A DNA stretch of 64,000 bases, from contig JBDHZC010000008.1 of assembly GCA_039811685.1 (NCBI GenBank), forward strand, positions 76,707 through 140,706. The letters run 5' to 3'. The notes under the pieces are model-generated. The model was not told the DNA's origin and did no database searches. It worked only from the letters and a program-made list of their open reading frames with translations. The DNA comes from Armatimonadota bacterium (lineage in GTDB: Bacteria > Armatimonadota > UBA5829 > DSUL01). Within the stretch, counting starts at the first letter, position 1. The number at the start of each line of letters is the position of its first letter. The position numbers were made by a program, and so were the translations under genes. This document shows positions 1 to 64,000 of the stretch, one piece after another.

Positions 1-346
1 CTGTATCCTGCTCAATCAGCCGCTGTCCAAGCGAAAGACAGTTGGCGTCGTTGTGCTGTCTGGCGAGGCGGGCGGCCTCGATATTCCAGCACAGCGCGCA
101 GCGTACACCCTTGACCTTGTTGGCGACCATGGCTTCCCCGTTTCCGGAGCCTCCGAAAACAACAGCGCGCTCACATTCGCCCTTCGCGACGGCTTCCGCA
201 GCAGGGCGCACGTACAGTGGATAATCCGTAGATTCTTCACTGTGTGTCCCGAAGTCCACAGGCTCGTGGCCAAGCTCCACAAGCAGCGCTTTCACCAGCT
301 CCTTGTAACGGTAGCCCGCATGGTCTGAGCCGAGAGCGATTTTCAC
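1..346 (-). CDS. rpiB: Ribose-5-phosphate isomerase B (partial, 3' end runs off the window)
   Basis: Not in the ORF track. Manual translation from GTG at 346 (AGGAGG RBS upstream) gives MKIALGSDHAGYRYKE...DFGT..EESTDYP...GSGNGEAMVANKVKGVRCA...ARQHNDAN, the RpiB/LacAB signature. Directly downstream of gnd. Confidence 0.93.
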   Translation of the reverse strand, partial: MKIALGSDHAGYRYKELVKALLVELGHEPVDFGTHSEESTDYPLYVRPAAEAVAKGECERAVVFGGSGNGEAMVANKVKGVRCALCWNIEAARLARQHNDANCLSLGQRLIEQDT

Positions 347-361
347 AGCCTGTCCTCCTGA

Positions 362-1795
362 CTACGCGGCGCCAACCGGCTCTTCCTCCAGCCACTCCGT
401 GTGGAAGATGCCCTCCTTGTCCACGCGTTTGTAGGTGTGGGCGCCAAAGAAGTCCCGTTGCGCCTGGATCAGATTGGCTGAAAGCCGGGCTCGCCTGTAA
501 GAATCGAAGTACGCCAGAGCGGAACTGAACGCCGGTACCGGAATGCCCAGCCGCGTCGCTTCGCTGATAACCAGCCGCCAGTTGTCCTGCCGCGACTCAA
601 TGCTCTCCCGAAAATACGGAGCCAGCAAGAGATTTGCCAGGTCTTTCTGCTGATCGTAGGCTTCCTTGATACGATCCAGGAAGCGAGCGCGGATGATGCA
701 CCCACCGCGCCACATAAGCGCGATCTCTCCGAAGTTGAGCTCCCAGTCGAACTCTTTGCGCGCTTCGTTCATCAGCGCAAAGCCCTGCGCGTAGGAACAG
801 ATCTTGGAGGCATAGAGCGCATCCCGGATGGCCTCAATGAAGCTCTCCCTGTCGCCCTGATATTTGTCATCCGGTCCGCGAAGAACTTTTGAAGCCGCCA
901 CTCGCTCTTCTTTGACGGCAGAGATGCAGCGGGCAAATACGGCTTCGGTGATGGTGGGAATAGAAATCCCCAGGTCCAGCGCAATCTGAGAAGTCCACTT
1001 ACCCGTGCCTTTCTGACCCGCGGAGTCAAGAATGACGTCCACCATGGGCTTTCCAGTGTCTGGATCTCGCTTGGCGAAGATGCGAGCGGTGATGTCGATG
1101 AGGTAGCTGTCCAGCTCTCCGGCATTCCACTCCGAGAAAATGCTGTGAAGTTCATCCGCTTCCAGACCCAGGGCGTTTGCGAGGATGTAGTAGGCTTCGC
1201 AGATAAGCTGCATGTCCCCATACTCTATGCCGTTGTGAACCATCTTCACGAAATGACCGGCGCCGTCCCGCCCCACCCACTCACAGCAGGCGACACCGCC
1301 CTCGACCTTTGCGGCGATCGCCTGCAGAATCGGCTTGACAGATGGCCAGGCATCCGGGGAGCCTCCCGGCATAATGCTGGGGCCGAAGCGCGCGCCCTCT
1401 TCCCCGCCGGAGACTCCGGTGCCAATGAAGCGAAGCCCTCTAGCCTCCAGCTCCTTCGTGCGCCGGATTGTATCCTTGAAGTAAGAGTTGCCACCGTCAA
1501 TGATGATGTCTCCTGGTTCAAGGTGCGGGATGAGCTGCGCGATAAAATCATCTACAGGCGGTCCGGCTTTCACCATCAGCATGACCTTGCGAGGACGCTC
1601 CAGCAGACCGACAAACTCCTCCAGGCTGTGGGCGCCAACAATGTCTCGCCCTTTTGCCCCGCCCGCAAGAAAGTCGTTGACTTTGTGCACTGTGCGGTTG
1701 TACACAGCGACTTTGTAGCCGTGATCGGACATGTTGAGAACCAGGTTCTCACCCATAACCGCCAGCCCAATCAAACCGATATTCGCATCACCCAT
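362..1795 (-). CDS. gnd: 6-phosphogluconate dehydrogenase, NADP-dependent, decarboxylating
   Basis: [13 protein letters not shown]ossmann start, [44 protein letters not shown]; 477 aa. Confidence 0.98.
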
Positions 1796-2122
1796 ACTCA
1801 GAATCCCTCTCGCGCAGATAGCCTATTGACGTGTGTATTATAGCCGCGGTTGTCCCGTGCTGGTCCGTTTGATCCGTACACTGCAGCGCTTTGCGCCGTC
1901 AAGGTAACTTACCCGTTCCGGACAACGCCCGTGACGGGAGGGCGCGAAAAGCCCGAGGGAATATGAGACCAATCAGGGTGATTGTGTTGTCAGGGCTGTG
2001 GGTAAAGACGACCTGTGCAGGCAGCCTGGATTTCACGGTGACAACAGCTTCTTTGCAGGAATGAGGCCGCGATACTGCACACAGGCCTGACACCGTTTGC
2101 GCTCTTAGAAAGCAGGTTGAGC

Positions 2123-2395
2123 ATGGCTCAGAACAGACCTTGCGAGCATCTCGCTGCAGTGAAGCAAATCCTGCATCCCCGGGAACTCGTGTGTGAAGAG
2201 TGTGTCAAAATTGGCAGCAGTTGGGTGCATTTGCGCACCTGCCAGACGTGCGGTGCGACCCTGTGCTGCGACTCGTCCCCCAATCGCCACGCGAGCGCTC
2301 ACGCGCACGCAAGCGGCCATCCGGTCATTGCCTCAGCCGAGCCGGGAGAGCGCTGGCTTTACTGCTTTCCGGATGAGCAGACAGTCCCGTACTGA
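2123..2395 (+). CDS. Stand-alone UBP-type zinc finger protein
   Basis: CEHL...CEEC...WVHLRTCQTCG...CCDSSPNRHASAH...HPVI.SAEPGERW.YC pattern. ATG at 2123 preferred over TTG at 2117. Confidence 0.85.
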   Translation: MAQNRPCEHLAAVKQILHPRELVCEECVKIGSSWVHLRTCQTCGATLCCDSSPNRHASAHAHASGHPVIASAEPGERWLYCFPDEQTVPY

Positions 2396-2532
2396 CAGAC
2401 GAAAGCCTTCCTCCAGCGCTCTTGCCGCTGTGCCCGTGTTCTGGCTGTGGGCCGAAATGACGCTCCGGGCAGGAGTCCGCAAGCCCCGTTACTAAGAGTC
2501 TTGTAGTCTTGGAAGACTGAAAGGCTCAACTC

Positions 2533-3354
2533 TTGGATCTGTTCACTCTTAAAGGAAAGAACGCGGTGATTCTTGGTGGCGCTGGCGTTCTGGGGGCTGC
2601 GATGGCCCGCGGACTGGCTGAGGCGGGCGCTTCAGTCGCTATTGCCGGACGCGCGCACCAGAAAACCCTCACACTGGCTGAAAAGCTCACCAAAGCAGGA
2701 TTGCAGGCGCGCGGTTATCAGGCGGACACTACGGACGAAGGGCGTCTTCGTGCAGTGCTGGATGAGATACTCAGTGATTTTGGACGAGTTGACGTTCTGG
2801 TTAATGCGGTCGGTGGCAATCAGCCGGGTGCGACAATCGGACCTGAAGCGAGCTTTTTTGACGCATCAGCGGAAGCCTTGCGCCAGGTTGTTGACCTGAA
2901 TGTCTTCGGCGGCGCTGTGCTGCCCTGTATGATTTTCGGCAAGGTCATGGCAGGTAACCTCGATGGCGGGTCAATCATCAACATCTCTTCCATGGCCTCG
3001 TACCGGCCCCTCACGCGCGTCGTCGGCTACGCCGCTTCCAAAGCGGCAGTGAACAACTTTACCCAATGGCTGGCAGTGGAGATGGCGACAAAAGGACATC
3101 CGGAGTTGCGTGTGAACGCAATTGCGCCAGGCTTCTTCCTGACCGAACAAAACCGGTTTCTTCTGACGGATGAGAAGACGGGCGAATTGACTGCGCGGGG
3201 CAGAACTATCCAGCAGCACACTCCGATGGGACGCTTCGGCGAGCCTGAGGAGTTAATTGGCGCAGCGGTCTGGCTGGCTTCTGAAGCTGCGCGCTTTGTA
3301 ACTGGCATCGTCGTTCCGGTTGACGGCGGGTTCTCGGCGTTCAGCGGCGTCTGA
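2533..3354 (+). CDS. SDR family oxidoreductase, D-mannonate oxidoreductase (fructuronate reductase)-like
   Basis: GGAGVLG NAD motif, NAVGGN, SIINISSMASYRPLTRVVGYAASK (YxxxK), APGFFLTEQNR, TPMGRFG, which are typical of SDR-type UxuB. Confidence 0.85.
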   Translation: MDLFTLKGKNAVILGGAGVLGAAMARGLAEAGASVAIAGRAHQKTLTLAEKLTKAGLQARGYQADTTDEGRLRAVLDEILSDFGRVDVLVNAVGGNQPGATIGPEASFFDASAEALRQVVDLNVFGGAVLPCMIFGKVMAGNLDGGSIINISSMASYRPLTRVVGYAASKAAVNNFTQWLAVEMATKGHPELRVNAIAPGFFLTEQNRFLLTDEKTGELTARGRTIQQHTPMGRFGEPEELIGAAVWLASEAARFVTGIVVPVDGGFSAFSGV

Positions 3355-3392
3355 CGCCGGACGACAAGCTCTGGAGTACACAATAACGGACA

Positions 3393-4319
3393 ATGTCTGA
3401 CACTACACTTCCTCTCAGAAATCTCAAGAAAGAACACGAGTATCTGGTGGCCATTGACTCTGACGGCTGCGCGTTTGACACAATGGAGATCAAGCACAAA
3501 GAGTGCTTTATTCCGAACTTCATCAACTACTGGGAGATGCAGGCTGTCTCCAAATTTGCCCGGCAGGCGTGGGAGTTTGTGAATCTGTACTCCAGGTGGC
3601 GCGGAGTGAACCGCTTTCCCGCACTCGTAAAGACTCTGGACTTTTTGTGCGAGCGCGAAGTCGTTCTGGAGCGCGGCGTACGGCGCCCGGAGACAGCGCC
3701 ACTGGAAAAATGGATTGAGACGGAGACGAAGCTCGGCAATCCTGCTCTGGAAAATGCTGTAGCACAGACCCGTGACCACGTTTTGATGAAGACGCTGGAC
3801 TGGTCAAAAGCCGTCAATGAGTCCGTCGAGGAGATCGTGCGCGGTGTACCACCGTTTCCCTACACACGCAAGAGCCTGGAGAAGATTGCGGAGAAGGCGG
3901 ACATCATTGTCTGCTCGGCTACTCCAGGAGAGGCGCTCATCCGTGAATGGGAAGAGCATCAGATACACGAGTATCCCAAAGTCATCGCGGGGCAGGAGAT
4001 GGGTAACAAGAAGGAGATTCTTGAGCTGGCAATCCAGGGGCGATACGATCCGGACAATGTGATTATGATCGGTGACGCACCCGGGGACATGAAGGCGGGG
4101 CGCGCAAATGGCGTCCTCTTTTTCCCGGTGAACCCGAGCGCGGAAAATGAGAGCTGGAGGCGCTTCTACGAAGAAGCCTTTGAGCGCTTTCTGGACGGGG
4201 AGTACGCCGGAGACTACGAAGCCAGTCTGGTGGCTGAGTTTGAGCGTTATCTGCCTGAGACGCCACCCTGGGAAACAGCGTCAGAGCCGGCGTGCGCTAC
4301 TGGTGGCAACCGCGAATGA
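3393..4319 (+). CDS. HAD family hydrolase
   Basis: Motif I IDSDGC (DxD), motif II CSAT, motif IV MIGDAPGD; co-oriented between the SDR and LarA-family genes. Confidence 0.85.
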   Translation: MSDTTLPLRNLKKEHEYLVAIDSDGCAFDTMEIKHKECFIPNFINYWEMQAVSKFARQAWEFVNLYSRWRGVNRFPALVKTLDFLCEREVVLERGVRRPETAPLEKWIETETKLGNPALENAVAQTRDHVLMKTLDWSKAVNESVEEIVRGVPPFPYTRKSLEKIAEKADIIVCSATPGEALIREWEEHQIHEYPKVIAGQEMGNKKEILELAIQGRYDPDNVIMIGDAPGDMKAGRANGVLFFPVNPSAENESWRRFYEEAFERFLDGEYAGDYEASLVAEFERYLPETPPWETASEPACATGGNRE

Positions 4320-4352
4320 GCGGGGAGTTCAGGACAAAGTGGGCGTAAGGGC

Positions 4353-5609
4353 GTGTCCGACGTCATAGGACGAGGGAGCACTGAGAGTGTTCTGACAACT
4401 CGGGACGTGGAACGCGTAATTGCGGATTCACTTGACGTAAACGTGCTCCGGGGCAAACGCGTGTTGATGATCATCCCGGACCACACCCGCACAGCGCCCG
4501 TTGACGTAATGTTCAAGGCCATCTATTCGCGCCTTGCTGAGTGTGTCGCCGCTCTGGATGTGATTGTAGCGCTGGGGACGCACCACGCTTTGAGTATGGA
4601 GCAGATATACCGGCGCGCCGGAATCACAGCCGACGAACACAGGCAGCTCTACACGAAGACGCAGTTTTTCAATCACGAGTGGGATAATCCCAAAGAGTTG
4701 ACGAGTGTGGGCGCTCTTTCGGCTGAAGAGACGGCTGAGCTGACGGAGGGGCGGCTTTCGCGGTCCGTCGAAGTGCGCATTAACAGGAAGGCACTGCAGT
4801 ACGACCATCTGCTGATAGTAGGGCCGGTTTTTCCGCACGAGGTCGTCGGCTTTTCCGGCGGCAACAAATACCTCTTTCCGGGCATTGCTGGAGAAGAGAT
4901 TCTCAACTTCTTCCACTGGCTCGGAGCCCTGATTACAAATCCGGCGGTGATCGGACACAAGTACACGCGCATCAGGGCCGTCGTTGACCGCGCAGCATCG
5001 CTGGTGAGAACGCCTAAAAGTTGCTTTGCGATGGTTGTCCAGGGGCACGGTCTGGCGGGACTTTACTACGGAACTCCTGAAGAAGCATGGTCAGCGGCGG
5101 CTGATCTCTCCGATAAGGTTCACATCTGCTACAAAGCTCACCCTTTCCATACCGTGCTCTCACAAGCCCCTGAGATGTACGACGACATCTGGGTTGGCGG
5201 CAAATGTATGTACAAGCTGGAGCCTGTGGTAGCTGAGGGTGGCACACTGATTATCTACGCCCCTCACATCACCGAGATATCACATACGCATGGAGATTTG
5301 ATCCGGCAGGTTGGCTACCACACCCGCGACTATTTTGTAAAGCAGTGGGACCGCTTCAAGGACTATCCGTGGGGGGTTATCGCACACTCAACACATGTCA
5401 AAGGCATCGGCAGTTACGAAAATGGAGTTGAGAAACCGCGCGTGAATGTGGTGCTGGCGACAGGGATTCCGGAGGCAGTCTGCCGTCAGGTCAATCTGGG
5501 CTATTTGGACCCCGCGTCTATTGCGACAGACGATTACCAGGGGCGCGAAGACGAAGGAATCCTCTATGTCCCAAGAGCCGGAGAGACTCTGTACCGCCTG
5601 CGTCAGTAA
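4353..5609 (+). CDS. LarA-family (nickel-pincer) racemase/epimerase, probable mannonate/gluconate 2-epimerase
   Basis: IIPDHTRT, ALGTH, FPHEVVGFSGGNK, FFHW and GGKCMYK match LarA/DUF2088 active-site segments. The substrate is inferred from gene context only. Confidence 0.8.
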   Translation: MSDVIGRGSTESVLTTRDVERVIADSLDVNVLRGKRVLMIIPDHTRTAPVDVMFKAIYSRLAECVAALDVIVALGTHHALSMEQIYRRAGITADEHRQLYTKTQFFNHEWDNPKELTSVGALSAEETAELTEGRLSRSVEVRINRKALQYDHLLIVGPVFPHEVVGFSGGNKYLFPGIAGEEILNFFHWLGALITNPAVIGHKYTRIRAVVDRAASLVRTPKSCFAMVVQGHGLAGLYYGTPEEAWSAAADLSDKVHICYKAHPFHTVLSQAPEMYDDIWVGGKCMYKLEPVVAEGGTLIIYAPHITEISHTHGDLIRQVGYHTRDYFVKQWDRFKDYPWGVIAHSTHVKGIGSYENGVEKPRVNVVLATGIPEAVCRQVNLGYLDPASIATDDYQGREDEGILYVPRAGETLYRLRQ

Positions 5610-5766
5610 GGCTCTGAAGAGTGTGTGACGCGGTTACTTCGGCTCGCAGGCGCCCGGCAAGTCCAGCTTGGCGGGGACATTACCGGCAGCAATCATCAGG
5701 ACGTTTGTGCGACCTGGTGAGAAAGACCGAAGCATTTTACAGCACGAGATGAGTGGAGGAGTTGGC

Positions 5767-7536
5767 ATGCTACGTTGGTTTTTCGCAGTCTGGCTGTTGC
5801 TGGCATCGTTCGTTCGCATGTCACCCGTATATGGCGAATCCTATGACCGGAAAGGGCTATACGGCGTGGGCCATCCAGCAGGCGGCTATCTTCTTGGAAA
5901 CCCTGCAGACTATGAAGACACGGTCTGGCGGCGCATCGCCGAAGCGGGTGCAACGAGCGTGCGAGTTGCGGCAAGCTGGCGGGAGATCGAGGCGCAGAAA
6001 GGGAAGTATGACTGGTCTGATCTGGAAAAGACGCTCAAGTACTTCAGGAAATATCCGCAACTGCGCCCCTACATTCTGGTTGTGAATACTCCCGGGTGGG
6101 CGCGAGCTGATGGCAAACCTTCTCACCTGCCCCCGACTCCTGCCGCACTGCCAGAGTGGAAAGCGTTCAACAGGGAGCTGGCGCGCAAGTATCGCGGATT
6201 TATCTCTCACTTCGAAGTCTGGAACGAACAGAACGGCTTTGGCTGGGAGGTGCCGCCTTACAACCAGGTGGACAAATATCTCCCCGTTCTTGAAGCTGCT
6301 TACGACGGGCTGAAAGAGGGCAATCCTGAGTGCATGGTGAGCCTCGGCGGGCTGGATGACGCAGCAGGGAACTCGCCTATCTTTACAAAAGGCTGCTACG
6401 ACCTTCGGCTGAAAGACTACGGCAACAGGGTGATGTGGGACGCATTCGGTGATCATCCGTACGGAGATGTCCCCTCCACGATGAGCAAACTGCGTCTGAT
6501 CAAAGGCATTGCCGCAGGGTATGGCGACGGTCCGATTGAGATGTGGCTGACGGAGTACGGGTTCAACACGCGGGATATGTCACTGAAGGAACAGGCGAAG
6601 CAGCTTACAGAGTACATGACTCTGTTGATCACCGACCCTGAGTTCCGCTATGTGACAGAGACAAACTACCTTTGTGTGGCGGATTTTGAAGCCGGTAATC
6701 GCAGCTTCGGGCTGTGCGACGTGAACCTGCGGCCTCGCCCGGCCTTTTATGCCTATCAGCGGCTGCCACGGCCGGGGCAGATCGTCATTTCTGATATCAA
6801 GGCTGAGCCGCTGTCGGCAAATCGTGTGGCGATTATCTGGCAGACGGACGGCGCAGCTACCGGCACAGTAGAATTAGACGGTAAACCGGCTGCACGAACT
6901 TCCAAAGACACCCGACACCGAGCCGTCATTGAGGGGCTGCAGCCGGGATCACGGCACGCCTTTCGAATTCGCTGCAATGCGCCGGGATATCCCGAAGCAG
7001 CAACTCTGGAGTATCCGATTCGCGCCCTTGCTGCGAGCGGACTGCTGAACGGCGGGTTTGAAGAAGGATTTGATGTTGGGATAGCTGGCGGATGGCGCTG
7101 TATCGGAGAGAACCACTGCTGGGACAGCGCGCGGCTCGAAGAAAAACTGAGGCGCGCTCACTCTGGCAAATCCGCTCAGGCTATTGTCGCCCATGGACAG
7201 TGGAACGTCAGGCTGGATGATGCAGTGGCCGCGCAGGCGGCAGTCCAACCGGGCAGTGAGATCTCTTTTAGCGTCTGGACACGCGCCGACAGTGAAGCGA
7301 AAGACACCTCCGTTATCCGGCGAGTGGGAATAGACCCGACAGGCGGGCAGGATCCGGAGTCTGGGAATGTCGTCTGGAGCGAGCCCAGCTCCGAGATGGG
7401 TATCTGGCAGCGGCAGACTGTGACTGTTCAGACGAAAGGAAGCATTGCCACTGTTTTTGCCGCTGCAAACTCAGAGCAGTCCGGAAAGGCGCGCAACGTA
7501 TTCTACGTGGACGACGCCACTCTGAGATCCAGGTAA
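5767..7536 (+). CDS. Secreted GH-A clan glycoside hydrolase (GH39/GH5-like) + FN3-like domain + CBM-like domain
   Basis: Signal peptide after ATG 5767 (GGAGGA RBS); FEVWNEQN acid/base, DHPY, WLTEYG nucleophile; FN3-like I.WQTD...HRAVIEGLQPG; C-terminal NGGFE...GIDPTGG...YVDDA domain. Confidence 0.75.
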   Translation: MLRWFFAVWLLLASFVRMSPVYGESYDRKGLYGVGHPAGGYLLGNPADYEDTVWRRIAEAGATSVRVAASWREIEAQKGKYDWSDLEKTLKYFRKYPQLRPYILVVNTPGWARADGKPSHLPPTPAALPEWKAFNRELARKYRGFISHFEVWNEQNGFGWEVPPYNQVDKYLPVLEAAYDGLKEGNPECMVSLGGLDDAAGNSPIFTKGCYDLRLKDYGNRVMWDAFGDHPYGDVPSTMSKLRLIKGIAAGYGDGPIEMWLTEYGFNTRDMSLKEQAKQLTEYMTLLITDPEFRYVTETNYLCVADFEAGNRSFGLCDVNLRPRPAFYAYQRLPRPGQIVISDIKAEPLSANRVAIIWQTDGAATGTVELDGKPAARTSKDTRHRAVIEGLQPGSRHAFRIRCNAPGYPEAATLEYPIRALAASGLLNGGFEEGFDVGIAGGWRCIGENHCWDSARLEEKLRRAHSGKSAQAIVAHGQWNVRLDDAVAAQAAVQPGSEISFSVWTRADSEAKDTSVIRRVGIDPTGGQDPESGNVVWSEPSSEMGIWQRQTVTVQTKGSIATVFAAANSEQSGKARNVFYVDDATLRSR

Positions 7537-7603
7537 GCTGCGCTGTTTTTCGACTTTGACGCGTTGTAGGGCCGGCGTGAAGGACGATATGGGGTGAGTG
7601 AAC

Positions 7604-9979
7604 TTAGCACTCACCTGGCGCTGAGAGCATCTTGCGAGCCGATTCAATCTGCGCCGGAGTGCCCATGACAATCAACTCATCGCCTTCCCGTAGCTCCATG
7701 GATGGGCTGGGATTGGCGTGGAGGTCTTCGCCCGGGCGCTTGACAGCCAACAAAGTCACCTCACACGCCTCCCACAGGTTCAGATCGCGCAGCGTCTTCC
7801 CCGCGCACGTTGAAGGTCCCGCGACGGTAATCTTGGCCATCTCCGTCTCGAGCCCATCGCTGTGCACAACCAGGTCCAGAAAATCCATTACTTCAGGGCG
7901 GATAACCGCCGCCGCAAGCCGCCGTCCACCCAGAATGTACGGAGAGGTGACCATATCCGCCCCGGCGTGCCGCAGCTTGTCTTCGTTCTCTTTCAGAATA
8001 GAGCGCGCTTCTATGAACAGATTCCTGTTGAGTCCGCGCGCAGTCAGGACGATGAAGACATTCTCTTCGTCGGAGGCTGCCACTGCGATTAGCCCCTTTG
8101 CCCGCTCTATCCCGGCCCGGCGCAAAGTCTCGTCATCTGTCGCCGGACCCTCAATGCGCAGGACATTGCCGTCCCGCAACTTTGGAAGCTGTTCAGGATT
8201 GTCCTCAACTACAACGCACTCGACTCCGTTTGCGGTCAGGTCTTTGACAATCTGCTGTCCCATTCGTCCGTAGCCGCAGATGACATAGTGGTCACGCAGC
8301 GCCTCAATCTGTCTGTCCATAGTTCGCCTCGCTATAGCCTCTTCTTTGTCCATGATAAGGTCGGCCGCCTGAACCGCGGCATCGGCATACGGGTCAAGAA
8401 GCAGGTCTGTGTCTTCATTAACCACTGCCTCCTCACCATTTAGATCGGGCGTTGCGACAGCCGCAAGCCCCGTGAACCCCGTGCTGCGAATACCCTTGAG
8501 AAGATTAGCGTTCTGATCCGCGTCTCGCAGTGAGCTGACCACCCACCGGACGTGGTCCAGATGCAGCGCTCGCGCGAACTCCTGATCTGTCGCATCACCG
8601 TACACCGCATCCCCCCCCCGCTGGCGCCAGGCCACGACCGCCTGCGGGTCGAAGTCCACACCCAGTACCCGCTTACCTCGCGCTTCCAGCTCTGCAGCGA
8701 TACCGCTCCCGTACCGTCCTATTCCGAAGATAACCGTATCGACGCTATCCAAAAGCCGGGTGGCGTCACTGCCCGCGTCTTCGCGGCTGGGCACACGGCG
8801 CTCAAAGACATTCAGATAGCCGGATAGCTTCTCATAGATGCAGTGCGCATTGGAGATCATGTACGTGGAGATGGTGATGGTCACAAGCAGCGACATTGTG
8901 ACGACACCCTCCGCGTCCTTCCCAACGAGCCCCAGCTTTGCGCACAGCGCTATGAGAATCAGGGAGAACTCACTCACCTGCCCAACAGTGATGCCAGTCA
9001 GCAGGCTTGTGCGCTTGCGGTATCCCAGAGCCCCCGTAATCGCCATCACAATCAGCGGGTTGCCAATCAGAACGAACAGCGACAACGGAATCGCCGGTAC
9101 GATTTGCGTTCTCAGCAGTCCAATATCAAGCCTGCTGCCAAGCTCCAGGAAGAAGAAAACGAGCAGAAAGTCTCGCAGGCTACTCAGACGCGCACCTATA
9201 GCCTCGCGATAGGGCGTAGAGGCAAGGGATACCCCTGCAAGAAACGCGCCGATCTCCCGGCTGAACCCGAGCAGCCCAGATGCGGTCGAAAGGCTAAATG
9301 CCCACATAATGCTTGAGAGCACCAGGAGCTCAGGAGTCTTTGCCAGCGTAGGCATCAAGCGCGGCAGCGCCAGAGAAGTCAAAAGCCACACACCCGCGAG
9401 CAGGCCGAAACCCTTGACAAGCACCAGTGCGGTCTGAGTGGCCGGATTGACGTCTTTGCCAGAGAAAGCGGAGATCAGAATCATCGCCAGAATGACAACG
9501 ACGTCCTGCACAATGAGAATACCCAGTGAAAGTCTGCCGTGCAGGGAGTTTGCCTCACCCTTGTCCGACAGCATTTTGACCACGATGATCGTGCTGGAGA
9601 AAGTCAGCGAAACGGCAACGTAGATAGCCGTTTGTAAGGGCATCCCGACAGCCAGCGCCACAGGTATCCCCAGGATCGCCGTCGCCAACACCTGCCCAGC
9701 GCCGGTCGCAAGCGCGACACTACCCATGCTGCGCAGCATGCTGACGTCCAGTTTCAGCCCAACAATGAACAGCAGCAGCGCCAGCCCCATCTCGGCCAAC
9801 GTGTGAATGTGGGTGACAGATCGGATCCAGCCTAGTCCGGAAGGTCCCGCGAGGATTCCGACCGCTATGAACGCGACGATCAGCGGCTGGCGCAGGCGCA
9901 CCGCCGCAACAGCCACGATTGTCGTGACAAACAGCACGGCCGCCAGTTCATCGAATATGTCCGCAAAAGGAAGCGCCAT
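7604..9979 (-). CDS. Kef-type cation:proton antiporter (CPA2) fused to two RCK-N (TrkA-N) domains and one RCK-C domain
   Basis: Multi-TM N-terminus with LLFIVGL, FSSTIIVVK, ILIVQD, GQVSEFS; first RCK-N IFGIGRYG; second RCK-N HYVICGYGRMG; RCK-C GKTLRDL...LREGDELIVMG. Start at MALPF (9979) preferred to 10027. Confidence 0.88.
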   Translation of the reverse strand: MALPFADIFDELAAVLFVTTIVAVAAVRLRQPLIVAFIAVGILAGPSGLGWIRSVTHIHTLAEMGLALLLFIVGLKLDVSMLRSMGSVALATGAGQVLATAILGIPVALAVGMPLQTAIYVAVSLTFSSTIIVVKMLSDKGEANSLHGRLSLGILIVQDVVVILAMILISAFSGKDVNPATQTALVLVKGFGLLAGVWLLTSLALPRLMPTLAKTPELLVLSSIMWAFSLSTASGLLGFSREIGAFLAGVSLASTPYREAIGARLSSLRDFLLVFFFLELGSRLDIGLLRTQIVPAIPLSLFVLIGNPLIVMAITGALGYRKRTSLLTGITVGQVSEFSLILIALCAKLGLVGKDAEGVVTMSLLVTITISTYMISNAHCIYEKLSGYLNVFERRVPSREDAGSDATRLLDSVDTVIFGIGRYGSGIAAELEARGKRVLGVDFDPQAVVAWRQRGGDAVYGDATDQEFARALHLDHVRWVVSSLRDADQNANLLKGIRSTGFTGLAAVATPDLNGEEAVVNEDTDLLLDPYADAAVQAADLIMDKEEAIARRTMDRQIEALRDHYVICGYGRMGQQIVKDLTANGVECVVVEDNPEQLPKLRDGNVLRIEGPATDDETLRRAGIERAKGLIAVAASDEENVFIVLTARGLNRNLFIEARSILKENEDKLRHAGADMVTSPYILGGRRLAAAVIRPEVMDFLDLVVHSDGLETEMAKITVAGPSTCAGKTLRDLNLWEACEVTLLAVKRPGEDLHANPSPSMELREGDELIVMGTPAQIESARKMLSAPGEC

Positions 9980-10107
9980 AGATAGAAGGTCTGAAGACTG
10001 TTCCAATCCTTCCGCCTGGCCTGGCATCGACCAGTGGTGCGCAGGATTGGCAACTTGTGCCTTATTATGGCTGCGGAATCATCCGGGCGGCAGCACTCCG
10101 AGCGTAT

Positions 10108-11634
10108 TTAGCGCAACATCAATCGAGCCGCCTGCCAAATTCCGCCGGCTCCGCCCGGGTTGAAGACGCGAACGGCCAGCACATTTGTCTGTCCCGGCTT
10201 TAGCCAGTCAGTAACGTCAACGGACCACGGCTGATTAGCGCCACCTTCGTCGAAGAAATGCCCGCGCAGATACCGTCCGTTCAGCCACGCCCACCCCACT
10301 TCATCAGCAGCGCCTAGAATGAGATAAACCTTCTGGCTTTCCTTTACTGTGGGCGCCTTGAAAGACAGACGGTACCAGGCGGCGCCCGAGTATTGACGGT
10401 CAATCTGGTGATCCCACGCGCTGTCTACGCGGATTTTCTGCCAGGCGGAGTCGTCATAGTCAGGCTGCTGCCACTTCTGGTTCTCACCCTGCAGCTTCTC
10501 GTCCGTCTGAAAGAGCCATCCATCTCGCGGAAGCTCAATGAGTTGAGGAGGGTTGGGATCACCGGATCCGGGCCCTTTTTTCGCCAGAGCCAGAGCCTGC
10601 ACGTAAGGGTCAGGTGTGTTGAAGTCCCACCAGCGCAGACGCTCCGAGTAAACCCACACGTAGCGATCGCTCGCCTCCAGCGCATACGCCAGCGAAGCCC
10701 GAAAACCAGCAGGCGTAAACCAGTTTTTCTGAAAATCGCAGCAGTTCCAGCCAATGGCAAAATCCGCCCAGAGTGCAAACCCTGCGCGAATATGCTTGTC
10801 GAAGGCGTCTTTGTTGGTTGTAATCTCACGGGAGAGACCGAGAATGTGCCTGCGCCCCGCCTGAAACTGCTCGCGTGTAAGAAACGGGTAGGACTGCTCA
10901 AATCCATCCACGAGGACGGTCTTGGGTGTTGCGGCCTCAGCCATACCGTCAAAGAAGGCAAAGAGCAGGCCGTAGCGATCTTGCGTAATGTCCAGATGTC
11001 CTGAGGAGATTGCCGGGCCCACCAGACACAACATCGTCAGGTCAGGATACTCGGCGTTAATGGCGGTTATGAACTCGCGCCCGCGCCGTTTGACCTGCTC
11101 AACGTACTGTTCCCAGGTGCGCTTTTCCGGGTCTTTCTTGACGAGATTTGCATAGCTCCAGAGATTGCCGCCATAGTCCTCCGGATCGAACATAAGCCCC
11201 TTACAACCACCCTGCCTTGCCACCCGTGCAAGGAGCGCCGCGTTGGCGCAAACCGTCTTCCAGCTCGGCCCCCACCAGCCGCCTTCAGGGTTGTCCACAA
11301 TCATCTGGATGAAGTTGTCGGAGAAGCGTTTGAACGTCGTCGCTTTCAGATCCGCAACCGCATGCTCTATCTCAGCAGGCTCGATGGGAGTCTTGTTGAA
11401 AACGCGCCAGCCCAGCGACTGAGCGTTTTCGCTGGAGTCTGGTTTGGGCAGAATCTTGATTACTACACCGTCAAAAGGGATGCGCTCCATCTGGCGTATA
11501 TTCTCGCGCACAAAGCGCGTGCTCGGGACATCCCAACCATATTCAATCAGCTTCTTTGAGGAGGAGCTGGCAATTATCTGGCCGGAGAAAAGCGAAAAAA
11601 CAAGACTAAGTACGATGGTTCGGTGAGGTCTCAC
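10108..11634 (-). CDS. Secreted putative glycoside hydrolase (unclassified TIM-barrel-like domain) with C-terminal GH2-type galactose-binding domain
   Basis: KKLIEYGWD...GLMFDPEDY N-terminal domain; C-terminal YDDSAW...AWYR...LGAADE...WLNG...NVLAVRV...GGIW sugar-binding fold. GTG 11634 has an AAAGGAG RBS, while the track's ATG at 11667 overlaps a TATAAT box. Confidence 0.6.
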   Translation of the reverse strand: MRPHRTIVLSLVFSLFSGQIIASSSSKKLIEYGWDVPSTRFVRENIRQMERIPFDGVVIKILPKPDSSENAQSLGWRVFNKTPIEPAEIEHAVADLKATTFKRFSDNFIQMIVDNPEGGWWGPSWKTVCANAALLARVARQGGCKGLMFDPEDYGGNLWSYANLVKKDPEKRTWEQYVEQVKRRGREFITAINAEYPDLTMLCLVGPAISSGHLDITQDRYGLLFAFFDGMAEAATPKTVLVDGFEQSYPFLTREQFQAGRRHILGLSREITTNKDAFDKHIRAGFALWADFAIGWNCCDFQKNWFTPAGFRASLAYALEASDRYVWVYSERLRWWDFNTPDPYVQALALAKKGPGSGDPNPPQLIELPRDGWLFQTDEKLQGENQKWQQPDYDDSAWQKIRVDSAWDHQIDRQYSGAAWYRLSFKAPTVKESQKVYLILGAADEVGWAWLNGRYLRGHFFDEGGANQPWSVDVTDWLKPGQTNVLAVRVFNPGGAGGIWQAARLMLR

Positions 11635-11665
11635 TGCACAGACTCCTTTCAAAAAAAGCGGCGCC

Positions 11666-11674
11666 ATTATATCA
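11666..11674 (-). promoter_or_regulatory. Extended -10 promoter element (TGATATAAT) for the 10108-11634 gene
   Basis: Minus strand reads TG-A-TATAAT about 30 nt upstream of the GTG start. Confidence 0.5.
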
Positions 11675-11712
11675 GGAAAACTGGACGGATACAGGTAACA
11701 CTGGAGAATACG

Positions 11713-11724
11713 TAAAACGTTTCA
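11713..11724. promoter_or_regulatory. Putative LacI-family operator TAAAACGTTTCA
   Basis: CG-centred imperfect palindrome in a divergent intergenic region; similar to the sites at 22932, 60502, 60632 and 62859. Confidence 0.5.
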
Positions 11725-11754
11725 GCAGTTTGGCATAAAGAGAGGAAATCAGCA

Positions 11755-12717
11755 TTGTTAAAGCTAGGTCTTATCGGGTGCGGACAGCTTGGAAAGATCC
11801 ACGCCAACTGTGTCGCACAGATTGAAGGGGCGCGCTTCTCCGGGTACGCAGACATCGCAAGGGAAGCGTCAGAGGCAATGCTGGCGCAGTTCGGCGGCGA
11901 CTACGCAACTGAGGATGTCTCTCGCGTGATGAATGATCCCTACATTGACGCGGTGTATATCTGCACACGCCACGACTCGCACGCACCGCTCGCTATCGCT
12001 GCGGCGCAGGCCGGGAAGCACATCCTCATTGAAAAGCCGCTGGCCTTGACCATGGAAGAGTGCGAAGCAGTGGAAGAGGCGGTCAGGAAGGCCGGAGTCT
12101 TTCTGATGCCTGCGTTCAAGCTGCGCTACTATCCTCTGATCCGCAAGGCGCACGAGTTCATCCCGGAACCTCTGGTGACCGTGGGGCAAGTTATGGATGA
12201 GCGCTGGGGTGACGACGCGTGGGCACAGGACCCGCTGCAGGGCGGTGCAAACGTCCACAGCCAGGGAGTGCACACGACGGATATTCTGCGTTTTCTTGTG
12301 GGCAGTGAGCCTAAGAGACTCTGGGCCACAGGCGGCACGCTGACGCATCCGGGACACCCCTGTATTGATCAGTGCGTCGCTTCCATTGAGTTTGAAAACG
12401 GCCGTGTGGCGTCCTGGATTCAGGGCGATGCTGGCATGCCGCCCTACCCGGGCAAGTTCTTCTTTGAGCTCTTCGGGCGCGGTAGAACTGTACAGCTCCA
12501 CGACCGTGTCCGCAGCGCTACATTCTCAGAGGGCGCAAAGACCTGGACGGAGGAAAGACCGGAAGAAGAAGGATTTCTGCTGGAGAACCGGGAGTTTATT
12601 TCTGCACTGACACACGGCCGGGAACCCGAGCTGACCGTGCAGGATGGAATTCAGGCCACAAAAATCGTTCTCGCTGCAGACAAATCCATTCGCACAGGTG
12701 ATATCCAGTATTTATAG
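11755..12717 (+). CDS. Gfo/Idh/MocA family oxidoreductase
   Basis: LGLIGCGQLG, IDAVYICT..DSH, GKHILIEKPLA; GAGAGG RBS. Confidence 0.92.
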   Translation: MLKLGLIGCGQLGKIHANCVAQIEGARFSGYADIAREASEAMLAQFGGDYATEDVSRVMNDPYIDAVYICTRHDSHAPLAIAAAQAGKHILIEKPLALTMEECEAVEEAVRKAGVFLMPAFKLRYYPLIRKAHEFIPEPLVTVGQVMDERWGDDAWAQDPLQGGANVHSQGVHTTDILRFLVGSEPKRLWATGGTLTHPGHPCIDQCVASIEFENGRVASWIQGDAGMPPYPGKFFFELFGRGRTVQLHDRVRSATFSEGAKTWTEERPEEEGFLLENREFISALTHGREPELTVQDGIQATKIVLAADKSIRTGDIQYL

Positions 12718-12786
12718 GATAAAATCTGCTTGGTGAATCGATACACCTGAGACGATAACTGCCCGAAGTGGCTATTTGCGCCTCAC

Positions 12787-13632
12787 ATGCTGGAGATGAC
12801 AGAGATGTTTCTCAAACGTCAGAGTAAGACACGCAAGTCCCTCGGCAACACGGCTGAAAAACGGCACGGCGCGCCCGGATTCACACTGATTGAGTTGCTC
12901 GTGGTGATCGCGATCATTGCCGTGCTTGCGGCCATTCTGTTCCCTGTTTTCACGATGGCGAGGGAGAAGGCACGGGCGACTCAGTGCCTCAGTAACCTCT
13001 CACAGCTGTCCCGCGCTATGATTCAATTCGCCAACGATAACAAAGGGATGCTTCCCGACGCTTCCATAAAAAACAACCCGGCGCCTTACTCCGACTGGTG
13101 TGGAAGCAAGCTGGTGGGCGGCGCAGCCGAGGACGCCCCGCGCCTGGAGCTTGGACAAATCTGGCCTTATGTGAAGGCGAAGGGCGTGTACGTCTGTCCG
13201 ACTGATAAGAACCGGACGCCCGCGCGTCCGTCAAACGCTTCGAGATGGCGCAACTATCCACTCAGTTATTCGATGAATACAGCTCTTGACGCCCAGGGCT
13301 GGGCCGATGCTGGAGCGGACTATCCCAGGTATTACAGCAAGATGGACTCTATCGCTAATGACCCTTCAAAAGTTCTGCTTCTGATACATGAGAGCAAAGA
13401 CAGTGGTGCGGACGAGTACGGCATGATCTCGGGAATAAACGACGGAGAGTTCAACTGGGCGAGCACAGATCACCCAGCGAAGGTGCACTATGACGGCACG
13501 CAGGTGGCTTATCTGGATGGACATGCAGCGTATGTCAAAAGGTCTGTTGCCTATGAGCGTATGAAGGCGGGCGAGTGGCACCCGGGACACACACCCGGAA
13601 TGCGTTACACCGGTCCGCGGAGTGGCGGTTAG
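12787..13632 (+). CDS. Prepilin-type N-terminal cleavage/methylation protein with H-X9-DG motif (DUF1559-like)
   Basis: [62 protein letters not shown] (H-X9-DG). Confidence 0.92.
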
Positions 13633-16600
13633 TGACCACCGGGACGCTTCAAGCGCTGAGACAATCGCGATTAAGTCGCCGGGCAGGAGTGGTACGAGCG
13701 TTTGCCAGTGTCTGCATTGTCAGTCTCATAGCTCTCGCGGGATGGAGTCCGGGAGCGAACGCTGGAGAGGTGGACAAGTTTTGTAGTTGTCCCACTGCGC
13801 GGACCCCACCGGTTGTTGACGGTTCGATTGACGAAAGCGAATGGGCTTTGTCACCGTGGCAGAGTGGCTTCGCAATTCCCAACAGCCGCAACCTTGCGCC
13901 GGCCCAGACGAAATTTCGCGTAGCTCGAAGTGCGAACGATCTGTACATCGCAATCGAAGCGAAAGAGCCAGAAATGGACAGGGTCAAAGCGAAAGAGACG
14001 CAGCGGGACACAGAGGTGGCGCTGGATGACTGCGTTGAAGTCGGCATTGATCCTCCCCACGACCACCTCACACACTACCATTTCATCGTCAACCCCCGTG
14101 GAGCTTTGCTGGATTTTCGCAATGGCTTTTACTCTGCGTGGGACGCAAACGTCCGGGTTGGAGTGAAGCGGTTGAAAGATCGCTGGACTGTAGAGATGGC
14201 AATCCGTCTGGTTGATCTGGCTCAGCGAAAGCCAAAGTCCGCAGACGTATGGGGATTCAATGTTTACCGTGAACGCCAGGCAAGCGGCTCGACAGAGCTT
14301 AGCAACTGGGCGGAATCAACAGGGATATTTACGGTTTCGCGGCAGATGGGGCATCTGGTGTTTGGGTTTGGCGGATTCTCTTTCGCAAAGGCACATCAGA
14401 AGTTTCTGAAGACGCTGACGCCCGAATTAGCGCGTAGCCCAAACGGCTTCGAAGGTCGCCCCTGGACATTTCTGGACAACGAACTCTCTGAAGACCATGA
14501 CCTCGCCTCGAGTCTCAAGTCAACCGGACCACATGTCAGGCCCTCGGCAGCAGTAAGGGCTCTTGTCTTCATTGGCGCCCGCGGGGAAGGACGCAATCTG
14601 AATCCGGGAACCGCTGTACGCGATGCGGTGGAACTTGTGAAACGCTACGGCTTCGACGCTACTGCAGTCTTTGTGAACTCCAGGGGTCTGGTCGGCGAAG
14701 CGCTGGGTGAGCGGCGGCTGCGATACCTGCTGAAAGACTCTTACAACGCCTTCGTTTTTGGCCACTGCAGCCCGGCCGATCTTCCGAAGCCTTATCAGGA
14801 AGAGATTGAGAGACGCCTGAATGCTGGGGCGGGTGTCGTTTGCGTATCGGATGACAGTACCCCCTCCTGGTTTGACGGAAGGCGCACGTTTGAGCCTGGC
14901 GACTTTTCTTCCACCCTTCCTGTTCCAGAGCTGTCTGCCTTTCAGGCCATAAAGCCGACGTCTGATGAATCCAGCAGAGACTACGAGCCAATCCAGTCCT
15001 TCAGCTGCGGGCACGGTCGCGCTGTGTCCATACGATATCCGGGCGTAAACGGACTGACGCCAGAAATGCCCGCGACACGTGAGAACGTGCTGGAGTACGG
15101 CTACTGGATAGATATTGTGGGGCAGGCCGTCCAGTGGGCGTCACGCTCTGAGCCAGCAGGCAGAGTTCAAGTGCCTTCGATGACTGTGGGACGCAGCCAG
15201 TTACCCCAAGCCGTGCCTTTGGAAATCAGGCCGCTACCAGATCAGCAGCACAAGCCGGCCGTGTTGTTGCGAGATATGGAGAATACAACAGAGCTGGCCG
15301 TAAATACGACACCGGAAGGCATTTATGAAGCCGAACTGCCAGAGCTGCCTGCAGGACGCTACTGGCTGGAGGTTTACTCCGCTGGCACTGACGGTCAACA
15401 GCAGCCCGTCTCGGCGCTTGGTAGGCTTCAGGTAGTTCAGACAACGTCTCAAATGCGCATCAGCATTGACAGGGCGCTGTTCAAAGAAGATGAGAACGTC
15501 ACCGGATCTATTCATTCCGGACAGGGGACTGCTGTACGGATAACACTGGAGAACTTTGATGGAGACTGGTTGGCCTCGAAAACACTGCCGCGCTCCACAA
15601 CGGAGACACGTTTCTCAATTCCGCTGACTGGCAGAGTAACTGCGAATATGACTCTCAGAGTTGAGTCACTCTCTCAGGATAAGGTACTCGAAACTCAGAG
15701 CATTGGCGTGAAAGCGCAGCGCAAACGGACGGATGACTTTCACGGCGTTATGTGGGACCAGCCGGATGGGCCGATGGGTCTATTGGCATTTAGAAACTTG
15801 CGGGAAAAGGCCGGATTTGACGTCGTTCTGGACGGAGCCATTGGCGAGGCGGCTCTTGGCGCTGACTACATGGGCCTGCCCTACACCACGCGCATTACTA
15901 ACACGCGAAAACCCGATGGTGTGATGACCTGGGGCTGCTGGAACGACCCGGCTGCCGTACGCAGGCGTATCGACACCGTTATTGACAAACAGAAAATCAA
16001 CGCAGCAAACGGCGTCTGGTGCTACTCCCTGGGAGACGAAAACGATACGATGGGGTGCTGTTTGCATCCTGACTGTCTCGCGGCTTACAGGCGATATTTG
16101 CAGCAGCAGTACGGATCTATATCTGCTCTGAACGAATCGTGGGGCGAGCGCTACCAAAGCTTCGAAGATGTCCAGCTTCTGCGTGGGGACGATGTTTTCA
16201 AGGACGGGCAGGCTTTTCAGACTGGAAAGTATCCGAGATGGCTGGACAGGCAGAAGTTTGCGCGGCTCAACTACGCCCGGCTGTGCAAGCGCTACGCAGA
16301 GGCTTACGACGAGATAGATCCGGGCGCCATTACAGGCTTTGAGGGAACAGGCAGATTCGGCGAAGACCCGGACGCTCTGCTCGGCTCTGTTGGGATGTGG
16401 ACGACGTACAACAACATCTTCGACGATATTCTGCGCACACTTATCCCGCCAGAGTTTATTCACAGTATCTGGGTGGGATATCAGAAGGATGCAGATTCTC
16501 TGCTGGCGGCAAGCTGGCGCGCGCTGGCGCTTGGGGCTGACAGCTACTGGTGGTGGCGGTGGGATGGCATCGGATTCTACCGAGGCTTTGCCCGGCCGAC

Positions 16601-17780
16601 ATTGGACCTTTGGCCGGCAACCCAGGCTGTGGCGGATGACTTCGAGGTGGTGCGAAACGGCCTCGGCAAGCTGTTGACGCAGGCCGCGCCCGTTGACGAC
16701 GGCGTAGCGATTCTCTATTCGGTGGAAGGCGTACTCAGTGACGAAATTCCCTCCGAGCACATTTTCGGGAAAGCAGAGTATGCCCATGCAGCTTTTATCC
16801 ATATGCTCAAAGACAGCGGAGTCGGCTACCGTTATGTGACACCCGAGCGGATAAGAGCAGGCGGTCTCAGAGGGACAAAGCTTCTCATTCTTCCTCACGC
16901 TTTCGCTGTGGATACCACCACGGCCGCGATGATTCAGGATTTTGCCAGAAGCGGCGGAACAATTGTTGCCGATCAGCGCCCCGGGGTTTACGACGGACAT
17001 CTGAAGGCTGTTCGCGGAGGAATGCTGCAAGCCTTGTTTGGCTCCCCGGAGACGTGGCACAAGGGCGTCAGAGTAGACACGCTATACGGAAAAGGCCACG
17101 GCGTCCTCTTGAACAGAAGTGTTATCCCCTACGAAACCAACAGGAGTCAGCTCGAGGCCCGTAAGTTGCGAAGTATCCTTGCAGACATCTGTCGCGGAGC
17201 CGGAGTAGACCCTTTTGTGGACGCTGTGGACCCCAAGGGCGCCAGCCCCCTTATGACAGAGTTGACTTCTCTGCGACTTGAGCGTGGCGGGCAGCTTTTG
17301 TGTGTGCGGCGCGACAGCATCGGGTGGGAGTTCACCGGACCAGGCCCTCTACCGGAACCCTATGACTACCCAGTGCGAATCACCCTCAAAGAGCCGCGCT
17401 ACGTCTATGATCTGAGAAGTGGACGCAGTCTGGGTTTGACACGCAGCTTTCGCTGCGATCTGCGGGGAGGGCGCGCCAACTTTTACGGCGTGTTCGAAAC
17501 GCCTGTCCTCGTGGCAAGCGCATCCGCCCGGAAAGTGTCCTCTGACGGCGCCGACCAGGTTGATGCTCAAGCCATGTTGAATGGGTCTGATACGGCCTTG
17601 CAGTTCAGCTTGTTGAGTCCCAGCGGCGAGGAGTTGCCATGGTCGAAAAAGGTGGTCACATCATCCGGGAACAAGGCACAGGCTCGTTGGATGCTGCCTC
17701 TTAACAGACTCCAGCCGGCAAGAGTGAAGGTGAAGGAATTGTTTACAGGAAAAGCCGCCGTAGCAGACATTATTCAATGA
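13632..17780 (+). CDS. Large secreted CBM9-like + GH42-like (beta-galactosidase trimerisation domain) protein
   Basis: PVVDGSIDESEW...LYIAIEA...DCVEV.ID...WTVEMAI (CBM9/DOMON-like); YSLGDE, YRRYLQQQYGSISALNESWG, TGFEG, VAILYS, KLLILP, GGTIVAD..PG.YD (GH42-like). Start uncertain; GTG 13632 overlaps the pilin stop (TAGTG). Confidence 0.7.
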   Translation: MTTGTLQALRQSRLSRRAGVVRAFASVCIVSLIALAGWSPGANAGEVDKFCSCPTARTPPVVDGSIDESEWALSPWQSGFAIPNSRNLAPAQTKFRVARSANDLYIAIEAKEPEMDRVKAKETQRDTEVALDDCVEVGIDPPHDHLTHYHFIVNPRGALLDFRNGFYSAWDANVRVGVKRLKDRWTVEMAIRLVDLAQRKPKSADVWGFNVYRERQASGSTELSNWAESTGIFTVSRQMGHLVFGFGGFSFAKAHQKFLKTLTPELARSPNGFEGRPWTFLDNELSEDHDLASSLKSTGPHVRPSAAVRALVFIGARGEGRNLNPGTAVRDAVELVKRYGFDATAVFVNSRGLVGEALGERRLRYLLKDSYNAFVFGHCSPADLPKPYQEEIERRLNAGAGVVCVSDDSTPSWFDGRRTFEPGDFSSTLPVPELSAFQAIKPTSDESSRDYEPIQSFSCGHGRAVSIRYPGVNGLTPEMPATRENVLEYGYWIDIVGQAVQWASRSEPAGRVQVPSMTVGRSQLPQAVPLEIRPLPDQQHKPAVLLRDMENTTELAVNTTPEGIYEAELPELPAGRYWLEVYSAGTDGQQQPVSALGRLQVVQTTSQMRISIDRALFKEDENVTGSIHSGQGTAVRITLENFDGDWLASKTLPRSTTETRFSIPLTGRVTANMTLRVESLSQDKVLETQSIGVKAQRKRTDDFHGVMWDQPDGPMGLLAFRNLREKAGFDVVLDGAIGEAALGADYMGLPYTTRITNTRKPDGVMTWGCWNDPAAVRRRIDTVIDKQKINAANGVWCYSLGDENDTMGCCLHPDCLAAYRRYLQQQYGSISALNESWGERYQSFEDVQLLRGDDVFKDGQAFQTGKYPRWLDRQKFARLNYARLCKRYAEAYDEIDPGAITGFEGTGRFGEDPDALLGSVGMWTTYNNIFDDILRTLIPPEFIHSIWVGYQKDADSLLAASWRALALGADSYWWWRWDGIGFYRGFARPTLDLWPATQAVADDFEVVRNGLGKLLTQAAPVDDGVAILYSVEGVLSDEIPSEHIFGKAEYAHAAFIHMLKDSGVGYRYVTPERIRAGGLRGTKLLILPHAFAVDTTTAAMIQDFARSGGTIVADQRPGVYDGHLKAVRGGMLQALFGSPETWHKGVRVDTLYGKGHGVLLNRSVIPYETNRSQLEARKLRSILADICRGAGVDPFVDAVDPKGASPLMTELTSLRLERGGQLLCVRRDSIGWEFTGPGPLPEPYDYPVRITLKEPRYVYDLRSGRSLGLTRSFRCDLRGGRANFYGVFETPVLVASASARKVSSDGADQVDAQAMLNGSDTALQFSLLSPSGEELPWSKKVVTSSGNKAQARWMLPLNRLQPARVKVKELFTGKAAVADIIQ

Positions 17781-18739
17781 ATAATCTGGATAGCGAAGTT
17801 CAAGTTTTTGACAGAAAATTGCGCGATATTCTGGCTCTGCAGAAGTTCGATGGTGAACTGGAAGTTGAAGTCAAGAGCCAGGAGTCTGACGGCGCTATCT
17901 CGCGAAAGTTGATTTGTATCAGAGTGGGTGAGGCGGAGTGGATGGGCGCTTACCTGCTGGAGCCGGATGTGGGCAAGCCCGTGAAACGGCCGGGAATTCT
18001 TGCGATTCATCAGCACGGAGGAGATTTCTCTCTCGGCAAGTCCGAGCCGGCCGGCCTTTCCGCGAACAGAGCATTTCACTACGGACTCGATCTCGCCAAG
18101 CGGGGTTTCGTTGTGCTGTGCCCGGATTTGCTCGCCTTCGAAGATCGGCAACCTCCAGAATGGAAACGCCGCGAAGGCTCAGCGCCGGATGGATTCTGGT
18201 ATGAGCGCTTCGAGGCGCTGCGGCTTCTGTTGAATGGCTCGTCACTTCAGGCAAAATACCTGGCGGATCTGGCGCGCGCTTTGGACTTTCTATGCTCTGT
18301 GGCAAATGTTGATGAAGGGCGAATCGGCGCGATAGGTCACAGCCTTGGAGGGCAGGAGGCTCTGTGGCTGACGTGGTTTGACTCCCGCATAAGCGCTTGC
18401 GTTTCGTCGTGCGGATTCGCGCTGATCCGTGCGATTGTGCGCGACCAGATCAACCACAATATGGCGCTCTACGTTCCGGGCTTGCTGCAGATCGGTGACG
18501 TGGACTTGCTGGCATGTGCGATTGCGCCGCGCGCCCTGTTTTTCTCTGCTGGAGACGCCGACTCCATTTTCCCTGTTGACTCAGTGCGGGCGATTGCTGA
18601 ACGGTTGCGCGAAAGATATGCGCATCAGGGAGCACTGGAGAGAGTCGAGTACGCAGAGTTCGTGGGCGGTCACGGCTTTCCAGATGACATCAAGGAGCGA
18701 GCTTACGACTTTCTGCAACGGAACTTGAGTCGAGAATGA
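17777..18739 (+). CDS. Alpha/beta hydrolase (dienelactone hydrolase / esterase family)
   Basis: HQHGG, GHSLGG nucleophile elbow, IAPRAL, GDADSIFP, GGHGF; ATGA overlap with the upstream gene. Confidence 0.85.
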   Translation: MNNLDSEVQVFDRKLRDILALQKFDGELEVEVKSQESDGAISRKLICIRVGEAEWMGAYLLEPDVGKPVKRPGILAIHQHGGDFSLGKSEPAGLSANRAFHYGLDLAKRGFVVLCPDLLAFEDRQPPEWKRREGSAPDGFWYERFEALRLLLNGSSLQAKYLADLARALDFLCSVANVDEGRIGAIGHSLGGQEALWLTWFDSRISACVSSCGFALIRAIVRDQINHNMALYVPGLLQIGDVDLLACAIAPRALFFSAGDADSIFPVDSVRAIAERLRERYAHQGALERVEYAEFVGGHGFPDDIKERAYDFLQRNLSRE

Positions 18740-18791
18740 GCATCTTTAGAGATGAGTGCGGGAGAACACATAACGAAAGAAAGCGCCAGCG

Positions 18792-19913
18792 GTGAAACAG
18801 TGGATAGATGAGCACACAGGGCGCAAAATCCGGCAGCTTACGGACTCACCCGGAGGTGTGTCGCTCGATTACTTCCGCCTGCCGCGCTATCTACCGAATG
18901 GCCTGGTCATGGCCAGTGGATCAGACGACCCTGGCGATCTGTGGTTGCTGGATGCCGGGTCAGGCGATTGCCAGCGCAGACGGTTGCCTATCAAGCGGCG
19001 ACTCAAACTCAGGGAGCGGGATGGCAAGCTCTGGTATGTGGGAACGGCAGGTCGAGACGTCTGGGAGGTCACATTGCCAGAAGGCGTCCCGCACCGTGTG
19101 ACGGAAGTGCCGGCAGAAATCACAGGTCACATTGTGGATATCACCTGTGATGGTGAATCGCTGATTATCGACCTCACTGAAGAGCTTGGTACTGCTCGCA
19201 CTGTACCGCTTACCAAAGACGCAGGCGCGTTCTGGCGCTATATTGACCGTCCGCGCAAAGGTTATCTCTGGAGCTACGACGTAGCAAACGGCACGGTGAC
19301 CGAGCTGGCACGATCGCAGATCTACGGCTTTGGCCATCACGACACCTCCCCCGCGGACGGTCATCTGGTCAAGTTCAGTCCAGACTACTACGATGCGCTC
19401 TGCCAGCGCATCTGGACAGCGCGTACGGACGGGTCTCAACTGACGCGGATTCGTCCGCAGAAAGCAGGGGAGTTCGTAACGCATGAGTTCTGGTGGCCAG
19501 ACGGAAAAGCGATCGGCTACACCTATCAAGACCGCCGGCAAGACCCTGCGTTGCGTGAGCTTCCATGGGGAGAATACGCACCTGTGCCCAGCCATTTCGG
19601 CGTTGCGAACCTCAAGGGTGAAGAGATCTATCTTTCAGATCCACTGAATCATTATCACAGCCATCTTTACGTCTCCGCGGACACCAAATGGAGTATTGGA
19701 GATGGCACAGAAGGGCACAGCTTCGTTTACGCTGCCGCGTTTTCCCTCAGTAGCTCCAGAATTGAGTTTCAGGCTCTTGCGACTGTTCATACACCTTACG
19801 TGCCCTTTGCCGGACAGGGAGTGGATGCGACTATCACCCCCGATGGCCGCTGGATGCTCTACAACGATACACTGGACGGGGTGAAGCAAGTGTGCGCGGT
19901 TGCACTGGAATAG
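18792..19913 (+). CDS. Oligogalacturonate lyase-like (PL22) beta-propeller protein
   Basis: D..TG..IRQLT start, GH...SP.D, QRIW..RTDG, THEFWWPDG, YHSH, TPDGRW.LYN; no signal peptide. Confidence 0.7.
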   Translation: MKQWIDEHTGRKIRQLTDSPGGVSLDYFRLPRYLPNGLVMASGSDDPGDLWLLDAGSGDCQRRRLPIKRRLKLRERDGKLWYVGTAGRDVWEVTLPEGVPHRVTEVPAEITGHIVDITCDGESLIIDLTEELGTARTVPLTKDAGAFWRYIDRPRKGYLWSYDVANGTVTELARSQIYGFGHHDTSPADGHLVKFSPDYYDALCQRIWTARTDGSQLTRIRPQKAGEFVTHEFWWPDGKAIGYTYQDRRQDPALRELPWGEYAPVPSHFGVANLKGEEIYLSDPLNHYHSHLYVSADTKWSIGDGTEGHSFVYAAAFSLSSSRIEFQALATVHTPYVPFAGQGVDATITPDGRWMLYNDTLDGVKQVCAVALE

Positions 19914-19937
19914 CTGCGCGCTCAGGCAGACGCCGCG

Positions 19938-22901
19938 CTATTGAACCACGAGAAAGTCCGTGACCTCCAGCGGAAGCGCAACTTCCACGACACCTTGCGC
20001 GTAGCGGTAGCTGAGCGCACCAGATCGCACGCTCCAGACTTTCGAGGGTTTGTGGGACGTGCTCACACGCACTTTCAGAGAACGGATGGGTTTGTCCGTG
20101 AAGTTCACGAGGGAAATCACCTCACCTGCGCTGGAAACCAGCGCATCGCCTTCGACCAGAGCGTTGGAGCACCAGATAGTCGGCTGAACGCCTGCGTCCT
20201 GAACAGGCCGCCCAATGAGTGCGCGGACGGGAACGTCGAACGCTTTGGGGAGAAAGTGCGCGAACTCGTTGCGGTCAAAAGGACGCCGTGGAATCGCCGC
20301 TCTGACATAGGTCAGACCGGGCATAGAACCGATCAGGTACGCGCGGCCTTTGCCGTACATATTGGATACGGCCGCTGGCTGGCCTTCAGAGAAGAAGGCT
20401 ATGGCCTGCGCCGAAGACGCCGGTTGCAGAGTCTCCACCACGCCGAGCGCCGGCATACTGAACGGTTTTTCTCCATCAAAGCGCAGCATCTCCAGAGGCT
20501 TCATTCTCGGCAGCTCCATCTTCACGCGTACAACGCTGTCCTGGCCGCTGCGTGTGAGTTCGTGGCTGCGAAGCCCGTAAACAGGCAGAAGAGTGTCAAG
20601 TGGACGGTTGTACTCATCGAACAGCCCGCCACCGGCAGAAGAGAACAGAACGCCGCCGCCGCTGACCCACCGCTCAATTTGAGCGGCAGAACCACGGGAG
20701 AGATTCGGGCCAGAGATGTAAAGGACTTTGTAGCCTGACAGGACTCCGTCCTCCACGTCTGAATCTGTAATCAGATCGACTGGGATTTGGAGATGCTTCA
20801 GAGCCAGCCAGAGATTCTGGCGCTCAACACCGTAGAGATTTGCATCACTATTGCCAACCTTCTCCCAGAGATCTGAATAGCGCGAAAGAAGCACAGCCAC
20901 TTCTGCATGGGGCGCCTTTCCGGCAAACAGCAGATCGTCAACTTCGCCCGCTTCGTGTATCACCCGATACAGCTCGCGCCAGCGGTCCCGGTCGCGCCAG
21001 TCGATATAATTCTCCGTAGCGAACATCTGCGGGCCCAGACTGAAGTGGTTGACAATCTTCACTCCGCGGCCGAGAGCCAGATAGTTGGAGCGACGGAAGT
21101 CCGCAGAGGTGTTTCCTGGCGAATGCGGCATGCAGTAGTAGGTGAGCGGAAGGTCCCTGTATTTTGCGGCGCAACGCATGACATCAAGAGAGAAACCAAT
21201 AATCTGGGGGCTCACGACCGGCACCTGCCACTGATAGTCTTCAGACCACGGCATGGTGAGGCTACCGTATTTGAACACGTCAATCCACTGAGACTCCTCT
21301 GGCAGGAAATACGGATGCGGCGCGTAATTGGCAGCCACGAAAACCCGGTCAGACATGGCCTCACGTACGGCTTTCGTAAGCGACGCCATACGGCGGATTG
21401 CCGTCTGAGCGGCGTACTCCCGAGCCTCGACATAAAGGACAGGATTTTGACCGGGTGTTGCGGGTCTTGCTTCCTGCCAGCTTTGTATCCCTATATCTGT
21501 CAGTGTCAATCCTTTTGCCTGAAGATACTCGACAAAGCCTGAATTGGATGTGTCGCTGTAGGCATTCAGGTTGATTTCGTCGCCGATGCTGAAAACGTCC
21601 ACGTAGCGTCGAGCGCCGGAGTATCTGGTGGACGAAAGCTCTTCTCTTAGTTTTGGAGGGTCAGTTTTCGGATCTGTGTGAGTAACGCCAATAGCGCGAC
21701 GGCTGCTGTCGCTTCCGAGCAAGCCGAAAAGCTCATCCTCTGTACGGTCTGGTGAGGTCATCGGCGAGGCGTAGCCGAGACGGTAGAACAGATCAAGCCA
21801 CCTCGAATGAAGGCCGTCACGCGGCTCACCTGGCCCAGGTACGGCAGCGGCAAAACGAATCTTCGTCGGCGCTTTGCCTGTGGGAAGGTCCTGAATATAG
21901 CCACTAATCTTTGCCTGAATTTCGTCGGATGTAAGCGTCTGGGTAAAATCCAGACTAACTGGAATCCAGATGTAGAGCGGGCACTGATCGGCTTTCCATT
22001 GCCGGCTCCAGATGTTTTTGCCGTCTGGGCGGTGCGCTAACTCCACCTGGGCTTCCAAGTCTTTTGTGTCAGAGTTGAGGCTGATTGTCGTGCCGTGGAT
22101 TGTATCGATACCACGCCCGATGTCTTTCCACTCAGAGACACTCCCGGGATCAACGACTCCAAAGCTCGGATCAATGCCGGTCTCGCGGAGATTCCAATCG
22201 CGCCTGTTGATATGAAAGCTCCCGAGCGAAGGCTTGAGAGGCGTCTTGCCGCCATTCCGCACCCTCACCCAGAGCCGCCCTGATTGTGGAAGCTCATCCA
22301 GAAACGGATCCATTCTGTTCTGCGGCTCATCCGAGGTATCGGACGTGAGGTAGATAAGATCAATGTTTCGTTTGGCGGCTGGCTCCGGATTGTCCAGTGT
22401 GTAGAGCGTGAAGCGCGCCCTGCCCGCGTTCAGAGGAAGCTCCGCTCCCTGCCAGGCGACGTTATCTCCACCGCCGTAAGAGGGGTTGATCTGCTTTGCA
22501 TAACCCCAGTTGAGCGGCCACAGCTTTGTCTGATCTGCGCCGCCCATTGGAGTATCCAGTACCACGGCGCCGTACTGTTCAACCCGCAGTCCAAAACGGA
22601 CGTTGTAGTCTTTTGGCGCTTCAAAATGCACCCAGACGCGGTAGGTTCCTGGTTGCGCAATCTCTGTGGTCAGACTTGCAGACGACGGCGGGCAGTGCTC
22701 GGGAGCGCTCAGCAGCTTCTCGCCAGAGATATAGCCGTTGCCAATCGCGTCTACGAAGTAGTTCTTGCCATACTCGATGACACGCCACTGGCTGCCAGAC
22801 TCCGGTGTAAAGTCCTCCGCCTCCAGCAGGTGAACGGCTCCCGAAGCTGCAGCGCACAGAGTTGGCAGGAGACAGCAAAAAGCAACAAACAGAATCTTCA
22901 A
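19938..22901 (-). CDS. Secreted GH42-like protein with beta-galactosidase trimerisation domain
   Basis: Signal peptide; LEAEDF N-terminal CBM-like domain; FSIGDEI, PWSEDY; VAVLLS..SD.W, YKVLYI, WVSGGGVL...GG.FDEYN, N.YGKGRA. Confidence 0.7.
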   Translation of the reverse strand: MKILFVAFCCLLPTLCAAASGAVHLLEAEDFTPESGSQWRVIEYGKNYFVDAIGNGYISGEKLLSAPEHCPPSSASLTTEIAQPGTYRVWVHFEAPKDYNVRFGLRVEQYGAVVLDTPMGGADQTKLWPLNWGYAKQINPSYGGGDNVAWQGAELPLNAGRARFTLYTLDNPEPAAKRNIDLIYLTSDTSDEPQNRMDPFLDELPQSGRLWVRVRNGGKTPLKPSLGSFHINRRDWNLRETGIDPSFGVVDPGSVSEWKDIGRGIDTIHGTTISLNSDTKDLEAQVELAHRPDGKNIWSRQWKADQCPLYIWIPVSLDFTQTLTSDEIQAKISGYIQDLPTGKAPTKIRFAAAVPGPGEPRDGLHSRWLDLFYRLGYASPMTSPDRTEDELFGLLGSDSSRRAIGVTHTDPKTDPPKLREELSSTRYSGARRYVDVFSIGDEINLNAYSDTSNSGFVEYLQAKGLTLTDIGIQSWQEARPATPGQNPVLYVEAREYAAQTAIRRMASLTKAVREAMSDRVFVAANYAPHPYFLPEESQWIDVFKYGSLTMPWSEDYQWQVPVVSPQIIGFSLDVMRCAAKYRDLPLTYYCMPHSPGNTSADFRRSNYLALGRGVKIVNHFSLGPQMFATENYIDWRDRDRWRELYRVIHEAGEVDDLLFAGKAPHAEVAVLLSRYSDLWEKVGNSDANLYGVERQNLWLALKHLQIPVDLITDSDVEDGVLSGYKVLYISGPNLSRGSAAQIERWVSGGGVLFSSAGGGLFDEYNRPLDTLLPVYGLRSHELTRSGQDSVVRVKMELPRMKPLEMLRFDGEKPFSMPALGVVETLQPASSAQAIAFFSEGQPAAVSNMYGKGRAYLIGSMPGLTYVRAAIPRRPFDRNEFAHFLPKAFDVPVRALIGRPVQDAGVQPTIWCSNALVEGDALVSSAGEVISLVNFTDKPIRSLKVRVSTSHKPSKVWSVRSGALSYRYAQGVVEVALPLEVTDFLVVQ

Positions 22902-22931
22902 CCGTCCGCTTCCTCGCAGAAAATCATATGC

Positions 22932-22943
22932 TGAAACGTTACA
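22932..22943. promoter_or_regulatory. Putative LacI-family operator TGAAACGTTACA
   Basis: CG-centred palindrome about 30 nt upstream of the 22901 start; its reverse complement shares ACGTTTCAG with the 11713 and 62859 sites. Confidence 0.5.
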
Positions 22944-23021
22944 CCTACGCCTTTGATTACCCTGCAGAGTTGGCTCATCTCCACCAGTCTTTTTGTGATT
23001 CAGACTTGGAAAGCAGCGCGG

Positions 23022-24884
23022 CTACTTTTCGCTCGGGATGACAATGCCCCGCATAATGATATTCTGGCAGAAGATGAAGATGAGGAGTGTCGGGATAGCC
23101 GCCAGCACCAGCGAAGCGTAGACGACATAGGACGGCGCCCACTGCTGCATCTGATACAGCCAGACCATCAACGTCCACATCTTCTCGTTCTGACAGACGA
23201 GAAACGCCCACATAAAAGACCCGTAGGCCCCAGTGAAGGCTCCCAGCGCGATGACAGCAAGCACAGGCGTCGAAACTCGCAGTGTAATGTTCCAGAACAT
23301 GTTCATCTCACTCGCGCCGTCCAGAGTCGCGGCTTCGTAGAGCTCCCGCGGAAGACTGTCGAAGAATCCCTTTAAGATGAATATCGAAAATCCGCTGGCC
23401 ATCCCCGGCAGAATCAGCGCCCAGTACGTCCCAAGCAGATGGAAGCTCTTTATGAGGAGAAAGCTGGGGATCGCGCTTACCTCTGCGGGAAAGGCCATAG
23501 TCGCCAGTAGAAACAAAAGTATCCTGTAAGTAGCCCTCAGGTTGAAGCGGGAGAGCGCATAGGCACACAGTGGGTTGACGGTGAGGCTTGTGAGGACGAG
23601 CGCGGCGCACAGCACAAAGGTGTTGAACAGCGCGCGCCCGTGTAGAGCGATGTAGTCCACGACCTCTCGATAGTTGCGCACGATAAACTCGTGGCGTATG
23701 TCTGCGGAGTTTTCGCGCAGATAGAGAAAATCGTTCTGCTCGTAGGGAGGCCGTATCTGAATCCATGAACTCCAGGAAGTGTGCAGGTCTTCGTTCAAAG
23801 CGCGCAAATTCGAGCCGTAGCGCTCGGCAAGCCACTGGCGGAAGAGTACTTCCGGAGTGCGCAGCTCCAGAGCCTTCACAGGCGCTCCGCGCTCCAGAAA
23901 GTCAATCCAGTCCACCAGCTCAACACCAGAGGCCGGGGCATCCGGCATCAGTTTAACCTGGTCAAGTGACTGTAGCGCCGCCTCGTGATCGTGGTTGTAG
24001 GCCCGCACAGTCCGATACTTCTGTTGGATGAACCTTCGATAGGCTGGTTCAGCGGACGGATCAATGCGCAGAAAATGCACAGGACATTCACGCGTGACAT
24101 AGTCTTGCCAGATCCCGGTGCTGGGCCCAACGTCAGGGATGCGAGGAGTGAGACGCGCATCAAAGCGAGTCGTGTAATCAGCGCCAACAGCTTTGTTGAT
24201 TGCCTCAACAGACCCGAAGCGCATGCGCAGATACTCTTGATAAAGGCCATCCACGCTGACGGTGAAAAAGTAACGGACTGGCTGCTGACGCTTGAACTCG
24301 AGGAAGTCTGAGTAGCGCCTGTTCAGGACGGGTGTGAAGTTGCGCTGCGTCCAGTTCTCAAGTGGCAGCTTCACATCCATCCACGACTCAATGGGTTCGC
24401 GGTAAGCGGTGCGCAGCCTGTCAAGATCTCCACGGAAGCGCCGTTGCTCCGCGAGACGAAATCTCCACTCCATTTCCGCAGTCATCTGCTGTCCTGCAGT
24501 CGTTGAATGACCGAGCATCATGTAAGCTCGCGATTGCGTATTCAGGAATTGTCGCCATAGTTTGACATACCTGGTATTTATCCGCGGTGGAGGACTGAGA
24601 TTTTCGAACTTCGGCAATTCACAGGAGAACCAGATGTTGTACTCTGTTACGTCCTCCAGATACTTCGCTTCAACGTATTTCCGATACAGCGCGCTCTCAT
24701 CGTAGAAGTATTTTGGAATAATTCGAAAATCGTTCTGATCTACGCCGCTGGCAAACGAGGTGGAAAGCATCAGAAGAAACGGATAAACCATCGTCACCGC
24801 CCCAAGGCTGAGGACGGCGTACAGGGCCCAAATCAGGACCCGCACCTTCGGCTGCTTGCGTCCAACTACAGAGATGATCGGCAC
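23022..24884 (-). CDS. Carbohydrate ABC transporter permease (MalG-like) with a ~340-aa repeated extracytoplasmic insertion
   Basis: TM1 ...YPFLLMLSTSF, C-terminal AYALSRF, FFDSLPRELYEAATLDGAS (EAA loop); 620 aa, about twice a typical permease. Confidence 0.9.
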   Translation of the reverse strand: MPIISVVGRKQPKVRVLIWALYAVLSLGAVTMVYPFLLMLSTSFASGVDQNDFRIIPKYFYDESALYRKYVEAKYLEDVTEYNIWFSCELPKFENLSPPPRINTRYVKLWRQFLNTQSRAYMMLGHSTTAGQQMTAEMEWRFRLAEQRRFRGDLDRLRTAYREPIESWMDVKLPLENWTQRNFTPVLNRRYSDFLEFKRQQPVRYFFTVSVDGLYQEYLRMRFGSVEAINKAVGADYTTRFDARLTPRIPDVGPSTGIWQDYVTRECPVHFLRIDPSAEPAYRRFIQQKYRTVRAYNHDHEAALQSLDQVKLMPDAPASGVELVDWIDFLERGAPVKALELRTPEVLFRQWLAERYGSNLRALNEDLHTSWSSWIQIRPPYEQNDFLYLRENSADIRHEFIVRNYREVVDYIALHGRALFNTFVLCAALVLTSLTVNPLCAYALSRFNLRATYRILLFLLATMAFPAEVSAIPSFLLIKSFHLLGTYWALILPGMASGFSIFILKGFFDSLPRELYEAATLDGASEMNMFWNITLRVSTPVLAVIALGAFTGAYGSFMWAFLVCQNEKMWTLMVWLYQMQQWAPSYVVYASLVLAAIPTLLIFIFCQNIIMRGIVIPSEK

Positions 24885-27337
24885 TACTGCGCTCCTGCCG
24901 CCTTAAACTGAAGACGGGACAGAATACGCAACTGAAAGACTGTAAAGCCTATCAGCAGCGATCCCAGAATCCATGACATCGCCACAGCGTAACCGAACTT
25001 CAAATAAAGAAAAGCATTGATCCATATCTCCAGACCTGCAACGTGAGTTGCGTACATTGGCCCGCCTCCGGTCATCACGAAAATCGCGTCAAAGGAGCGA
25101 AATGCGGCAATGAAGGCGCCGACAAAGTTGATGATAATAAGCGGGCGCAGGAACGGGATGGTGATAAAACGGATTTTCTGCAGCACGCCCGCTCCGTCCA
25201 GATCTGCCGCTTCGTACATCTCTTCAGGAACACCCTTAAGCGCTGCCAGATAGATGATGCACCCTGGCCCCACTCCGGCCCATATCCCCGGCAGGATGAT
25301 GCAGAGCATGGCCAGGCGTGGATCCTGCAGCCAGGTCTGCGGCTCAATGAGAGGCAGCCCAGGAAGGCGTATAAAGTGGAGAAGTGAGTTCAGCGGGGCC
25401 AGAACGTGATGGTCAAAGGCGAGAATGAGCTGATTCATCACACCAGCAGGACTGGGATCATAAAACAGCTTCCACAAGAACATTATGACCAGCCCCGTGG
25501 TGACGGCCGGAAGATAGTAAAGCGTGCGAAAAAGCATCTTCCCACGAGGAACTTCGTGGAGCATTAACGCCAGGATGATCGGCGCTATAAAGCCCAGTGC
25601 CAGAGACAGGATCATAAACTCGAAGCTGTGCCACAATGACACCCACGTCTGCGGAGTGAAGAGCACTTCGCTGAAGTTGTCCAACCCAACCCACTTTGAG
25701 CCGGTGACAATTTTGTAATCCTGGAAGGCCATTACGGAGCCTTTGACGAGCGGATAGTACGCCCAGAGCGCGACTGAGATCAGAGCCGGCGCCATGATGA
25801 CCCAGGCAAACAACAGGCGCTTCAGCTTTCGGCGCGAACGCAAGCGGGATGGAGTTCCGGAGGCCTCTGAAGCGATGTCAAAGTCCTGGCTAAACGTGCG
25901 CATAACGGTGCGGAACAGCACTGCGAGTATCGCGCTGAGGATCAGCACAAAGGCCAGCGCCACTCGCCGCCTGAACTCCAGGACTCTGGGCGACACGACG
26001 CCCATAAGCTTCTCATTGCAGTGTGTGACAGCCTGATTGAGCGCCTTGCGAAGATCTGCGGTGTCGCTGGCCCAGGCGACGTCCAGCGGTGGGGTCATCT
26101 CTGCATAGATCATCTCGCAGTTGCGCCCGTAAGGTTCCGGGCGACCGGATCGCAACGCTTCATCCAGCGTCTCCTGCCATCCCTTCGGAACCTGGCGCAA
26201 GTACTGTGAATATCCGAATTTCTTGAGGAAGCGCGGAGCGATATACTTGGCCCACCCGGATTCTACAAAGACTTTGCAGCGGATGCGAGCGGCTTCCTCA
26301 CCACCCCAGAATTTGATGTACTCCCAGGCGGCATCGCGCACACGCTTGTCTTTCACCTGCGAGTTGATTCCCATCATCGGACAATTCAGCTCGTTGCCCC
26401 GCAGGCCAGTGGGTCCCCTGGGAACAGGCGCGATTCCTATCAGGCTCGGGTTGACGTTGACCATCGACTCGTCGCTGAGATAGCCGAATGTCATCCCGAT
26501 TTTGCCGAGATCCCAGCCCGGAACACCTTCTGTACCCGGGTAGGCCACACCGCGGTAGGTTTTTCCGTCGCGGGTCCACTTCCCGCGCACCAGCTTCTGG
26601 TAGAACCGCAGCGCGGTGACAGCAGCGTCATCGTTGAAGACAGCTCGCCACTGCCCGCGGGAGTCCTGTTTGACAGCGTCACCTCCCGCAGACCACAGGA
26701 AGTTTATGAACTTCCACGCCGCCTGAGAGCCTCTGTCCACCTGCAGCCCGTACTGCCCCTTTTCGGGAATTGTCAGCTTCCTCGCGTAATCCCACAGCTC
26801 GTCCCAGTTTTGCGGTGGGTGCTCGGGATCAAGACCTGCTTCGCGAAAGAGGTCTTTGCGGTACTGCAGGGTCATCACAAGCGTGGCATAGGGGACAGCC
26901 CATATATGTCCTTCGCGTTTTATAACCTGCCAGACGGGAGGATAGATCAGATCTGACAAATCCTCTTCTTTTGCCCATTGCTTGAAGTAATCATCGAGCG
27001 GATAGAGAAATTTCTGCTGGAGATAGCTGTCGGAGATACGAAAGTTGACGTAGATGACGTCCGGCGCAACGCCACCGGCCATCTGCAGCAGCGGCCCAGC
27101 CTCAAGATTCATACCAGGCACCTGCAGGCCGCGCGTGCCCTCCAGGCGGATGTCAGGATGAAGCTCAAGAAAGCGCTGAACGATGGCCAGACTGGCTTTC
27201 TCTGGCACACTTCGAGCGTCTTTTGCGGGCAAACTCCACACTCGGACCGTGACAGGTTCCGCCGCCCGGCACACAGGCGCCATCCGCAACGAAAGACCGA
27301 GAAAAACCAGAGTCAGCAGAAGCGCGCGAACAGTCAC
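24884..27337 (-). CDS. Fused extracellular solute-binding protein + carbohydrate ABC permease (MalE-MalF-like)
   Basis: Signal peptide; APDV, YRKDLFREAGLDP..PP.NWDEL, AAWEYIKF (SBP_bac_1-like); then WVGLDNF, IYLAALKGVPEEMYEAADLDGAG, MTGGGP permease motifs. Confidence 0.9.
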   Translation of the reverse strand: MTVRALLLTLVFLGLSLRMAPVCRAAEPVTVRVWSLPAKDARSVPEKASLAIVQRFLELHPDIRLEGTRGLQVPGMNLEAGPLLQMAGGVAPDVIYVNFRISDSYLQQKFLYPLDDYFKQWAKEEDLSDLIYPPVWQVIKREGHIWAVPYATLVMTLQYRKDLFREAGLDPEHPPQNWDELWDYARKLTIPEKGQYGLQVDRGSQAAWKFINFLWSAGGDAVKQDSRGQWRAVFNDDAAVTALRFYQKLVRGKWTRDGKTYRGVAYPGTEGVPGWDLGKIGMTFGYLSDESMVNVNPSLIGIAPVPRGPTGLRGNELNCPMMGINSQVKDKRVRDAAWEYIKFWGGEEAARIRCKVFVESGWAKYIAPRFLKKFGYSQYLRQVPKGWQETLDEALRSGRPEPYGRNCEMIYAEMTPPLDVAWASDTADLRKALNQAVTHCNEKLMGVVSPRVLEFRRRVALAFVLILSAILAVLFRTVMRTFSQDFDIASEASGTPSRLRSRRKLKRLLFAWVIMAPALISVALWAYYPLVKGSVMAFQDYKIVTGSKWVGLDNFSEVLFTPQTWVSLWHSFEFMILSLALGFIAPIILALMLHEVPRGKMLFRTLYYLPAVTTGLVIMFLWKLFYDPSPAGVMNQLILAFDHHVLAPLNSLLHFIRLPGLPLIEPQTWLQDPRLAMLCIILPGIWAGVGPGCIIYLAALKGVPEEMYEAADLDGAGVLQKIRFITIPFLRPLIIINFVGAFIAAFRSFDAIFVMTGGGPMYATHVAGLEIWINAFLYLKFGYAVAMSWILGSLLIGFTVFQLRILSRLQFKAAGAQ

Positions 27338-27534
27338 TGCAACGCCGTAAACGACCCTCGAGCGGAGTGTAACAAATCCTGCAGGCTGCGGGGGAAGGTC
27401 GGCATTAGCCGAGATATCTGATACGGCTCATCGCTGAGCATGGGGACATTTCCTCACTGACGTTGGACGATCATTTACCCGTTCTTCTACGAGCGCGGGT
27501 TATCCTTCCGTTACCGAGTCACGCGCAAAAACGG

Positions 27535-28224
27535 TCACGCACTCGGGAGAGGCTCTGGGCTTATCCGCCAGCGCTCTGCCCGCTCAGTGGCGTTAACAAA
27601 ATCGTCTGCGCTGAGTGCGGTCTGTTGTGGACGAATGCGAAGCATGTCGGCAAGGGAACAAGCTATGGCTTCTTCAATGGCAGGCATCCATCTAAGCCAG
27701 AGATGGCCCTGATAAAGAACAAATCCATCTCCGCGCCACTGAGCTCCACCGACCATCTTTCCGCTAGGGCCCACAAGATCACCCGCAACGGTGGATTGAG
27801 AGCAGACAACTCCGGCGTCAGCGTCGGATTCGGTGGCCTGTGTGGCATCCACCCCGCAGTCCCGGAGAGCTCTTTGGACCGCGGCGTGTATGGCGCAATA
27901 ACTGTGGCGAAGGTCGCGAAGCGCCGCAAACGAACGGGGCCACGCAAGTGAAAACGACATCTCTTCGCCGTGGAAAACGAGTCCCCCACCTGTCGGCCTG
28001 CGCACCAACAGACTTCCCGGATACATCAACATTGCGCCAAAAGCGACGTCTTCACGGACTGTGCGCCCCGCTGTGACAGTGGGGTCTCGCCACCGATAGA
28101 ACCGGAGCAAAGGTTCCTGCGCTTCGACGGTGCGCTCTGCCATCTCGACATCCAGCTCCATATTGAGATGGCCTGGCAGAGCTTGAGACTCAACAAACTG
28201 CAAAATCATTTTTCTTGCGCGCAA
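27535..28224 (-). CDS. Lipoate-protein ligase / octanoyltransferase family protein (LplA/LipM-like)
   Basis: NMELD, LRFYRW..PTVT.G, VRRPTGGGLVFHG, KMVGGAQ, YQG; immediately downstream of gcvPB. Confidence 0.85.
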   Translation of the reverse strand: MRARKMILQFVESQALPGHLNMELDVEMAERTVEAQEPLLRFYRWRDPTVTAGRTVREDVAFGAMLMYPGSLLVRRPTGGGLVFHGEEMSFSLAWPRSFAALRDLRHSYCAIHAAVQRALRDCGVDATQATESDADAGVVCSQSTVAGDLVGPSGKMVGGAQWRGDGFVLYQGHLWLRWMPAIEEAIACSLADMLRIRPQQTALSADDFVNATERAERWRISPEPLPSA

Positions 28225-28254
28225 TCTGTGTGGAGCAGGGAACGGTGGCCCTGT

Positions 28255-29742
28255 TCAGCCGACAGACGCCGTATTCCGGGCGCCAGAGATGGACATCTGC
28301 GGTGTCCATTTCAGAATCGGTTCTCGAGCCGCCCGCACTTCATCCAGCCGGCCCACAGGCATGGAATGCGGCGAAGTCTGTACGACTTCCGGGTTGGAGT
28401 TAATCTCCGCGTCAATCGCCTGCAACGCCTGCACGAAGGCGTCCAGAGTTTCTTTCGTTTCGGATTCCGTAGGCTCGACCATCAGAGCTTCTTCCACAAT
28501 CAGAGGGAAGTACGTAGTTGGAGGATGGAATCCATAATCCAGCAACCGCTTGCCCACATCCAGCGCCCGCGCGCCGCGCTTTTTCTGGGCAAGAGCGGAC
28601 AGCACGCACTCGTGCATACACGGCTCATCAACGTACAGTCGGAAGACTGAACTGAGCAGTATGCGCAAATAGTTGGCGCTGATGACGGCCCCTTCAGTAT
28701 TTCGCCGCAGCCCTTCAGCGCCAAGAGCGCGGATGTAGCTATAGGCGCGCACAAGGACGCCAACACTTCCGAAGAAAGCGCGCAGCAGGCCTATGCTGCG
28801 CTCAGGCCGTTTAAGCCGAAATACGTCCTCACTGCGCTCGACAACCCATCCGGGCAAATACTGAGCGAGATGCGCCGCGACACCCACCGGCCCGGCGCCG
28901 GGCCCACCACCACCGTGAGGCGTCGAGAATGTCTTGTGCGTATTCAGATGCAAGATATCGAATCCGAGGTCCCCGGGACGCACCACGCCGACCAGCGCGT
29001 TAAGGTTGGCTCCGTCGAGATACAGAAGCGCCCCCCGCTCATGCACAATCTCTGCAATCTCGATGATATCGTCTTCAAACAGCCCCAGCGTGTTGGGATT
29101 AGTGAGCATAAACAGAGCGGTCTGATCCGTGACTGCTTCCCGAAGCGCTGAGAGATCTGTGCGGCCACGGGCGTTGGATTTGACTGTCACCACCTGATAG
29201 CCGCCAAGATGAGCGCTTGCAGGATTTGTTCCGTGAGCGGTGTCCGGGATGACAATCTGACGTCTGGTCTCCCCACGGCTCTGGTGATAAGCTCGCGCTA
29301 TCAATATGCCCGCCAGCTCACCCTGCGCACCTGCGGCGGCGTGAAGCGAGAAAGCCGACATGCCGCATATCTCGCACAGCAGTTGTTGAAGCTCGTTGAG
29401 AAGCTGAAGAGAACCCTGAGACGCGCTCTCCGGCGCAAAAGGATGCATCTGCGTCAGTCCAGGGAGCTGCGCAGCTTTTTCGTTCACTTTGGGATTGTAC
29501 TTCATAGTGCACGACCCCAGCGGATAGAAGTGAGTGTCGATGCAGAAATTGAGCTGGGAGAGCCGCGTAAAATGGCGCACAACCTCCAACTCCGAAACCT
29601 CTGGTAGCGCCGCGCGCTCACGTCGAAGATACCTTGACGGCAGAAGCTCTTCGGGAGGCGTATCGGGCATATCCCCGTCTGCGCGGTACCAACCCGAGTT
29701 AGCGCTTTCTGATCTTTCGAACAGCAGTGGCTCCCGCCTCAT
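28255..29742 (-). CDS. gcvPB: Glycine dehydrogenase (decarboxylating) subunit 2
   Basis: YPLGSCTMKYNPK, AHGTNPASA, LNTHKTFSTPHGGGGPG (PLP lysine), GFHPPT.YFPL, EPTESE. Start ATG 29742 overlaps the gcvPA stop. Confidence 0.97.
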   Translation of the reverse strand: MRREPLLFERSESANSGWYRADGDMPDTPPEELLPSRYLRRERAALPEVSELEVVRHFTRLSQLNFCIDTHFYPLGSCTMKYNPKVNEKAAQLPGLTQMHPFAPESASQGSLQLLNELQQLLCEICGMSAFSLHAAAGAQGELAGILIARAYHQSRGETRRQIVIPDTAHGTNPASAHLGGYQVVTVKSNARGRTDLSALREAVTDQTALFMLTNPNTLGLFEDDIIEIAEIVHERGALLYLDGANLNALVGVVRPGDLGFDILHLNTHKTFSTPHGGGGPGAGPVGVAAHLAQYLPGWVVERSEDVFRLKRPERSIGLLRAFFGSVGVLVRAYSYIRALGAEGLRRNTEGAVISANYLRILLSSVFRLYVDEPCMHECVLSALAQKKRGARALDVGKRLLDYGFHPPTTYFPLIVEEALMVEPTESETKETLDAFVQALQAIDAEINSNPEVVQTSPHSMPVGRLDEVRAAREPILKWTPQMSISGARNTASVG

Positions 29743-31076
29743 TTCAGCACCTCCGCTATGTCCTGGCAATAGCTGTCGATGTCGTCCCGCGTTTTGGTTT
29801 CCGTTACAGCTACAAGCAGACAGTCGCGCAGACCTGCGTCGAACTGACCGAGGTCCAGTCCGGCCCACCAGCCCCTCTCTCTCATCCTGTTGACTGCCTC
29901 CAGCGCAAGGCACGGCAGCTTGAGAGTAAACTCGTTGAAGAACGGCGCATCAAATGCGAGGGTCACTCCCGGAATGTTCTGTAGCTTATCGGCGCAGTAG
30001 TGAGCGCGGATCAGGTTTTGCTGCGCAATCTCCTGAAAACCAGATCGTCCAGCCAGCGCCAGATACACGGTAGCGGTCAGCGCGAGAAGGGCCTGATTTG
30101 TGCAGATATTGCTGGTAGCCCGCTCACGCCGAATATGCTGCTCGCGAGTTTGAAGGGTCAGCGTGAAGCCGCGCTGTCCACTGGAGTCCCAGGCCATACC
30201 TGCCAGACGCCCTGGCATCTGGCGTACCAGATTCTCCCGCACCGAGAAAAACCCGGCGTAAGGTCCACCGTAGTTGAGCGCCACACCCAGCGGCTGGCAA
30301 TCCCCCACCGCGATGTCTGCGCCAACCTCACCAGGGGAGGCCAGCAATCCGAGGGACACAGGATTGCAGGCGACGACAAGCAAAGCCCCCGAGGCATGAG
30401 CGATTTCAGCCAGATCCCGGAGATCTTCCAGATGACCAAAGAAGTTCGGTTGCTGGACTATGAGGCAGGCGGTTTCGGAGTCTATGGCAGTCTGGCAGAG
30501 CTCCAGAGACGTGACTCCGTCACTTTGGGAGATTTCAACGATTTCGTCACCCAGACCCGAGACGTACGTCTGAAGGACTTCCCGCCACTGCGGGTGCACA
30601 GCGCCAGAAACCGCGATGCGGCGACGCCGGGTCTGCCGCAGGGCTAACAGCGCCGCCTCCGCCATCGCCGAAGCGCCGTCGTACATAGAGGCATTGGCGA
30701 CATCCATGCCGGTGATCTGGCAGATCATGCTCTGGAACTCAAAAGTAGCGGTCAAAGTCCCCTGGCTCGCTTCCGGTTGATACGGCGTGTAGGCGGTAAG
30801 AAACTCTCCCCGAGAGACCAGCGCATCTATGGCAGAAGGGATAGCGTGCTCATAAGCGCCGGCGCCAAGGAAACACCGTCCCGGAGCGACTGGCTCATTG
30901 CGTGATGCAAGGGACGCCAGGTGACGCAGCAGGCGAGTCTCAGACATACCGGGTCCGATGTCCAGTAAGCCATCAATCTGGTTGGGAATATCTCTCAGCA
31001 GGTCATCGGCGCTCTGGACGCCGATAACATCCATCATCCGCCGCTGATCAGTTTGGGAAGCTCCAACCCAATCCAT
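29739..31076 (-). CDS. gcvPA: Glycine dehydrogenase (decarboxylating) subunit 1
   Basis: FLGAGAY, EFLTAYTPYQPEASQG, NASMYDG, LQTREQHIRRERATSNICTNQ. Confidence 0.97.
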   Translation of the reverse strand: MDWVGASQTDQRRMMDVIGVQSADDLLRDIPNQIDGLLDIGPGMSETRLLRHLASLASRNEPVAPGRCFLGAGAYEHAIPSAIDALVSRGEFLTAYTPYQPEASQGTLTATFEFQSMICQITGMDVANASMYDGASAMAEAALLALRQTRRRRIAVSGAVHPQWREVLQTYVSGLGDEIVEISQSDGVTSLELCQTAIDSETACLIVQQPNFFGHLEDLRDLAEIAHASGALLVVACNPVSLGLLASPGEVGADIAVGDCQPLGVALNYGGPYAGFFSVRENLVRQMPGRLAGMAWDSSGQRGFTLTLQTREQHIRRERATSNICTNQALLALTATVYLALAGRSGFQEIAQQNLIRAHYCADKLQNIPGVTLAFDAPFFNEFTLKLPCLALEAVNRMRERGWWAGLDLGQFDAGLRDCLLVAVTETKTRDDIDSYCQDIAEVLK

Positions 31077-31078
31077 TC

Positions 31079-31468
31079 CTACTGCTGACTTTCGACAAAT
31101 GCCAGATATTGGTCGTGCGTCATGAGACTGTCTGTATCAGCGGTATCAGACGGCTTCAGCGCGACCAGCCAGCCGTCTTCGTAAGGTGAAGAGTTTACAA
31201 GTTCGGGGCTATTCGCGAGAGCTTCGTTTGATCGCTCTACAGTGCCCGAAACCGGCGCGTAAATGCTGAAAGAGGCTTTCACTGAATCTACCAGAAGCAA
31301 CTCATCCCCTGCGTTCACAACCCGGCCTGATTCTGGGAGATCAACGAACACGATATCCGTGATCTCCTCCTGCGCGTGATCTGTTATCCCTACATAAAAC
31401 AGCCCATCTTCGCGCAGATGAACCCATTCGTGCGTCTCGGTGAATCGGTAGTCATTCAGATCTGTCAT
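31079..31468 (-). CDS. gcvH: Glycine cleavage system H protein
   Basis: THEWV, VGITDHAQ, DSVKA (lipoyl lysine), APVSG, PELVN.SPYEDGW. Confidence 0.96.
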   Translation of the reverse strand: MTDLNDYRFTETHEWVHLREDGLFYVGITDHAQEEITDIVFVDLPESGRVVNAGDELLLVDSVKASFSIYAPVSGTVERSNEALANSPELVNSSPYEDGWLVALKPSDTADTDSLMTHDQYLAFVESQQ

Positions 31469-32568
31469 TGCAGAATCAACTCCTGCCGCCTGCGCGCTCC
31501 AGCTTCCTTGTAGAACGGAAGCTCCACTGCATGTGCGGAAAAGGTCTTTCCATTGTGCTCGAGTTTGTAAGGCTCCCCGGCGCCGCTGTCAACCAATGCG
31601 AGGCAGATGCCCCGGTTGAGGCTGGGTGAATGTGTCCCGCTTGTCACAACGCCTCTGGCGCGGCCATCCGAAGTCACCGTCCATCCCTGACGCGGTACGC
31701 CGCGCTCATCCAGAATCAGGCCGATCAGTTTGTGCTCTATACCTGTTCGCTGCTGACTTTCGAGCGCCTCACGACCGATGAAGTCTGAGTTTTTTTGCAG
31801 CTTTACTGTCCATCCGTAGCCAATGTCGTACGGAGTGCAGTTCTCGCTGCCTTCATGTCCGTAGAGAGGATAGCCCATCTCAAGGCGTAGTGTGTCGCGC
31901 GCGCCAAGTCCGGCCGCGACAAGTCCAAAATGTTGACCGGACTTGTAGAGCGCTTCCCATATTGCCGCAGCAGATACAGCGGGAACAAAAAGCTCAAACC
32001 CGTCCTCTCCTGTGTAGCCTGTTCGGCTCACGATGACTCGCGCCTGCGTCAGCTCTGTCTCGATCACACCATTTCGACTCAGCGACGTGGCCTCGGGCAC
32101 AACTGCGGACAATACAGCTTCCGCGTGCGGGCCCTGCAGGGCGATGCCTGCTCGAGAAGAGCGAGCGTCCAGCGTAACCTCTGAGAACTGGTGCTGGCGC
32201 AGCCAGGCAAGATCGGCCTCTTCGCGCGAGGCGTTCATCACCAGAAAGAAGCGCTCTTCGCCGAGCCGAAAGACGTAAAGATCGTCAATAATGCCGCCCT
32301 GGAAGTTGCACATAGGGGAGTAGACGCCGCGGCCAACTTTCACATCGATGTTGTTGGGGAGCATGTACTGAAGCCAGTCCAGAGCCCGAGGGCCGCTCAC
32401 GTCAGCCTGCGCCATGTGTGAGATGTCAAACAGCCCGGCCGCCTGTCGCACAGCAATGTGCTCCTGGATAACGGAAGAAAACTGGACAGGAAGCTCCCAG
32501 CCCGCGAAATCGACCATTCGGCCGCCATGTTCGCGGTGCCAGGCATCCAGTGGCGAAAGCTTTGTCAT
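31465..32568 (-). CDS. gcvT: Glycine cleavage system aminomethyltransferase T
   Basis: MVDFAGWELPVQF, GLFDISHM, SRTGYTGEDGFE, GLGARDTLRLE; ATG 32568 has an AGGAG RBS. Confidence 0.97.
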   Translation of the reverse strand: MTKLSPLDAWHREHGGRMVDFAGWELPVQFSSVIQEHIAVRQAAGLFDISHMAQADVSGPRALDWLQYMLPNNIDVKVGRGVYSPMCNFQGGIIDDLYVFRLGEERFFLVMNASREEADLAWLRQHQFSEVTLDARSSRAGIALQGPHAEAVLSAVVPEATSLSRNGVIETELTQARVIVSRTGYTGEDGFELFVPAVSAAAIWEALYKSGQHFGLVAAGLGARDTLRLEMGYPLYGHEGSENCTPYDIGYGWTVKLQKNSDFIGREALESQQRTGIEHKLIGLILDERGVPRQGWTVTSDGRARGVVTSGTHSPSLNRGICLALVDSGAGEPYKLEHNGKTFSAHAVELPFYKEAGARRRQELILQ

Positions 32569-32751
32569 CCCGAGCTCCTGCGAACACACGGGAGGTGGGA
32601 GTTGAGGATGCTTCTGACAGACTCTGTGCTAACTGACCGGGGAGACATGGCGAGGTTATGTTAGCCCCAACTGCACCCAGGCTGCAACAGCAAGGAGGGC
32701 GCTAACGAGACCTTACCCGGGAGTACCGTACAGCCAGCGTTTTCGCCGGGA

Positions 32752-35520
32752 TTACCCGTGCGCTGACTCCGTAGCTTTCGCCGCCGGAGCTCCGATTTCA
32801 TAGTGGCTGTAGAGCCAGGAGATGCCGATCAACGCAACTCCCAGCCCTGCAAAGCTCACAACGCGATAGCCACCCTGGAGGAAGCTGAGATCGAGCAGAA
32901 ACAGCTTGCACGATGTAAGCCCCAGAATTCCCAACGCAACTATCCGCAACAGGCGCTGCTTCCAGTGCGCACCAATGAGCAGCAGTACTACAGCGCTTAC
33001 TGTCCAGACAAGCGAGATCGCCATCTGCGCCGCCAGTTCCCAGTCAGGGAACAGACTTTGATAGAAACGAAAAGCTTCGTACGTCTCCTGCGTCAATCCC
33101 CAGAGCAGCAGTCCAAGCGCCAAAAGTCCGATGAGGGAGCTTGCAGAGGCTTCTGCTGAAGCGCTCTTCCTTTGCACGACGTACGCCCCGAAAGCCGCCG
33201 CTGCCGAACACCACACAAATACGACAAAGCGGATATTCCAGATGGGACCGTAAGTTGGTGAATCCAGGGAGACGGCCAGCAGCAGGAAAACTGCCAGAAA
33301 CGCCACGGCGATGCTGATGATTCCAAACAGCACGTGCCGCCACTTCAGACTCAGCAGCAGCATCCCTACAGCGAAGGCCGCCCATAGAGCACACAAGGCG
33401 TAAACGCCCTCTGCAACCGCTCGCGCGCCAGTTGCGTTGCTCCAGACTACTCCACCTGAATAGACTTCGATGGACAGACCAATGAGCCCTACAACGCTCA
33501 GCAGACCAAGCGTCCACGCAGACGTTTCGGCAGCTTCGCTGTCAGGGGTACGTGCCCACCGCCAGCTCAACCATCCCAGCAAGGCGGATGTCACAAGAAA
33601 GGAAGCAGCCCGGATATTCGTGAACGGCGACCAGACCGCGCTGTCCAACTGAGTCAGCGATCCTGCCACCGGCAGCGCTGAGCCGAGGACGGCTACCACA
33701 AGTCCACATCCCCGCACAAACGGCTGTCGTACAACGCCTCCAAGCGCTTCAAGACAAATGCTTAGAATTGCCCAGAGTATGGCCGTGAGAAACAGGGTGA
33801 CAGCCCAGCGATCCGAAGGGAAAAGGGCAGGATAAGCCACCGCCGTCACGCTGCTCTCAAGCGCCAGCAGCCAGGCGGTCTCTCCGATCGTCACTACACT
33901 CAACAGATAAAAGGTCGTTTTGTGACCCGGGTCCGCTGAGCGCCCTTCGGTAACGGCCATCCACGCACCAGCCAGGATGCTCACCAGCAACGGCAGCGCC
34001 TGAGTGTTAGCGAACGGCACGAGCGGATCAGGGCTCGTCCAGCTAACAAGCGTCAGCACGACAACAAGCGAGATCGCCCACACAAACTGCGCGCTTCTGC
34101 GGAAGAGACGGCTGTGAAGTGCATGGGACATCGTCAGAAGCAGCGCGCTCTCCAGACTCCAGCCCACCGCCAGCCACATCTGGCTGAGCTGAACGGGAAG
34201 AGCGATCGTAATGTAGAACAGCGCCAGCCCAATAAGACTCCGTTGCAGGGCCAGATCCTGGCGGGAAATCGCGCGAACAAGAGCCGCCGATGCCCCGAAC
34301 GCCACGCCAGCCAGCAACGGAAACGCACCAGGATAGTTGCCAAGCCTGGGTTCCAGGACAGACAGCCCAAACATCCCGTAGAAAAAGGATGCAGCGAACA
34401 GCAACGCCAGATCAGCCGGTGGTGTACGCTCCCTGCGCCACAGACTGTAGAGACACGCCGCACCCGCAAACTCCAGTTCAAACAACGTCAGATAGGCGAA
34501 AATAGGCCATACCATTGCCTGCCGATAGTCGAGCAACGCCCACCCGGCAACAAGGACAAGTGTAGAAATGAAAGCAAGCTGGATGGCTCCTCTCCAGCGC
34601 TTGAACACAGACACGCCGACGATTCCGGCGTTGAGGACGGCGACGTAAGTCAGCAGCGGCAAAGGACTGGATGGGCTGCTACTGGCGCTAGTGAGCACGG
34701 CAGGCGTCAGGAAGCCTCCGAGTGTGGCGAGCAGACACAGACTGATGGCGTCGTAGCGAACCGCCAGCACCACACCAAAAGCGGTTACTATGGCCATAAG
34801 AACAAACGCTGTCTGAAACGGGAACAGGCCGTAAACATGCGCCCCCGCCCAGATGCTCAGATAGTAGATTGCCAGACCTGTTCCCGTCAGGCCTTCTGCG
34901 AACCACTTCTGCTGGCGGTGAGCCGCAAGCGCTGCACCACCCACGAAAACAGAACCCGCGACGAAACCGACAGCCAGGCGTCCGGCAGGTCCTATCCACT
35001 GCCACGCCCACTGGAGAAACAGCGCCACAGCCAGAAACACAAAGACAGAACCCGCCCAGAGTGTCCATTTTCCGCCAACGACGCTCTCAAATGTTGCACC
35101 CCCGAGCGTTGCCCGCGCTTCCGGTCCAGCCGTCGAAGAAGACCCAAGGCTGAGCGGAACCGGAATTGGAGCGGGAGGCTTTGAGTCCGGAACTGTTGGA
35201 GGCGGCGGAATGATAGGAGGCGGAGGAACAGATGGCTCTGCCGGCATGGGTTGCGCTGAAGGCTCTGGCGCATAAGAATAGGACGGGACAACAGGCGGAG
35301 GAGGAGCGCCAGGTTGGGAGTCCAACGGCTGCGGCGGCGCTTCAAGCGGCGGAGGCGGAGCTTTGCCTTGTGACTCAGACCCGGATGGCGCGGCCGGGAA
35401 ATCCGGCCTGACTCCCACATGTCTTTCCAGAGAGTCCAGACGCCGGGCGAGGTCGTCTATCTTCTGCGACAGGCGCTCGAGAAACTCCTGAACGGGTTCC
35501 TGCGATCTATGCATAGACAT
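32752..35520 (-). CDS. DUF2339-like multi-pass membrane protein
   Basis: N-terminal coiled coil (LARRLDSLERH), Pro-rich linker, FESVVGGKW..W.G, many TM helices, C-terminal KLFLLDLS.L.G.YRVVSF..LG..LI.IS.LY. Confidence 0.8.
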   Translation of the reverse strand: MSMHRSQEPVQEFLERLSQKIDDLARRLDSLERHVGVRPDFPAAPSGSESQGKAPPPPLEAPPQPLDSQPGAPPPPVVPSYSYAPEPSAQPMPAEPSVPPPPIIPPPPTVPDSKPPAPIPVPLSLGSSSTAGPEARATLGGATFESVVGGKWTLWAGSVFVFLAVALFLQWAWQWIGPAGRLAVGFVAGSVFVGGAALAAHRQQKWFAEGLTGTGLAIYYLSIWAGAHVYGLFPFQTAFVLMAIVTAFGVVLAVRYDAISLCLLATLGGFLTPAVLTSASSSPSSPLPLLTYVAVLNAGIVGVSVFKRWRGAIQLAFISTLVLVAGWALLDYRQAMVWPIFAYLTLFELEFAGAACLYSLWRRERTPPADLALLFAASFFYGMFGLSVLEPRLGNYPGAFPLLAGVAFGASAALVRAISRQDLALQRSLIGLALFYITIALPVQLSQMWLAVGWSLESALLLTMSHALHSRLFRRSAQFVWAISLVVVLTLVSWTSPDPLVPFANTQALPLLVSILAGAWMAVTEGRSADPGHKTTFYLLSVVTIGETAWLLALESSVTAVAYPALFPSDRWAVTLFLTAILWAILSICLEALGGVVRQPFVRGCGLVVAVLGSALPVAGSLTQLDSAVWSPFTNIRAASFLVTSALLGWLSWRWARTPDSEAAETSAWTLGLLSVVGLIGLSIEVYSGGVVWSNATGARAVAEGVYALCALWAAFAVGMLLLSLKWRHVLFGIISIAVAFLAVFLLLAVSLDSPTYGPIWNIRFVVFVWCSAAAAFGAYVVQRKSASAEASASSLIGLLALGLLLWGLTQETYEAFRFYQSLFPDWELAAQMAISLVWTVSAVVLLLIGAHWKQRLLRIVALGILGLTSCKLFLLDLSFLQGGYRVVSFAGLGVALIGISWLYSHYEIGAPAAKATESAHG

Positions 35521-35650
35521 CTTCGTAGAATATCCTGTTGTCAGACTCAGCGGGGCCGCGGGCGCGATGTCGCGATCAAAGCAAATTGCCCACCGCTGCC
35601 CGATCCAGTTCAATCATAATACAGTATATGCGCAGGAAAAGACACAGTCT

Positions 35651-37711
35651 ATGAAAGCAGTAGTTTCTCTGTTTGCGGCCGTGACGGTTCTTGCCCTTTA
35701 CACAGGGGCTTCAAAGACCACTGTAGCGAACCCTGTTGAGTTCTATATCTCCACACAGGGCAAAGATTCCTGGTCCGGGACGCTGCCAGAGGTGAACGCA
35801 TCGGGGACAGACGGGCCGTTTGCGACGCTGGAGCGCGCTCAAGAAGCTGTGCGCAGCGCCCGCAAGAGCGGAGCGCAGCCTGTGACGGTCTCCATCCGAG
35901 CAGGAGTTTATCCTCTGGAACAGAGCCTGCGATTCGGGCCGGACGATAGCGGCACGCTTGAGAACCCGGTTGTGTGGCGATCGTACAACAACGAGAATGT
36001 GTCCATTGTGGGGACAAAACAGATAGGCGGATTCCGAAAGCTGGCGAATGCGCAGATTGCCGCACGATTGTCAGCGGATGCGCGGGCGCACGTCGTCGAA
36101 GCGGACTTGAGAAGTCAGGGAATCAGTGACTACGGTCAACTTCGCGCCAGAGGCTTTCTGCGGGACATCCAGCCAGCCCCGATGGAGCTGTTCTTCGACG
36201 GACGGCCAATGACGCTGGCCCAGTGGCCGAACAGTGGCTGGGCGGTCATGAGCGGCGCTCTGGCGCCGGAGACGCGCACATTCATCTACGACGGCGAAGA
36301 ACCAGCACGCATCAAAAGCACGAAAGACGTGTGGATTCACGGCTACTTCACGTACACCTATGCGGACTACTGGGAGCCTGTAGTCTCCATCGACAGCGCG
36401 AAACATCAGATATCAACCGCTGTGCCGGCCGCCCGTGGCACAGGAGCTTATCGCAAGGACAGCCGCTATCTGATTGTGAATGCGCTGGAAGAGCTGGACT
36501 CACCCGGTGAGTACTACATAGACAGAGAGACGGGCATGCTCTACTTCTGGCCGCCCGGTGACGTTGCCAAAGCGAAGACTTATGTCTCAATGCTGGAAGA
36601 CCCGCTTGTGCGCGCGAGAGTGTTGTCGAACGTACGCTTTGAAGGGTTGAGCTTTGAAATGTCGCGCGGCGCGGGTGTGGAGATTGCGGGAAGGATGAAT
36701 GTGCAGCTTCACCGATGCACACTGCGCAATCTGGGCAGCGTGGCGGTAAGCGTGGGCACCCTGCAGCCAGACCTCTACTGGACGCTGTACAACGACACGA
36801 CTTTCACAAACGATCCGGGCGTTCAGAACGGGCTGGACGAATGCAGGATTTACGACGTCGGCGAGGGAGGCGTCATTCTGGGTGGCGGCGACAGAAAGAC
36901 TCTGGCCAAAGGTCAAAACTATGTGCGCGGGTGCGAGATACACGACGTCAACCGCTGGGTGCAGACATTTCGCCCTGGCGTGTTTGTGTACGGCGTCGGG
37001 AATGACGCTACGTCCAATCACATCTACAGCGCACCGCACACGGGCATCTATGTCAATGGCAATGACAACACTGTTGAGTACAACGATCTCCACAATCTCT
37101 GTACGCAGACTACCGACGCCGGGGCCGTGTACATGGGCCGGGACCCGTCCCAGCGCGGCAACATCTTCCGGTACAACTACATTCACGATTTGAGTGGGCC
37201 ACCCCGTACGCGTCCGGGAATTTCACTGGTGATGGGCATTTATCTGGACGACGTGTCAAGCGGAGCGACAGTGGAGTCGAACGTCTTCAAGAACGTCCTG
37301 CGGGCGGTGTATATCGGCGGCGGACGGGATAATCTGGTCGAGAACAACGTGTTTATCGACTGCGCTTTCGGCGTTCACGTTGACGATCGCGGTATCTCCA
37401 AAGACGCCACCTACGAGCGCCGTATGCGGGCTGTCAACTTTGACGCCCCGCCCTACTCCACGCGCTATCCGGATCTCGCGAGCATGTTGCGCAATCAACC
37501 CGACCTGCCAAAAGGCAACAGAGTGCTGGACAATGTCTTTCAGGGCGGGCAGTTTCTGGACATCTCCGATACTGTTCCCTCTGGACTGGTAGAGGCACGC
37601 AACAACGTGACAAGCGGCGCGCACTTTGACGGCCTTCAACCGGCGCCCGCGCCCCGTCCCCCGGGATTTCAGGCACTACCCCTGGACAAGATGGTTCACT
37701 CTGTGCCGTAA
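35651..37711 (+). CDS. Secreted right-handed parallel beta-helix protein (GH141-like)
   Basis: FYISTQGKDSWSG...GPFATLERA, ELFFDGRPMTLAQWPN, NALEELDSPGEYY, repeated N.I/EYN rungs, DAGAVY, GIYLDD. Confidence 0.75.
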   Translation: MKAVVSLFAAVTVLALYTGASKTTVANPVEFYISTQGKDSWSGTLPEVNASGTDGPFATLERAQEAVRSARKSGAQPVTVSIRAGVYPLEQSLRFGPDDSGTLENPVVWRSYNNENVSIVGTKQIGGFRKLANAQIAARLSADARAHVVEADLRSQGISDYGQLRARGFLRDIQPAPMELFFDGRPMTLAQWPNSGWAVMSGALAPETRTFIYDGEEPARIKSTKDVWIHGYFTYTYADYWEPVVSIDSAKHQISTAVPAARGTGAYRKDSRYLIVNALEELDSPGEYYIDRETGMLYFWPPGDVAKAKTYVSMLEDPLVRARVLSNVRFEGLSFEMSRGAGVEIAGRMNVQLHRCTLRNLGSVAVSVGTLQPDLYWTLYNDTTFTNDPGVQNGLDECRIYDVGEGGVILGGGDRKTLAKGQNYVRGCEIHDVNRWVQTFRPGVFVYGVGNDATSNHIYSAPHTGIYVNGNDNTVEYNDLHNLCTQTTDAGAVYMGRDPSQRGNIFRYNYIHDLSGPPRTRPGISLVMGIYLDDVSSGATVESNVFKNVLRAVYIGGGRDNLVENNVFIDCAFGVHVDDRGISKDATYERRMRAVNFDAPPYSTRYPDLASMLRNQPDLPKGNRVLDNVFQGGQFLDISDTVPSGLVEARNNVTSGAHFDGLQPAPAPRPPGFQALPLDKMVHSVP

Positions 37712-37780
37712 AGGCCGGGCAGGAACTCCAAAGCGCGCGTTGAAGGAGAACGCTAAGACGATAGCGAGGTTCTCCCCACA

Positions 37781-39823
37781 ATGACACTCCTGCAAGGTCT
37801 GACGCTTCTGGTGCTGCTCTTAGGTAGTGTGGCTCGTTGCTCCGGCGCGGCCTACTACGTATCCCCATCCGGCAGCGACCGTGCGCCGGGAACAAGCGCC
37901 GCCCCCGTCAAATCCCTCGAGCTGGCGATTGAGAGAGCTGCGCAGGGAGGACCAGGCTCCGAGGTAGTTCTTGCGGACGGGTTGTATTTTCGAGACAAAT
38001 CCCTGATGCTGGACTCGCTCAACCACGTGAGTATCCGTGCGCAGAACTCTCGTAAAGCCAGACTCGTTGGCGGGCGCATTGTGCACAATTTCCGGAAGGT
38101 CACTGACGCGGCGATCCTGGCCAGATTGGACCCGCAGGCGCAAAAGAGTGTTGTGGTCTGCGACTTGAAGGCGGAGGGCATCACGGACTACGGCGAGATC
38201 ACAGCGCGCGGATTTGGGCGCAGCTTTGCCGCCGCCGGATTAGAGTTGTTCTACAACGGGCAGCCCATGCAGCTGGCGCGCTGGCCCAACGAGGACTGGG
38301 CCCTCATCGACGCGGTTCCAAGCGACAATAAGGACCACGGTTTTCAATATCAAGGTGACAGGCCGGCACGCTGGAAGGAGGCCGAAGACGCCTGGGTGCA
38401 CGGCTACTGGGCGTTCGACTGGGCGGACACTTACGATGGCATTGAGTCCATTGATTTGGACAACAGAACTATCACTGTGAAGCCCCCGTACAACAACTAC
38501 GGCTTCAAAGCTGGCAAGCGTTACTACGCTCTGAACATTCTTGAAGAGCTGGATGCGCCCGGCGAGTGGTACCTGGACAGAGATAATGGGCTCCTGTATT
38601 TCTGGCCTCCGTCCCCGATCCAGTCGGGTGAAGCGATCGTATCAACACTCCCAGAGCCGATGGTGGTTCTGCAGAACACGCGAGGTGTGACCATCAGCGG
38701 GCTTGTAATTGAAGCCGGGCGGGGCTGCGGAGTGGAGGTGCGGGCCGGATCTGACAATCTTGTCAGCGACTGTCTGGTGCGCAATCTGGGAACGGTAGGG
38801 ATCAGCATCGGTGAGCTCTACGGCGATATTTTCAGACGGCTTTACGACGACACGGTCTTCACTGTAGACGCTGGTACAAACAACGGCGTGTCCGGATGCG
38901 AAATAACGCAGACTGGCGAAGGCGGAGTGATGCTCGGCGGCGGCGAGCGCAAGACTCTGACTCCGGGGCGCAACTTCGTAGAAGACTGTAACATCCACAA
39001 CTATGCACGCTGGGTGAGGACATACCGTCCCGCTGTTTCACCGTACGGCGTCGGGCAGATTGTGCGCCACAACCTCATCCACGACGCACCGCATACAGGC
39101 GTGCTGGCGAACGGCAACGACCATCTGGTGGAGTACAACGAGATTCATCACGTCTGCTTTGAAAGCGGAGATGCGGGGGCATTCTACATTGGACGCGACT
39201 GGACGCAGCGAGGTGATGTCGTGCGCTACAACTACTTTCACGATATCAAAGGCGTGCAGGGTCAGCGCGGCTTCACGGATGTGATGGGCGTTTATCTGGA
39301 CGACTGGGCCAGCGGAACTCAGGTGTACGGAAACGTCTTTGAGCGGGCAGGACGCGCCGCTATGATCGGTGGCGGCCGGGACAATACTGTGGTGAACAAC
39401 ATCTTCATCGACTGCAACCCCGCAGTCCACGTGGATGCTCGCGGCACAACGCCGAACAACGCCTATTTTGACGGCTCCAACCCGATTCTCTTCAACCGCC
39501 TGAAAGCTGTGGATTACAGCCATCCTCCTTACAGTAGCCGTTATCCAGGGCTGGTGCGCATTCTTGAAGAAGACCCAAAAACTCCACGAGGCAACCGTAT
39601 TGCCTTGAACGTCGTTCGGGGACCACGCTTTATTCAGTGGGTTGGCGACGTGGACAGGAAACTAGTCGCGGTACAGAAGAACTTTGTCAGTGGCGAAGAA
39701 GCCTTCCAGGCCCCTGATCCAGAGACGTTCCAGCTCCCCCCGGACTCACCCGTACTGAAGGCCGGCTTTCGCCAGATTCCTTTCAAAGAGATAGGAATCA
39801 GGCCCGGAGTTACTCCGCGCTAG
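37781..39823 (+). CDS. Secreted right-handed parallel beta-helix protein (GH141-like), tandem paralog
   Basis: YYVSPSGSD, ELFYNGQPMQLARWPN, NILEELDAPGEWY, DAGAFY, GVYLDD; colinear with the upstream gene. Confidence 0.75.
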   Translation: MTLLQGLTLLVLLLGSVARCSGAAYYVSPSGSDRAPGTSAAPVKSLELAIERAAQGGPGSEVVLADGLYFRDKSLMLDSLNHVSIRAQNSRKARLVGGRIVHNFRKVTDAAILARLDPQAQKSVVVCDLKAEGITDYGEITARGFGRSFAAAGLELFYNGQPMQLARWPNEDWALIDAVPSDNKDHGFQYQGDRPARWKEAEDAWVHGYWAFDWADTYDGIESIDLDNRTITVKPPYNNYGFKAGKRYYALNILEELDAPGEWYLDRDNGLLYFWPPSPIQSGEAIVSTLPEPMVVLQNTRGVTISGLVIEAGRGCGVEVRAGSDNLVSDCLVRNLGTVGISIGELYGDIFRRLYDDTVFTVDAGTNNGVSGCEITQTGEGGVMLGGGERKTLTPGRNFVEDCNIHNYARWVRTYRPAVSPYGVGQIVRHNLIHDAPHTGVLANGNDHLVEYNEIHHVCFESGDAGAFYIGRDWTQRGDVVRYNYFHDIKGVQGQRGFTDVMGVYLDDWASGTQVYGNVFERAGRAAMIGGGRDNTVVNNIFIDCNPAVHVDARGTTPNNAYFDGSNPILFNRLKAVDYSHPPYSSRYPGLVRILEEDPKTPRGNRIALNVVRGPRFIQWVGDVDRKLVAVQKNFVSGEEAFQAPDPETFQLPPDSPVLKAGFRQIPFKEIGIRPGVTPR

Positions 39824-39846
39824 ACACGGCCTGAGTGCGTGAAGAA

Positions 39847-41418
39847 TTATCGCGCTGGCTGCGTGGCAACCGGAAAGCTGTCCGTGCGAAATGGAGTGGC
39901 CGGGAGCCCCGCCTTGTTGAACAGGTTCACGACCGGAGTATTAGCCCATCCGTAGCGCACAGCTACGGGACGGCTGACATCCTGGCTGGACACCACCACT
40001 GTATCTCCCGCAATCTCCGCGGTGGCCTTGTGAAAGACTCTATCGTCCCCGGCAATAGTCCAACCGGTAAGCCGGCTTCCCGAAGCATTTGCCTTCTCCG
40101 CTTCAGACATTCCGGGAAGAACAACTGTCTTCTGGACGAGGCCACCGTAGAGATTGTCAAAGCTGACAATTGCGCGGTTGCCTTCAAAACGGACCCTGCG
40201 ATAAGTGGGACCGCTGGCGATGACCCGCTTCTTGTATGTGCCCTTCAAAGCGAGCAGGGCCAGGCGCTGCCCGACCGGCTCTTTGTCTGTGGGGTGAATA
40301 TCAGTGGGATTGCCATAGTCCGTAATGACCGCCATACCGGTATTGGGAACAGTATTTGCGGTGTGGAGTTGCGCTTCGCGCACAACTGCCCACGTGCTGT
40401 CTTCCGGTTCAGGACTGATGGGGCCAAACGGCGCAAGCTGCACGAAGTAGAACGGGAAATCCCCCTCACCCCAGGCGTTGCGCCAGGATTCAATGAGCGC
40501 CGGAAACAGCGCCCGATATTCATAGGCGCGGCCCGCGTTGGACTCACCCTGGTACCAGATAACTCCACGCATACTATAGGGAATCAGAGGGGCAATCATA
40601 CCGTTATAAAACGAAGACATCGGAAAGGAGACCAGTGGATTCTTCGGGCGAGCTGGCGCTGTGGTTGGTTTGCTACCCGACGCGACAGTTTTATCGTACT
40701 CTCTGCGAGTAGCATGGTATGCCCTGAGTTCTTCGGCATACTGCGCCATTGCTTTGTCAAACTCTTCCGCATGGTGCGCGAGCGCTGGATGCTTGCGGAA
40801 ATCTTCCCTGGGCATCCACAGCTCAGCTCTAGACCCACCCCACGTGCTCTGAATGATCCCAACCGGCATGTTCAGCGCTTTGCGCAAGGCGCGACCAAAG
40901 TAGTATCCTACGGCGGAGAAACCTGGAGTCGTCTCCGGACCTGCGGTCTGCCAGGTGGCGCCCACCTTCTGGAGGGGCCACGGCGAGGAGATATGCGGCA
41001 CGGCGAAGAGGCGAAGTTGTGAATCTGCTGAGGCTGCAGAATCCGCCTCGGCGTTAGTCGTGTATTTCAGAGACAGCTCCATATTGGACTGCCCGCCCGC
41101 GATCCAGACCTCACCTACCAGTACGTTGCGTGTCAACTGGTTGTCCCCTGTGACACGCATTTCAAAGGGGCCACCGGCTTTGAGCGGCTTCAGACGCACC
41201 AGCCACTTCCCGTTTCTGGCGACTGTGGACTGCTCCCTGTTCTGAACGCGAACCTTCACCACCTCGCCATCGCCGGCAGTTCCCCAGACTGCAACGGGCA
41301 TTCCTGACTGCAGAACTGCTCCATTGCTGAAGAGACTGTGGAGTTGTACGTCCGAGCGTACGTGCGATGAACTAACAGCGACAACTGCGACGGCAAGAAT
41401 CAACTGAGATACTTTCAC
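39847..41418 (-). CDS. Sialate O-acetylesterase family protein (SGNH)
   Basis: GEVWIAGGQSNM, FSAVGYYF, GVIWYQGESN, FYFVQL, DIHP, AVRYGW, LPATPFRTD. Confidence 0.92.
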   Translation of the reverse strand: MKVSQLILAVAVVAVSSSHVRSDVQLHSLFSNGAVLQSGMPVAVWGTAGDGEVVKVRVQNREQSTVARNGKWLVRLKPLKAGGPFEMRVTGDNQLTRNVLVGEVWIAGGQSNMELSLKYTTNAEADSAASADSQLRLFAVPHISSPWPLQKVGATWQTAGPETTPGFSAVGYYFGRALRKALNMPVGIIQSTWGGSRAELWMPREDFRKHPALAHHAEEFDKAMAQYAEELRAYHATRREYDKTVASGSKPTTAPARPKNPLVSFPMSSFYNGMIAPLIPYSMRGVIWYQGESNAGRAYEYRALFPALIESWRNAWGEGDFPFYFVQLAPFGPISPEPEDSTWAVVREAQLHTANTVPNTGMAVITDYGNPTDIHPTDKEPVGQRLALLALKGTYKKRVIASGPTYRRVRFEGNRAIVSFDNLYGGLVQKTVVLPGMSEAEKANASGSRLTGWTIAGDDRVFHKATAEIAGDTVVVSSQDVSRPVAVRYGWANTPVVNLFNKAGLPATPFRTDSFPVATQPAR

Positions 41419-41502
41419 TGACCAACCTCCTCGTTTGCGCCAGCTTAGAGCTGCACCGCAGTTGTTCAGCGCAAAATGAAGAGTTTCCTTGTCGCAGCTA
41501 CG

Positions 41503-42909
41503 CTAGTGGAGGGTGAGGTCACTGTCTGACTGAACAACGACACATGGAAAGTCGAACCCCTGGTCTCGCCAGTGAGTGGAAATTCCGCGTGCCGTCACAA
41601 AGGCGCCCGCCGGAGGCGAAACCGCGTTTTCTGGTAGCACGATGCGTAACCCCTGGCTTACACTGTCTTGAGCCCCGGACCCGTCATCCAGATAGAAGAA
41701 CCCGCTTCCGGTCAGGCGTACGCGCCCGGCGACCTGCACCAGCAACCCACCGTTGTAAAGCGAACTGGAAAGCGCCGTGCCAGTAATCCAACCAACCGGC
41801 CGGCCGCCCACGTCACTGCAACGGATGCGCATCGGTATGACGGGTTGCGAGCCGCTCGAGCGCGTGAGAAGCGCAACATTGAACATGCGCTCCGGGCCGT
41901 CAGCGGAAAATTCACCCTGTAGAGACGCCACACGGTCTCCGGGAGTAAGCGCTGACGTAACACCTGTTAGGCGTACAGCCGCGGATCGATCTGCGCGTTC
42001 GAGCCAGACGTTTCCGGACAGGACGCGCGATACTCGCAGATCCTGAGCAAGCTCTACAGGAGCGTAGTCTGGAGAGTTGCGCAGAGCGCCACCGAGTGAG
42101 GCGTAACTGTGAAACCGGACAGACTCGCCCATCGCGAGAAGCGTTGCAACGGCCGGGTTGCCAAGTGTTGATGCGATGCCGATTCCCGGACCGGACGGCG
42201 CCGGTTGAGACGGTGGAATAGGGACAGTCGAGCTTACAGTCTGGGAGACGAAGGAGTCAAGGCTGGCGCTTTCCCCCGGGCCATCCACCGAGCTCCACTT
42301 AGTCTGCGCAAGGAGAAGCGAATTACGGAGGGACCCGTAAACTGCTTCATCTCCAATAAGTGGCACGCCGGAGGAGCCAAATGGCAACGAGTGCAGGAGG
42401 TCTGCGACTGCCGGGGCGTGGCGCAAGTCCTGCACAACTCGCCACCGCCAGACTTCCCGGTGGTTTTTCGCACTTGAAGTCTCACCTGGGAGCTTTGCCG
42501 GCGTCTGAGTGTTGTAATCGAGCGTCAACTCAAACATTGTCCCTACTGGCAGATGCAGAAGTGGACGCCAGAGCGCAACGGCCTGGCCAGACTGAACGGT
42601 TTCGCCCGCTAAATCTGGGCAGGTTGGGCAGAACTGACGCATAGTGACATTCGCAAGCGTATGACTGATTCCCACCTGCGCCGCAGCAACAAAGTTTGAC
42701 CAGTTAGTCCCAGGATCGATAGCCAACACGCCGGGCGCCGCAACATCGCCGTACGTGGAGCCGAACCTGCCGCGCCACTCCAGTGGATAACCGTCCGAAA
42801 AGACGTAGTTGGCAGGCCACAGCGGAACGGTGGGGTGAGTAATCTGTTCAGAGGCGACAGCGCAGGCAGTCAGCTCTATTGCCAGACAGACAAAGAGGGT
42901 GAACTTCAC
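41503..42909 (-). CDS. Secreted hypothetical protein: unknown N-terminal domain + C-terminal tandem OB-fold-like tail
   Basis: Signal peptide; N-terminal domain homologous to the neighbouring 42906-43754 protein; tail with PGDRV...G, VGG, N.GLLVQVAGRV...FFYLDDGSG...GLRI...RGIS. Confidence 0.7.
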   Translation of the reverse strand: MKFTLFVCLAIELTACAVASEQITHPTVPLWPANYVFSDGYPLEWRGRFGSTYGDVAAPGVLAIDPGTNWSNFVAAAQVGISHTLANVTMRQFCPTCPDLAGETVQSGQAVALWRPLLHLPVGTMFELTLDYNTQTPAKLPGETSSAKNHREVWRWRVVQDLRHAPAVADLLHSLPFGSSGVPLIGDEAVYGSLRNSLLLAQTKWSSVDGPGESASLDSFVSQTVSSTVPIPPSQPAPSGPGIGIASTLGNPAVATLLAMGESVRFHSYASLGGALRNSPDYAPVELAQDLRVSRVLSGNVWLERADRSAAVRLTGVTSALTPGDRVASLQGEFSADGPERMFNVALLTRSSGSQPVIPMRIRCSDVGGRPVGWITGTALSSSLYNGGLLVQVAGRVRLTGSGFFYLDDGSGAQDSVSQGLRIVLPENAVSPPAGAFVTARGISTHWRDQGFDFPCVVVQSDSDLTLH

Positions 42910-43754
42910 CTTTCACCCTCCCGCGGATGCGCCACCGGAAGGCGAGAGAGCACATAGGCCACTTCAGTCTGCAGTTTGCAGCAGGCCGGGTGCTCCGAGC
43001 TCTGGACAACGCCGCCAGAAGCGCACCCTGAAGCGAGCGCCTGGGCTATTTGCTGGAGGGCTGAGCGCTGTGCCGCTGAATCTCCGCTCTCTTCTGACGT
43101 CAGCGCTTGTTGTGAAAGCGGGATCAACAGACTCGCTGCTATGTCTGAAAGCGCCGGAGAGCCTTTTCCGCTAGAGTCTGTCTCCCTCAGTAGCTGCAGA
43201 ACCAGCCGCACGCAGCGCGTGTCACTCGCCAACAACCATGTCCATTTTTCGGTGTGGACAGTACCGGGCGGATTTGGTCCGGTTCCGTCATCGTCATAGG
43301 GCACGCTGGTGAAATAGATGATCGTCAGCTCCCATCGCGTCCCGGCAGGCTCGTACAAAAGCGGCCAGCGCAACCTGACAGTATTATTCTGTGTCAATGT
43401 GCCAGATGGAAACGAACTGGAACAGGTTGCAGAGGCGGGACGTATCCGCTTGAGCGTCACCGAGTGCACAGTGTAGGGCACCCTGTCAGCGGCAGCGCCC
43501 AGAAAATTCGACCAGTTTTCGCCCGGAGAGATGTGCAACACTCCGGGGTAAACTGGCGTACGCGGAGAAGTGCCGCTATACCCCGCCTGCATGCCTGTCT
43601 GTGGATCAATCCTTCCCGGGTAGGCGGAGAAAACCTCTATGGTCGCATGACTCAATTCACCGCTGGACATCGCGGGGCAGAGCAGCACAGCGCAAAACAC
43701 GGCAGCGCGAAACAGAACCATAATCCTCGCGTATCCGCCAGTGTCGAATTTCAT
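42906..43754 (-). CDS. Secreted hypothetical protein, paralog of the downstream gene's N-terminal domain
   Basis: Signal peptide; PGVLHISPGENWSNF, WPLLYEPAGTRWELTI; GTGA stop/start overlap with the next gene. Confidence 0.7.
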   Translation of the reverse strand: MKFDTGGYARIMVLFRAAVFCAVLLCPAMSSGELSHATIEVFSAYPGRIDPQTGMQAGYSGTSPRTPVYPGVLHISPGENWSNFLGAAADRVPYTVHSVTLKRIRPASATCSSSFPSGTLTQNNTVRLRWPLLYEPAGTRWELTIIYFTSVPYDDDGTGPNPPGTVHTEKWTWLLASDTRCVRLVLQLLRETDSSGKGSPALSDIAASLLIPLSQQALTSEESGDSAAQRSALQQIAQALASGCASGGVVQSSEHPACCKLQTEVAYVLSRLPVAHPREGER

Positions 43755-44026
43755 CCTCAGATTCCACTCCCTTCTTTAGAAAGTGTACCAGCCGGCCAGC
43801 CGTACGTAAAGAGATGAGTTGGTGTCTGTGCAACAGGACCACGGCAATCGGCTGCGAAAGGCATGCAAAATGCTTGCGTCCTCCGTGTCACGAGAACACA
43901 CGAGTGGAACGTCTAAAGAATTGCAAACGACTGCTGACAGCGTCACTACCTGGCGACACTGCGCATAAAAGCATAAAACAGCGGGGTGTGAACAGAGCCG
44001 AAAGCAGGGAAAAACGACGTTGTCTC

Positions 44027-44055
44027 TTGACTTGGCGGCTACGCAGTGGTAGGCT
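44027..44055 (+). promoter_or_regulatory. Sigma70-type promoter TTGACT-N17-TAGGCT
   Basis: Near-consensus boxes with a 17-nt spacer about 60 nt upstream of ATG 44117 (GAGGAGG RBS). Confidence 0.55.
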
Positions 44056-44116
44056 AGTTGAGAGTGGGAGTCTATCTCATTTTGACTCAAGAACCAGATG
44101 AGAGGAGGTTCTTCTA

Positions 44117-45106
44117 ATGGCTGGATTGCGATCTAAAGCAGCGCGCACTGCGCTGGGTGCATTTGTTCTTCTGGCTGGCTGCGCGGTATCTTCACTTGCG
44201 CAGAGTGGTGTCGTTAGCCCCCGTCTGGGCCCGGATGCCACAGTCCGCGGTTCTGGAGTGGTCAATATTGGACCGACCTCAGCACTGCCGATGCAACTGC
44301 AGGCAATCTTTCACCTGGACATCGCCGTATCTGGCAACCAAAGCCAGGGCGGTTTTCTCTGGACAGAGCTGCGCCCTAACGGCGCGCGCAATGCCTATGT
44401 GGTGGCCCGGAAGATACTGGGGACGAAGTTCACCTCATCGAACTACGCCATCATTCAGGCAGAAGGGCTGCTGAACGGCAGACCTGCGACCATTACAATT
44501 GAAGCACTGGACGACCTGGACATGGACTGGATTCATGTTCATGCACAACCCACTGACTCTAAGCTGCCAGATTACGACAAAGCGGGAGGAGTTGCCCGCG
44601 GCGGAATCGTCATCTGGCACCGCCCGGCTGTGACAGCAGAAGTCAAGGGTGCAGGGTCAATCAAGATAGAGCGGCGCGGCGTACCGACGCCGCTGGCACA
44701 GATGGCGCACACGGGGAATTTCGTGTTCTCCGCAGCTAACACATCAGACGGCACAACCGGTACACTCCTCTTTCAGGAGCTCAGTCCGTTGACCCAGGTG
44801 TCCGTGCTGCGGCCAATTGCGCTGGTGCACATTCCGAAAGTCACTTCACTGAGAATAGAAGGAAATCTGGCCTATATCCAGGGACCTGGCTTGTTAAATG
44901 GAAAACCAGTCTGGGTGTACGTAGAAGCCTCAGATACGAGCAAGCCGATTGCTATTGGAGATGCAACTGTCCCCAATCCACCAGATCACCTCTCGATTAC
45001 ATGCACGGCTCTGGGCGCCGACAGCCTTCTCCCGATCTATCAGGCTGCGGGTGACGTTTTCCGCGGCGACATTGCGATAACAAGGGCGAGCGTCACTGCT
45101 CCGTAG
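44117..45106 (+). CDS. Secreted protein with two tandem all-beta repeats (post-COAP-1-like)
   Basis: Signal peptide or possible lipobox LAGC; two ~130-150 aa units, each V.G.G.I...F...G...G.LNG.P..I.IEA.D...D...I...Y..AG.V.RG.I.I. Confidence 0.65.
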   Translation: MAGLRSKAARTALGAFVLLAGCAVSSLAQSGVVSPRLGPDATVRGSGVVNIGPTSALPMQLQAIFHLDIAVSGNQSQGGFLWTELRPNGARNAYVVARKILGTKFTSSNYAIIQAEGLLNGRPATITIEALDDLDMDWIHVHAQPTDSKLPDYDKAGGVARGGIVIWHRPAVTAEVKGAGSIKIERRGVPTPLAQMAHTGNFVFSAANTSDGTTGTLLFQELSPLTQVSVLRPIALVHIPKVTSLRIEGNLAYIQGPGLLNGKPVWVYVEASDTSKPIAIGDATVPNPPDHLSITCTALGADSLLPIYQAAGDVFRGDIAITRASVTAP

Positions 45107-45136
45107 AGCCGATTCTACAAACTGTGACTGATTGAA

Positions 45137-45166
45137 GAGGCCGGCGCTTGTCAGTGCGCCGGCCTC
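45137..45166. terminator. Hairpin between convergent genes, probable terminator
   Basis: GAGGCCGGCGC-N8-GCGCCGGCCTC, perfect 11-bp stem; weak U-tract. Confidence 0.55.
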
Positions 45167-45245
45167 GTTCTCTTCGGCAGTTGATTTGCGATAATGAGCG
45201 ACGACTGCCAGGTTTGGCAGGATGGGTCTGGAGAAAGCCTCTGAT

Positions 45246-45938
45246 TCAGTTGCGGCAAGAGCGCTTGAAAAGCCGGCTCCACCCGACCAGGCATGTGGAA
45301 AGGGCAAGCGCCGAGGACGGTTCAGGCACGACACTTGCCTGCGCTGAATCCAGACGCCCTGTGATGTCGGTATTGGGCGTATGACCGTCGTACACAACAG
45401 TAAAAGTCTGCAGGCCAATCGCGTGCGGAATGTTGACTGTTGTCTGGCTGGTTGGACGGACGGCAGAGAATGCGAAGGTCGCCAGAAGCAACCCGGAACT
45501 GTCCACGTTTATAGATCCGGACAGGCCACCCCACCCAGTGTACAACACACATCCGTCCGTGATATCTACATTGAGATTGTCTGGCTGCGGACTGAGGAAA
45601 CCTTCCACAAGCCAGAATGGCTGCGACGACGCCTTCTTGATTCCACTGAGGTAAAGCGGGTCCCACGTTACGATAACGTCAACGGCGGAGATCGAGGCTG
45701 GAGTCTGCGAAACGGCGAGGAGGTCCAGGCTCAGGGTCTCGCCAAGCGCAACCGTATGTGAGGAGGTCCGCCAGACGAGGTCGACCGCGGCTGGACACTC
45801 GCGAGCGCAGCCGAGAACAAACAGGCTCAGAATACAGACGACAAACCGGGCATTGCGACCGGTGCGGATGGAAACCAACGCCTGACTCTCCTTCAGACAC
45901 TGTGAGCAGAGGTTGCATCGTTGCTCACAGTTTTGCAT
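45246..45938 (-). CDS. Cohesin-like domain PEP-CTERM protein
   Basis: V.LGETLSLDL...ISAVDVIVTWDP.YL...LLATFAF.A cohesin pattern; C-terminal VPEPSS + hydrophobic stretch + basic tail. The true start is probably downstream of 45938. Confidence 0.7.
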   Translation of the reverse strand: MQNCEQRCNLCSQCLKESQALVSIRTGRNARFVVCILSLFVLGCARECPAAVDLVWRTSSHTVALGETLSLDLLAVSQTPASISAVDVIVTWDPLYLSGIKKASSQPFWLVEGFLSPQPDNLNVDITDGCVLYTGWGGLSGSINVDSSGLLLATFAFSAVRPTSQTTVNIPHAIGLQTFTVVYDGHTPNTDITGRLDSAQASVVPEPSSALALSTCLVGWSRLFKRSCRN

Positions 45939-46016
45939 GCGACGGGGCAGCTTTGCTGCTCTACTTCCAGTATACTACGCCGGTGGCCTGAGCGGGGAGA
46001 TGAGTTTTTCTCAAAC

Positions 46017-47063
46017 TCAATGGAGTACAGTGATGTACTGGCTTCTTGAGTGCAGTGTAGGCGTTGGAGAAGTGTGCTCCAGCCAACCGTCCGCACGAAC
46101 CAGAGCTCCTGACGAGACGTTGTGTCCCTGGGCATCCACACGGATAAGGTATCCGCTTGCATCATCCAGAACGAAGCCTGCGCCAGTGACGGAGGTTGCG
46201 CGGCCAACCAGTGAAAAGACGTGAGACGAAGCGGCAAGCTCAGCAGGGGGATTAGACGCATCCCGGTTGTTTATGTAAGTTGGAGTTGCCGTAGTGTAAG
46301 AGGCAGATCCCACCGAGACATTGCCAAGGCCATCTGTGGCTTGCAGACCGAAAGAGTGCACTCCCTGTATGGGATCGGCCGTGGCAGAGAACACCCAGAT
46401 GCCATTCTCCAGCGTCATAGGCTGCCCATCCAGTAATACCTGCGACACCCCCGCCCCATCCGTAGCGGTCACTTCAATGCGAATCTGTTGACCGGCGAGA
46501 GCCGCCGGCGGTCTTATAAAGGCGCTTAGATCAGGCCCGCTTGCGTCAACGACAATCTCCGGGCCATCGACAAGCGTCGCCGGTACCGCGCCATTGAAGC
46601 TGCTGAACTGTGACGCCGGGCTGCCGGTGCGGAAGGCCAGGCGGACCGAACCCTCCTGAGGACCCGCTTGAAAGTGAAGATACGCAAGATCTGAGACCAG
46701 CGTCGTCTGCTGCCCGCCCGGTGTGATGCCGGCTGCAAGACTCAGATTTCCCACCTGTGCCAGAATGTTGTTCTGCAGTACTACCGGGTACGGCTGTGCC
46801 GTGTAGCTACCGGAGACAAAAGTCAGCTTCTGAGGATCGTAGGCCACAAACGCCTGATAGCCCGCACATCCCGGCGCATCCAGATTGTCCTGGCTGAGTG
46901 TGAAGTCAATGGATGTTCCTGGTTTAACGTGGATGCCTGGGGCCGGACCGGTAATCTGAAGAGTTGGGCTGGCGCTGAGCCGTACAGCCAATACCAGCGC
47001 CACAGTCAGTGGCGCAAGGGCAGAGCGCAAAAGAGTGAAAACCTGAGTTTGCGTGACAGACAA
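46017..47063 (-). CDS. Secreted cohesin-like + Ig-like + single OB-fold-like tail protein
   Basis: VKPGTSIDF...GYQAFVAYDPQKL...LAYLHF.A (cohesin-like); ATDGAGVSQV...ATDGLGN (Ig-like); VGRATSVTGAGFVLDDASG tail. Confidence 0.65.
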   Translation of the reverse strand: MSVTQTQVFTLLRSALAPLTVALVLAVRLSASPTLQITGPAPGIHVKPGTSIDFTLSQDNLDAPGCAGYQAFVAYDPQKLTFVSGSYTAQPYPVVLQNNILAQVGNLSLAAGITPGGQQTTLVSDLAYLHFQAGPQEGSVRLAFRTGSPASQFSSFNGAVPATLVDGPEIVVDASGPDLSAFIRPPAALAGQQIRIEVTATDGAGVSQVLLDGQPMTLENGIWVFSATADPIQGVHSFGLQATDGLGNVSVGSASYTTATPTYINNRDASNPPAELAASSHVFSLVGRATSVTGAGFVLDDASGYLIRVDAQGHNVSSGALVRADGWLEHTSPTPTLHSRSQYITVLH

Positions 47064-47286
47064 ATCGTGAAAGAACTCACTCAGAAGATTACAGACTGAC
47101 GAATGGTTGAGTTGTCTCTATTATACCACTGCTCGGAGCGTAGCCAGGGCCGGCAGGTCGCAAGGAACATTAGTCCGGTAAAGCGCACAGGCAACAGCAA
47201 TGGAATATAATGCTCCTTATCAACGTTATTGTAAGTGATCCTTTCTCCCGGAAACGATTCGGGAGATATATTGCCCCTGCCAGCCT

Positions 47287-47532
47287 ATGACCGTTACCCT
47301 CAGAATGTTTGCACAGCTTCGAGAAGCGCTCGGTGCGTCACAGACGGAGTTGACGCTGCCAGAAAACGCCACCGGTCTCGATGTTTGGGCTTGGGTCCGC
47401 AGCTCAGCGCCCTCACTTCAGCTACCCCGAGAGGTCTGCCGCCTGGCAGTGAACTGTGAGTTTGTCTCTTTTGACAAGATACTCAGCGACGGGGACGAAG
47501 TCGCCATCCTCACTCCGGTGGCTGGTGGATGA
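47287..47532 (+). CDS. moaD: Molybdopterin synthase sulfur carrier subunit
   Basis: FAQLRE, AVN.E, DGDEVA..PVAGG C-terminal di-glycine. Confidence 0.95.
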   Translation: MTVTLRMFAQLREALGASQTELTLPENATGLDVWAWVRSSAPSLQLPREVCRLAVNCEFVSFDKILSDGDEVAILTPVAGG

Positions 47533-47969
47533 CACGCTTCGAGCTCACTGAGCGGCCGATTGACGTGCTTGCGCTACTGGCGTCCGTGGAGCAGAGTCAG
47601 GCTGGCGCAGTGAGTCTGTTTGTGGGGGCTGTCCGGGACCACAACGAATCAAAGGCTGTGTTGCGCCTGCAATACGAGGCCTATCCAGAGATGGCGTGCC
47701 GCGTCTGCGAACAAATTCTCGCAGACGCGCTGGCGCGATTTGACATCGTGAAGGCGGTCGCTGTTCATCGGACCGGAATGCTCGAGGTCGGTGAGGCTGC
47801 CGTCGCCATCGCCGTGTCCGCCGCGCATCGGGACGCGGCGTTCCGGGCCTGCCGATTCATCATTGACAGCATCAAAGAAAGCGCGCCAATCTGGAAGAAA
47901 GAGTTCTACGCGGACTCCGCCCGATGGGTAGTGTGCCACAGCCACAACGCCGCTGAGAGCGTCCTCTAG
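47529..47969 (+). CDS. moaE: Molybdopterin synthase catalytic subunit
   Basis: GAVSLFVG.VRD.N, L.YEAY.EMA, HRTG.L.VGE, AHR..AF, PIWKKE. Confidence 0.96.
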   Translation: MTRFELTERPIDVLALLASVEQSQAGAVSLFVGAVRDHNESKAVLRLQYEAYPEMACRVCEQILADALARFDIVKAVAVHRTGMLEVGEAAVAIAVSAAHRDAAFRACRFIIDSIKESAPIWKKEFYADSARWVVCHSHNAAESVL

Positions 47970-48955
47970 TGGCGACCCTGGTTGACGGCTTTGGCCGTGT
48001 AGCCACAAATCTGCGCATTTCCGTGACAGATCGCTGCAACATGCGCTGCCGCTACTGCATGCCGGCGAAGGGTCTGGACTGGCTCCCGAAGGACGAACTC
48101 CTGAGTTTTGAGGAAATCGCCCGGCTGACTCGCATCTTTGTCTCACTTGGTGTGGACAAGGTCCGCCTGACTGGCGGAGAGCCGCTGGTGCGTCCGGGAC
48201 TTGCGCAACTGGTGGGCATGCTCTCCAATGTCCCAGAGCTGAAGGACCTGGGGCTTACGACGAACGGTTACTACCTGGAGCAACAGGTGTCCGATCTGGT
48301 GAATGCCGGACTTCAACGCGTTAATGTCAGTCTGGACTCATTGAAGCCGGAGGTGTTCCGGGAAATTGTACGCCGCGATTTTTTCGAAAGAGTGATTGCA
48401 GGGCTGCATGCGGCAAAGCAGACATCCCTGCGGCCCATCAAAGTGAATGTCGTGATGCTGCGAGGAATCAACGACAGTGAGATTGAGGCATTTGGGCATT
48501 TTGCGCGGACGGAAGGCTTCGTCGTGCGCTTCATCGAGTTTATGCCGATCGGCAAAGATGACGGCTGGACTCCGGACAGCGTCGTCCCGACCTCGGAGAT
48601 AAAGGCACGGCTGGAAACTATCGCTGCGCTTCGGCCTCTCGAGGCAGACCATCAGTACCCCGCCGAGCGCTACGCGTTTGCGGACGGGCTGGGCGAGATT
48701 GGCTTTATCAGCTCTGTGACTGAGCCTTTCTGCGAAAGCTGCAACCGCATCCGTATCACCTCTGACGGCAAACTGAGGACGTGCCTGTTTGCGCTCGATG
48801 AGACCGACCTGCGCACGCCACTGCGCCGCGGAGTATCTGATGAAGAGCTTGCCGCGATTATCAAAGACGCGGTGTCAAGGAAGTGGGCAGGCCACCTGAT
48901 CAACCAGCCAGACTTTGTGAGACCCGACAGGACGATGTCCTCCATCGGCGGATAG
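47969..48955 (+). CDS. moaA: GTP 3',8-cyclase (radical SAM)
   Basis: LRISVTDRCNMRCRYC, RLTGGEP, RFIEFMP, FCESCNRIR...C, C-terminal IGG. Confidence 0.97.
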   Translation: MATLVDGFGRVATNLRISVTDRCNMRCRYCMPAKGLDWLPKDELLSFEEIARLTRIFVSLGVDKVRLTGGEPLVRPGLAQLVGMLSNVPELKDLGLTTNGYYLEQQVSDLVNAGLQRVNVSLDSLKPEVFREIVRRDFFERVIAGLHAAKQTSLRPIKVNVVMLRGINDSEIEAFGHFARTEGFVVRFIEFMPIGKDDGWTPDSVVPTSEIKARLETIAALRPLEADHQYPAERYAFADGLGEIGFISSVTEPFCESCNRIRITSDGKLRTCLFALDETDLRTPLRRGVSDEELAAIIKDAVSRKWAGHLINQPDFVRPDRTMSSIGG

Positions 48956-49029
48956 GCAGGAAAGAAAGCAGTTCGAGACGGCGCCAGTATCAAGTCCTCT
49001 GTCTGGAGCTTGACAACGACAGCCGTCCG

Positions 49030-49353
49030 CTACAACTGATATTTCGGGACAGATGAATCAATCCGGTCCGACCAGGCGTCAATTCCACCAGCGAGATTAC
49101 GCACATTCTCGAAACCCGCTCTCTGAAGGATTTTCACTCCCTCAGCGCTCCTCCCGCCTGACTTGCACTGTACGATTGTCGGCCTTGCCGGGTCCAACTC
49201 ACCAACGCGCCCCGGCAACTCTCCGAGCGGGATATTGCGCCCGCCGATTGTGGCGATCTCGCACTCAAACACTTCCCGAACGTCCAGCAACTCCAAATCC
49301 GCACCGGAATCCAGCAAAGCCTTCAATTCTTCGACAGTAGCGTCATTAGCCAT
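49030..49353 (-). CDS. Stand-alone rhodanese domain protein (resembles the MoeZ/MOCS3 C-terminal domain)
   Basis: LLDVRE, IPLGEL, CKSGGRS active-site loop, NLAGGIDAWSDRID.SVPKY; ATG 49353 preferred. Confidence 0.85.
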   Translation of the reverse strand: MANDATVEELKALLDSGADLELLDVREVFECEIATIGGRNIPLGELPGRVGELDPARPTIVQCKSGGRSAEGVKILQRAGFENVRNLAGGIDAWSDRIDSSVPKYQL

Positions 49354-49512
49354 CGTTGTTTTTCTCAAGTTTCCTTTCTTGTAGTTCCCGCTCAGTTTTT
49401 CCGAAGCAGCCTGCCTGATTGAGGATATCGAGGATGTGCCGTGCTCAATGCAGGGCACGCGCAGGCGATGCAGAGCATGAGCTATCATTGACTGCAGGAG
49501 AAGCTACTTCTG

Positions 49513-50433
49513 ATGTTTGATATCTCGCGCAAAATCTTTACTGCCAGACAGGCTACGGCAGAGGCAACGCTGACAATCGCCGCTTCAACGCGAGACGCCA
49601 TCGCGCGCGGACAAGTCCCCAAAGGCGATCCTCTTTCCGTAGCTCGCGTCGCTGCGATTCAGGCAGCAAAGAACACATCGCAGATTATCCCCTACTGTCA
49701 TCCTTTGCCAACCGAATACGCAGGCGTGGAGTTTGAAGTGGGCGAGAAAAGCATCCGTGTACAGGCAACCATAAAGACGACCTACAAAACCGGCGTCGAG
49801 GTGGAAGCGCTCACCGCAGCATCCGTTGCCGCGCTCACGCTGTACGACATGCTGAAAATGCTGGATGACACGATGGAGATACAGAGTGTCCGGCTCATCA
49901 GCAAGAAGGGCGGAAAGGGCGACTTTCGCGACAATTTCGACAGAGAGCTGTCGGCAGCGGTGTTGGTGATGTCGGATACGGTCTCATCGGGGCAAAAGGA
50001 GGACAGATCGGGAAGGCTTATTGTGGATCGTCTGCAGCATGAAGGGCTCCGAGTTGAAGAATACCAGGTGATTCCTGATGATACGGACGCAATTCGAAGA
50101 GCCTTGGAACGATTTGCGGATGAGCTGCATCTCGATCTGATTGTCACAACCGGTGGCACCGGTTTCAGTCCCCGCGACACTACTCCTGAAGCGATGAATG
50201 GACTGTTTGACCGGGAGATTCCGGGAATTGCGGAAGCGCTGCGAGCTTACGGCCAGGAGCGAACGCCCTACTCTATGCTTTCCCGCGGGCGCTCAGGTAT
50301 TCGCGGAAACTCCCTGATCATCAACCTGCCAGGCTCTTCCAACGGCGTTTCAGAGTCCCTGGACATGCTCTTCCCGGCAATTCTGCACGCCTTTCCCATG
50401 CTTTGGGGCGGAAAGCACCCACCAGAACACTGA
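49513..50433 (+). CDS. moaCB: Bifunctional MoaC / MoaB-MogA fusion
   Basis: KGDPL.VAR.A.I.AAK.T..IIP.CHP, TGVEVEAL, YDMLK (MoaC); then EDRSG, TTGGTG.SPRD.TPEA, NLPGS (MoaB/MogA). Confidence 0.93.
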   Translation: MFDISRKIFTARQATAEATLTIAASTRDAIARGQVPKGDPLSVARVAAIQAAKNTSQIIPYCHPLPTEYAGVEFEVGEKSIRVQATIKTTYKTGVEVEALTAASVAALTLYDMLKMLDDTMEIQSVRLISKKGGKGDFRDNFDRELSAAVLVMSDTVSSGQKEDRSGRLIVDRLQHEGLRVEEYQVIPDDTDAIRRALERFADELHLDLIVTTGGTGFSPRDTTPEAMNGLFDREIPGIAEALRAYGQERTPYSMLSRGRSGIRGNSLIINLPGSSNGVSESLDMLFPAILHAFPMLWGGKHPPEH

Positions 50434-50437
50434 GACT

Positions 50438-51028
50438 GTGGCGATAGTTATTCTGGCGGGTGGGTTCAGCAGGCGGATGGGAAGTGACAAGGCGACGCTG
50501 GATATTGGGGGACAGACGGTGCTGCAGTCGCTGGTGGACAGATTTCACGCCGTCTCTGGAGAAGTGATTGTGGTTTCGCGGGAGGATCAGGCTCTGAGCG
50601 TGAGAGGGGCGAAGATCGTCCGTGACAACTATGCGAATGCCGGCCCCGTAGCGGGTTTGCATGCGGGGCTGGTGGCGGCTGAGGAGACCGTGAACTTTGT
50701 CATCGGCTGTGACTACCCTTTTGCCAGTAGAGAAGTCGCCAGAGCTCTGATCGGCGCTGTCGGACCACGGCTTGCGGCAGTGCCTGAAATCGGCGGACGG
50801 CTGCAACCGCTCTCTGCCGCCTACAGCAGATCCTGTCTGCCGGTTATCGAAGCTTTCATTGAATCTGGCAGACGACGGCTGACTGACCTGGTTGAAGAGA
50901 TGAGTTGCGTGCGCGTCAGCGAGGAAGATATGAAGCGCATAGATCCAACGCTGCAGAGCTTTCTGAACGTTAATACTCCTCAGGATTACGCAAAAGCGCT
51001 GGAGATCCTTGCTGGTTCATCAGAATGA
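50438..51028 (+). CDS. mobA: Molybdenum cofactor guanylyltransferase
   Basis: ILAGG.SRRMG.DKA, GPVAGL, CDYP, QPL.A.Y, F.NVNTP.D. Confidence 0.93.
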   Translation: MAIVILAGGFSRRMGSDKATLDIGGQTVLQSLVDRFHAVSGEVIVVSREDQALSVRGAKIVRDNYANAGPVAGLHAGLVAAEETVNFVIGCDYPFASREVARALIGAVGPRLAAVPEIGGRLQPLSAAYSRSCLPVIEAFIESGRRRLTDLVEEMSCVRVSEEDMKRIDPTLQSFLNVNTPQDYAKALEILAGSSE

Positions 51029-52256
51029 TGGGAACACTCTCCCCCGGCGCAACATCCCCGCGCTCTGACTCGATCACCGCGTAACAGTTGGCTCCGGTCA
51101 TCGAGCTGAGTTGATGTGAGCCTTGCGCGCGAGTTGGCAGGACGCTCAACCTGTCACCGACTTTCGTGATCACGGCCCGGACATACTCCTCGCGTCCGGG
51201 GACGTGGGAAATCGGCCGTTCTGCAACAGCCTCCAGAGCCTGCGGCAGCAGACGGCAATGCCCACCCATTTTCCGCAATGCCGGGCCCACAAATAGATCG
51301 AACGTCACCAGGGAAGACACTGGATTGCCGGGAAGTCCAAACAACGGCACAGAGTTGATCTGCCCGAAAGCAAACGGCTTTCCGGGCTTGACAGCGACAC
51401 GCCAGAAGTTGATGTCCCCCGTGGCGCTCAGCACGTCTTTCACAATGTCAGCCTCACCAACCGACACACCTCCACACGTTATGATGGCGTCTGCCTCCAG
51501 ACTCGCCGACTCAAGCGCCGCCCTCAGCTTATCCGCATCGTCGGGCACGTGAGCTACCGAGGCGACTTCTACGCCGAGAGCCAGAACCTGTCCCAGGGTG
51601 GAATAGCGATTGCTGTTGCGAGTCTGCCCGGCAGCTGGCATTTGTGAGGCTTCGACGATCTCGCTGCCGGTGGTTATGAGGGCGATGCGCGGGCGGCGAA
51701 AGACCGTCGGGTGAGTGTATCCCACGCCTGCCATCATTCCCATCTCAGCCGGACGAATGACAGATCCGCGGCCGACAACAATGTCTGCGCGGCGCACGTC
51801 TTCCCCAGCGCGCCGGACGTTCTCGCCCGGATCGACCGGACACAACACGTGCACGGACTCGCGAGAATCTGAGTGTGTGTCTTCAACCATAACCACGGAG
51901 TCGGCGCCGGGTGGCAGCGGTGCGCCCGTCATAATCCGCACAGCTTCCCCCTGCCCTATTGCCCCGGAAAAGACCACTCCGGCCAACTCTGTGCCTTTGA
52001 CCCTGAGCGCAACAGGAGTGGACTTTGAAGCGTAAACCAGGTCCCCGGAGCGCACCGCATACCCGTCCATTGCAGAGTTGTCAAAAGCGGGGATGTCAAT
52101 ATCCGCTCTGACGTCTTCGGCTGTCACCCGCCCGAGAGCTTCATCCAGACCGATGATTTCGATACCGAGAGGTTGAATACGCTCCAGAACCACTTTCTGC
52201 GCGGACTCAACTGAGAGAAGGACGCCAGACGGGATATGAGAATCACTCTTGGTCAT
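50970..52256 (-). CDS. moeA: Molybdopterin molybdotransferase
   Basis: FDNSAMDGYAV, RIMTGAPLP.GAD.VVM.E, GGVSVG..D, KPGKP, GLPGNPVS, QGSH.LSS. Confidence 0.96.
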   Translation of the reverse strand: MTKSDSHIPSGVLLSVESAQKVVLERIQPLGIEIIGLDEALGRVTAEDVRADIDIPAFDNSAMDGYAVRSGDLVYASKSTPVALRVKGTELAGVVFSGAIGQGEAVRIMTGAPLPPGADSVVMVEDTHSDSRESVHVLCPVDPGENVRRAGEDVRRADIVVGRGSVIRPAEMGMMAGVGYTHPTVFRRPRIALITTGSEIVEASQMPAAGQTRNSNRYSTLGQVLALGVEVASVAHVPDDADKLRAALESASLEADAIITCGGVSVGEADIVKDVLSATGDINFWRVAVKPGKPFAFGQINSVPLFGLPGNPVSSLVTFDLFVGPALRKMGGHCRLLPQALEAVAERPISHVPGREEYVRAVITKVGDRLSVLPTRAQGSHQLSSMTGANCYAVIESERGDVAPGESVPIILMNQQGSPALLRNPEEY

Positions 52257-52267
52257 AGGCGTTCACT

Positions 52268-52996
52268 TCAGTGGCGGAATAACATCATGACACCCAGAGC
52301 GGCCAGCAGCGCGAGAATGATGTAGCGAAAAGGACCGGGTCTGCACTTAGCGGCGGCGGCATCCCCGAGCCAGCTCCCAAGAACGACGGCGGGCAGCAGC
52401 ATCAGCCCTTTCAGAACGAGAGGCCCGCTGACATGCCCGGCGATAATATGCCCACTCAGACTCACACAGCCGGTTGTTGCAAAAATGAGATACAGGGCGC
52501 TTCGCGCGAGTTTGGGCTCGTGGGTGAGGTGTATATACATGGCGATGGGCGGGCCAGCCGTTCCGAATGCTCCTCCCATAATTCCTCCAGCCAGCCCCAT
52601 AGAGATTCCCTTCGCGTGTGTAGGCTCACCGAACAGGGCTTCCTTCACCAGAGCTTGAGCAGCCGCCGAAGCGATAATCACTACGCCAAGAACCCGCAGC
52701 GCCCACGTCGCGTCCATACTCGACAGGACGATGACACCAATGGGCGAGCCGACAGCCGCAGCGCAGATCATCGGGATCATGGCGCGGACATTGACCATCC
52801 GGCGATTCATCGTCAACAGAATTGCCGCGCAGGTGGTAGCTATCAGAATACACAGCGGAACGACTGTGTGCATGTCCCAAACCTGGGACAGCAGTGGCAC
52901 AGCAAACAGGTTGATGCCAAACCCCGAAAAGCCTTGCAGGAATGCTGCGCCACCAAGAATCATCAGCGCGATCAGCAGGCCGGTGTCGTATGTCAA
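52268..52996 (-). CDS. TauE/SafE (TSUP) family sulfur-compound transporter
   Basis: QG.SGFG...P, GG.MGGAFG..GPP internal duplication, about 8 TM helices. Confidence 0.85.
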   Translation of the reverse strand: MTYDTGLLIALMILGGAAFLQGFSGFGINLFAVPLLSQVWDMHTVVPLCILIATTCAAILLTMNRRMVNVRAMIPMICAAAVGSPIGVIVLSSMDATWALRVLGVVIIASAAAQALVKEALFGEPTHAKGISMGLAGGIMGGAFGTAGPPIAMYIHLTHEPKLARSALYLIFATTGCVSLSGHIIAGHVSGPLVLKGLMLLPAVVLGSWLGDAAAAKCRPGPFRYIILALLAALGVMMLFRH

Positions 52997-53100
52997 AATG
53001 GCCCTCTAGTGAAAAGTATTTCTCAATTCGAGCTTTGAGTGGAGAATACCTGCACACAGTGGGAGGAGAGAAGGGTCAGCGCGGCCAACCTGACTGTATT

Positions 53101-55368
53101 GTGCGTGTTGCAACATTGGCGTTCGCAGCGGTTCTAGTCCTGACAGCCAGTTTTTGCTCGCCTGGGTTCACCCGTAACCTTCTCAGCAACCCCGGGTTTG
53201 AAGGCCGGAGCTCGGGCGGCGGTACTCTGGAGGGCTGGAGCAGCTATGCAATGGAGGCAGAGCAAGCAAAGTTCTTCTCCACTTCACAGGGGCGCGCTGG
53301 CAAGCACAGCGCGGCGATCACGAATGAGGGCGGTGAGCGCGCGCTCCTGCAATCCTCCCGCATCCCCGTTGTCCCCGGCGAGAAACTAAGCGCAAGCGTC
53401 TGGGTGCGCGGCAAGGATTTCGCCGCAGGGCGTGGAGGTTCGGCGGTATTCACACTCGCGTGTCTGGACAGCGCCGGCCGCTACTTCAACTGGTTCCGCT
53501 TCGGTGAAAAGAACGTCGGCGCAACGTGGAGACAACTCCACGGACAAATGGTAGCGCCGGAGCGAACAGCTTTTGTGGTGATGCAGCTTGGACACAATCA
53601 CTCCAGCGGAACCCTGTTTTTCGATGACGCATCGCTCGAAGCCGAACGCGAGATGGTGATCCGGCTTGGCGTACGGGAAGAAATGCGACCCGGGAAAGCC
53701 ACTATTTCCGCAACGATAATCAACCGAAACCATTGGAAAGGTCTGGCGAAGCTGACAGTAACAGACGGCAAGGACGAAGGCGGAGAGCTTGTGCGATTAT
53801 CTGGCGCTGCTCAACAACGCTGCACGGTAGTCGTACCTTTGGCTTCTGGAGACAGAAAGCTCACGGCCTCTCTGACTGACCCTGCTGGTCAGGTCGTTGC
53901 AAGGTCACCCGAGGTGAGCGTACGCGTGCTGAGCGATCTGGAGATGGACCCACCGGTCCCGACACACTTTTGCCTGGAGGATGGTCAGCCGTATCTGTCC
54001 CAGAGGTTGTGGGTGCAGGCTTCGGCACAAGAGCTCAGAGGCGCAAAAATCCGCCTGGAGATGCGTTCTCCACTCTTTCCAGAGACTCCGCGTGCGGAGG
54101 TAGAGGCCAAACCGGGACGCGTGGACATCAGTCTCGAGGCTCCAGCGAAAACAGCAGATTGGGAACTGACAGCGTCTCTGATCTACCCTGACGGACGCAA
54201 GATAGTCTCCTCGCAGGACTGGCACGTCATCACCAGAGATCAGGCTCGAGTAGATCTAAACGACACGGGGTTTCCGGTGGTTGGCGGCAAACCGTTTTTT
54301 CCGCTCGGTACGTTTAATAGCGGCAAGTACGAGCTGATGAAGGAGACCGGATTCAACACTGTGCACGCATGGAACCGCGCCCGCACCACAGGGGGCCTGC
54401 ATCCGCGACACCAGCCAACGAAGGACTTTCTGGAGGATGCGCAAAAAGCCGGAATGATGGCGGTGTTGATGCTTCCGAGTTCGCTGGCGCAGGAGGGAGA
54501 CTGGCGGGAATACCGGCGCAGAATTCGAATGTTCCGCAATCACCCGGCGCTGCTTGCGTGGGACGAAGAGGAGGGCGTGGCGCGCGGCGAAATGAAGCCG
54601 GAGCTGCTGGAGAAGATGGTGGCGATTTTGCGCGAGGAAGACCCGAATCACCCGTTCTGCCTGGCGGATAGCTATGACGTGATCCGCAAGGTTGACAGAC
54701 GTAACTTCTTCGTTGACCGCCTGATGGATATCGGCATGTGGTGGTACTATCCGATTCCACTTGAAAACTCAGACGTCTCACCGCTGGATGGTCAGGATCA
54801 GCCTTTGCCAACACTGGAGCTGAGACCGCCAATTTTTCTGGCTGAAGCGCAGACCAAAAAGCCTCTGTGGGTGGGGCTGCAAGCCTACCGCAACAAGAAG
54901 CGGCCAGATACGAGGCTTCCGAATCCACAGGAATACCGGGCGATGGCCTATTTGACACTCATCTACGGCGCAAAGGGCCTGTTCTACTATATGGGGCCGA
55001 GCGCAGGGGTTGTCGAAGGGGAGAAGGACCCGCACCCGTGGGGATACCTGCACACGCTGGCGCCGGAGTTGGCCTCATTGGAGAACGTCCTCACTACTCA
55101 TCCAGCCTCACCGCCATCTGAAATGGACAGATCGCCGATAAGCTCCCGTCTTTGGGAAGTGGGGGGAGAATACACGCTGATCACCGTCAACCGGACGAAA
55201 TCCGCAGTGAGCACTGAGATCACCGCGCCATATGCGTCAGTTGTGCGCGTAAAATCAGAAGACAGGACGCTTAAGCCAACTAACAACGTCCTGCGTGACA
55301 GCTTTGAACCCTACGGGGTACACATCTACCAGTGGTCAGGTAAACCGCCTGCGGCCACCTCTGATTAG
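53101..55368 (+). CDS. Secreted CBM4/9-like + putative TIM-barrel glycoside hydrolase
   Basis: Signal peptide; NLLSNPGFE...FFDDASL (CBM-like); GKPFFPLG, GFNTVH, HPALLAWDEEE, DPNHP, KPLWVGLQA, GAKGLFYY. Start uncertain (53059 or 53101). Confidence 0.6.
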   Translation: MRVATLAFAAVLVLTASFCSPGFTRNLLSNPGFEGRSSGGGTLEGWSSYAMEAEQAKFFSTSQGRAGKHSAAITNEGGERALLQSSRIPVVPGEKLSASVWVRGKDFAAGRGGSAVFTLACLDSAGRYFNWFRFGEKNVGATWRQLHGQMVAPERTAFVVMQLGHNHSSGTLFFDDASLEAEREMVIRLGVREEMRPGKATISATIINRNHWKGLAKLTVTDGKDEGGELVRLSGAAQQRCTVVVPLASGDRKLTASLTDPAGQVVARSPEVSVRVLSDLEMDPPVPTHFCLEDGQPYLSQRLWVQASAQELRGAKIRLEMRSPLFPETPRAEVEAKPGRVDISLEAPAKTADWELTASLIYPDGRKIVSSQDWHVITRDQARVDLNDTGFPVVGGKPFFPLGTFNSGKYELMKETGFNTVHAWNRARTTGGLHPRHQPTKDFLEDAQKAGMMAVLMLPSSLAQEGDWREYRRRIRMFRNHPALLAWDEEEGVARGEMKPELLEKMVAILREEDPNHPFCLADSYDVIRKVDRRNFFVDRLMDIGMWWYYPIPLENSDVSPLDGQDQPLPTLELRPPIFLAEAQTKKPLWVGLQAYRNKKRPDTRLPNPQEYRAMAYLTLIYGAKGLFYYMGPSAGVVEGEKDPHPWGYLHTLAPELASLENVLTTHPASPPSEMDRSPISSRLWEVGGEYTLITVNRTKSAVSTEITAPYASVVRVKSEDRTLKPTNNVLRDSFEPYGVHIYQWSGKPPAATSD

Positions 55369-55518
55369 CCAGAAACTCTGATATCCGCTGCTTGCTGGCG
55401 GAAAAGTGGTTGTCTGTAAGGTGCAGAGCTTGTGCCACAGAGTCAACTGTGTGTCTGGCTTTGTGCTAAATGGCACTCCACCCCTGGCGTACAGTCTGGA
55501 GAGAGTGAGTCCGTGAAA

Positions 55519-57789
<2,271 letters not shown>

Positions 57790-57808
57790 GCAGCACGCAC
57801 ATCAGACT

Positions 57809-58651
57809 ATGTCCAGACCTGAGCACTCTGATCTGCGCAAAGCCACTGCCTCCGCACCCGTACTCCAGGTGCGTGAGAAAACCGGCAAGATTGTTGAAGA
57901 TGCGCTTGTCGTTGAAGAGCCGCTTGAGATTCGCCTGGGCGGACGAGCTTTCTCCGTCACGATGCGCACTCCGGGGCAGGACTACGATCTCGTGCGAGGC
58001 CTGCTCTTCACCGAAGGGATTATTCGGTCGAAGAGCGAGATCGGAGCCATTCAGTACTGCCACGACGAGAGCAGCGACACCGGCGAGTCCAACATCATCA
58101 ATGTCCACCTTGCCGGCGTTGAGGTTGCAGACCGGCTGTGGCAGAGAAATCTGATGGCGGGATCGAGCTGTGGGCTGTGTGGGAAAGCCACTATCGAGGC
58201 GCTTTCGGAGGCGGCTTCGCCCGTGAGGTGGAGCGCGCGCGTACGAGGATCGACTCTCTCTCAGCTTCCGGGCAAGCTGAGAAGCGCACAGGTAGTCTTT
58301 GAGCGCACAGGAGGGTTGCACGCAGCGGGCATCTTCGACACCAACGGGGAGGCGCTGGCCATCTGTGAAGACATCGGTCGGCACAACGCCACAGACAAGG
58401 CCATCGGACGGGGTCTGGACGAAGGGTGGATCCCGGCGAATGAACCGCTGGTGTTGTTTGTGAGCGGACGGGCCAGCTTCGAGATCGTGCAAAAGGCACT
58501 GATGGCCCAGATGGGATTTGTTGCGTCAGTATCCGCCGCCTCTCACCTGGCGGTTGAGCTCGCGGAGCAAAACAACATTGTCCTGATCGGCTTCCTGCGA
58601 GACAGCGCGATGACGGTGTACACCCTGTCAAACCGCGTCGTCCTCGATTGA
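57809..58651 (+). CDS. fdhD: Formate dehydrogenase accessory sulfurtransferase
   Basis: EEPLEI, TMRTPG, SSCGLCG, TGGLHAA, EDIGRHNA.DK, SGRASFE.VQK. Confidence 0.96.
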   Translation: MSRPEHSDLRKATASAPVLQVREKTGKIVEDALVVEEPLEIRLGGRAFSVTMRTPGQDYDLVRGLLFTEGIIRSKSEIGAIQYCHDESSDTGESNIINVHLAGVEVADRLWQRNLMAGSSCGLCGKATIEALSEAASPVRWSARVRGSTLSQLPGKLRSAQVVFERTGGLHAAGIFDTNGEALAICEDIGRHNATDKAIGRGLDEGWIPANEPLVLFVSGRASFEIVQKALMAQMGFVASVSAASHLAVELAEQNNIVLIGFLRDSAMTVYTLSNRVVLD

Positions 58652-58711
58652 CTGCAAAGACGTTTCTTGAACGGGCACTGCCTGCAAAAGCCCGGTTCAC
58701 CCTGTCCACAC

Positions 58712-58750
58712 AAGAAAAGCGCTCCAGAGTTGAGTGAACCCTGGAGCGCT
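58712..58750 (-). terminator. Rho-independent terminator for the 58795-60426 gene
   Basis: AGCGCTCCAG...CTGGAGCGCT stem with a TTTTCTT tract on the minus strand. Confidence 0.7.
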
Positions 58751-58794
58751 CGAAGAGATCAGCACAAAGCGTAGAGCCGTTGCTGGAACAGGAA

Positions 58795-60426
58795 TTACTG
58801 CATAAAGATGATGCCGTCCCAGACACCGTTCTGATTGGAATCGACAAACGGCTCACCTTCGTCCCAGCGCCCGTTTGCGTTGGTGTCAGTGAAAACTTCC
58901 TGGACGGCACGCATCACCCGGACATTTGAAGCTGGAGACGCGCCGGACACCAACTGCCCCGCTGCAGCAGAGCCAATAATCCCTGGCACAATCGCATAGG
59001 AGCCTTCGATCCCGGCCAGCGAGAAGCTGCTGAGGACCTGAACTCTCACCCCCATCTGAAGATTGGTCCCGTCCGGTGAGAATGTGCTGCCGTCAATAAC
59101 GCCCGACCCATCGTCGATATAGAAGAAGTGCCGCGTGTCATCGACATAGACAACCTTGCCCCACGCGACTCCATAGCGAGCTATGTTGTTGAGCCCGAAC
59201 TCACGAGCCCAGCCGTCAGGGTCGGATGTATCCAGAGCGCGAAAGACACCTGGTTGGGCGACGTAGAGTCTGGCGTCGTTTGGCTCGGGTTCAAGCGGGC
59301 CCCACGGGCCCCCGCCGATATTGCCGTTGCGAACGTAGATGGGCTTGGGAAGGGCAAACGGGCCGGATGACACATCCACCTGGACGGCGTTAATCTCTTT
59401 CTCTCCATTGCGCTTGACGTGCGTCCCGCCGTCGGCTGTCCTGTCCAGATTACCGACCACATGCACTTTGTCGCCCTGATGTACGGTCAATCCTACAGGC
59501 ACTCGAACACGGATCGCGTTGGAGTCGTCCTGAATGTAGAAACAGCGGTCGGTCAACTGGTCGGTTCCCGCAGTCACCACCTTACCTGAAATCTCAATGA
59601 GTGTTCCGTTAGCCGTGGCCTTCGCTTCGGCGATCGTCGCCGGGTTGGCCACCGTGACATCTCCCGTAACAACGATGTTGTCCACCCACATGTCGCCGGG
59701 AGCATCCTGATCAGGTATTCCCCGGTTTGAGGTGTAAAACGTGATACCACCAATGCGGTCAGGCTGTGTATTTGATACTGTCTTGATAAAAGGTTGTCCA
59801 CCACTGGGAGTGATTTCTGTCAGCGTCCCACCGCGCGGCCCAAACCAGATCCGATAGGTCTTGGCCGTCACGTCAGCGTCCACTTTGACAGTGTACCACG
59901 TATTCGGCTGGTAGGTTGCAGGACTGAGATCGTTAGTAATTCCGGTTGTTTTTGTCTGATAGGAGACGGCCCCCGGCCCCCCACCGATAGAGTAGTACTG
60001 CAGCCCCTCGAAAGTTATGCCTGTCGCCCAGTTGGCCCCCGTTGTCGGCGTGCTTCCGTTGGTCAGGCGCATGCCGAAACCGGCCGTGTTCTGGAAAAAG
60101 TAGGCGTCATACTGCGCAACAACGTGTCCACTGGTTACGGATGTAAAGCTCCGGTATATCGTGGTATTCAGATTACTCAGTCCGTTGTCGTCGTGGAGCA
60201 GCATCACGCGGTTGCCAGATGGCGGCGCGCCGTCAGCAACCGTACCGTAAATGTCAACTGCGTTAGCCCTTGCGCCCGACCACCCCGGAGGCAAAGTTGG
60301 CGGACTTGCAGTGTTAACCGGATCCAAGTCAAAATTGTCAGATAACACCGTCACAGTAGCCGCGCCCGCGAACGAGCAGAGCGCCAGCATTGTTGCCAGC
60401 GCTACCCCTGTCACCCACTTCTGCAT
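58795..60426 (-). CDS. Secreted lectin-like domain + tandem OB-fold-like tail + DxNxNG Ca-binding repeats
   Basis: Signal peptide; SDNFD...WYTV.VDAD...TY...VDNIVV beta-sandwich; TIAEAK...GKVVTA...FYIQD...GDKV...FFYIDDGSG; ends DTNANGRWD-EGEPFV-DSNQNGVWD. Confidence 0.7.
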   Translation of the reverse strand: MQKWVTGVALATMLALCSFAGAATVTVLSDNFDLDPVNTASPPTLPPGWSGARANAVDIYGTVADGAPPSGNRVMLLHDDNGLSNLNTTIYRSFTSVTSGHVVAQYDAYFFQNTAGFGMRLTNGSTPTTGANWATGITFEGLQYYSIGGGPGAVSYQTKTTGITNDLSPATYQPNTWYTVKVDADVTAKTYRIWFGPRGGTLTEITPSGGQPFIKTVSNTQPDRIGGITFYTSNRGIPDQDAPGDMWVDNIVVTGDVTVANPATIAEAKATANGTLIEISGKVVTAGTDQLTDRCFYIQDDSNAIRVRVPVGLTVHQGDKVHVVGNLDRTADGGTHVKRNGEKEINAVQVDVSSGPFALPKPIYVRNGNIGGGPWGPLEPEPNDARLYVAQPGVFRALDTSDPDGWAREFGLNNIARYGVAWGKVVYVDDTRHFFYIDDGSGVIDGSTFSPDGTNLQMGVRVQVLSSFSLAGIEGSYAIVPGIIGSAAAGQLVSGASPASNVRVMRAVQEVFTDTNANGRWDEGEPFVDSNQNGVWDGIIFMQ

Positions 60427-60501
60427 TGAAGATCTCTCCTTTCACTCGGCGTCTTTGTCTCACGGCAGATGGTCACGCGCCACGACAAATCGCGCCTACA
60501 C

Positions 60502-60513
60502 TAATACGTATTA
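60502..60513. promoter_or_regulatory. Putative LacI-family operator TAATACGTATTA (perfect palindrome)
   Basis: Perfect 12-bp CG-centred palindrome overlapping a possible minus-strand -10 (GATAAT, 18 nt from TTGACC at 60534-60539). Confidence 0.65.
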
Positions 60514-60599
60514 TCCCGCAACAGCAGCCATTTGGTCAACAGGATAAATGATCTTGTTTGATGACAATCCGCATTTCTACCTGCATTTTGGTTGAAATC

Positions 60600-60643
60600 T
60601 TGACACGAGCGCGACGCAGTCGTAAACTAGTTAATACGCTTTA
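60600..60643 (+). promoter_or_regulatory. Sigma70 promoter TTGACA-N17-TAAACT followed by operator TAATACGCTTTA (60632-60643)
   Basis: Consensus -35, 17-nt spacer and near-consensus -10; the operator lies over the expected transcription start. Confidence 0.7.
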
Positions 60644-60715
60644 GAAGGAGCCGGCACAGGCTCCAGTCCGTTTTCTGGCAGCAGCCAGAGACGCGAAGAG
60701 AAGGAGAGAAAGACA

Positions 60716-61594
60716 ATGAGGTATCTCACACTTGCAGCGGCTGTCGGCGCTGCTGTCGTCCTCGCGGCCGGAGCAGGCCGTGCTGCACAGAATATTCCTG
60801 GCAGCGCTGACGACTTTGAGAGCTATGCTGTGGGAACACAGTTCAATACCGGATCGCCAACCGCCAATGACACGTGGGGCGACTCCAACACCTACGCAGC
60901 CGGCTACAGAACGAACACAGTGGAAGTGTATCCGCTCGGCGGAAATCCGAACAACCAGGTCAATCATACAATTGATCTGAACCAGCCAGGCAACCTCACC
61001 AAAAACACGCACCTGCGCACGGACTTTTTCGAAGTCCACAGCGGCACCACGAGCGGTGCGTACGATGTCAGCTTCGATTTCCGCCCGATGAGAGGCGCAG
61101 TGAAGGCTGTGCTGACGCGCGGTGGAAGCTGGACAAGCGGCACGGACTGGGTTGCGGCTCTGGCCTTCGACACGCCAACCAGCACGTTCTTCCCTGGAAT
61201 GAGCCACAGCGGCAACAACCTCGGCTACCAGCAGCAGACGGTTGCAGGCAACAACAAACAGCCCTACGTGGACGCTGGAGCGACCTACACGCCTGGCGAT
61301 TGGTACAGCGTGCTGATGCACGTTGACGTTGACAACTTCACGTACAGTGTGGCAATCGGCCCCTACGGCGGCCCGCTGACGCCTATACTGACTGACATGC
61401 CCTGGATTGTCGCAACCGCCACCGGTCTGCACCCATCTACGTTCGGAGGCCTGTACTTCGCTACGTCCAACGTGAAAGAAGAAGAAGGCGAGTTCATGCT
61501 GGATAACGTAAGAGTGGTCCCTGAGCCTTCCTCAGTTCTGGCGATGGCAGCCGGTCTGGGAGGATTGCTGCCAATCATGCTTCGCCGAAAGTAA
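60716..61594 (+). CDS. PEP-CTERM protein with lectin-like beta-sandwich domain
   Basis: Signal peptide; DDFESY...WYSV..HVD...TY...LDNVRV; VPEPSSVLAMAAGLGGLLPIMLRRK. Confidence 0.88.
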   Translation: MRYLTLAAAVGAAVVLAAGAGRAAQNIPGSADDFESYAVGTQFNTGSPTANDTWGDSNTYAAGYRTNTVEVYPLGGNPNNQVNHTIDLNQPGNLTKNTHLRTDFFEVHSGTTSGAYDVSFDFRPMRGAVKAVLTRGGSWTSGTDWVAALAFDTPTSTFFPGMSHSGNNLGYQQQTVAGNNKQPYVDAGATYTPGDWYSVLMHVDVDNFTYSVAIGPYGGPLTPILTDMPWIVATATGLHPSTFGGLYFATSNVKEEEGEFMLDNVRVVPEPSSVLAMAAGLGGLLPIMLRRK

Positions 61595-61622
61595 AAGCGC
61601 ACCACAAGCAAACAGCAACTCC

Positions 61623-61655
61623 AGAGCTCTCCGTTCCTCGGAGGGCTCTTTTTTT
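61623..61655 (+). terminator. Rho-independent terminator
   Basis: AGAGCTCTCCG-TTCCT-CGGAGGGCTCT followed by a T run. Confidence 0.85.
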
Positions 61656-61717
61656 ATACAGGGACTCCGGCGAGGGCCCGAGCGCTGAACAAAAGGCTTG
61701 CCGCCCGGGGGTATGGG

Positions 61718-62794
61718 TCACGCGGTTTCCCGGCGAACGTATTCCGGAGTAACGACTACTTTGGAGCCACGCAGATCTTCCCCGCGTACCATTCGCAGCA
61801 CCAGTTCTACGGCGTGACTGCCCATCAGATCGTGGCGCAGATCCAGAGTTGATATCTGGTAGTAGTCATCCGCGCAGATGGGAAGCCCGGAACAGCCGAC
61901 CACAGCTATATCGTCAGGAACTGACACACCGAGAGACCTCAGATGGATGAGCGCGGCAAGCGCGGAACGGTCGTAAGCGCAGAGAATTGCTTCGGGACGC
62001 TTCGGCTGCTGAAGTAGATCGTCAATGATAAGCTCAACAGTGGGTTTGGTGGGAGGATCGGCCGGGCCTTCCTGGGTATAGGTGAGATTACTCTCGGGAA
62101 TGCCAGCCTCGCGCGCAGCGCTTTCGAAAGCTGCGCAAAAATGAACGTCCCGGTACACCTTCGCGGCGTGCGTAATCAGGCAGAAACGCCGGCGTCCATC
62201 AGCCACCAGAGAGTTCACTACACTCCTGACTCCTTCGTCATAGTCCGGGACCACACATGGGACATCAGCCACCTGCCGATCCAGCGTCACGATCGGAAGC
62301 GGCTCGTCGAAGCTGGCGCGCAGACGCTCAGCTTCCACGTAAGAATCCCACACAATCATCCCATCCACTTCTCGACTGCGAACCGGCACTGCAAAATAGG
62401 TGCCCACGTCTTCGCCGGTCTCGTGGCGCTCGTGCGTTGTGTAAACAGACAGGCGGTGACCGCTCTTCTCTGCCGCTTTGAAAACAGCGCGCATGACAGT
62501 TGCGGCCGCCTGCCGATAGTCCGTGACAATGGAAATATCGTAAAACGCCAGGCCCAGAGTGCGCGAGCGCTGTGACGCCAGTCTTCGCGCAGCATCGTTG
62601 GGGCTGTAGTTCAGCTCTCGCGCGGCATCCATAACGCGCTGCCTGGTCCGTTCGGGCAATCCGGCGTCAATTCCATTCAGCACGAAAGACACTGTGGTCT
62701 GCGAGACGCCGGCGCGCCGCGCTACGTCCGTCATGGTAGCCTGCCTGATTTTGTTCAATCTTCGCGACCCCGCACTTTGAATGTTCGCTCCCAT
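61718..62794 (-). CDS. LacI family transcriptional regulator
   Basis: TMTDVARRAGVSQTTVSFVLN HTH, Y.PN.AARRL hinge, VDGMI, VPDDIAVVG. Confidence 0.96.
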   Translation of the reverse strand: MGANIQSAGSRRLNKIRQATMTDVARRAGVSQTTVSFVLNGIDAGLPERTRQRVMDAARELNYSPNDAARRLASQRSRTLGLAFYDISIVTDYRQAAATVMRAVFKAAEKSGHRLSVYTTHERHETGEDVGTYFAVPVRSREVDGMIVWDSYVEAERLRASFDEPLPIVTLDRQVADVPCVVPDYDEGVRSVVNSLVADGRRRFCLITHAAKVYRDVHFCAAFESAAREAGIPESNLTYTQEGPADPPTKPTVELIIDDLLQQPKRPEAILCAYDRSALAALIHLRSLGVSVPDDIAVVGCSGLPICADDYYQISTLDLRHDLMGSHAVELVLRMVRGEDLRGSKVVVTPEYVRRETA

Positions 62795-62858
62795 AATACC
62801 TCTTGTCGCCCGCTAAAATAAAGTCAGCAGACAAACTAATAATAACACGATAAATTAC

Positions 62859-62907
62859 TAATACGTTTCAGAAAAACTATTGACAGGGTGTTTTTGGGCC
62901 GTATAAT
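62859..62907 (+). promoter_or_regulatory. Operator TAATACGTTTCA (62859-62870) and sigma70 promoter TTGACA-N16-TATAAT (62880-62907)
   Basis: Perfect consensus -35 and -10 in the AT-rich lacI/pilin divergent region; the operator lies just upstream of the -35. Confidence 0.75.
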
Positions 62908-62993
62908 AGATATAGGCAGGTACGGGAATCAGAAGTCCGAAGACCTGAAAGACTGTCGTCCTGAAGCGGAATCGCAGAGTGAGCGAGGGAAAT

Positions 62994-63797
62994 ATGCGCT
63001 ATATCAAAGGTGATAAAAATCAGCGGGATGCCGGAAGCTGCGCTCGAGCGCGGTCCGTGAGTTCTGGCTTCACGCTCATCGAGCTGCTGGTCGTCATCGC
63101 GATCATCGCTATTCTTGCCGCCATCCTGTTCCCCATTTTCGCCCAGGCCAAAAAGCAGGCGCAGATAAGCGCGTGTCAGAGCAGCCTGAAGCAGCTTGGC
63201 CTCGGGATAAAAATGTACGCTGACGACAACGGTGGGACATTGATGCGCTACGAGAATCGGCGCCCGATGCCCAACCGTCTAATGTGGTTCAACTTTATTA
63301 ACCCTTACCTCAAGGAAGACAAGATTTACCGGTGCCCATGCCTGCCGGACGCCAAAACTACTGCGGCGAATGTGCCGGAGCAGAACCGGACCTACGGCTA
63401 CGGTCTGAACATCAACCTGTGCCGATCCGCTGACCCGCCGTCTATCCCACTGCCTGCAAACAAGACGTTCATCAAGATTGACTCTGTCGAGCGTCCTGCA
63501 GCGACACTGATGTTGTGTGACGCCTACACACTGGAGGCGAGAAACGGCGCCTACGTGGAAGTCGGATTTCCCGTGGCTTACGGAGTCAACAACAATCAGG
63601 GCAACAAACTTCCCTATTTGCTGGATGGGAACGTCGGTAGCAGAACCCGGCATGGCGGGCGGGTGAGCGTGCTGTATGTTGATGGCCACGTGCGCACGCT
63701 TCCCTACGCGTACGTCAACCAGCCGTATCAGACGTTAGCCCAATCCAAAAACGACGACATCTGGGGAGATTTTGACACCTATCTGAACCCGCGCTAA
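62994..63797 (+). CDS. Prepilin-type N-terminal cleavage/methylation protein with H-X9-DG motif (DUF1559-like)
   Basis: [29 protein letters not shown]...C.S.LKQLG...[32 protein letters not shown] 62994 has a GAGGGA RBS. Confidence 0.93.
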
Positions 63798-63810
63798 CTC
63801 AGTGCACTGA

Positions 63811-63897
63811 CGGAGAGGGCGAGATTCGAACTCGCGGTACGCAGAAGCGCACAACAGTTTTCGAGACTGCCTCCTTAAACCACTCGGACACCTCTCC
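63811..63897 (-). tRNA. tRNA-Ser(CGA)
   Basis: GGAGAGG/CCTCTCC acceptor stem, D-loop AGTGGTTTAA, GCAGT-CTCGAAA-ACTGT anticodon arm, long variable arm, GCGAG-TTCGAAT-CTCGC T arm, discriminator G. Followed by TCA, not CCA. Confidence 0.96.
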
Positions 63898-64000
63898 GTA
63901 TTCAGTTTCTCAAGCACTTAGCTTTGCAGGCAAGGAGAGCGTGCTCGGCGGAGGTTATGCCTCCTTAAACCACTCGGACACCTCTCCGTATTCAGTTTCT
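63868..64000. repeat. Direct repeat of at least 43 bp (63868-63910 and 63958-64000), 90-bp period, covering tRNA nt 1-30 plus 13 nt of leader
   Basis: TGCCTCCTTAAACCACTCGGACACCTCTCCGTATTCAGTTTCT occurs twice exactly; the second copy is cut by the window end. Confidence 0.95.

Follow-up and report, generated by a model that had tools for sequence, protein, structure and literature searches.

A tandem OB-fold module of about 190 residues occurs in 84 proteins of the 3.4-Mb genome of an Armatimonadota bacterium (profile search, E ≤ 1e-4), where it takes the C-terminal slot of the PEP-CTERM signal and is never found in the same protein as that signal (0/84). With about an even chance of being right, we infer that this tail is a folded domain, interchangeable with PEP-CTERM, that retains its carriers at the cell surface non-covalently and is not cleaved off as a sorting signal. 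The window, i.e., the whole analyzed stretch of 64,000 nucleotides, contains six relevant genes, A to F, all of which are open frames where the initial annotation had placed them.

Fold and database standing of the tail

The tail consists of two barrels connected by a short conserved linker. Its OB-like character, proposed from the sequence in the initial annotation, is borne out by the AlphaFold2 model of the tail of gene A, which has two barrels (pLDDT 94.3, pTM 0.90), and by structural alignment of both halves with VIA-align, which returned the MCM N-terminal OB (Z 11.1, rmsd 1.9, 85 residues), RPA14 (Z 10.7), and YgiW (1nnx, Z 9.1). Comparison of sequence profiles with solved structures likewise matched the second barrel to RPA14 (E 3e-4). 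The initial annotation was right about a C-terminal module, but the last 70 residues that it quoted are too short for the real extent. Pfam gave no match to the tail of A; over 69 tails, the best partial Pfam family was tRNA_anti-codon (16/69), and only four NCBIfam families matched, each in one of the 69. No Pfam or NCBIfam model spans the double module, a literature search found no account of it, and the tail is, as had been suspected, an uncatalogued domain.

Of all solved structures, the one closest in sequence to the first barrel is an OB domain of SpnA from S. pyogenes (PDB 9SF8/9SF9; 9sf8, E 8e-5). This surface protein contains four OB domains, and its OB1-2 are reported to bind host proteins (PMC13601614). 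The tail differs from SpnA in that just one barrel matches, and weakly, and in that it is acidic (median pI 5.1, with pI >7.5 in 10/84) and borne by many non-nuclease passengers. The ExeM/NucH family NF033681 matches a single tail of the 69 (E 0.0033). The BOF/YgiW-YdeI family (PF04076, TIGR00156) shares with the tail barrels the extracytoplasmic bacterial OB fold, but BOF proteins are small and stand-alone whereas the tail is tandem, and matches occur in only 2/69 tails, with scores below the curated cut-off (18.8 vs 25.8 bits); the Pfam match to the first barrel of gene E is weak (E 0.0017).

The best-conserved positions of the tail are mostly glycines and turn residues, and a survey of conserved residues gave no obvious ligand site. 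Such structural conservation would suit a spacer, stalk, or folding helper without address function that is C-terminal merely through the exoprotein architecture of the lineage. We regard this as barely plausible, because a domain with no sequence after it has nothing to space, and neither the strict exclusivity with PEP-CTERM, nor the slot replacement in paralogs of 59-68% identity, nor the upkeep of 20 to >78 copies per genome in 25/28 genera would be accounted for.

Position, passengers, and lineage of the tail proteins

The profile was iterated from the tail of A over the genome's own 11075 open frames, and the anticipated recurrence of the module was confirmed. In 68/84 proteins the module ends within 10 residues of the C-terminus; it is followed by 11-100 residues in 6/84 and by >100 residues in 10/84, in which it lies internally or N-terminally and CBM-like domains, an FGE-sulfatase, or a metalloprotease-like domain follow. 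A hydrophobic N-terminus was present in 74/84 by a signal-peptide test that, like the open-frame caller, was home-made and crude. The expected C-terminal placement on signal-peptide proteins is therefore the prevailing arrangement, but not for the ten internal or N-terminal cases. Among the 150 top-scoring relatives, a selection that favors multi-copy proteins, 107 end within 10 residues of the tail and 31 carry 2-6 copies, which in some cases lie well away from the C-terminus. From the internal and repeated copies we read a folded retention domain rather than a cleaved signal; as a counterpoint, the 68 tails at the very C-terminus would be compatible with a sorting signal as well.

Were the tail a true C-terminal sorting signal, a putative dedicated export or attachment machinery would recognize the double barrel, carry the protein through the outer membrane, and cleave off or alter the domain, much as in the T9SS. 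Apart from the terminal position of most copies, this would agree with the dozens of unrelated exoenzymes that carry the tail in each genome, with an expansion confined to one class of Armatimonadota, and with a slot shared with a known sorting signal. The T9SS C-terminal domain (Por_Secre_tail, Bacteroidota) is similarly lineage-specific, C-terminal, and found on dozens of unrelated exoenzymes per genome. However, that domain is a single beta-sandwich of 80-100 residues, whereas the tail is made of OB barrels, is not strictly C-terminal, and has no sequence match to it among the families listed (neither the 25 Pfam families listed, out of 30, nor the four NCBIfam families include Por_Secre_tail). 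With internal or N-terminal modules in 10/84 proteins and several copies in 31/150 relatives also speaking against it, we consider a sorting signal distinctly unlikely.

The passengers shown by Pfam on 54/84 proteins comprise, among others, S8 proteases, GHL10, GH5/10/39, amylase, glucoamylase, amidase_2/3, metallophosphoesterase, beta-helix, and PQQ propeller domains; small lectin-like domains also occur. The frequency of polymer-degrading enzymes, the flexible position, the tandem copies, the likeness of the first barrel to an OB of a surface nuclease (SpnA), and the general capacity of OB folds to bind oligonucleotides and oligosaccharides could all point to a module that binds a ligand in the way of CBMs or nucleic-acid-binding domains, which would target an environmental polymer, e.g., glycan or extracellular DNA in sludge flocs, and have no special tie to the own cell surface or to PEP-CTERM. 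This is unlikely, though it deserves some weight: the substrates of the passengers (proteins, starch, peptidoglycan, phosphoesters) are so varied that one targeting module is improbable, the acidity of the tails argues against electrostatic DNA binding, and the PEP-CTERM exclusivity, slot swap, adjacency, and joint loss would be left unexplained. Moreover, the N-terminal OB1-2 of SpnA are reportedly minor for DNA degradation (PMC13601614).

Tail-bearing and PEP-CTERM genes in the window

Gene A (41503..42909, minus strand, 468 aa) encodes a signal peptide, a “domain X” (approximately residues 10-260), and the tandem OB module at residues 274-465 (41515..42090, minus; 156.5 bits), which ends 3 residues ahead of the stop; neither Pfam nor NCBIfam matches the gene. 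Homologs of domain X are four other proteins and gene B (42906..43754, minus, 282 aa), which consists of this domain alone, without tail or PEP-CTERM, and whose stop overlaps the start of A by 4 bases. The passenger that A and B had been said to share is evident (32% identity over 215 aa, E 2.6e-18; phmmer E 1e-20).

The second claimed pair, E and F, also holds. Gene E (58795..60426, minus, 543 aa) combines a lectin-like passenger with the tandem OB module, here with long insertions (residues 266-499, 58930..59631, minus; 120.0 bits), and a C-terminal extension of 44 residues (500-543, 58798..58929, minus) with two Asp/Asn-rich repeats that recur in C2:467391-470084, C3:90291-94562, and C3:94683-98975. 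Divergently oriented at a distance of 290 bp, gene F (60716..61594, plus, 292 aa) carries a paralogous passenger (30% identity over 239 aa, E 9e-15; phmmer E 1e-13) and, at residues 268-292 (61517..61591, plus), a PEP-CTERM that passes the TIGR02595 cut-off (17.5 vs 16 bits). With the F passenger as query, the family was not found in 36/40 relatives, and the E/F pair is therefore not conserved.

A shared passenger had also been claimed for C and D, with a cohesin-like domain on C, and this was not supported: neither BLASTP (E ≤ 10) nor phmmer (E ≤ 1e-3) matched the two, and Pfam Cohesin is absent from C and sub-threshold in D (E 7.8e-4, 20.1 bits, cut-off 24.1). Gene C (45246..45938, minus, 230 aa) has a small passenger that is instead homologous to a tail-bearing protein (C9:9633-10748, E 1e-25) and to a PEP-CTERM protein (C4:256933-257586). 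Its degenerate PEP-CTERM end (residues 204-230, 45249..45329, minus) shows the layout of VPEP, hydrophobic stretch, and basic residues and matches a profile built from this genome (E 6.2e-7), but misses the TIGR02595 cut-off (14.2 vs 16 bits). Gene D (46017..47063, minus, 348 aa) encodes weak cohesin-like and Ig-like domains and a terminal OB that corresponds to the second barrel only (residues 256-348, 46020..46298, minus). It covers profile positions 79-172 at 17.4 bits (approximately E 7e-4 when rescaled to 11075 open frames), and D thus carries a weak half copy. With this half tail, phmmer found the C-terminus of C3:117372-119291 (E 1.6e-7). The statement that A, D, and E end in the same tail is accordingly supported by the profile for A and E, weakly for half a module in D, and not by pairwise comparison, in which the tails were not significantly alike (A vs E, a 12-residue word only, E 0.028 in a 7-sequence database; A vs D, E 4).

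Shared slot, adjacency, and co-occurrence with PEP-CTERM

The PEP-CTERM set of the genome (58 proteins, 47 by a home-built profile and 11 by regular expression) is crude, and one member, an open frame of 99 aa, may not be a real gene. The exclusivity proposed earlier extends beyond this genome, with no PEP-CTERM-like end among the 150 top-scoring tail representatives. Passenger homologs among the tail proteins were found for 14/58 PEP-CTERM proteins (BLASTP, each E ≤ 1.2e-5). Two pairs of tandem paralogs, C6:79270/C6:80048 (68% identity over 242 aa) and C5:113004/C5:111477 (59% identity over 263 aa), remain homologous up to the last residue ahead of VPEP in one copy and ahead of barrel 1 in the other, which places the tail exactly in the PEP-CTERM slot, as the initial annotation had it. 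These two pairs, E/F, and C vs C9:9633-10748 follow the logic of the NCBIfam “choice-of-anchor” families, i.e., passenger domains met with alternative C-terminal anchors, although that name refers to the passengers whereas the OB tail would be the anchor. To our knowledge, the tail is not among the known anchors of these families, and no choice-of-anchor model matched the window proteins at E ≤ 1.

The two elements thus have slot, genomes, and often gene neighborhood in common. PEP-CTERM (TIGR02595, PF07589), however, combines a roughly 25-residue motif with a transmembrane helix and basic end and is processed by exosortase (PF09721; three genes in this genome), while the tail is a soluble double barrel without transmembrane segment that can be internal or repeated and is borne mostly by large enzymes (median length 816 aa vs 254 aa for PEP-CTERM proteins).

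A tail gene lies ≤300 bp from 16/58 PEP-CTERM genes, compared to 0.82 expected, and none of 3000 random placements reached 16. Conversely, a PEP-CTERM gene lies within this distance of 17/83 tail genes vs 23/726 genes that encode a hydrophobic N-terminus but no tail (odds ratio 7.9, p 4e-8). The enrichment of the paired arrangement is strong in this family of genomes, in G000 as well as in another genus (G001; 9/40 PEP-CTERM genes ≤500 bp, expected 0.60, 0/3000 placements), but weak in G018 (2/12 ≤500 bp, expected 0.10, reached by 16/3000) and not significant in G023 (2/52, expected 0.57, reached by 336/3000). Adjacency to PEP-CTERM genes was therefore rightly anticipated, but not their general paralogy: only 4-5 of the 18 adjacent pairs share a passenger. 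One PEP-CTERM neighbor with two pullulanase X25 starch-binding domains has tail proteins on either side, an alpha-amylase among them.

Because passengers are unrelated in 13/18 pairs, tandem duplication fails to explain their adjacency. The enriched and mostly co-directional adjacency (13/18) and the finding that, in the 41 genomes of the class, the tail never occurs without PEP-CTERM would be expected if the tail docked, in a cohesin-dockerin-like manner, onto an exosortase-processed PEP-CTERM neighbor as anchored receptor. Such docking is highly improbable, since the PEP-CTERM passengers are very diverse (the 58 proteins fall into 47 BLAST clusters of at most 3 members) and would offer no common receptor surface to one conserved tail family, and since G018 and G023 show little adjacency.

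Across 41 genomes of the class, tail and PEP-CTERM are both present in 37 and both absent in 4 (G011, G014, G020, G021), with no discordant genome; the four also lack exosortase, but they represent only three genera, and related genomes do not count as independent cases. The joint loss of tail, PEP-CTERM, and exosortase hints at one common destination, not the separate ones first envisaged. The four genomes have only 0-1 S8 proteases, however, and general exoproteome shrinkage could therefore explain the joint loss. PEP-CTERM occurs in 144/251 genomes of the phylum, most without tail expansion, and is thus independent of the tail.

For the retention reading, SLH, LysM, GW, and CWB2 provide a working analogy, as folded modules that attach proteins non-covalently to the wall or surface, are sometimes repeated, and occur at either protein end, although they have no sequence or fold relation to the tail. 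In Gram-positive bacteria, these modules coexist with a covalent sorting pathway at the same surface. By this analogy, the internal and repeated copies would fit a domain that, like SLH or LysM, binds or retains irrespective of its place in the protein, so that of the two roles offered in the initial annotation the SLH type suits the tail, while an obligatory C-terminal module of the T9SS type does not. The tail would then be a modular “address” exchangeable with PEP-CTERM: once a gene has been duplicated, the exosortase signal may be retained in one copy while the other bears the OB tail at the same junction. The mature protein would keep the tail as a folded, non-covalent binding domain, which may tether mostly large enzymes to the cell surface or the exopolysaccharide layer, while in a parallel route exosortase would anchor the PEP-CTERM proteins of the neighboring genes, which are mostly small and carbohydrate-binding. 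Such a dual scheme would resemble LPXTG/sortase operating beside SLH or LysM modules in Gram-positive bacteria.

The window genes and their C-terminal module

Six open frames of the window, here called A to F, encode the proteins on which the initial annotation built its proposal, namely A (468 aa, 41503-42909), B (282 aa, 42906-43754), C (230 aa, 45246-45938), D (348 aa, 46017-47063) and E (543 aa, 58795-60426) on the reverse strand and F (292 aa, 60716-61594) on the forward strand. A hydrophobic, signal-peptide-like start could be read off all six translations. According to this proposal, A, D and E end in a common tail that alternates with PEP-CTERM on paralogous passengers (the domains before the C-terminal element) as a targeting or attachment module. 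Pairwise comparison of the three tails gave no significant likeness, so profiles were needed. The profile iterated from the tail of A over the open frames of the genome (190-position model, threshold E ≤ 1e-4) covers residues 274-465 of A with 156.5 bits and residues 266-499 of E with 120.0 bits, but in D only profile positions 79-172 match (17.4 bits). The common tail was thus recovered in A and E, while D has, judging by its sequence, a weak half copy equivalent to the second of the module's two barrels.

The claim that window neighbours share passengers held for A and B (BLASTP 32% over 215 aa, E 2.6e-18) and for E and F (30% over 239 aa, E 9e-15), but not for C and D, between which BLASTP found no match; the tail-bearing paralogue of C lies on another contig of the genome (C9:9633-10748, E 1e-25), where a D-like gene adjoins it. 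F ends in PEP-CTERM, with a C-terminal match of 17.5 bits to the PEP-CTERM model TIGR02595 (cut-off 16); C stays below this cut-off with 14.2 bits and matches the genome's own PEP-CTERM profile at E 6.2e-7. E and F are the window pair in which a shared passenger bears the tail in one copy and PEP-CTERM in the other, and B is the passenger of A, called domain X, without an anchor. Conservation of the E/F pair was considered and rejected, with the passenger of F as query unmatched in 36 of 40 relatives. Pfam and NCBIfam returned nothing for the tail of A and a weak BOF/YgiW match at residues 260-331 of E, and Pfam gave a sub-threshold Cohesin match for D.

Further features were recorded at this locus. 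Domain X (window 41503-43754, reverse strand), for which Pfam gives no match above noise, is the last domain in four more proteins of the genome (C8:17011-18006, C2:530398-531648, C3:90291-94562 and C3:94683-98975) and could be a terminal module that recurs in its own right. The module of E is followed by a stretch of 44 residues up to the C-terminus (window 58798-58929, reverse strand), in which there are two Asp/Asn-rich repeats of the D-x-N-x-N-G-x-W-D type, calcium-binding and dockerin-like by appearance; they also occur in a paralogue of E (C2:467391-470084) and as arrays in the two 1420-aa proteins at C3:90291-94562 and C3:94683-98975, both with domain X at their C-termini. Between the A/B and C/D pairs lies gene G (window 44117-45106, forward strand), encoding an exported protein of 329 aa with no family match, neither tail nor PEP-CTERM, and one paralogue (C1:590693-591685, E 4e-23). 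The best matches of MoaA (window 47969-48955, forward strand), at 55-61% identity, come from Ignavibacteriota and Bacteroidota genomes among the 80 loci listed, none of which is titled Armatimonadota, in a list that may leave out records close to the window's genome.

Fold, family and spread of the module

An alignment of 69 tails was used to model residues 270-468 of A with AlphaFold2 (pLDDT 94.3, pTM 0.90), giving two beta-barrels (model residues 1-86 and 88-199). Both barrels align to classic OB folds in a VIA-align comparison with 48161 chains, including the MCM N-terminal domain (Z 11.1, rmsd 1.9, 85 aligned), AsnRS (Z 10.9), RPA14 (Z 10.7) and YgiW (Z 9.1). As modelled, the tail has the five-stranded closed barrel topology of the OB-fold superfamily, to which we assign it. 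Whole-module matches to the PDB by Foldseek were weak (best E 5.4e-4, TM 0.27). When sequence profiles were compared with solved structures, barrel 1, and this barrel only, resembled an OB domain of PDB 9sf8/9sf9 (E 8e-5) and barrel 2 resembled RPA14 (E 3e-4). The entries 9SF8/9SF9 are of SpnA, a surface nuclease of Streptococcus pyogenes with four OB domains, of which the N-terminal OB1-2 reportedly contribute little to DNA breakdown and make contact with proteins of complement (PMC13601614). One of the 69 tails matched NF033681 (ExeM/NucH), and an Exo_endo_phos domain was present in one of 54 scanned tail proteins.

The initial annotation had named a match to a characterised ligand-binding OB domain, found at arbitrary positions or together with PEP-CTERM, as evidence against its proposal. 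Pfam matches were patchy, with tRNA_anti-codon (PF01336) in 16/69 tails at E ≤ 1 (best 2e-7; the tail of A not among them), RMI2 in 10/69 and BOF (PF04076) in 2/69 at E ≤ 1, and NCBIfam gave four families, each in 1/69. Membership in BOF/YgiW was rejected, since E scores below the cut-offs of both PF04076 (18.8 against 25.8 bits) and TIGR00156 (19.4 against 108 bits). No Pfam or NCBIfam model spans the module in the tails, nor does any Pfam family in the 54 of 84 tail proteins that were scanned. Conservation falls mainly on glycines and residues in turns; the few polar positions are D-R, which follows an F-Y-x-Q strand, and the turns G-E-R and D-D-G-S.

In the genome, which measures 3.42 Mb in 15 contigs and gave 11075 open frames of 80 aa or longer, the converged profile search at E ≤ 1e-4 places the module in 84 proteins, bearing out the expectation of many copies. 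That nearly all would be C-terminal proved true of the majority: the module ends within 10 residues of the C-terminus in 68 proteins and 11-100 residues from it in 6, but is followed by more than 100 residues in 10. In one protein it occupies residues 25-218, right after the signal peptide, and precedes an FGE-sulfatase domain. Placement on signal-peptide proteins was largely upheld, a crude test finding a hydrophobic N-terminal stretch in 74/84, and of the ten without it several are cut off at contig edges or have starts extended too far; gene calling, the signal-peptide criterion and part of the PEP-CTERM set relied on in-house methods. The passengers that Pfam identified in the 54/84 tail proteins covered are very diverse and include S8 proteases, right-handed beta-helices, GHL10, GH5/10/39, alpha-amylase, glucoamylase, amidase_2, amidase_3, metallophosphoesterase, Exo_endo_phos, FGE-sulfatase, PQQ propellers and NAGPA. 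The tails are acidic (median pI 5.11; pI above 7.5 in 10/84).

Beyond the genome, a homology search with the tail of A returned A itself alone, a related-locus search with a single tail returned no relatives, and a search with the alignment and longer proteins returned 12 proteins with uninformative names. Among the nearest protein clusters (Atlas), likewise without informative names, the commonest phylum was Armatimonadota, the phylum being known for 12 members; cluster names of tail relatives are passenger-based (e.g., 'uncharacterized lipoprotein YddW'). Against 1.84 billion representative proteins, the tail profile matched 9001 at E ≤ 1e-3, 5176 at E ≤ 1e-10 and 2580 at E ≤ 1e-30. Among the best 150 of these 9001, a ranking by score that is biased to multi-copy proteins, the last module lies within 10 residues of the end in 107 and is followed by more than 100 residues in 25, and 31 have two to six copies. 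A T9SS-type domain, strictly C-terminal and in single copy, was rejected on these counts from the genome and its relatives; by sequence, too, Por_Secre_tail was absent from the 25 Pfam families listed, of 30 that the 69 tails match, and from the four NCBIfam families. Of 41 genomes in the class to which the window belongs, 37 have the module; scored copies range from 2 to more than 78, and most of these genomes have at least 20. In an even sample of 251 phylum genomes its expansion is confined to this class (27/30), and 10 of the 221 genomes outside it have one weaker match each.

Relation of the tail to PEP-CTERM

A PEP-CTERM system is present in the genome, where TIGR02595 matches 39 times at E ≤ 0.01 and PF09721 identifies three exosortases (E 9e-58 to 9e-56). 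A set of 58 PEP-CTERM proteins was compiled with a home-built profile and a regular expression, and none of the 84 tail proteins belongs to it, which confirms the predicted mutual exclusion; nor does any of the best 150 representatives have a PEP-CTERM-like end, and the idea that the OB tail is itself a PEP-CTERM was discarded. As a separate observation, six tandem genes at C7:77977-83955 (reverse strand) carry a variant PEP-CTERM starting I-P-E-P-A-F-F-Q that TIGR02595 does not report at E ≤ 0.01.

Passengers of 14 of the 58 PEP-CTERM proteins match those of tail proteins (BLASTP, all E ≤ 1.2e-5), and in five the match is the immediate neighbour. The closest pairs, C6:79270-80079 with C6:80048-81493 (68% over 242 aa) and C5:113004-113831 with C5:111477-112859 (59% over 263 aa), are alike over the whole passenger, and in both the identity extends right up to VPEP in one copy and right up to barrel 1 in the other, ending with the residue just ahead of these. 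Since VPEP and barrel 1 start at the same passenger end in two pairs, this is direct evidence that the tail takes the PEP-CTERM slot, as had been supposed. The two sets differ in size (median 254 aa for PEP-CTERM proteins vs 816 aa for tail proteins), and several PEP-CTERM neighbours look like carbohydrate-binding modules, Pfam having covered 19 of the 58 PEP-CTERM proteins. At C4:293713-300103, for example, a tail protein is followed by a small PEP-CTERM protein with two pullulanase-X25 domains (X25 E 3e-14) and an alpha-amylase with the tail, so that a predicted anchored starch-binding protein sits beside tailed enzymes.

Tail genes also lie close to PEP-CTERM genes. Within 300 bp of 16 of the 58 PEP-CTERM genes there is a tail gene, against 0.82 expected when genes are placed at random without overlap (none of 3000 simulations gave as many as 16), and a PEP-CTERM gene lies within 300 bp of 17/83 tail genes compared with 23/726 genes that lack the tail but have a hydrophobic N-terminal stretch (odds ratio 7.9, p 4e-8). 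The pairs within 500 bp are co-directional in 13 of 18. With gene spans approximated by open-frame lengths, the adjacency recurs in G001, from another genus of the same family (9/40 within 500 bp vs 0.60 expected; 0/3000), is weak in G018 (2/12 vs 0.10; 16/3000) and is not significant in G023 (2/52 vs 0.57; 336/3000). The initial annotation had expected the neighbours to be paralogues; the proximity stood, but among the 18 pairs four are clear paralogues, one is weak and 13 show no trace of paralogy. Tandem duplication as the sole cause was ruled out by these 13 unrelated pairs and by the scattered rank of the neighbour among 81 passengers. The PEP-CTERM neighbours were likewise ruled out as one receptor family, as the 58 proteins fall into 47 BLAST clusters. 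Direct docking of the tail on PEP-CTERM proteins is very unlikely in our judgement, because such diverse passengers stand against one conserved tail.

Across the class, tail and PEP-CTERM are both present in the same 37 of 41 genomes and both absent from the other four, with no discordant case, related genomes not being independent samples. These four (G011, G014, G020 and G021; completeness 99, 96, 91 and 88%) belong to three genera in two families and lack exosortase as well. They have 0-1 S8 proteases each, so general loss of exoproteins confounds the joint absence. PEP-CTERM is far wider than the tail in the phylum (144/251 genomes). A replacement tail in the tail-less genomes was sought and rejected, the other end domain of their S8 proteases occurring in 1-2 copies there and in five in the window's genome, with no expanded substitute. 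This unannotated domain of ~230 residues, with a G-W-N-x-x-G-N-P-F motif, was seen in the S8 proteases L161:1823-4360 (G011) and L162:1887-4349 (G021), and its five copies in the window's genome are clustered at C1:714452-730424.

Possible role of the module and its significance

Four observations link the tail to the cell-surface context of PEP-CTERM, namely that the two exchange in one slot, exclude each other within proteins, have adjacent genes and are present or absent along with the exosortase system; the data fit a C-terminal 'address' of modular type. Sorting signals that are cleaved, as in PEP-CTERM or T9SS, have to stand at the end of the protein and in one copy. The tail differs from these in having domains after it in 10/84 proteins and repeats in relatives, and a true sorting signal is accordingly quite improbable. 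Since it can be internal and is repeated up to six times in relatives, the tail behaves as a folded binding module. Of the two likenesses suggested at the outset, that to the T9SS domain is not borne out on these points and that to SLH is favoured: variable position, tandem copies and co-occurrence with the exosortase system lend indirect support to a putative surface-retaining role like that of SLH and LysM, as a functional parallel only. Targeting to a substrate or the matrix is somewhat less improbable, though still unlikely, because proteases, amylases, amidases and phosphoesterases would hardly share one target, and the acidic charge disfavours plain DNA binding. A structural role only is the least probable of the alternatives, and we give it hardly any weight.

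We consider it about an even chance that the OB tail keeps exoenzymes non-covalently at the surface or in an exopolymer layer, in parallel with exosortase-dependent anchoring; under this reading, the module would stay uncleaved on the mature protein. More tentatively, and with considerably more doubt than belief, surface display around the exosortase pathway in this class could have two tiers, with small carbohydrate-binding proteins held through PEP-CTERM, large enzymes held non-covalently through an OB 'dock' and passengers switching tiers by C-terminal swapping, the shared exosortase-dependent layer being exopolysaccharide or glycosylated PEP-CTERM proteins. If so, no exosortase system would have had a non-covalent partner module described for it before the OB tail.

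LPXTG, PEP-CTERM and the T9SS domain serve as sequence handles for the surface proteins of a bacterial group, and each of these C-terminal address domains has led to a secretion or attachment pathway. The tail falls among such surface-address domains, its OB fold being familiar; titles and abstract openings of the literature on Armatimonadota secretion, PEP-CTERM, choice-of-anchor and OB folds do not describe the module. What the present analysis adds is numbers for the exclusivity, the finding that tail and PEP-CTERM begin at exactly equivalent points, statistics on gene adjacency and a phyletic pattern common to tail, PEP-CTERM and exosortase. The module marks ~84 proteins in one genome and 2580 protein clusters at E ≤ 1e-30 and has no Pfam or NCBIfam model; a name for it would bring annotation to the exoproteome of a group about which little is known. 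The attachment target of exosortase-processed proteins is, to our knowledge, unsettled; the genomic tie between tail and PEP-CTERM offers a handle on it, and the 59-68% identical pairs in which the tail is in essence the only difference are ready constructs for comparing both routes.
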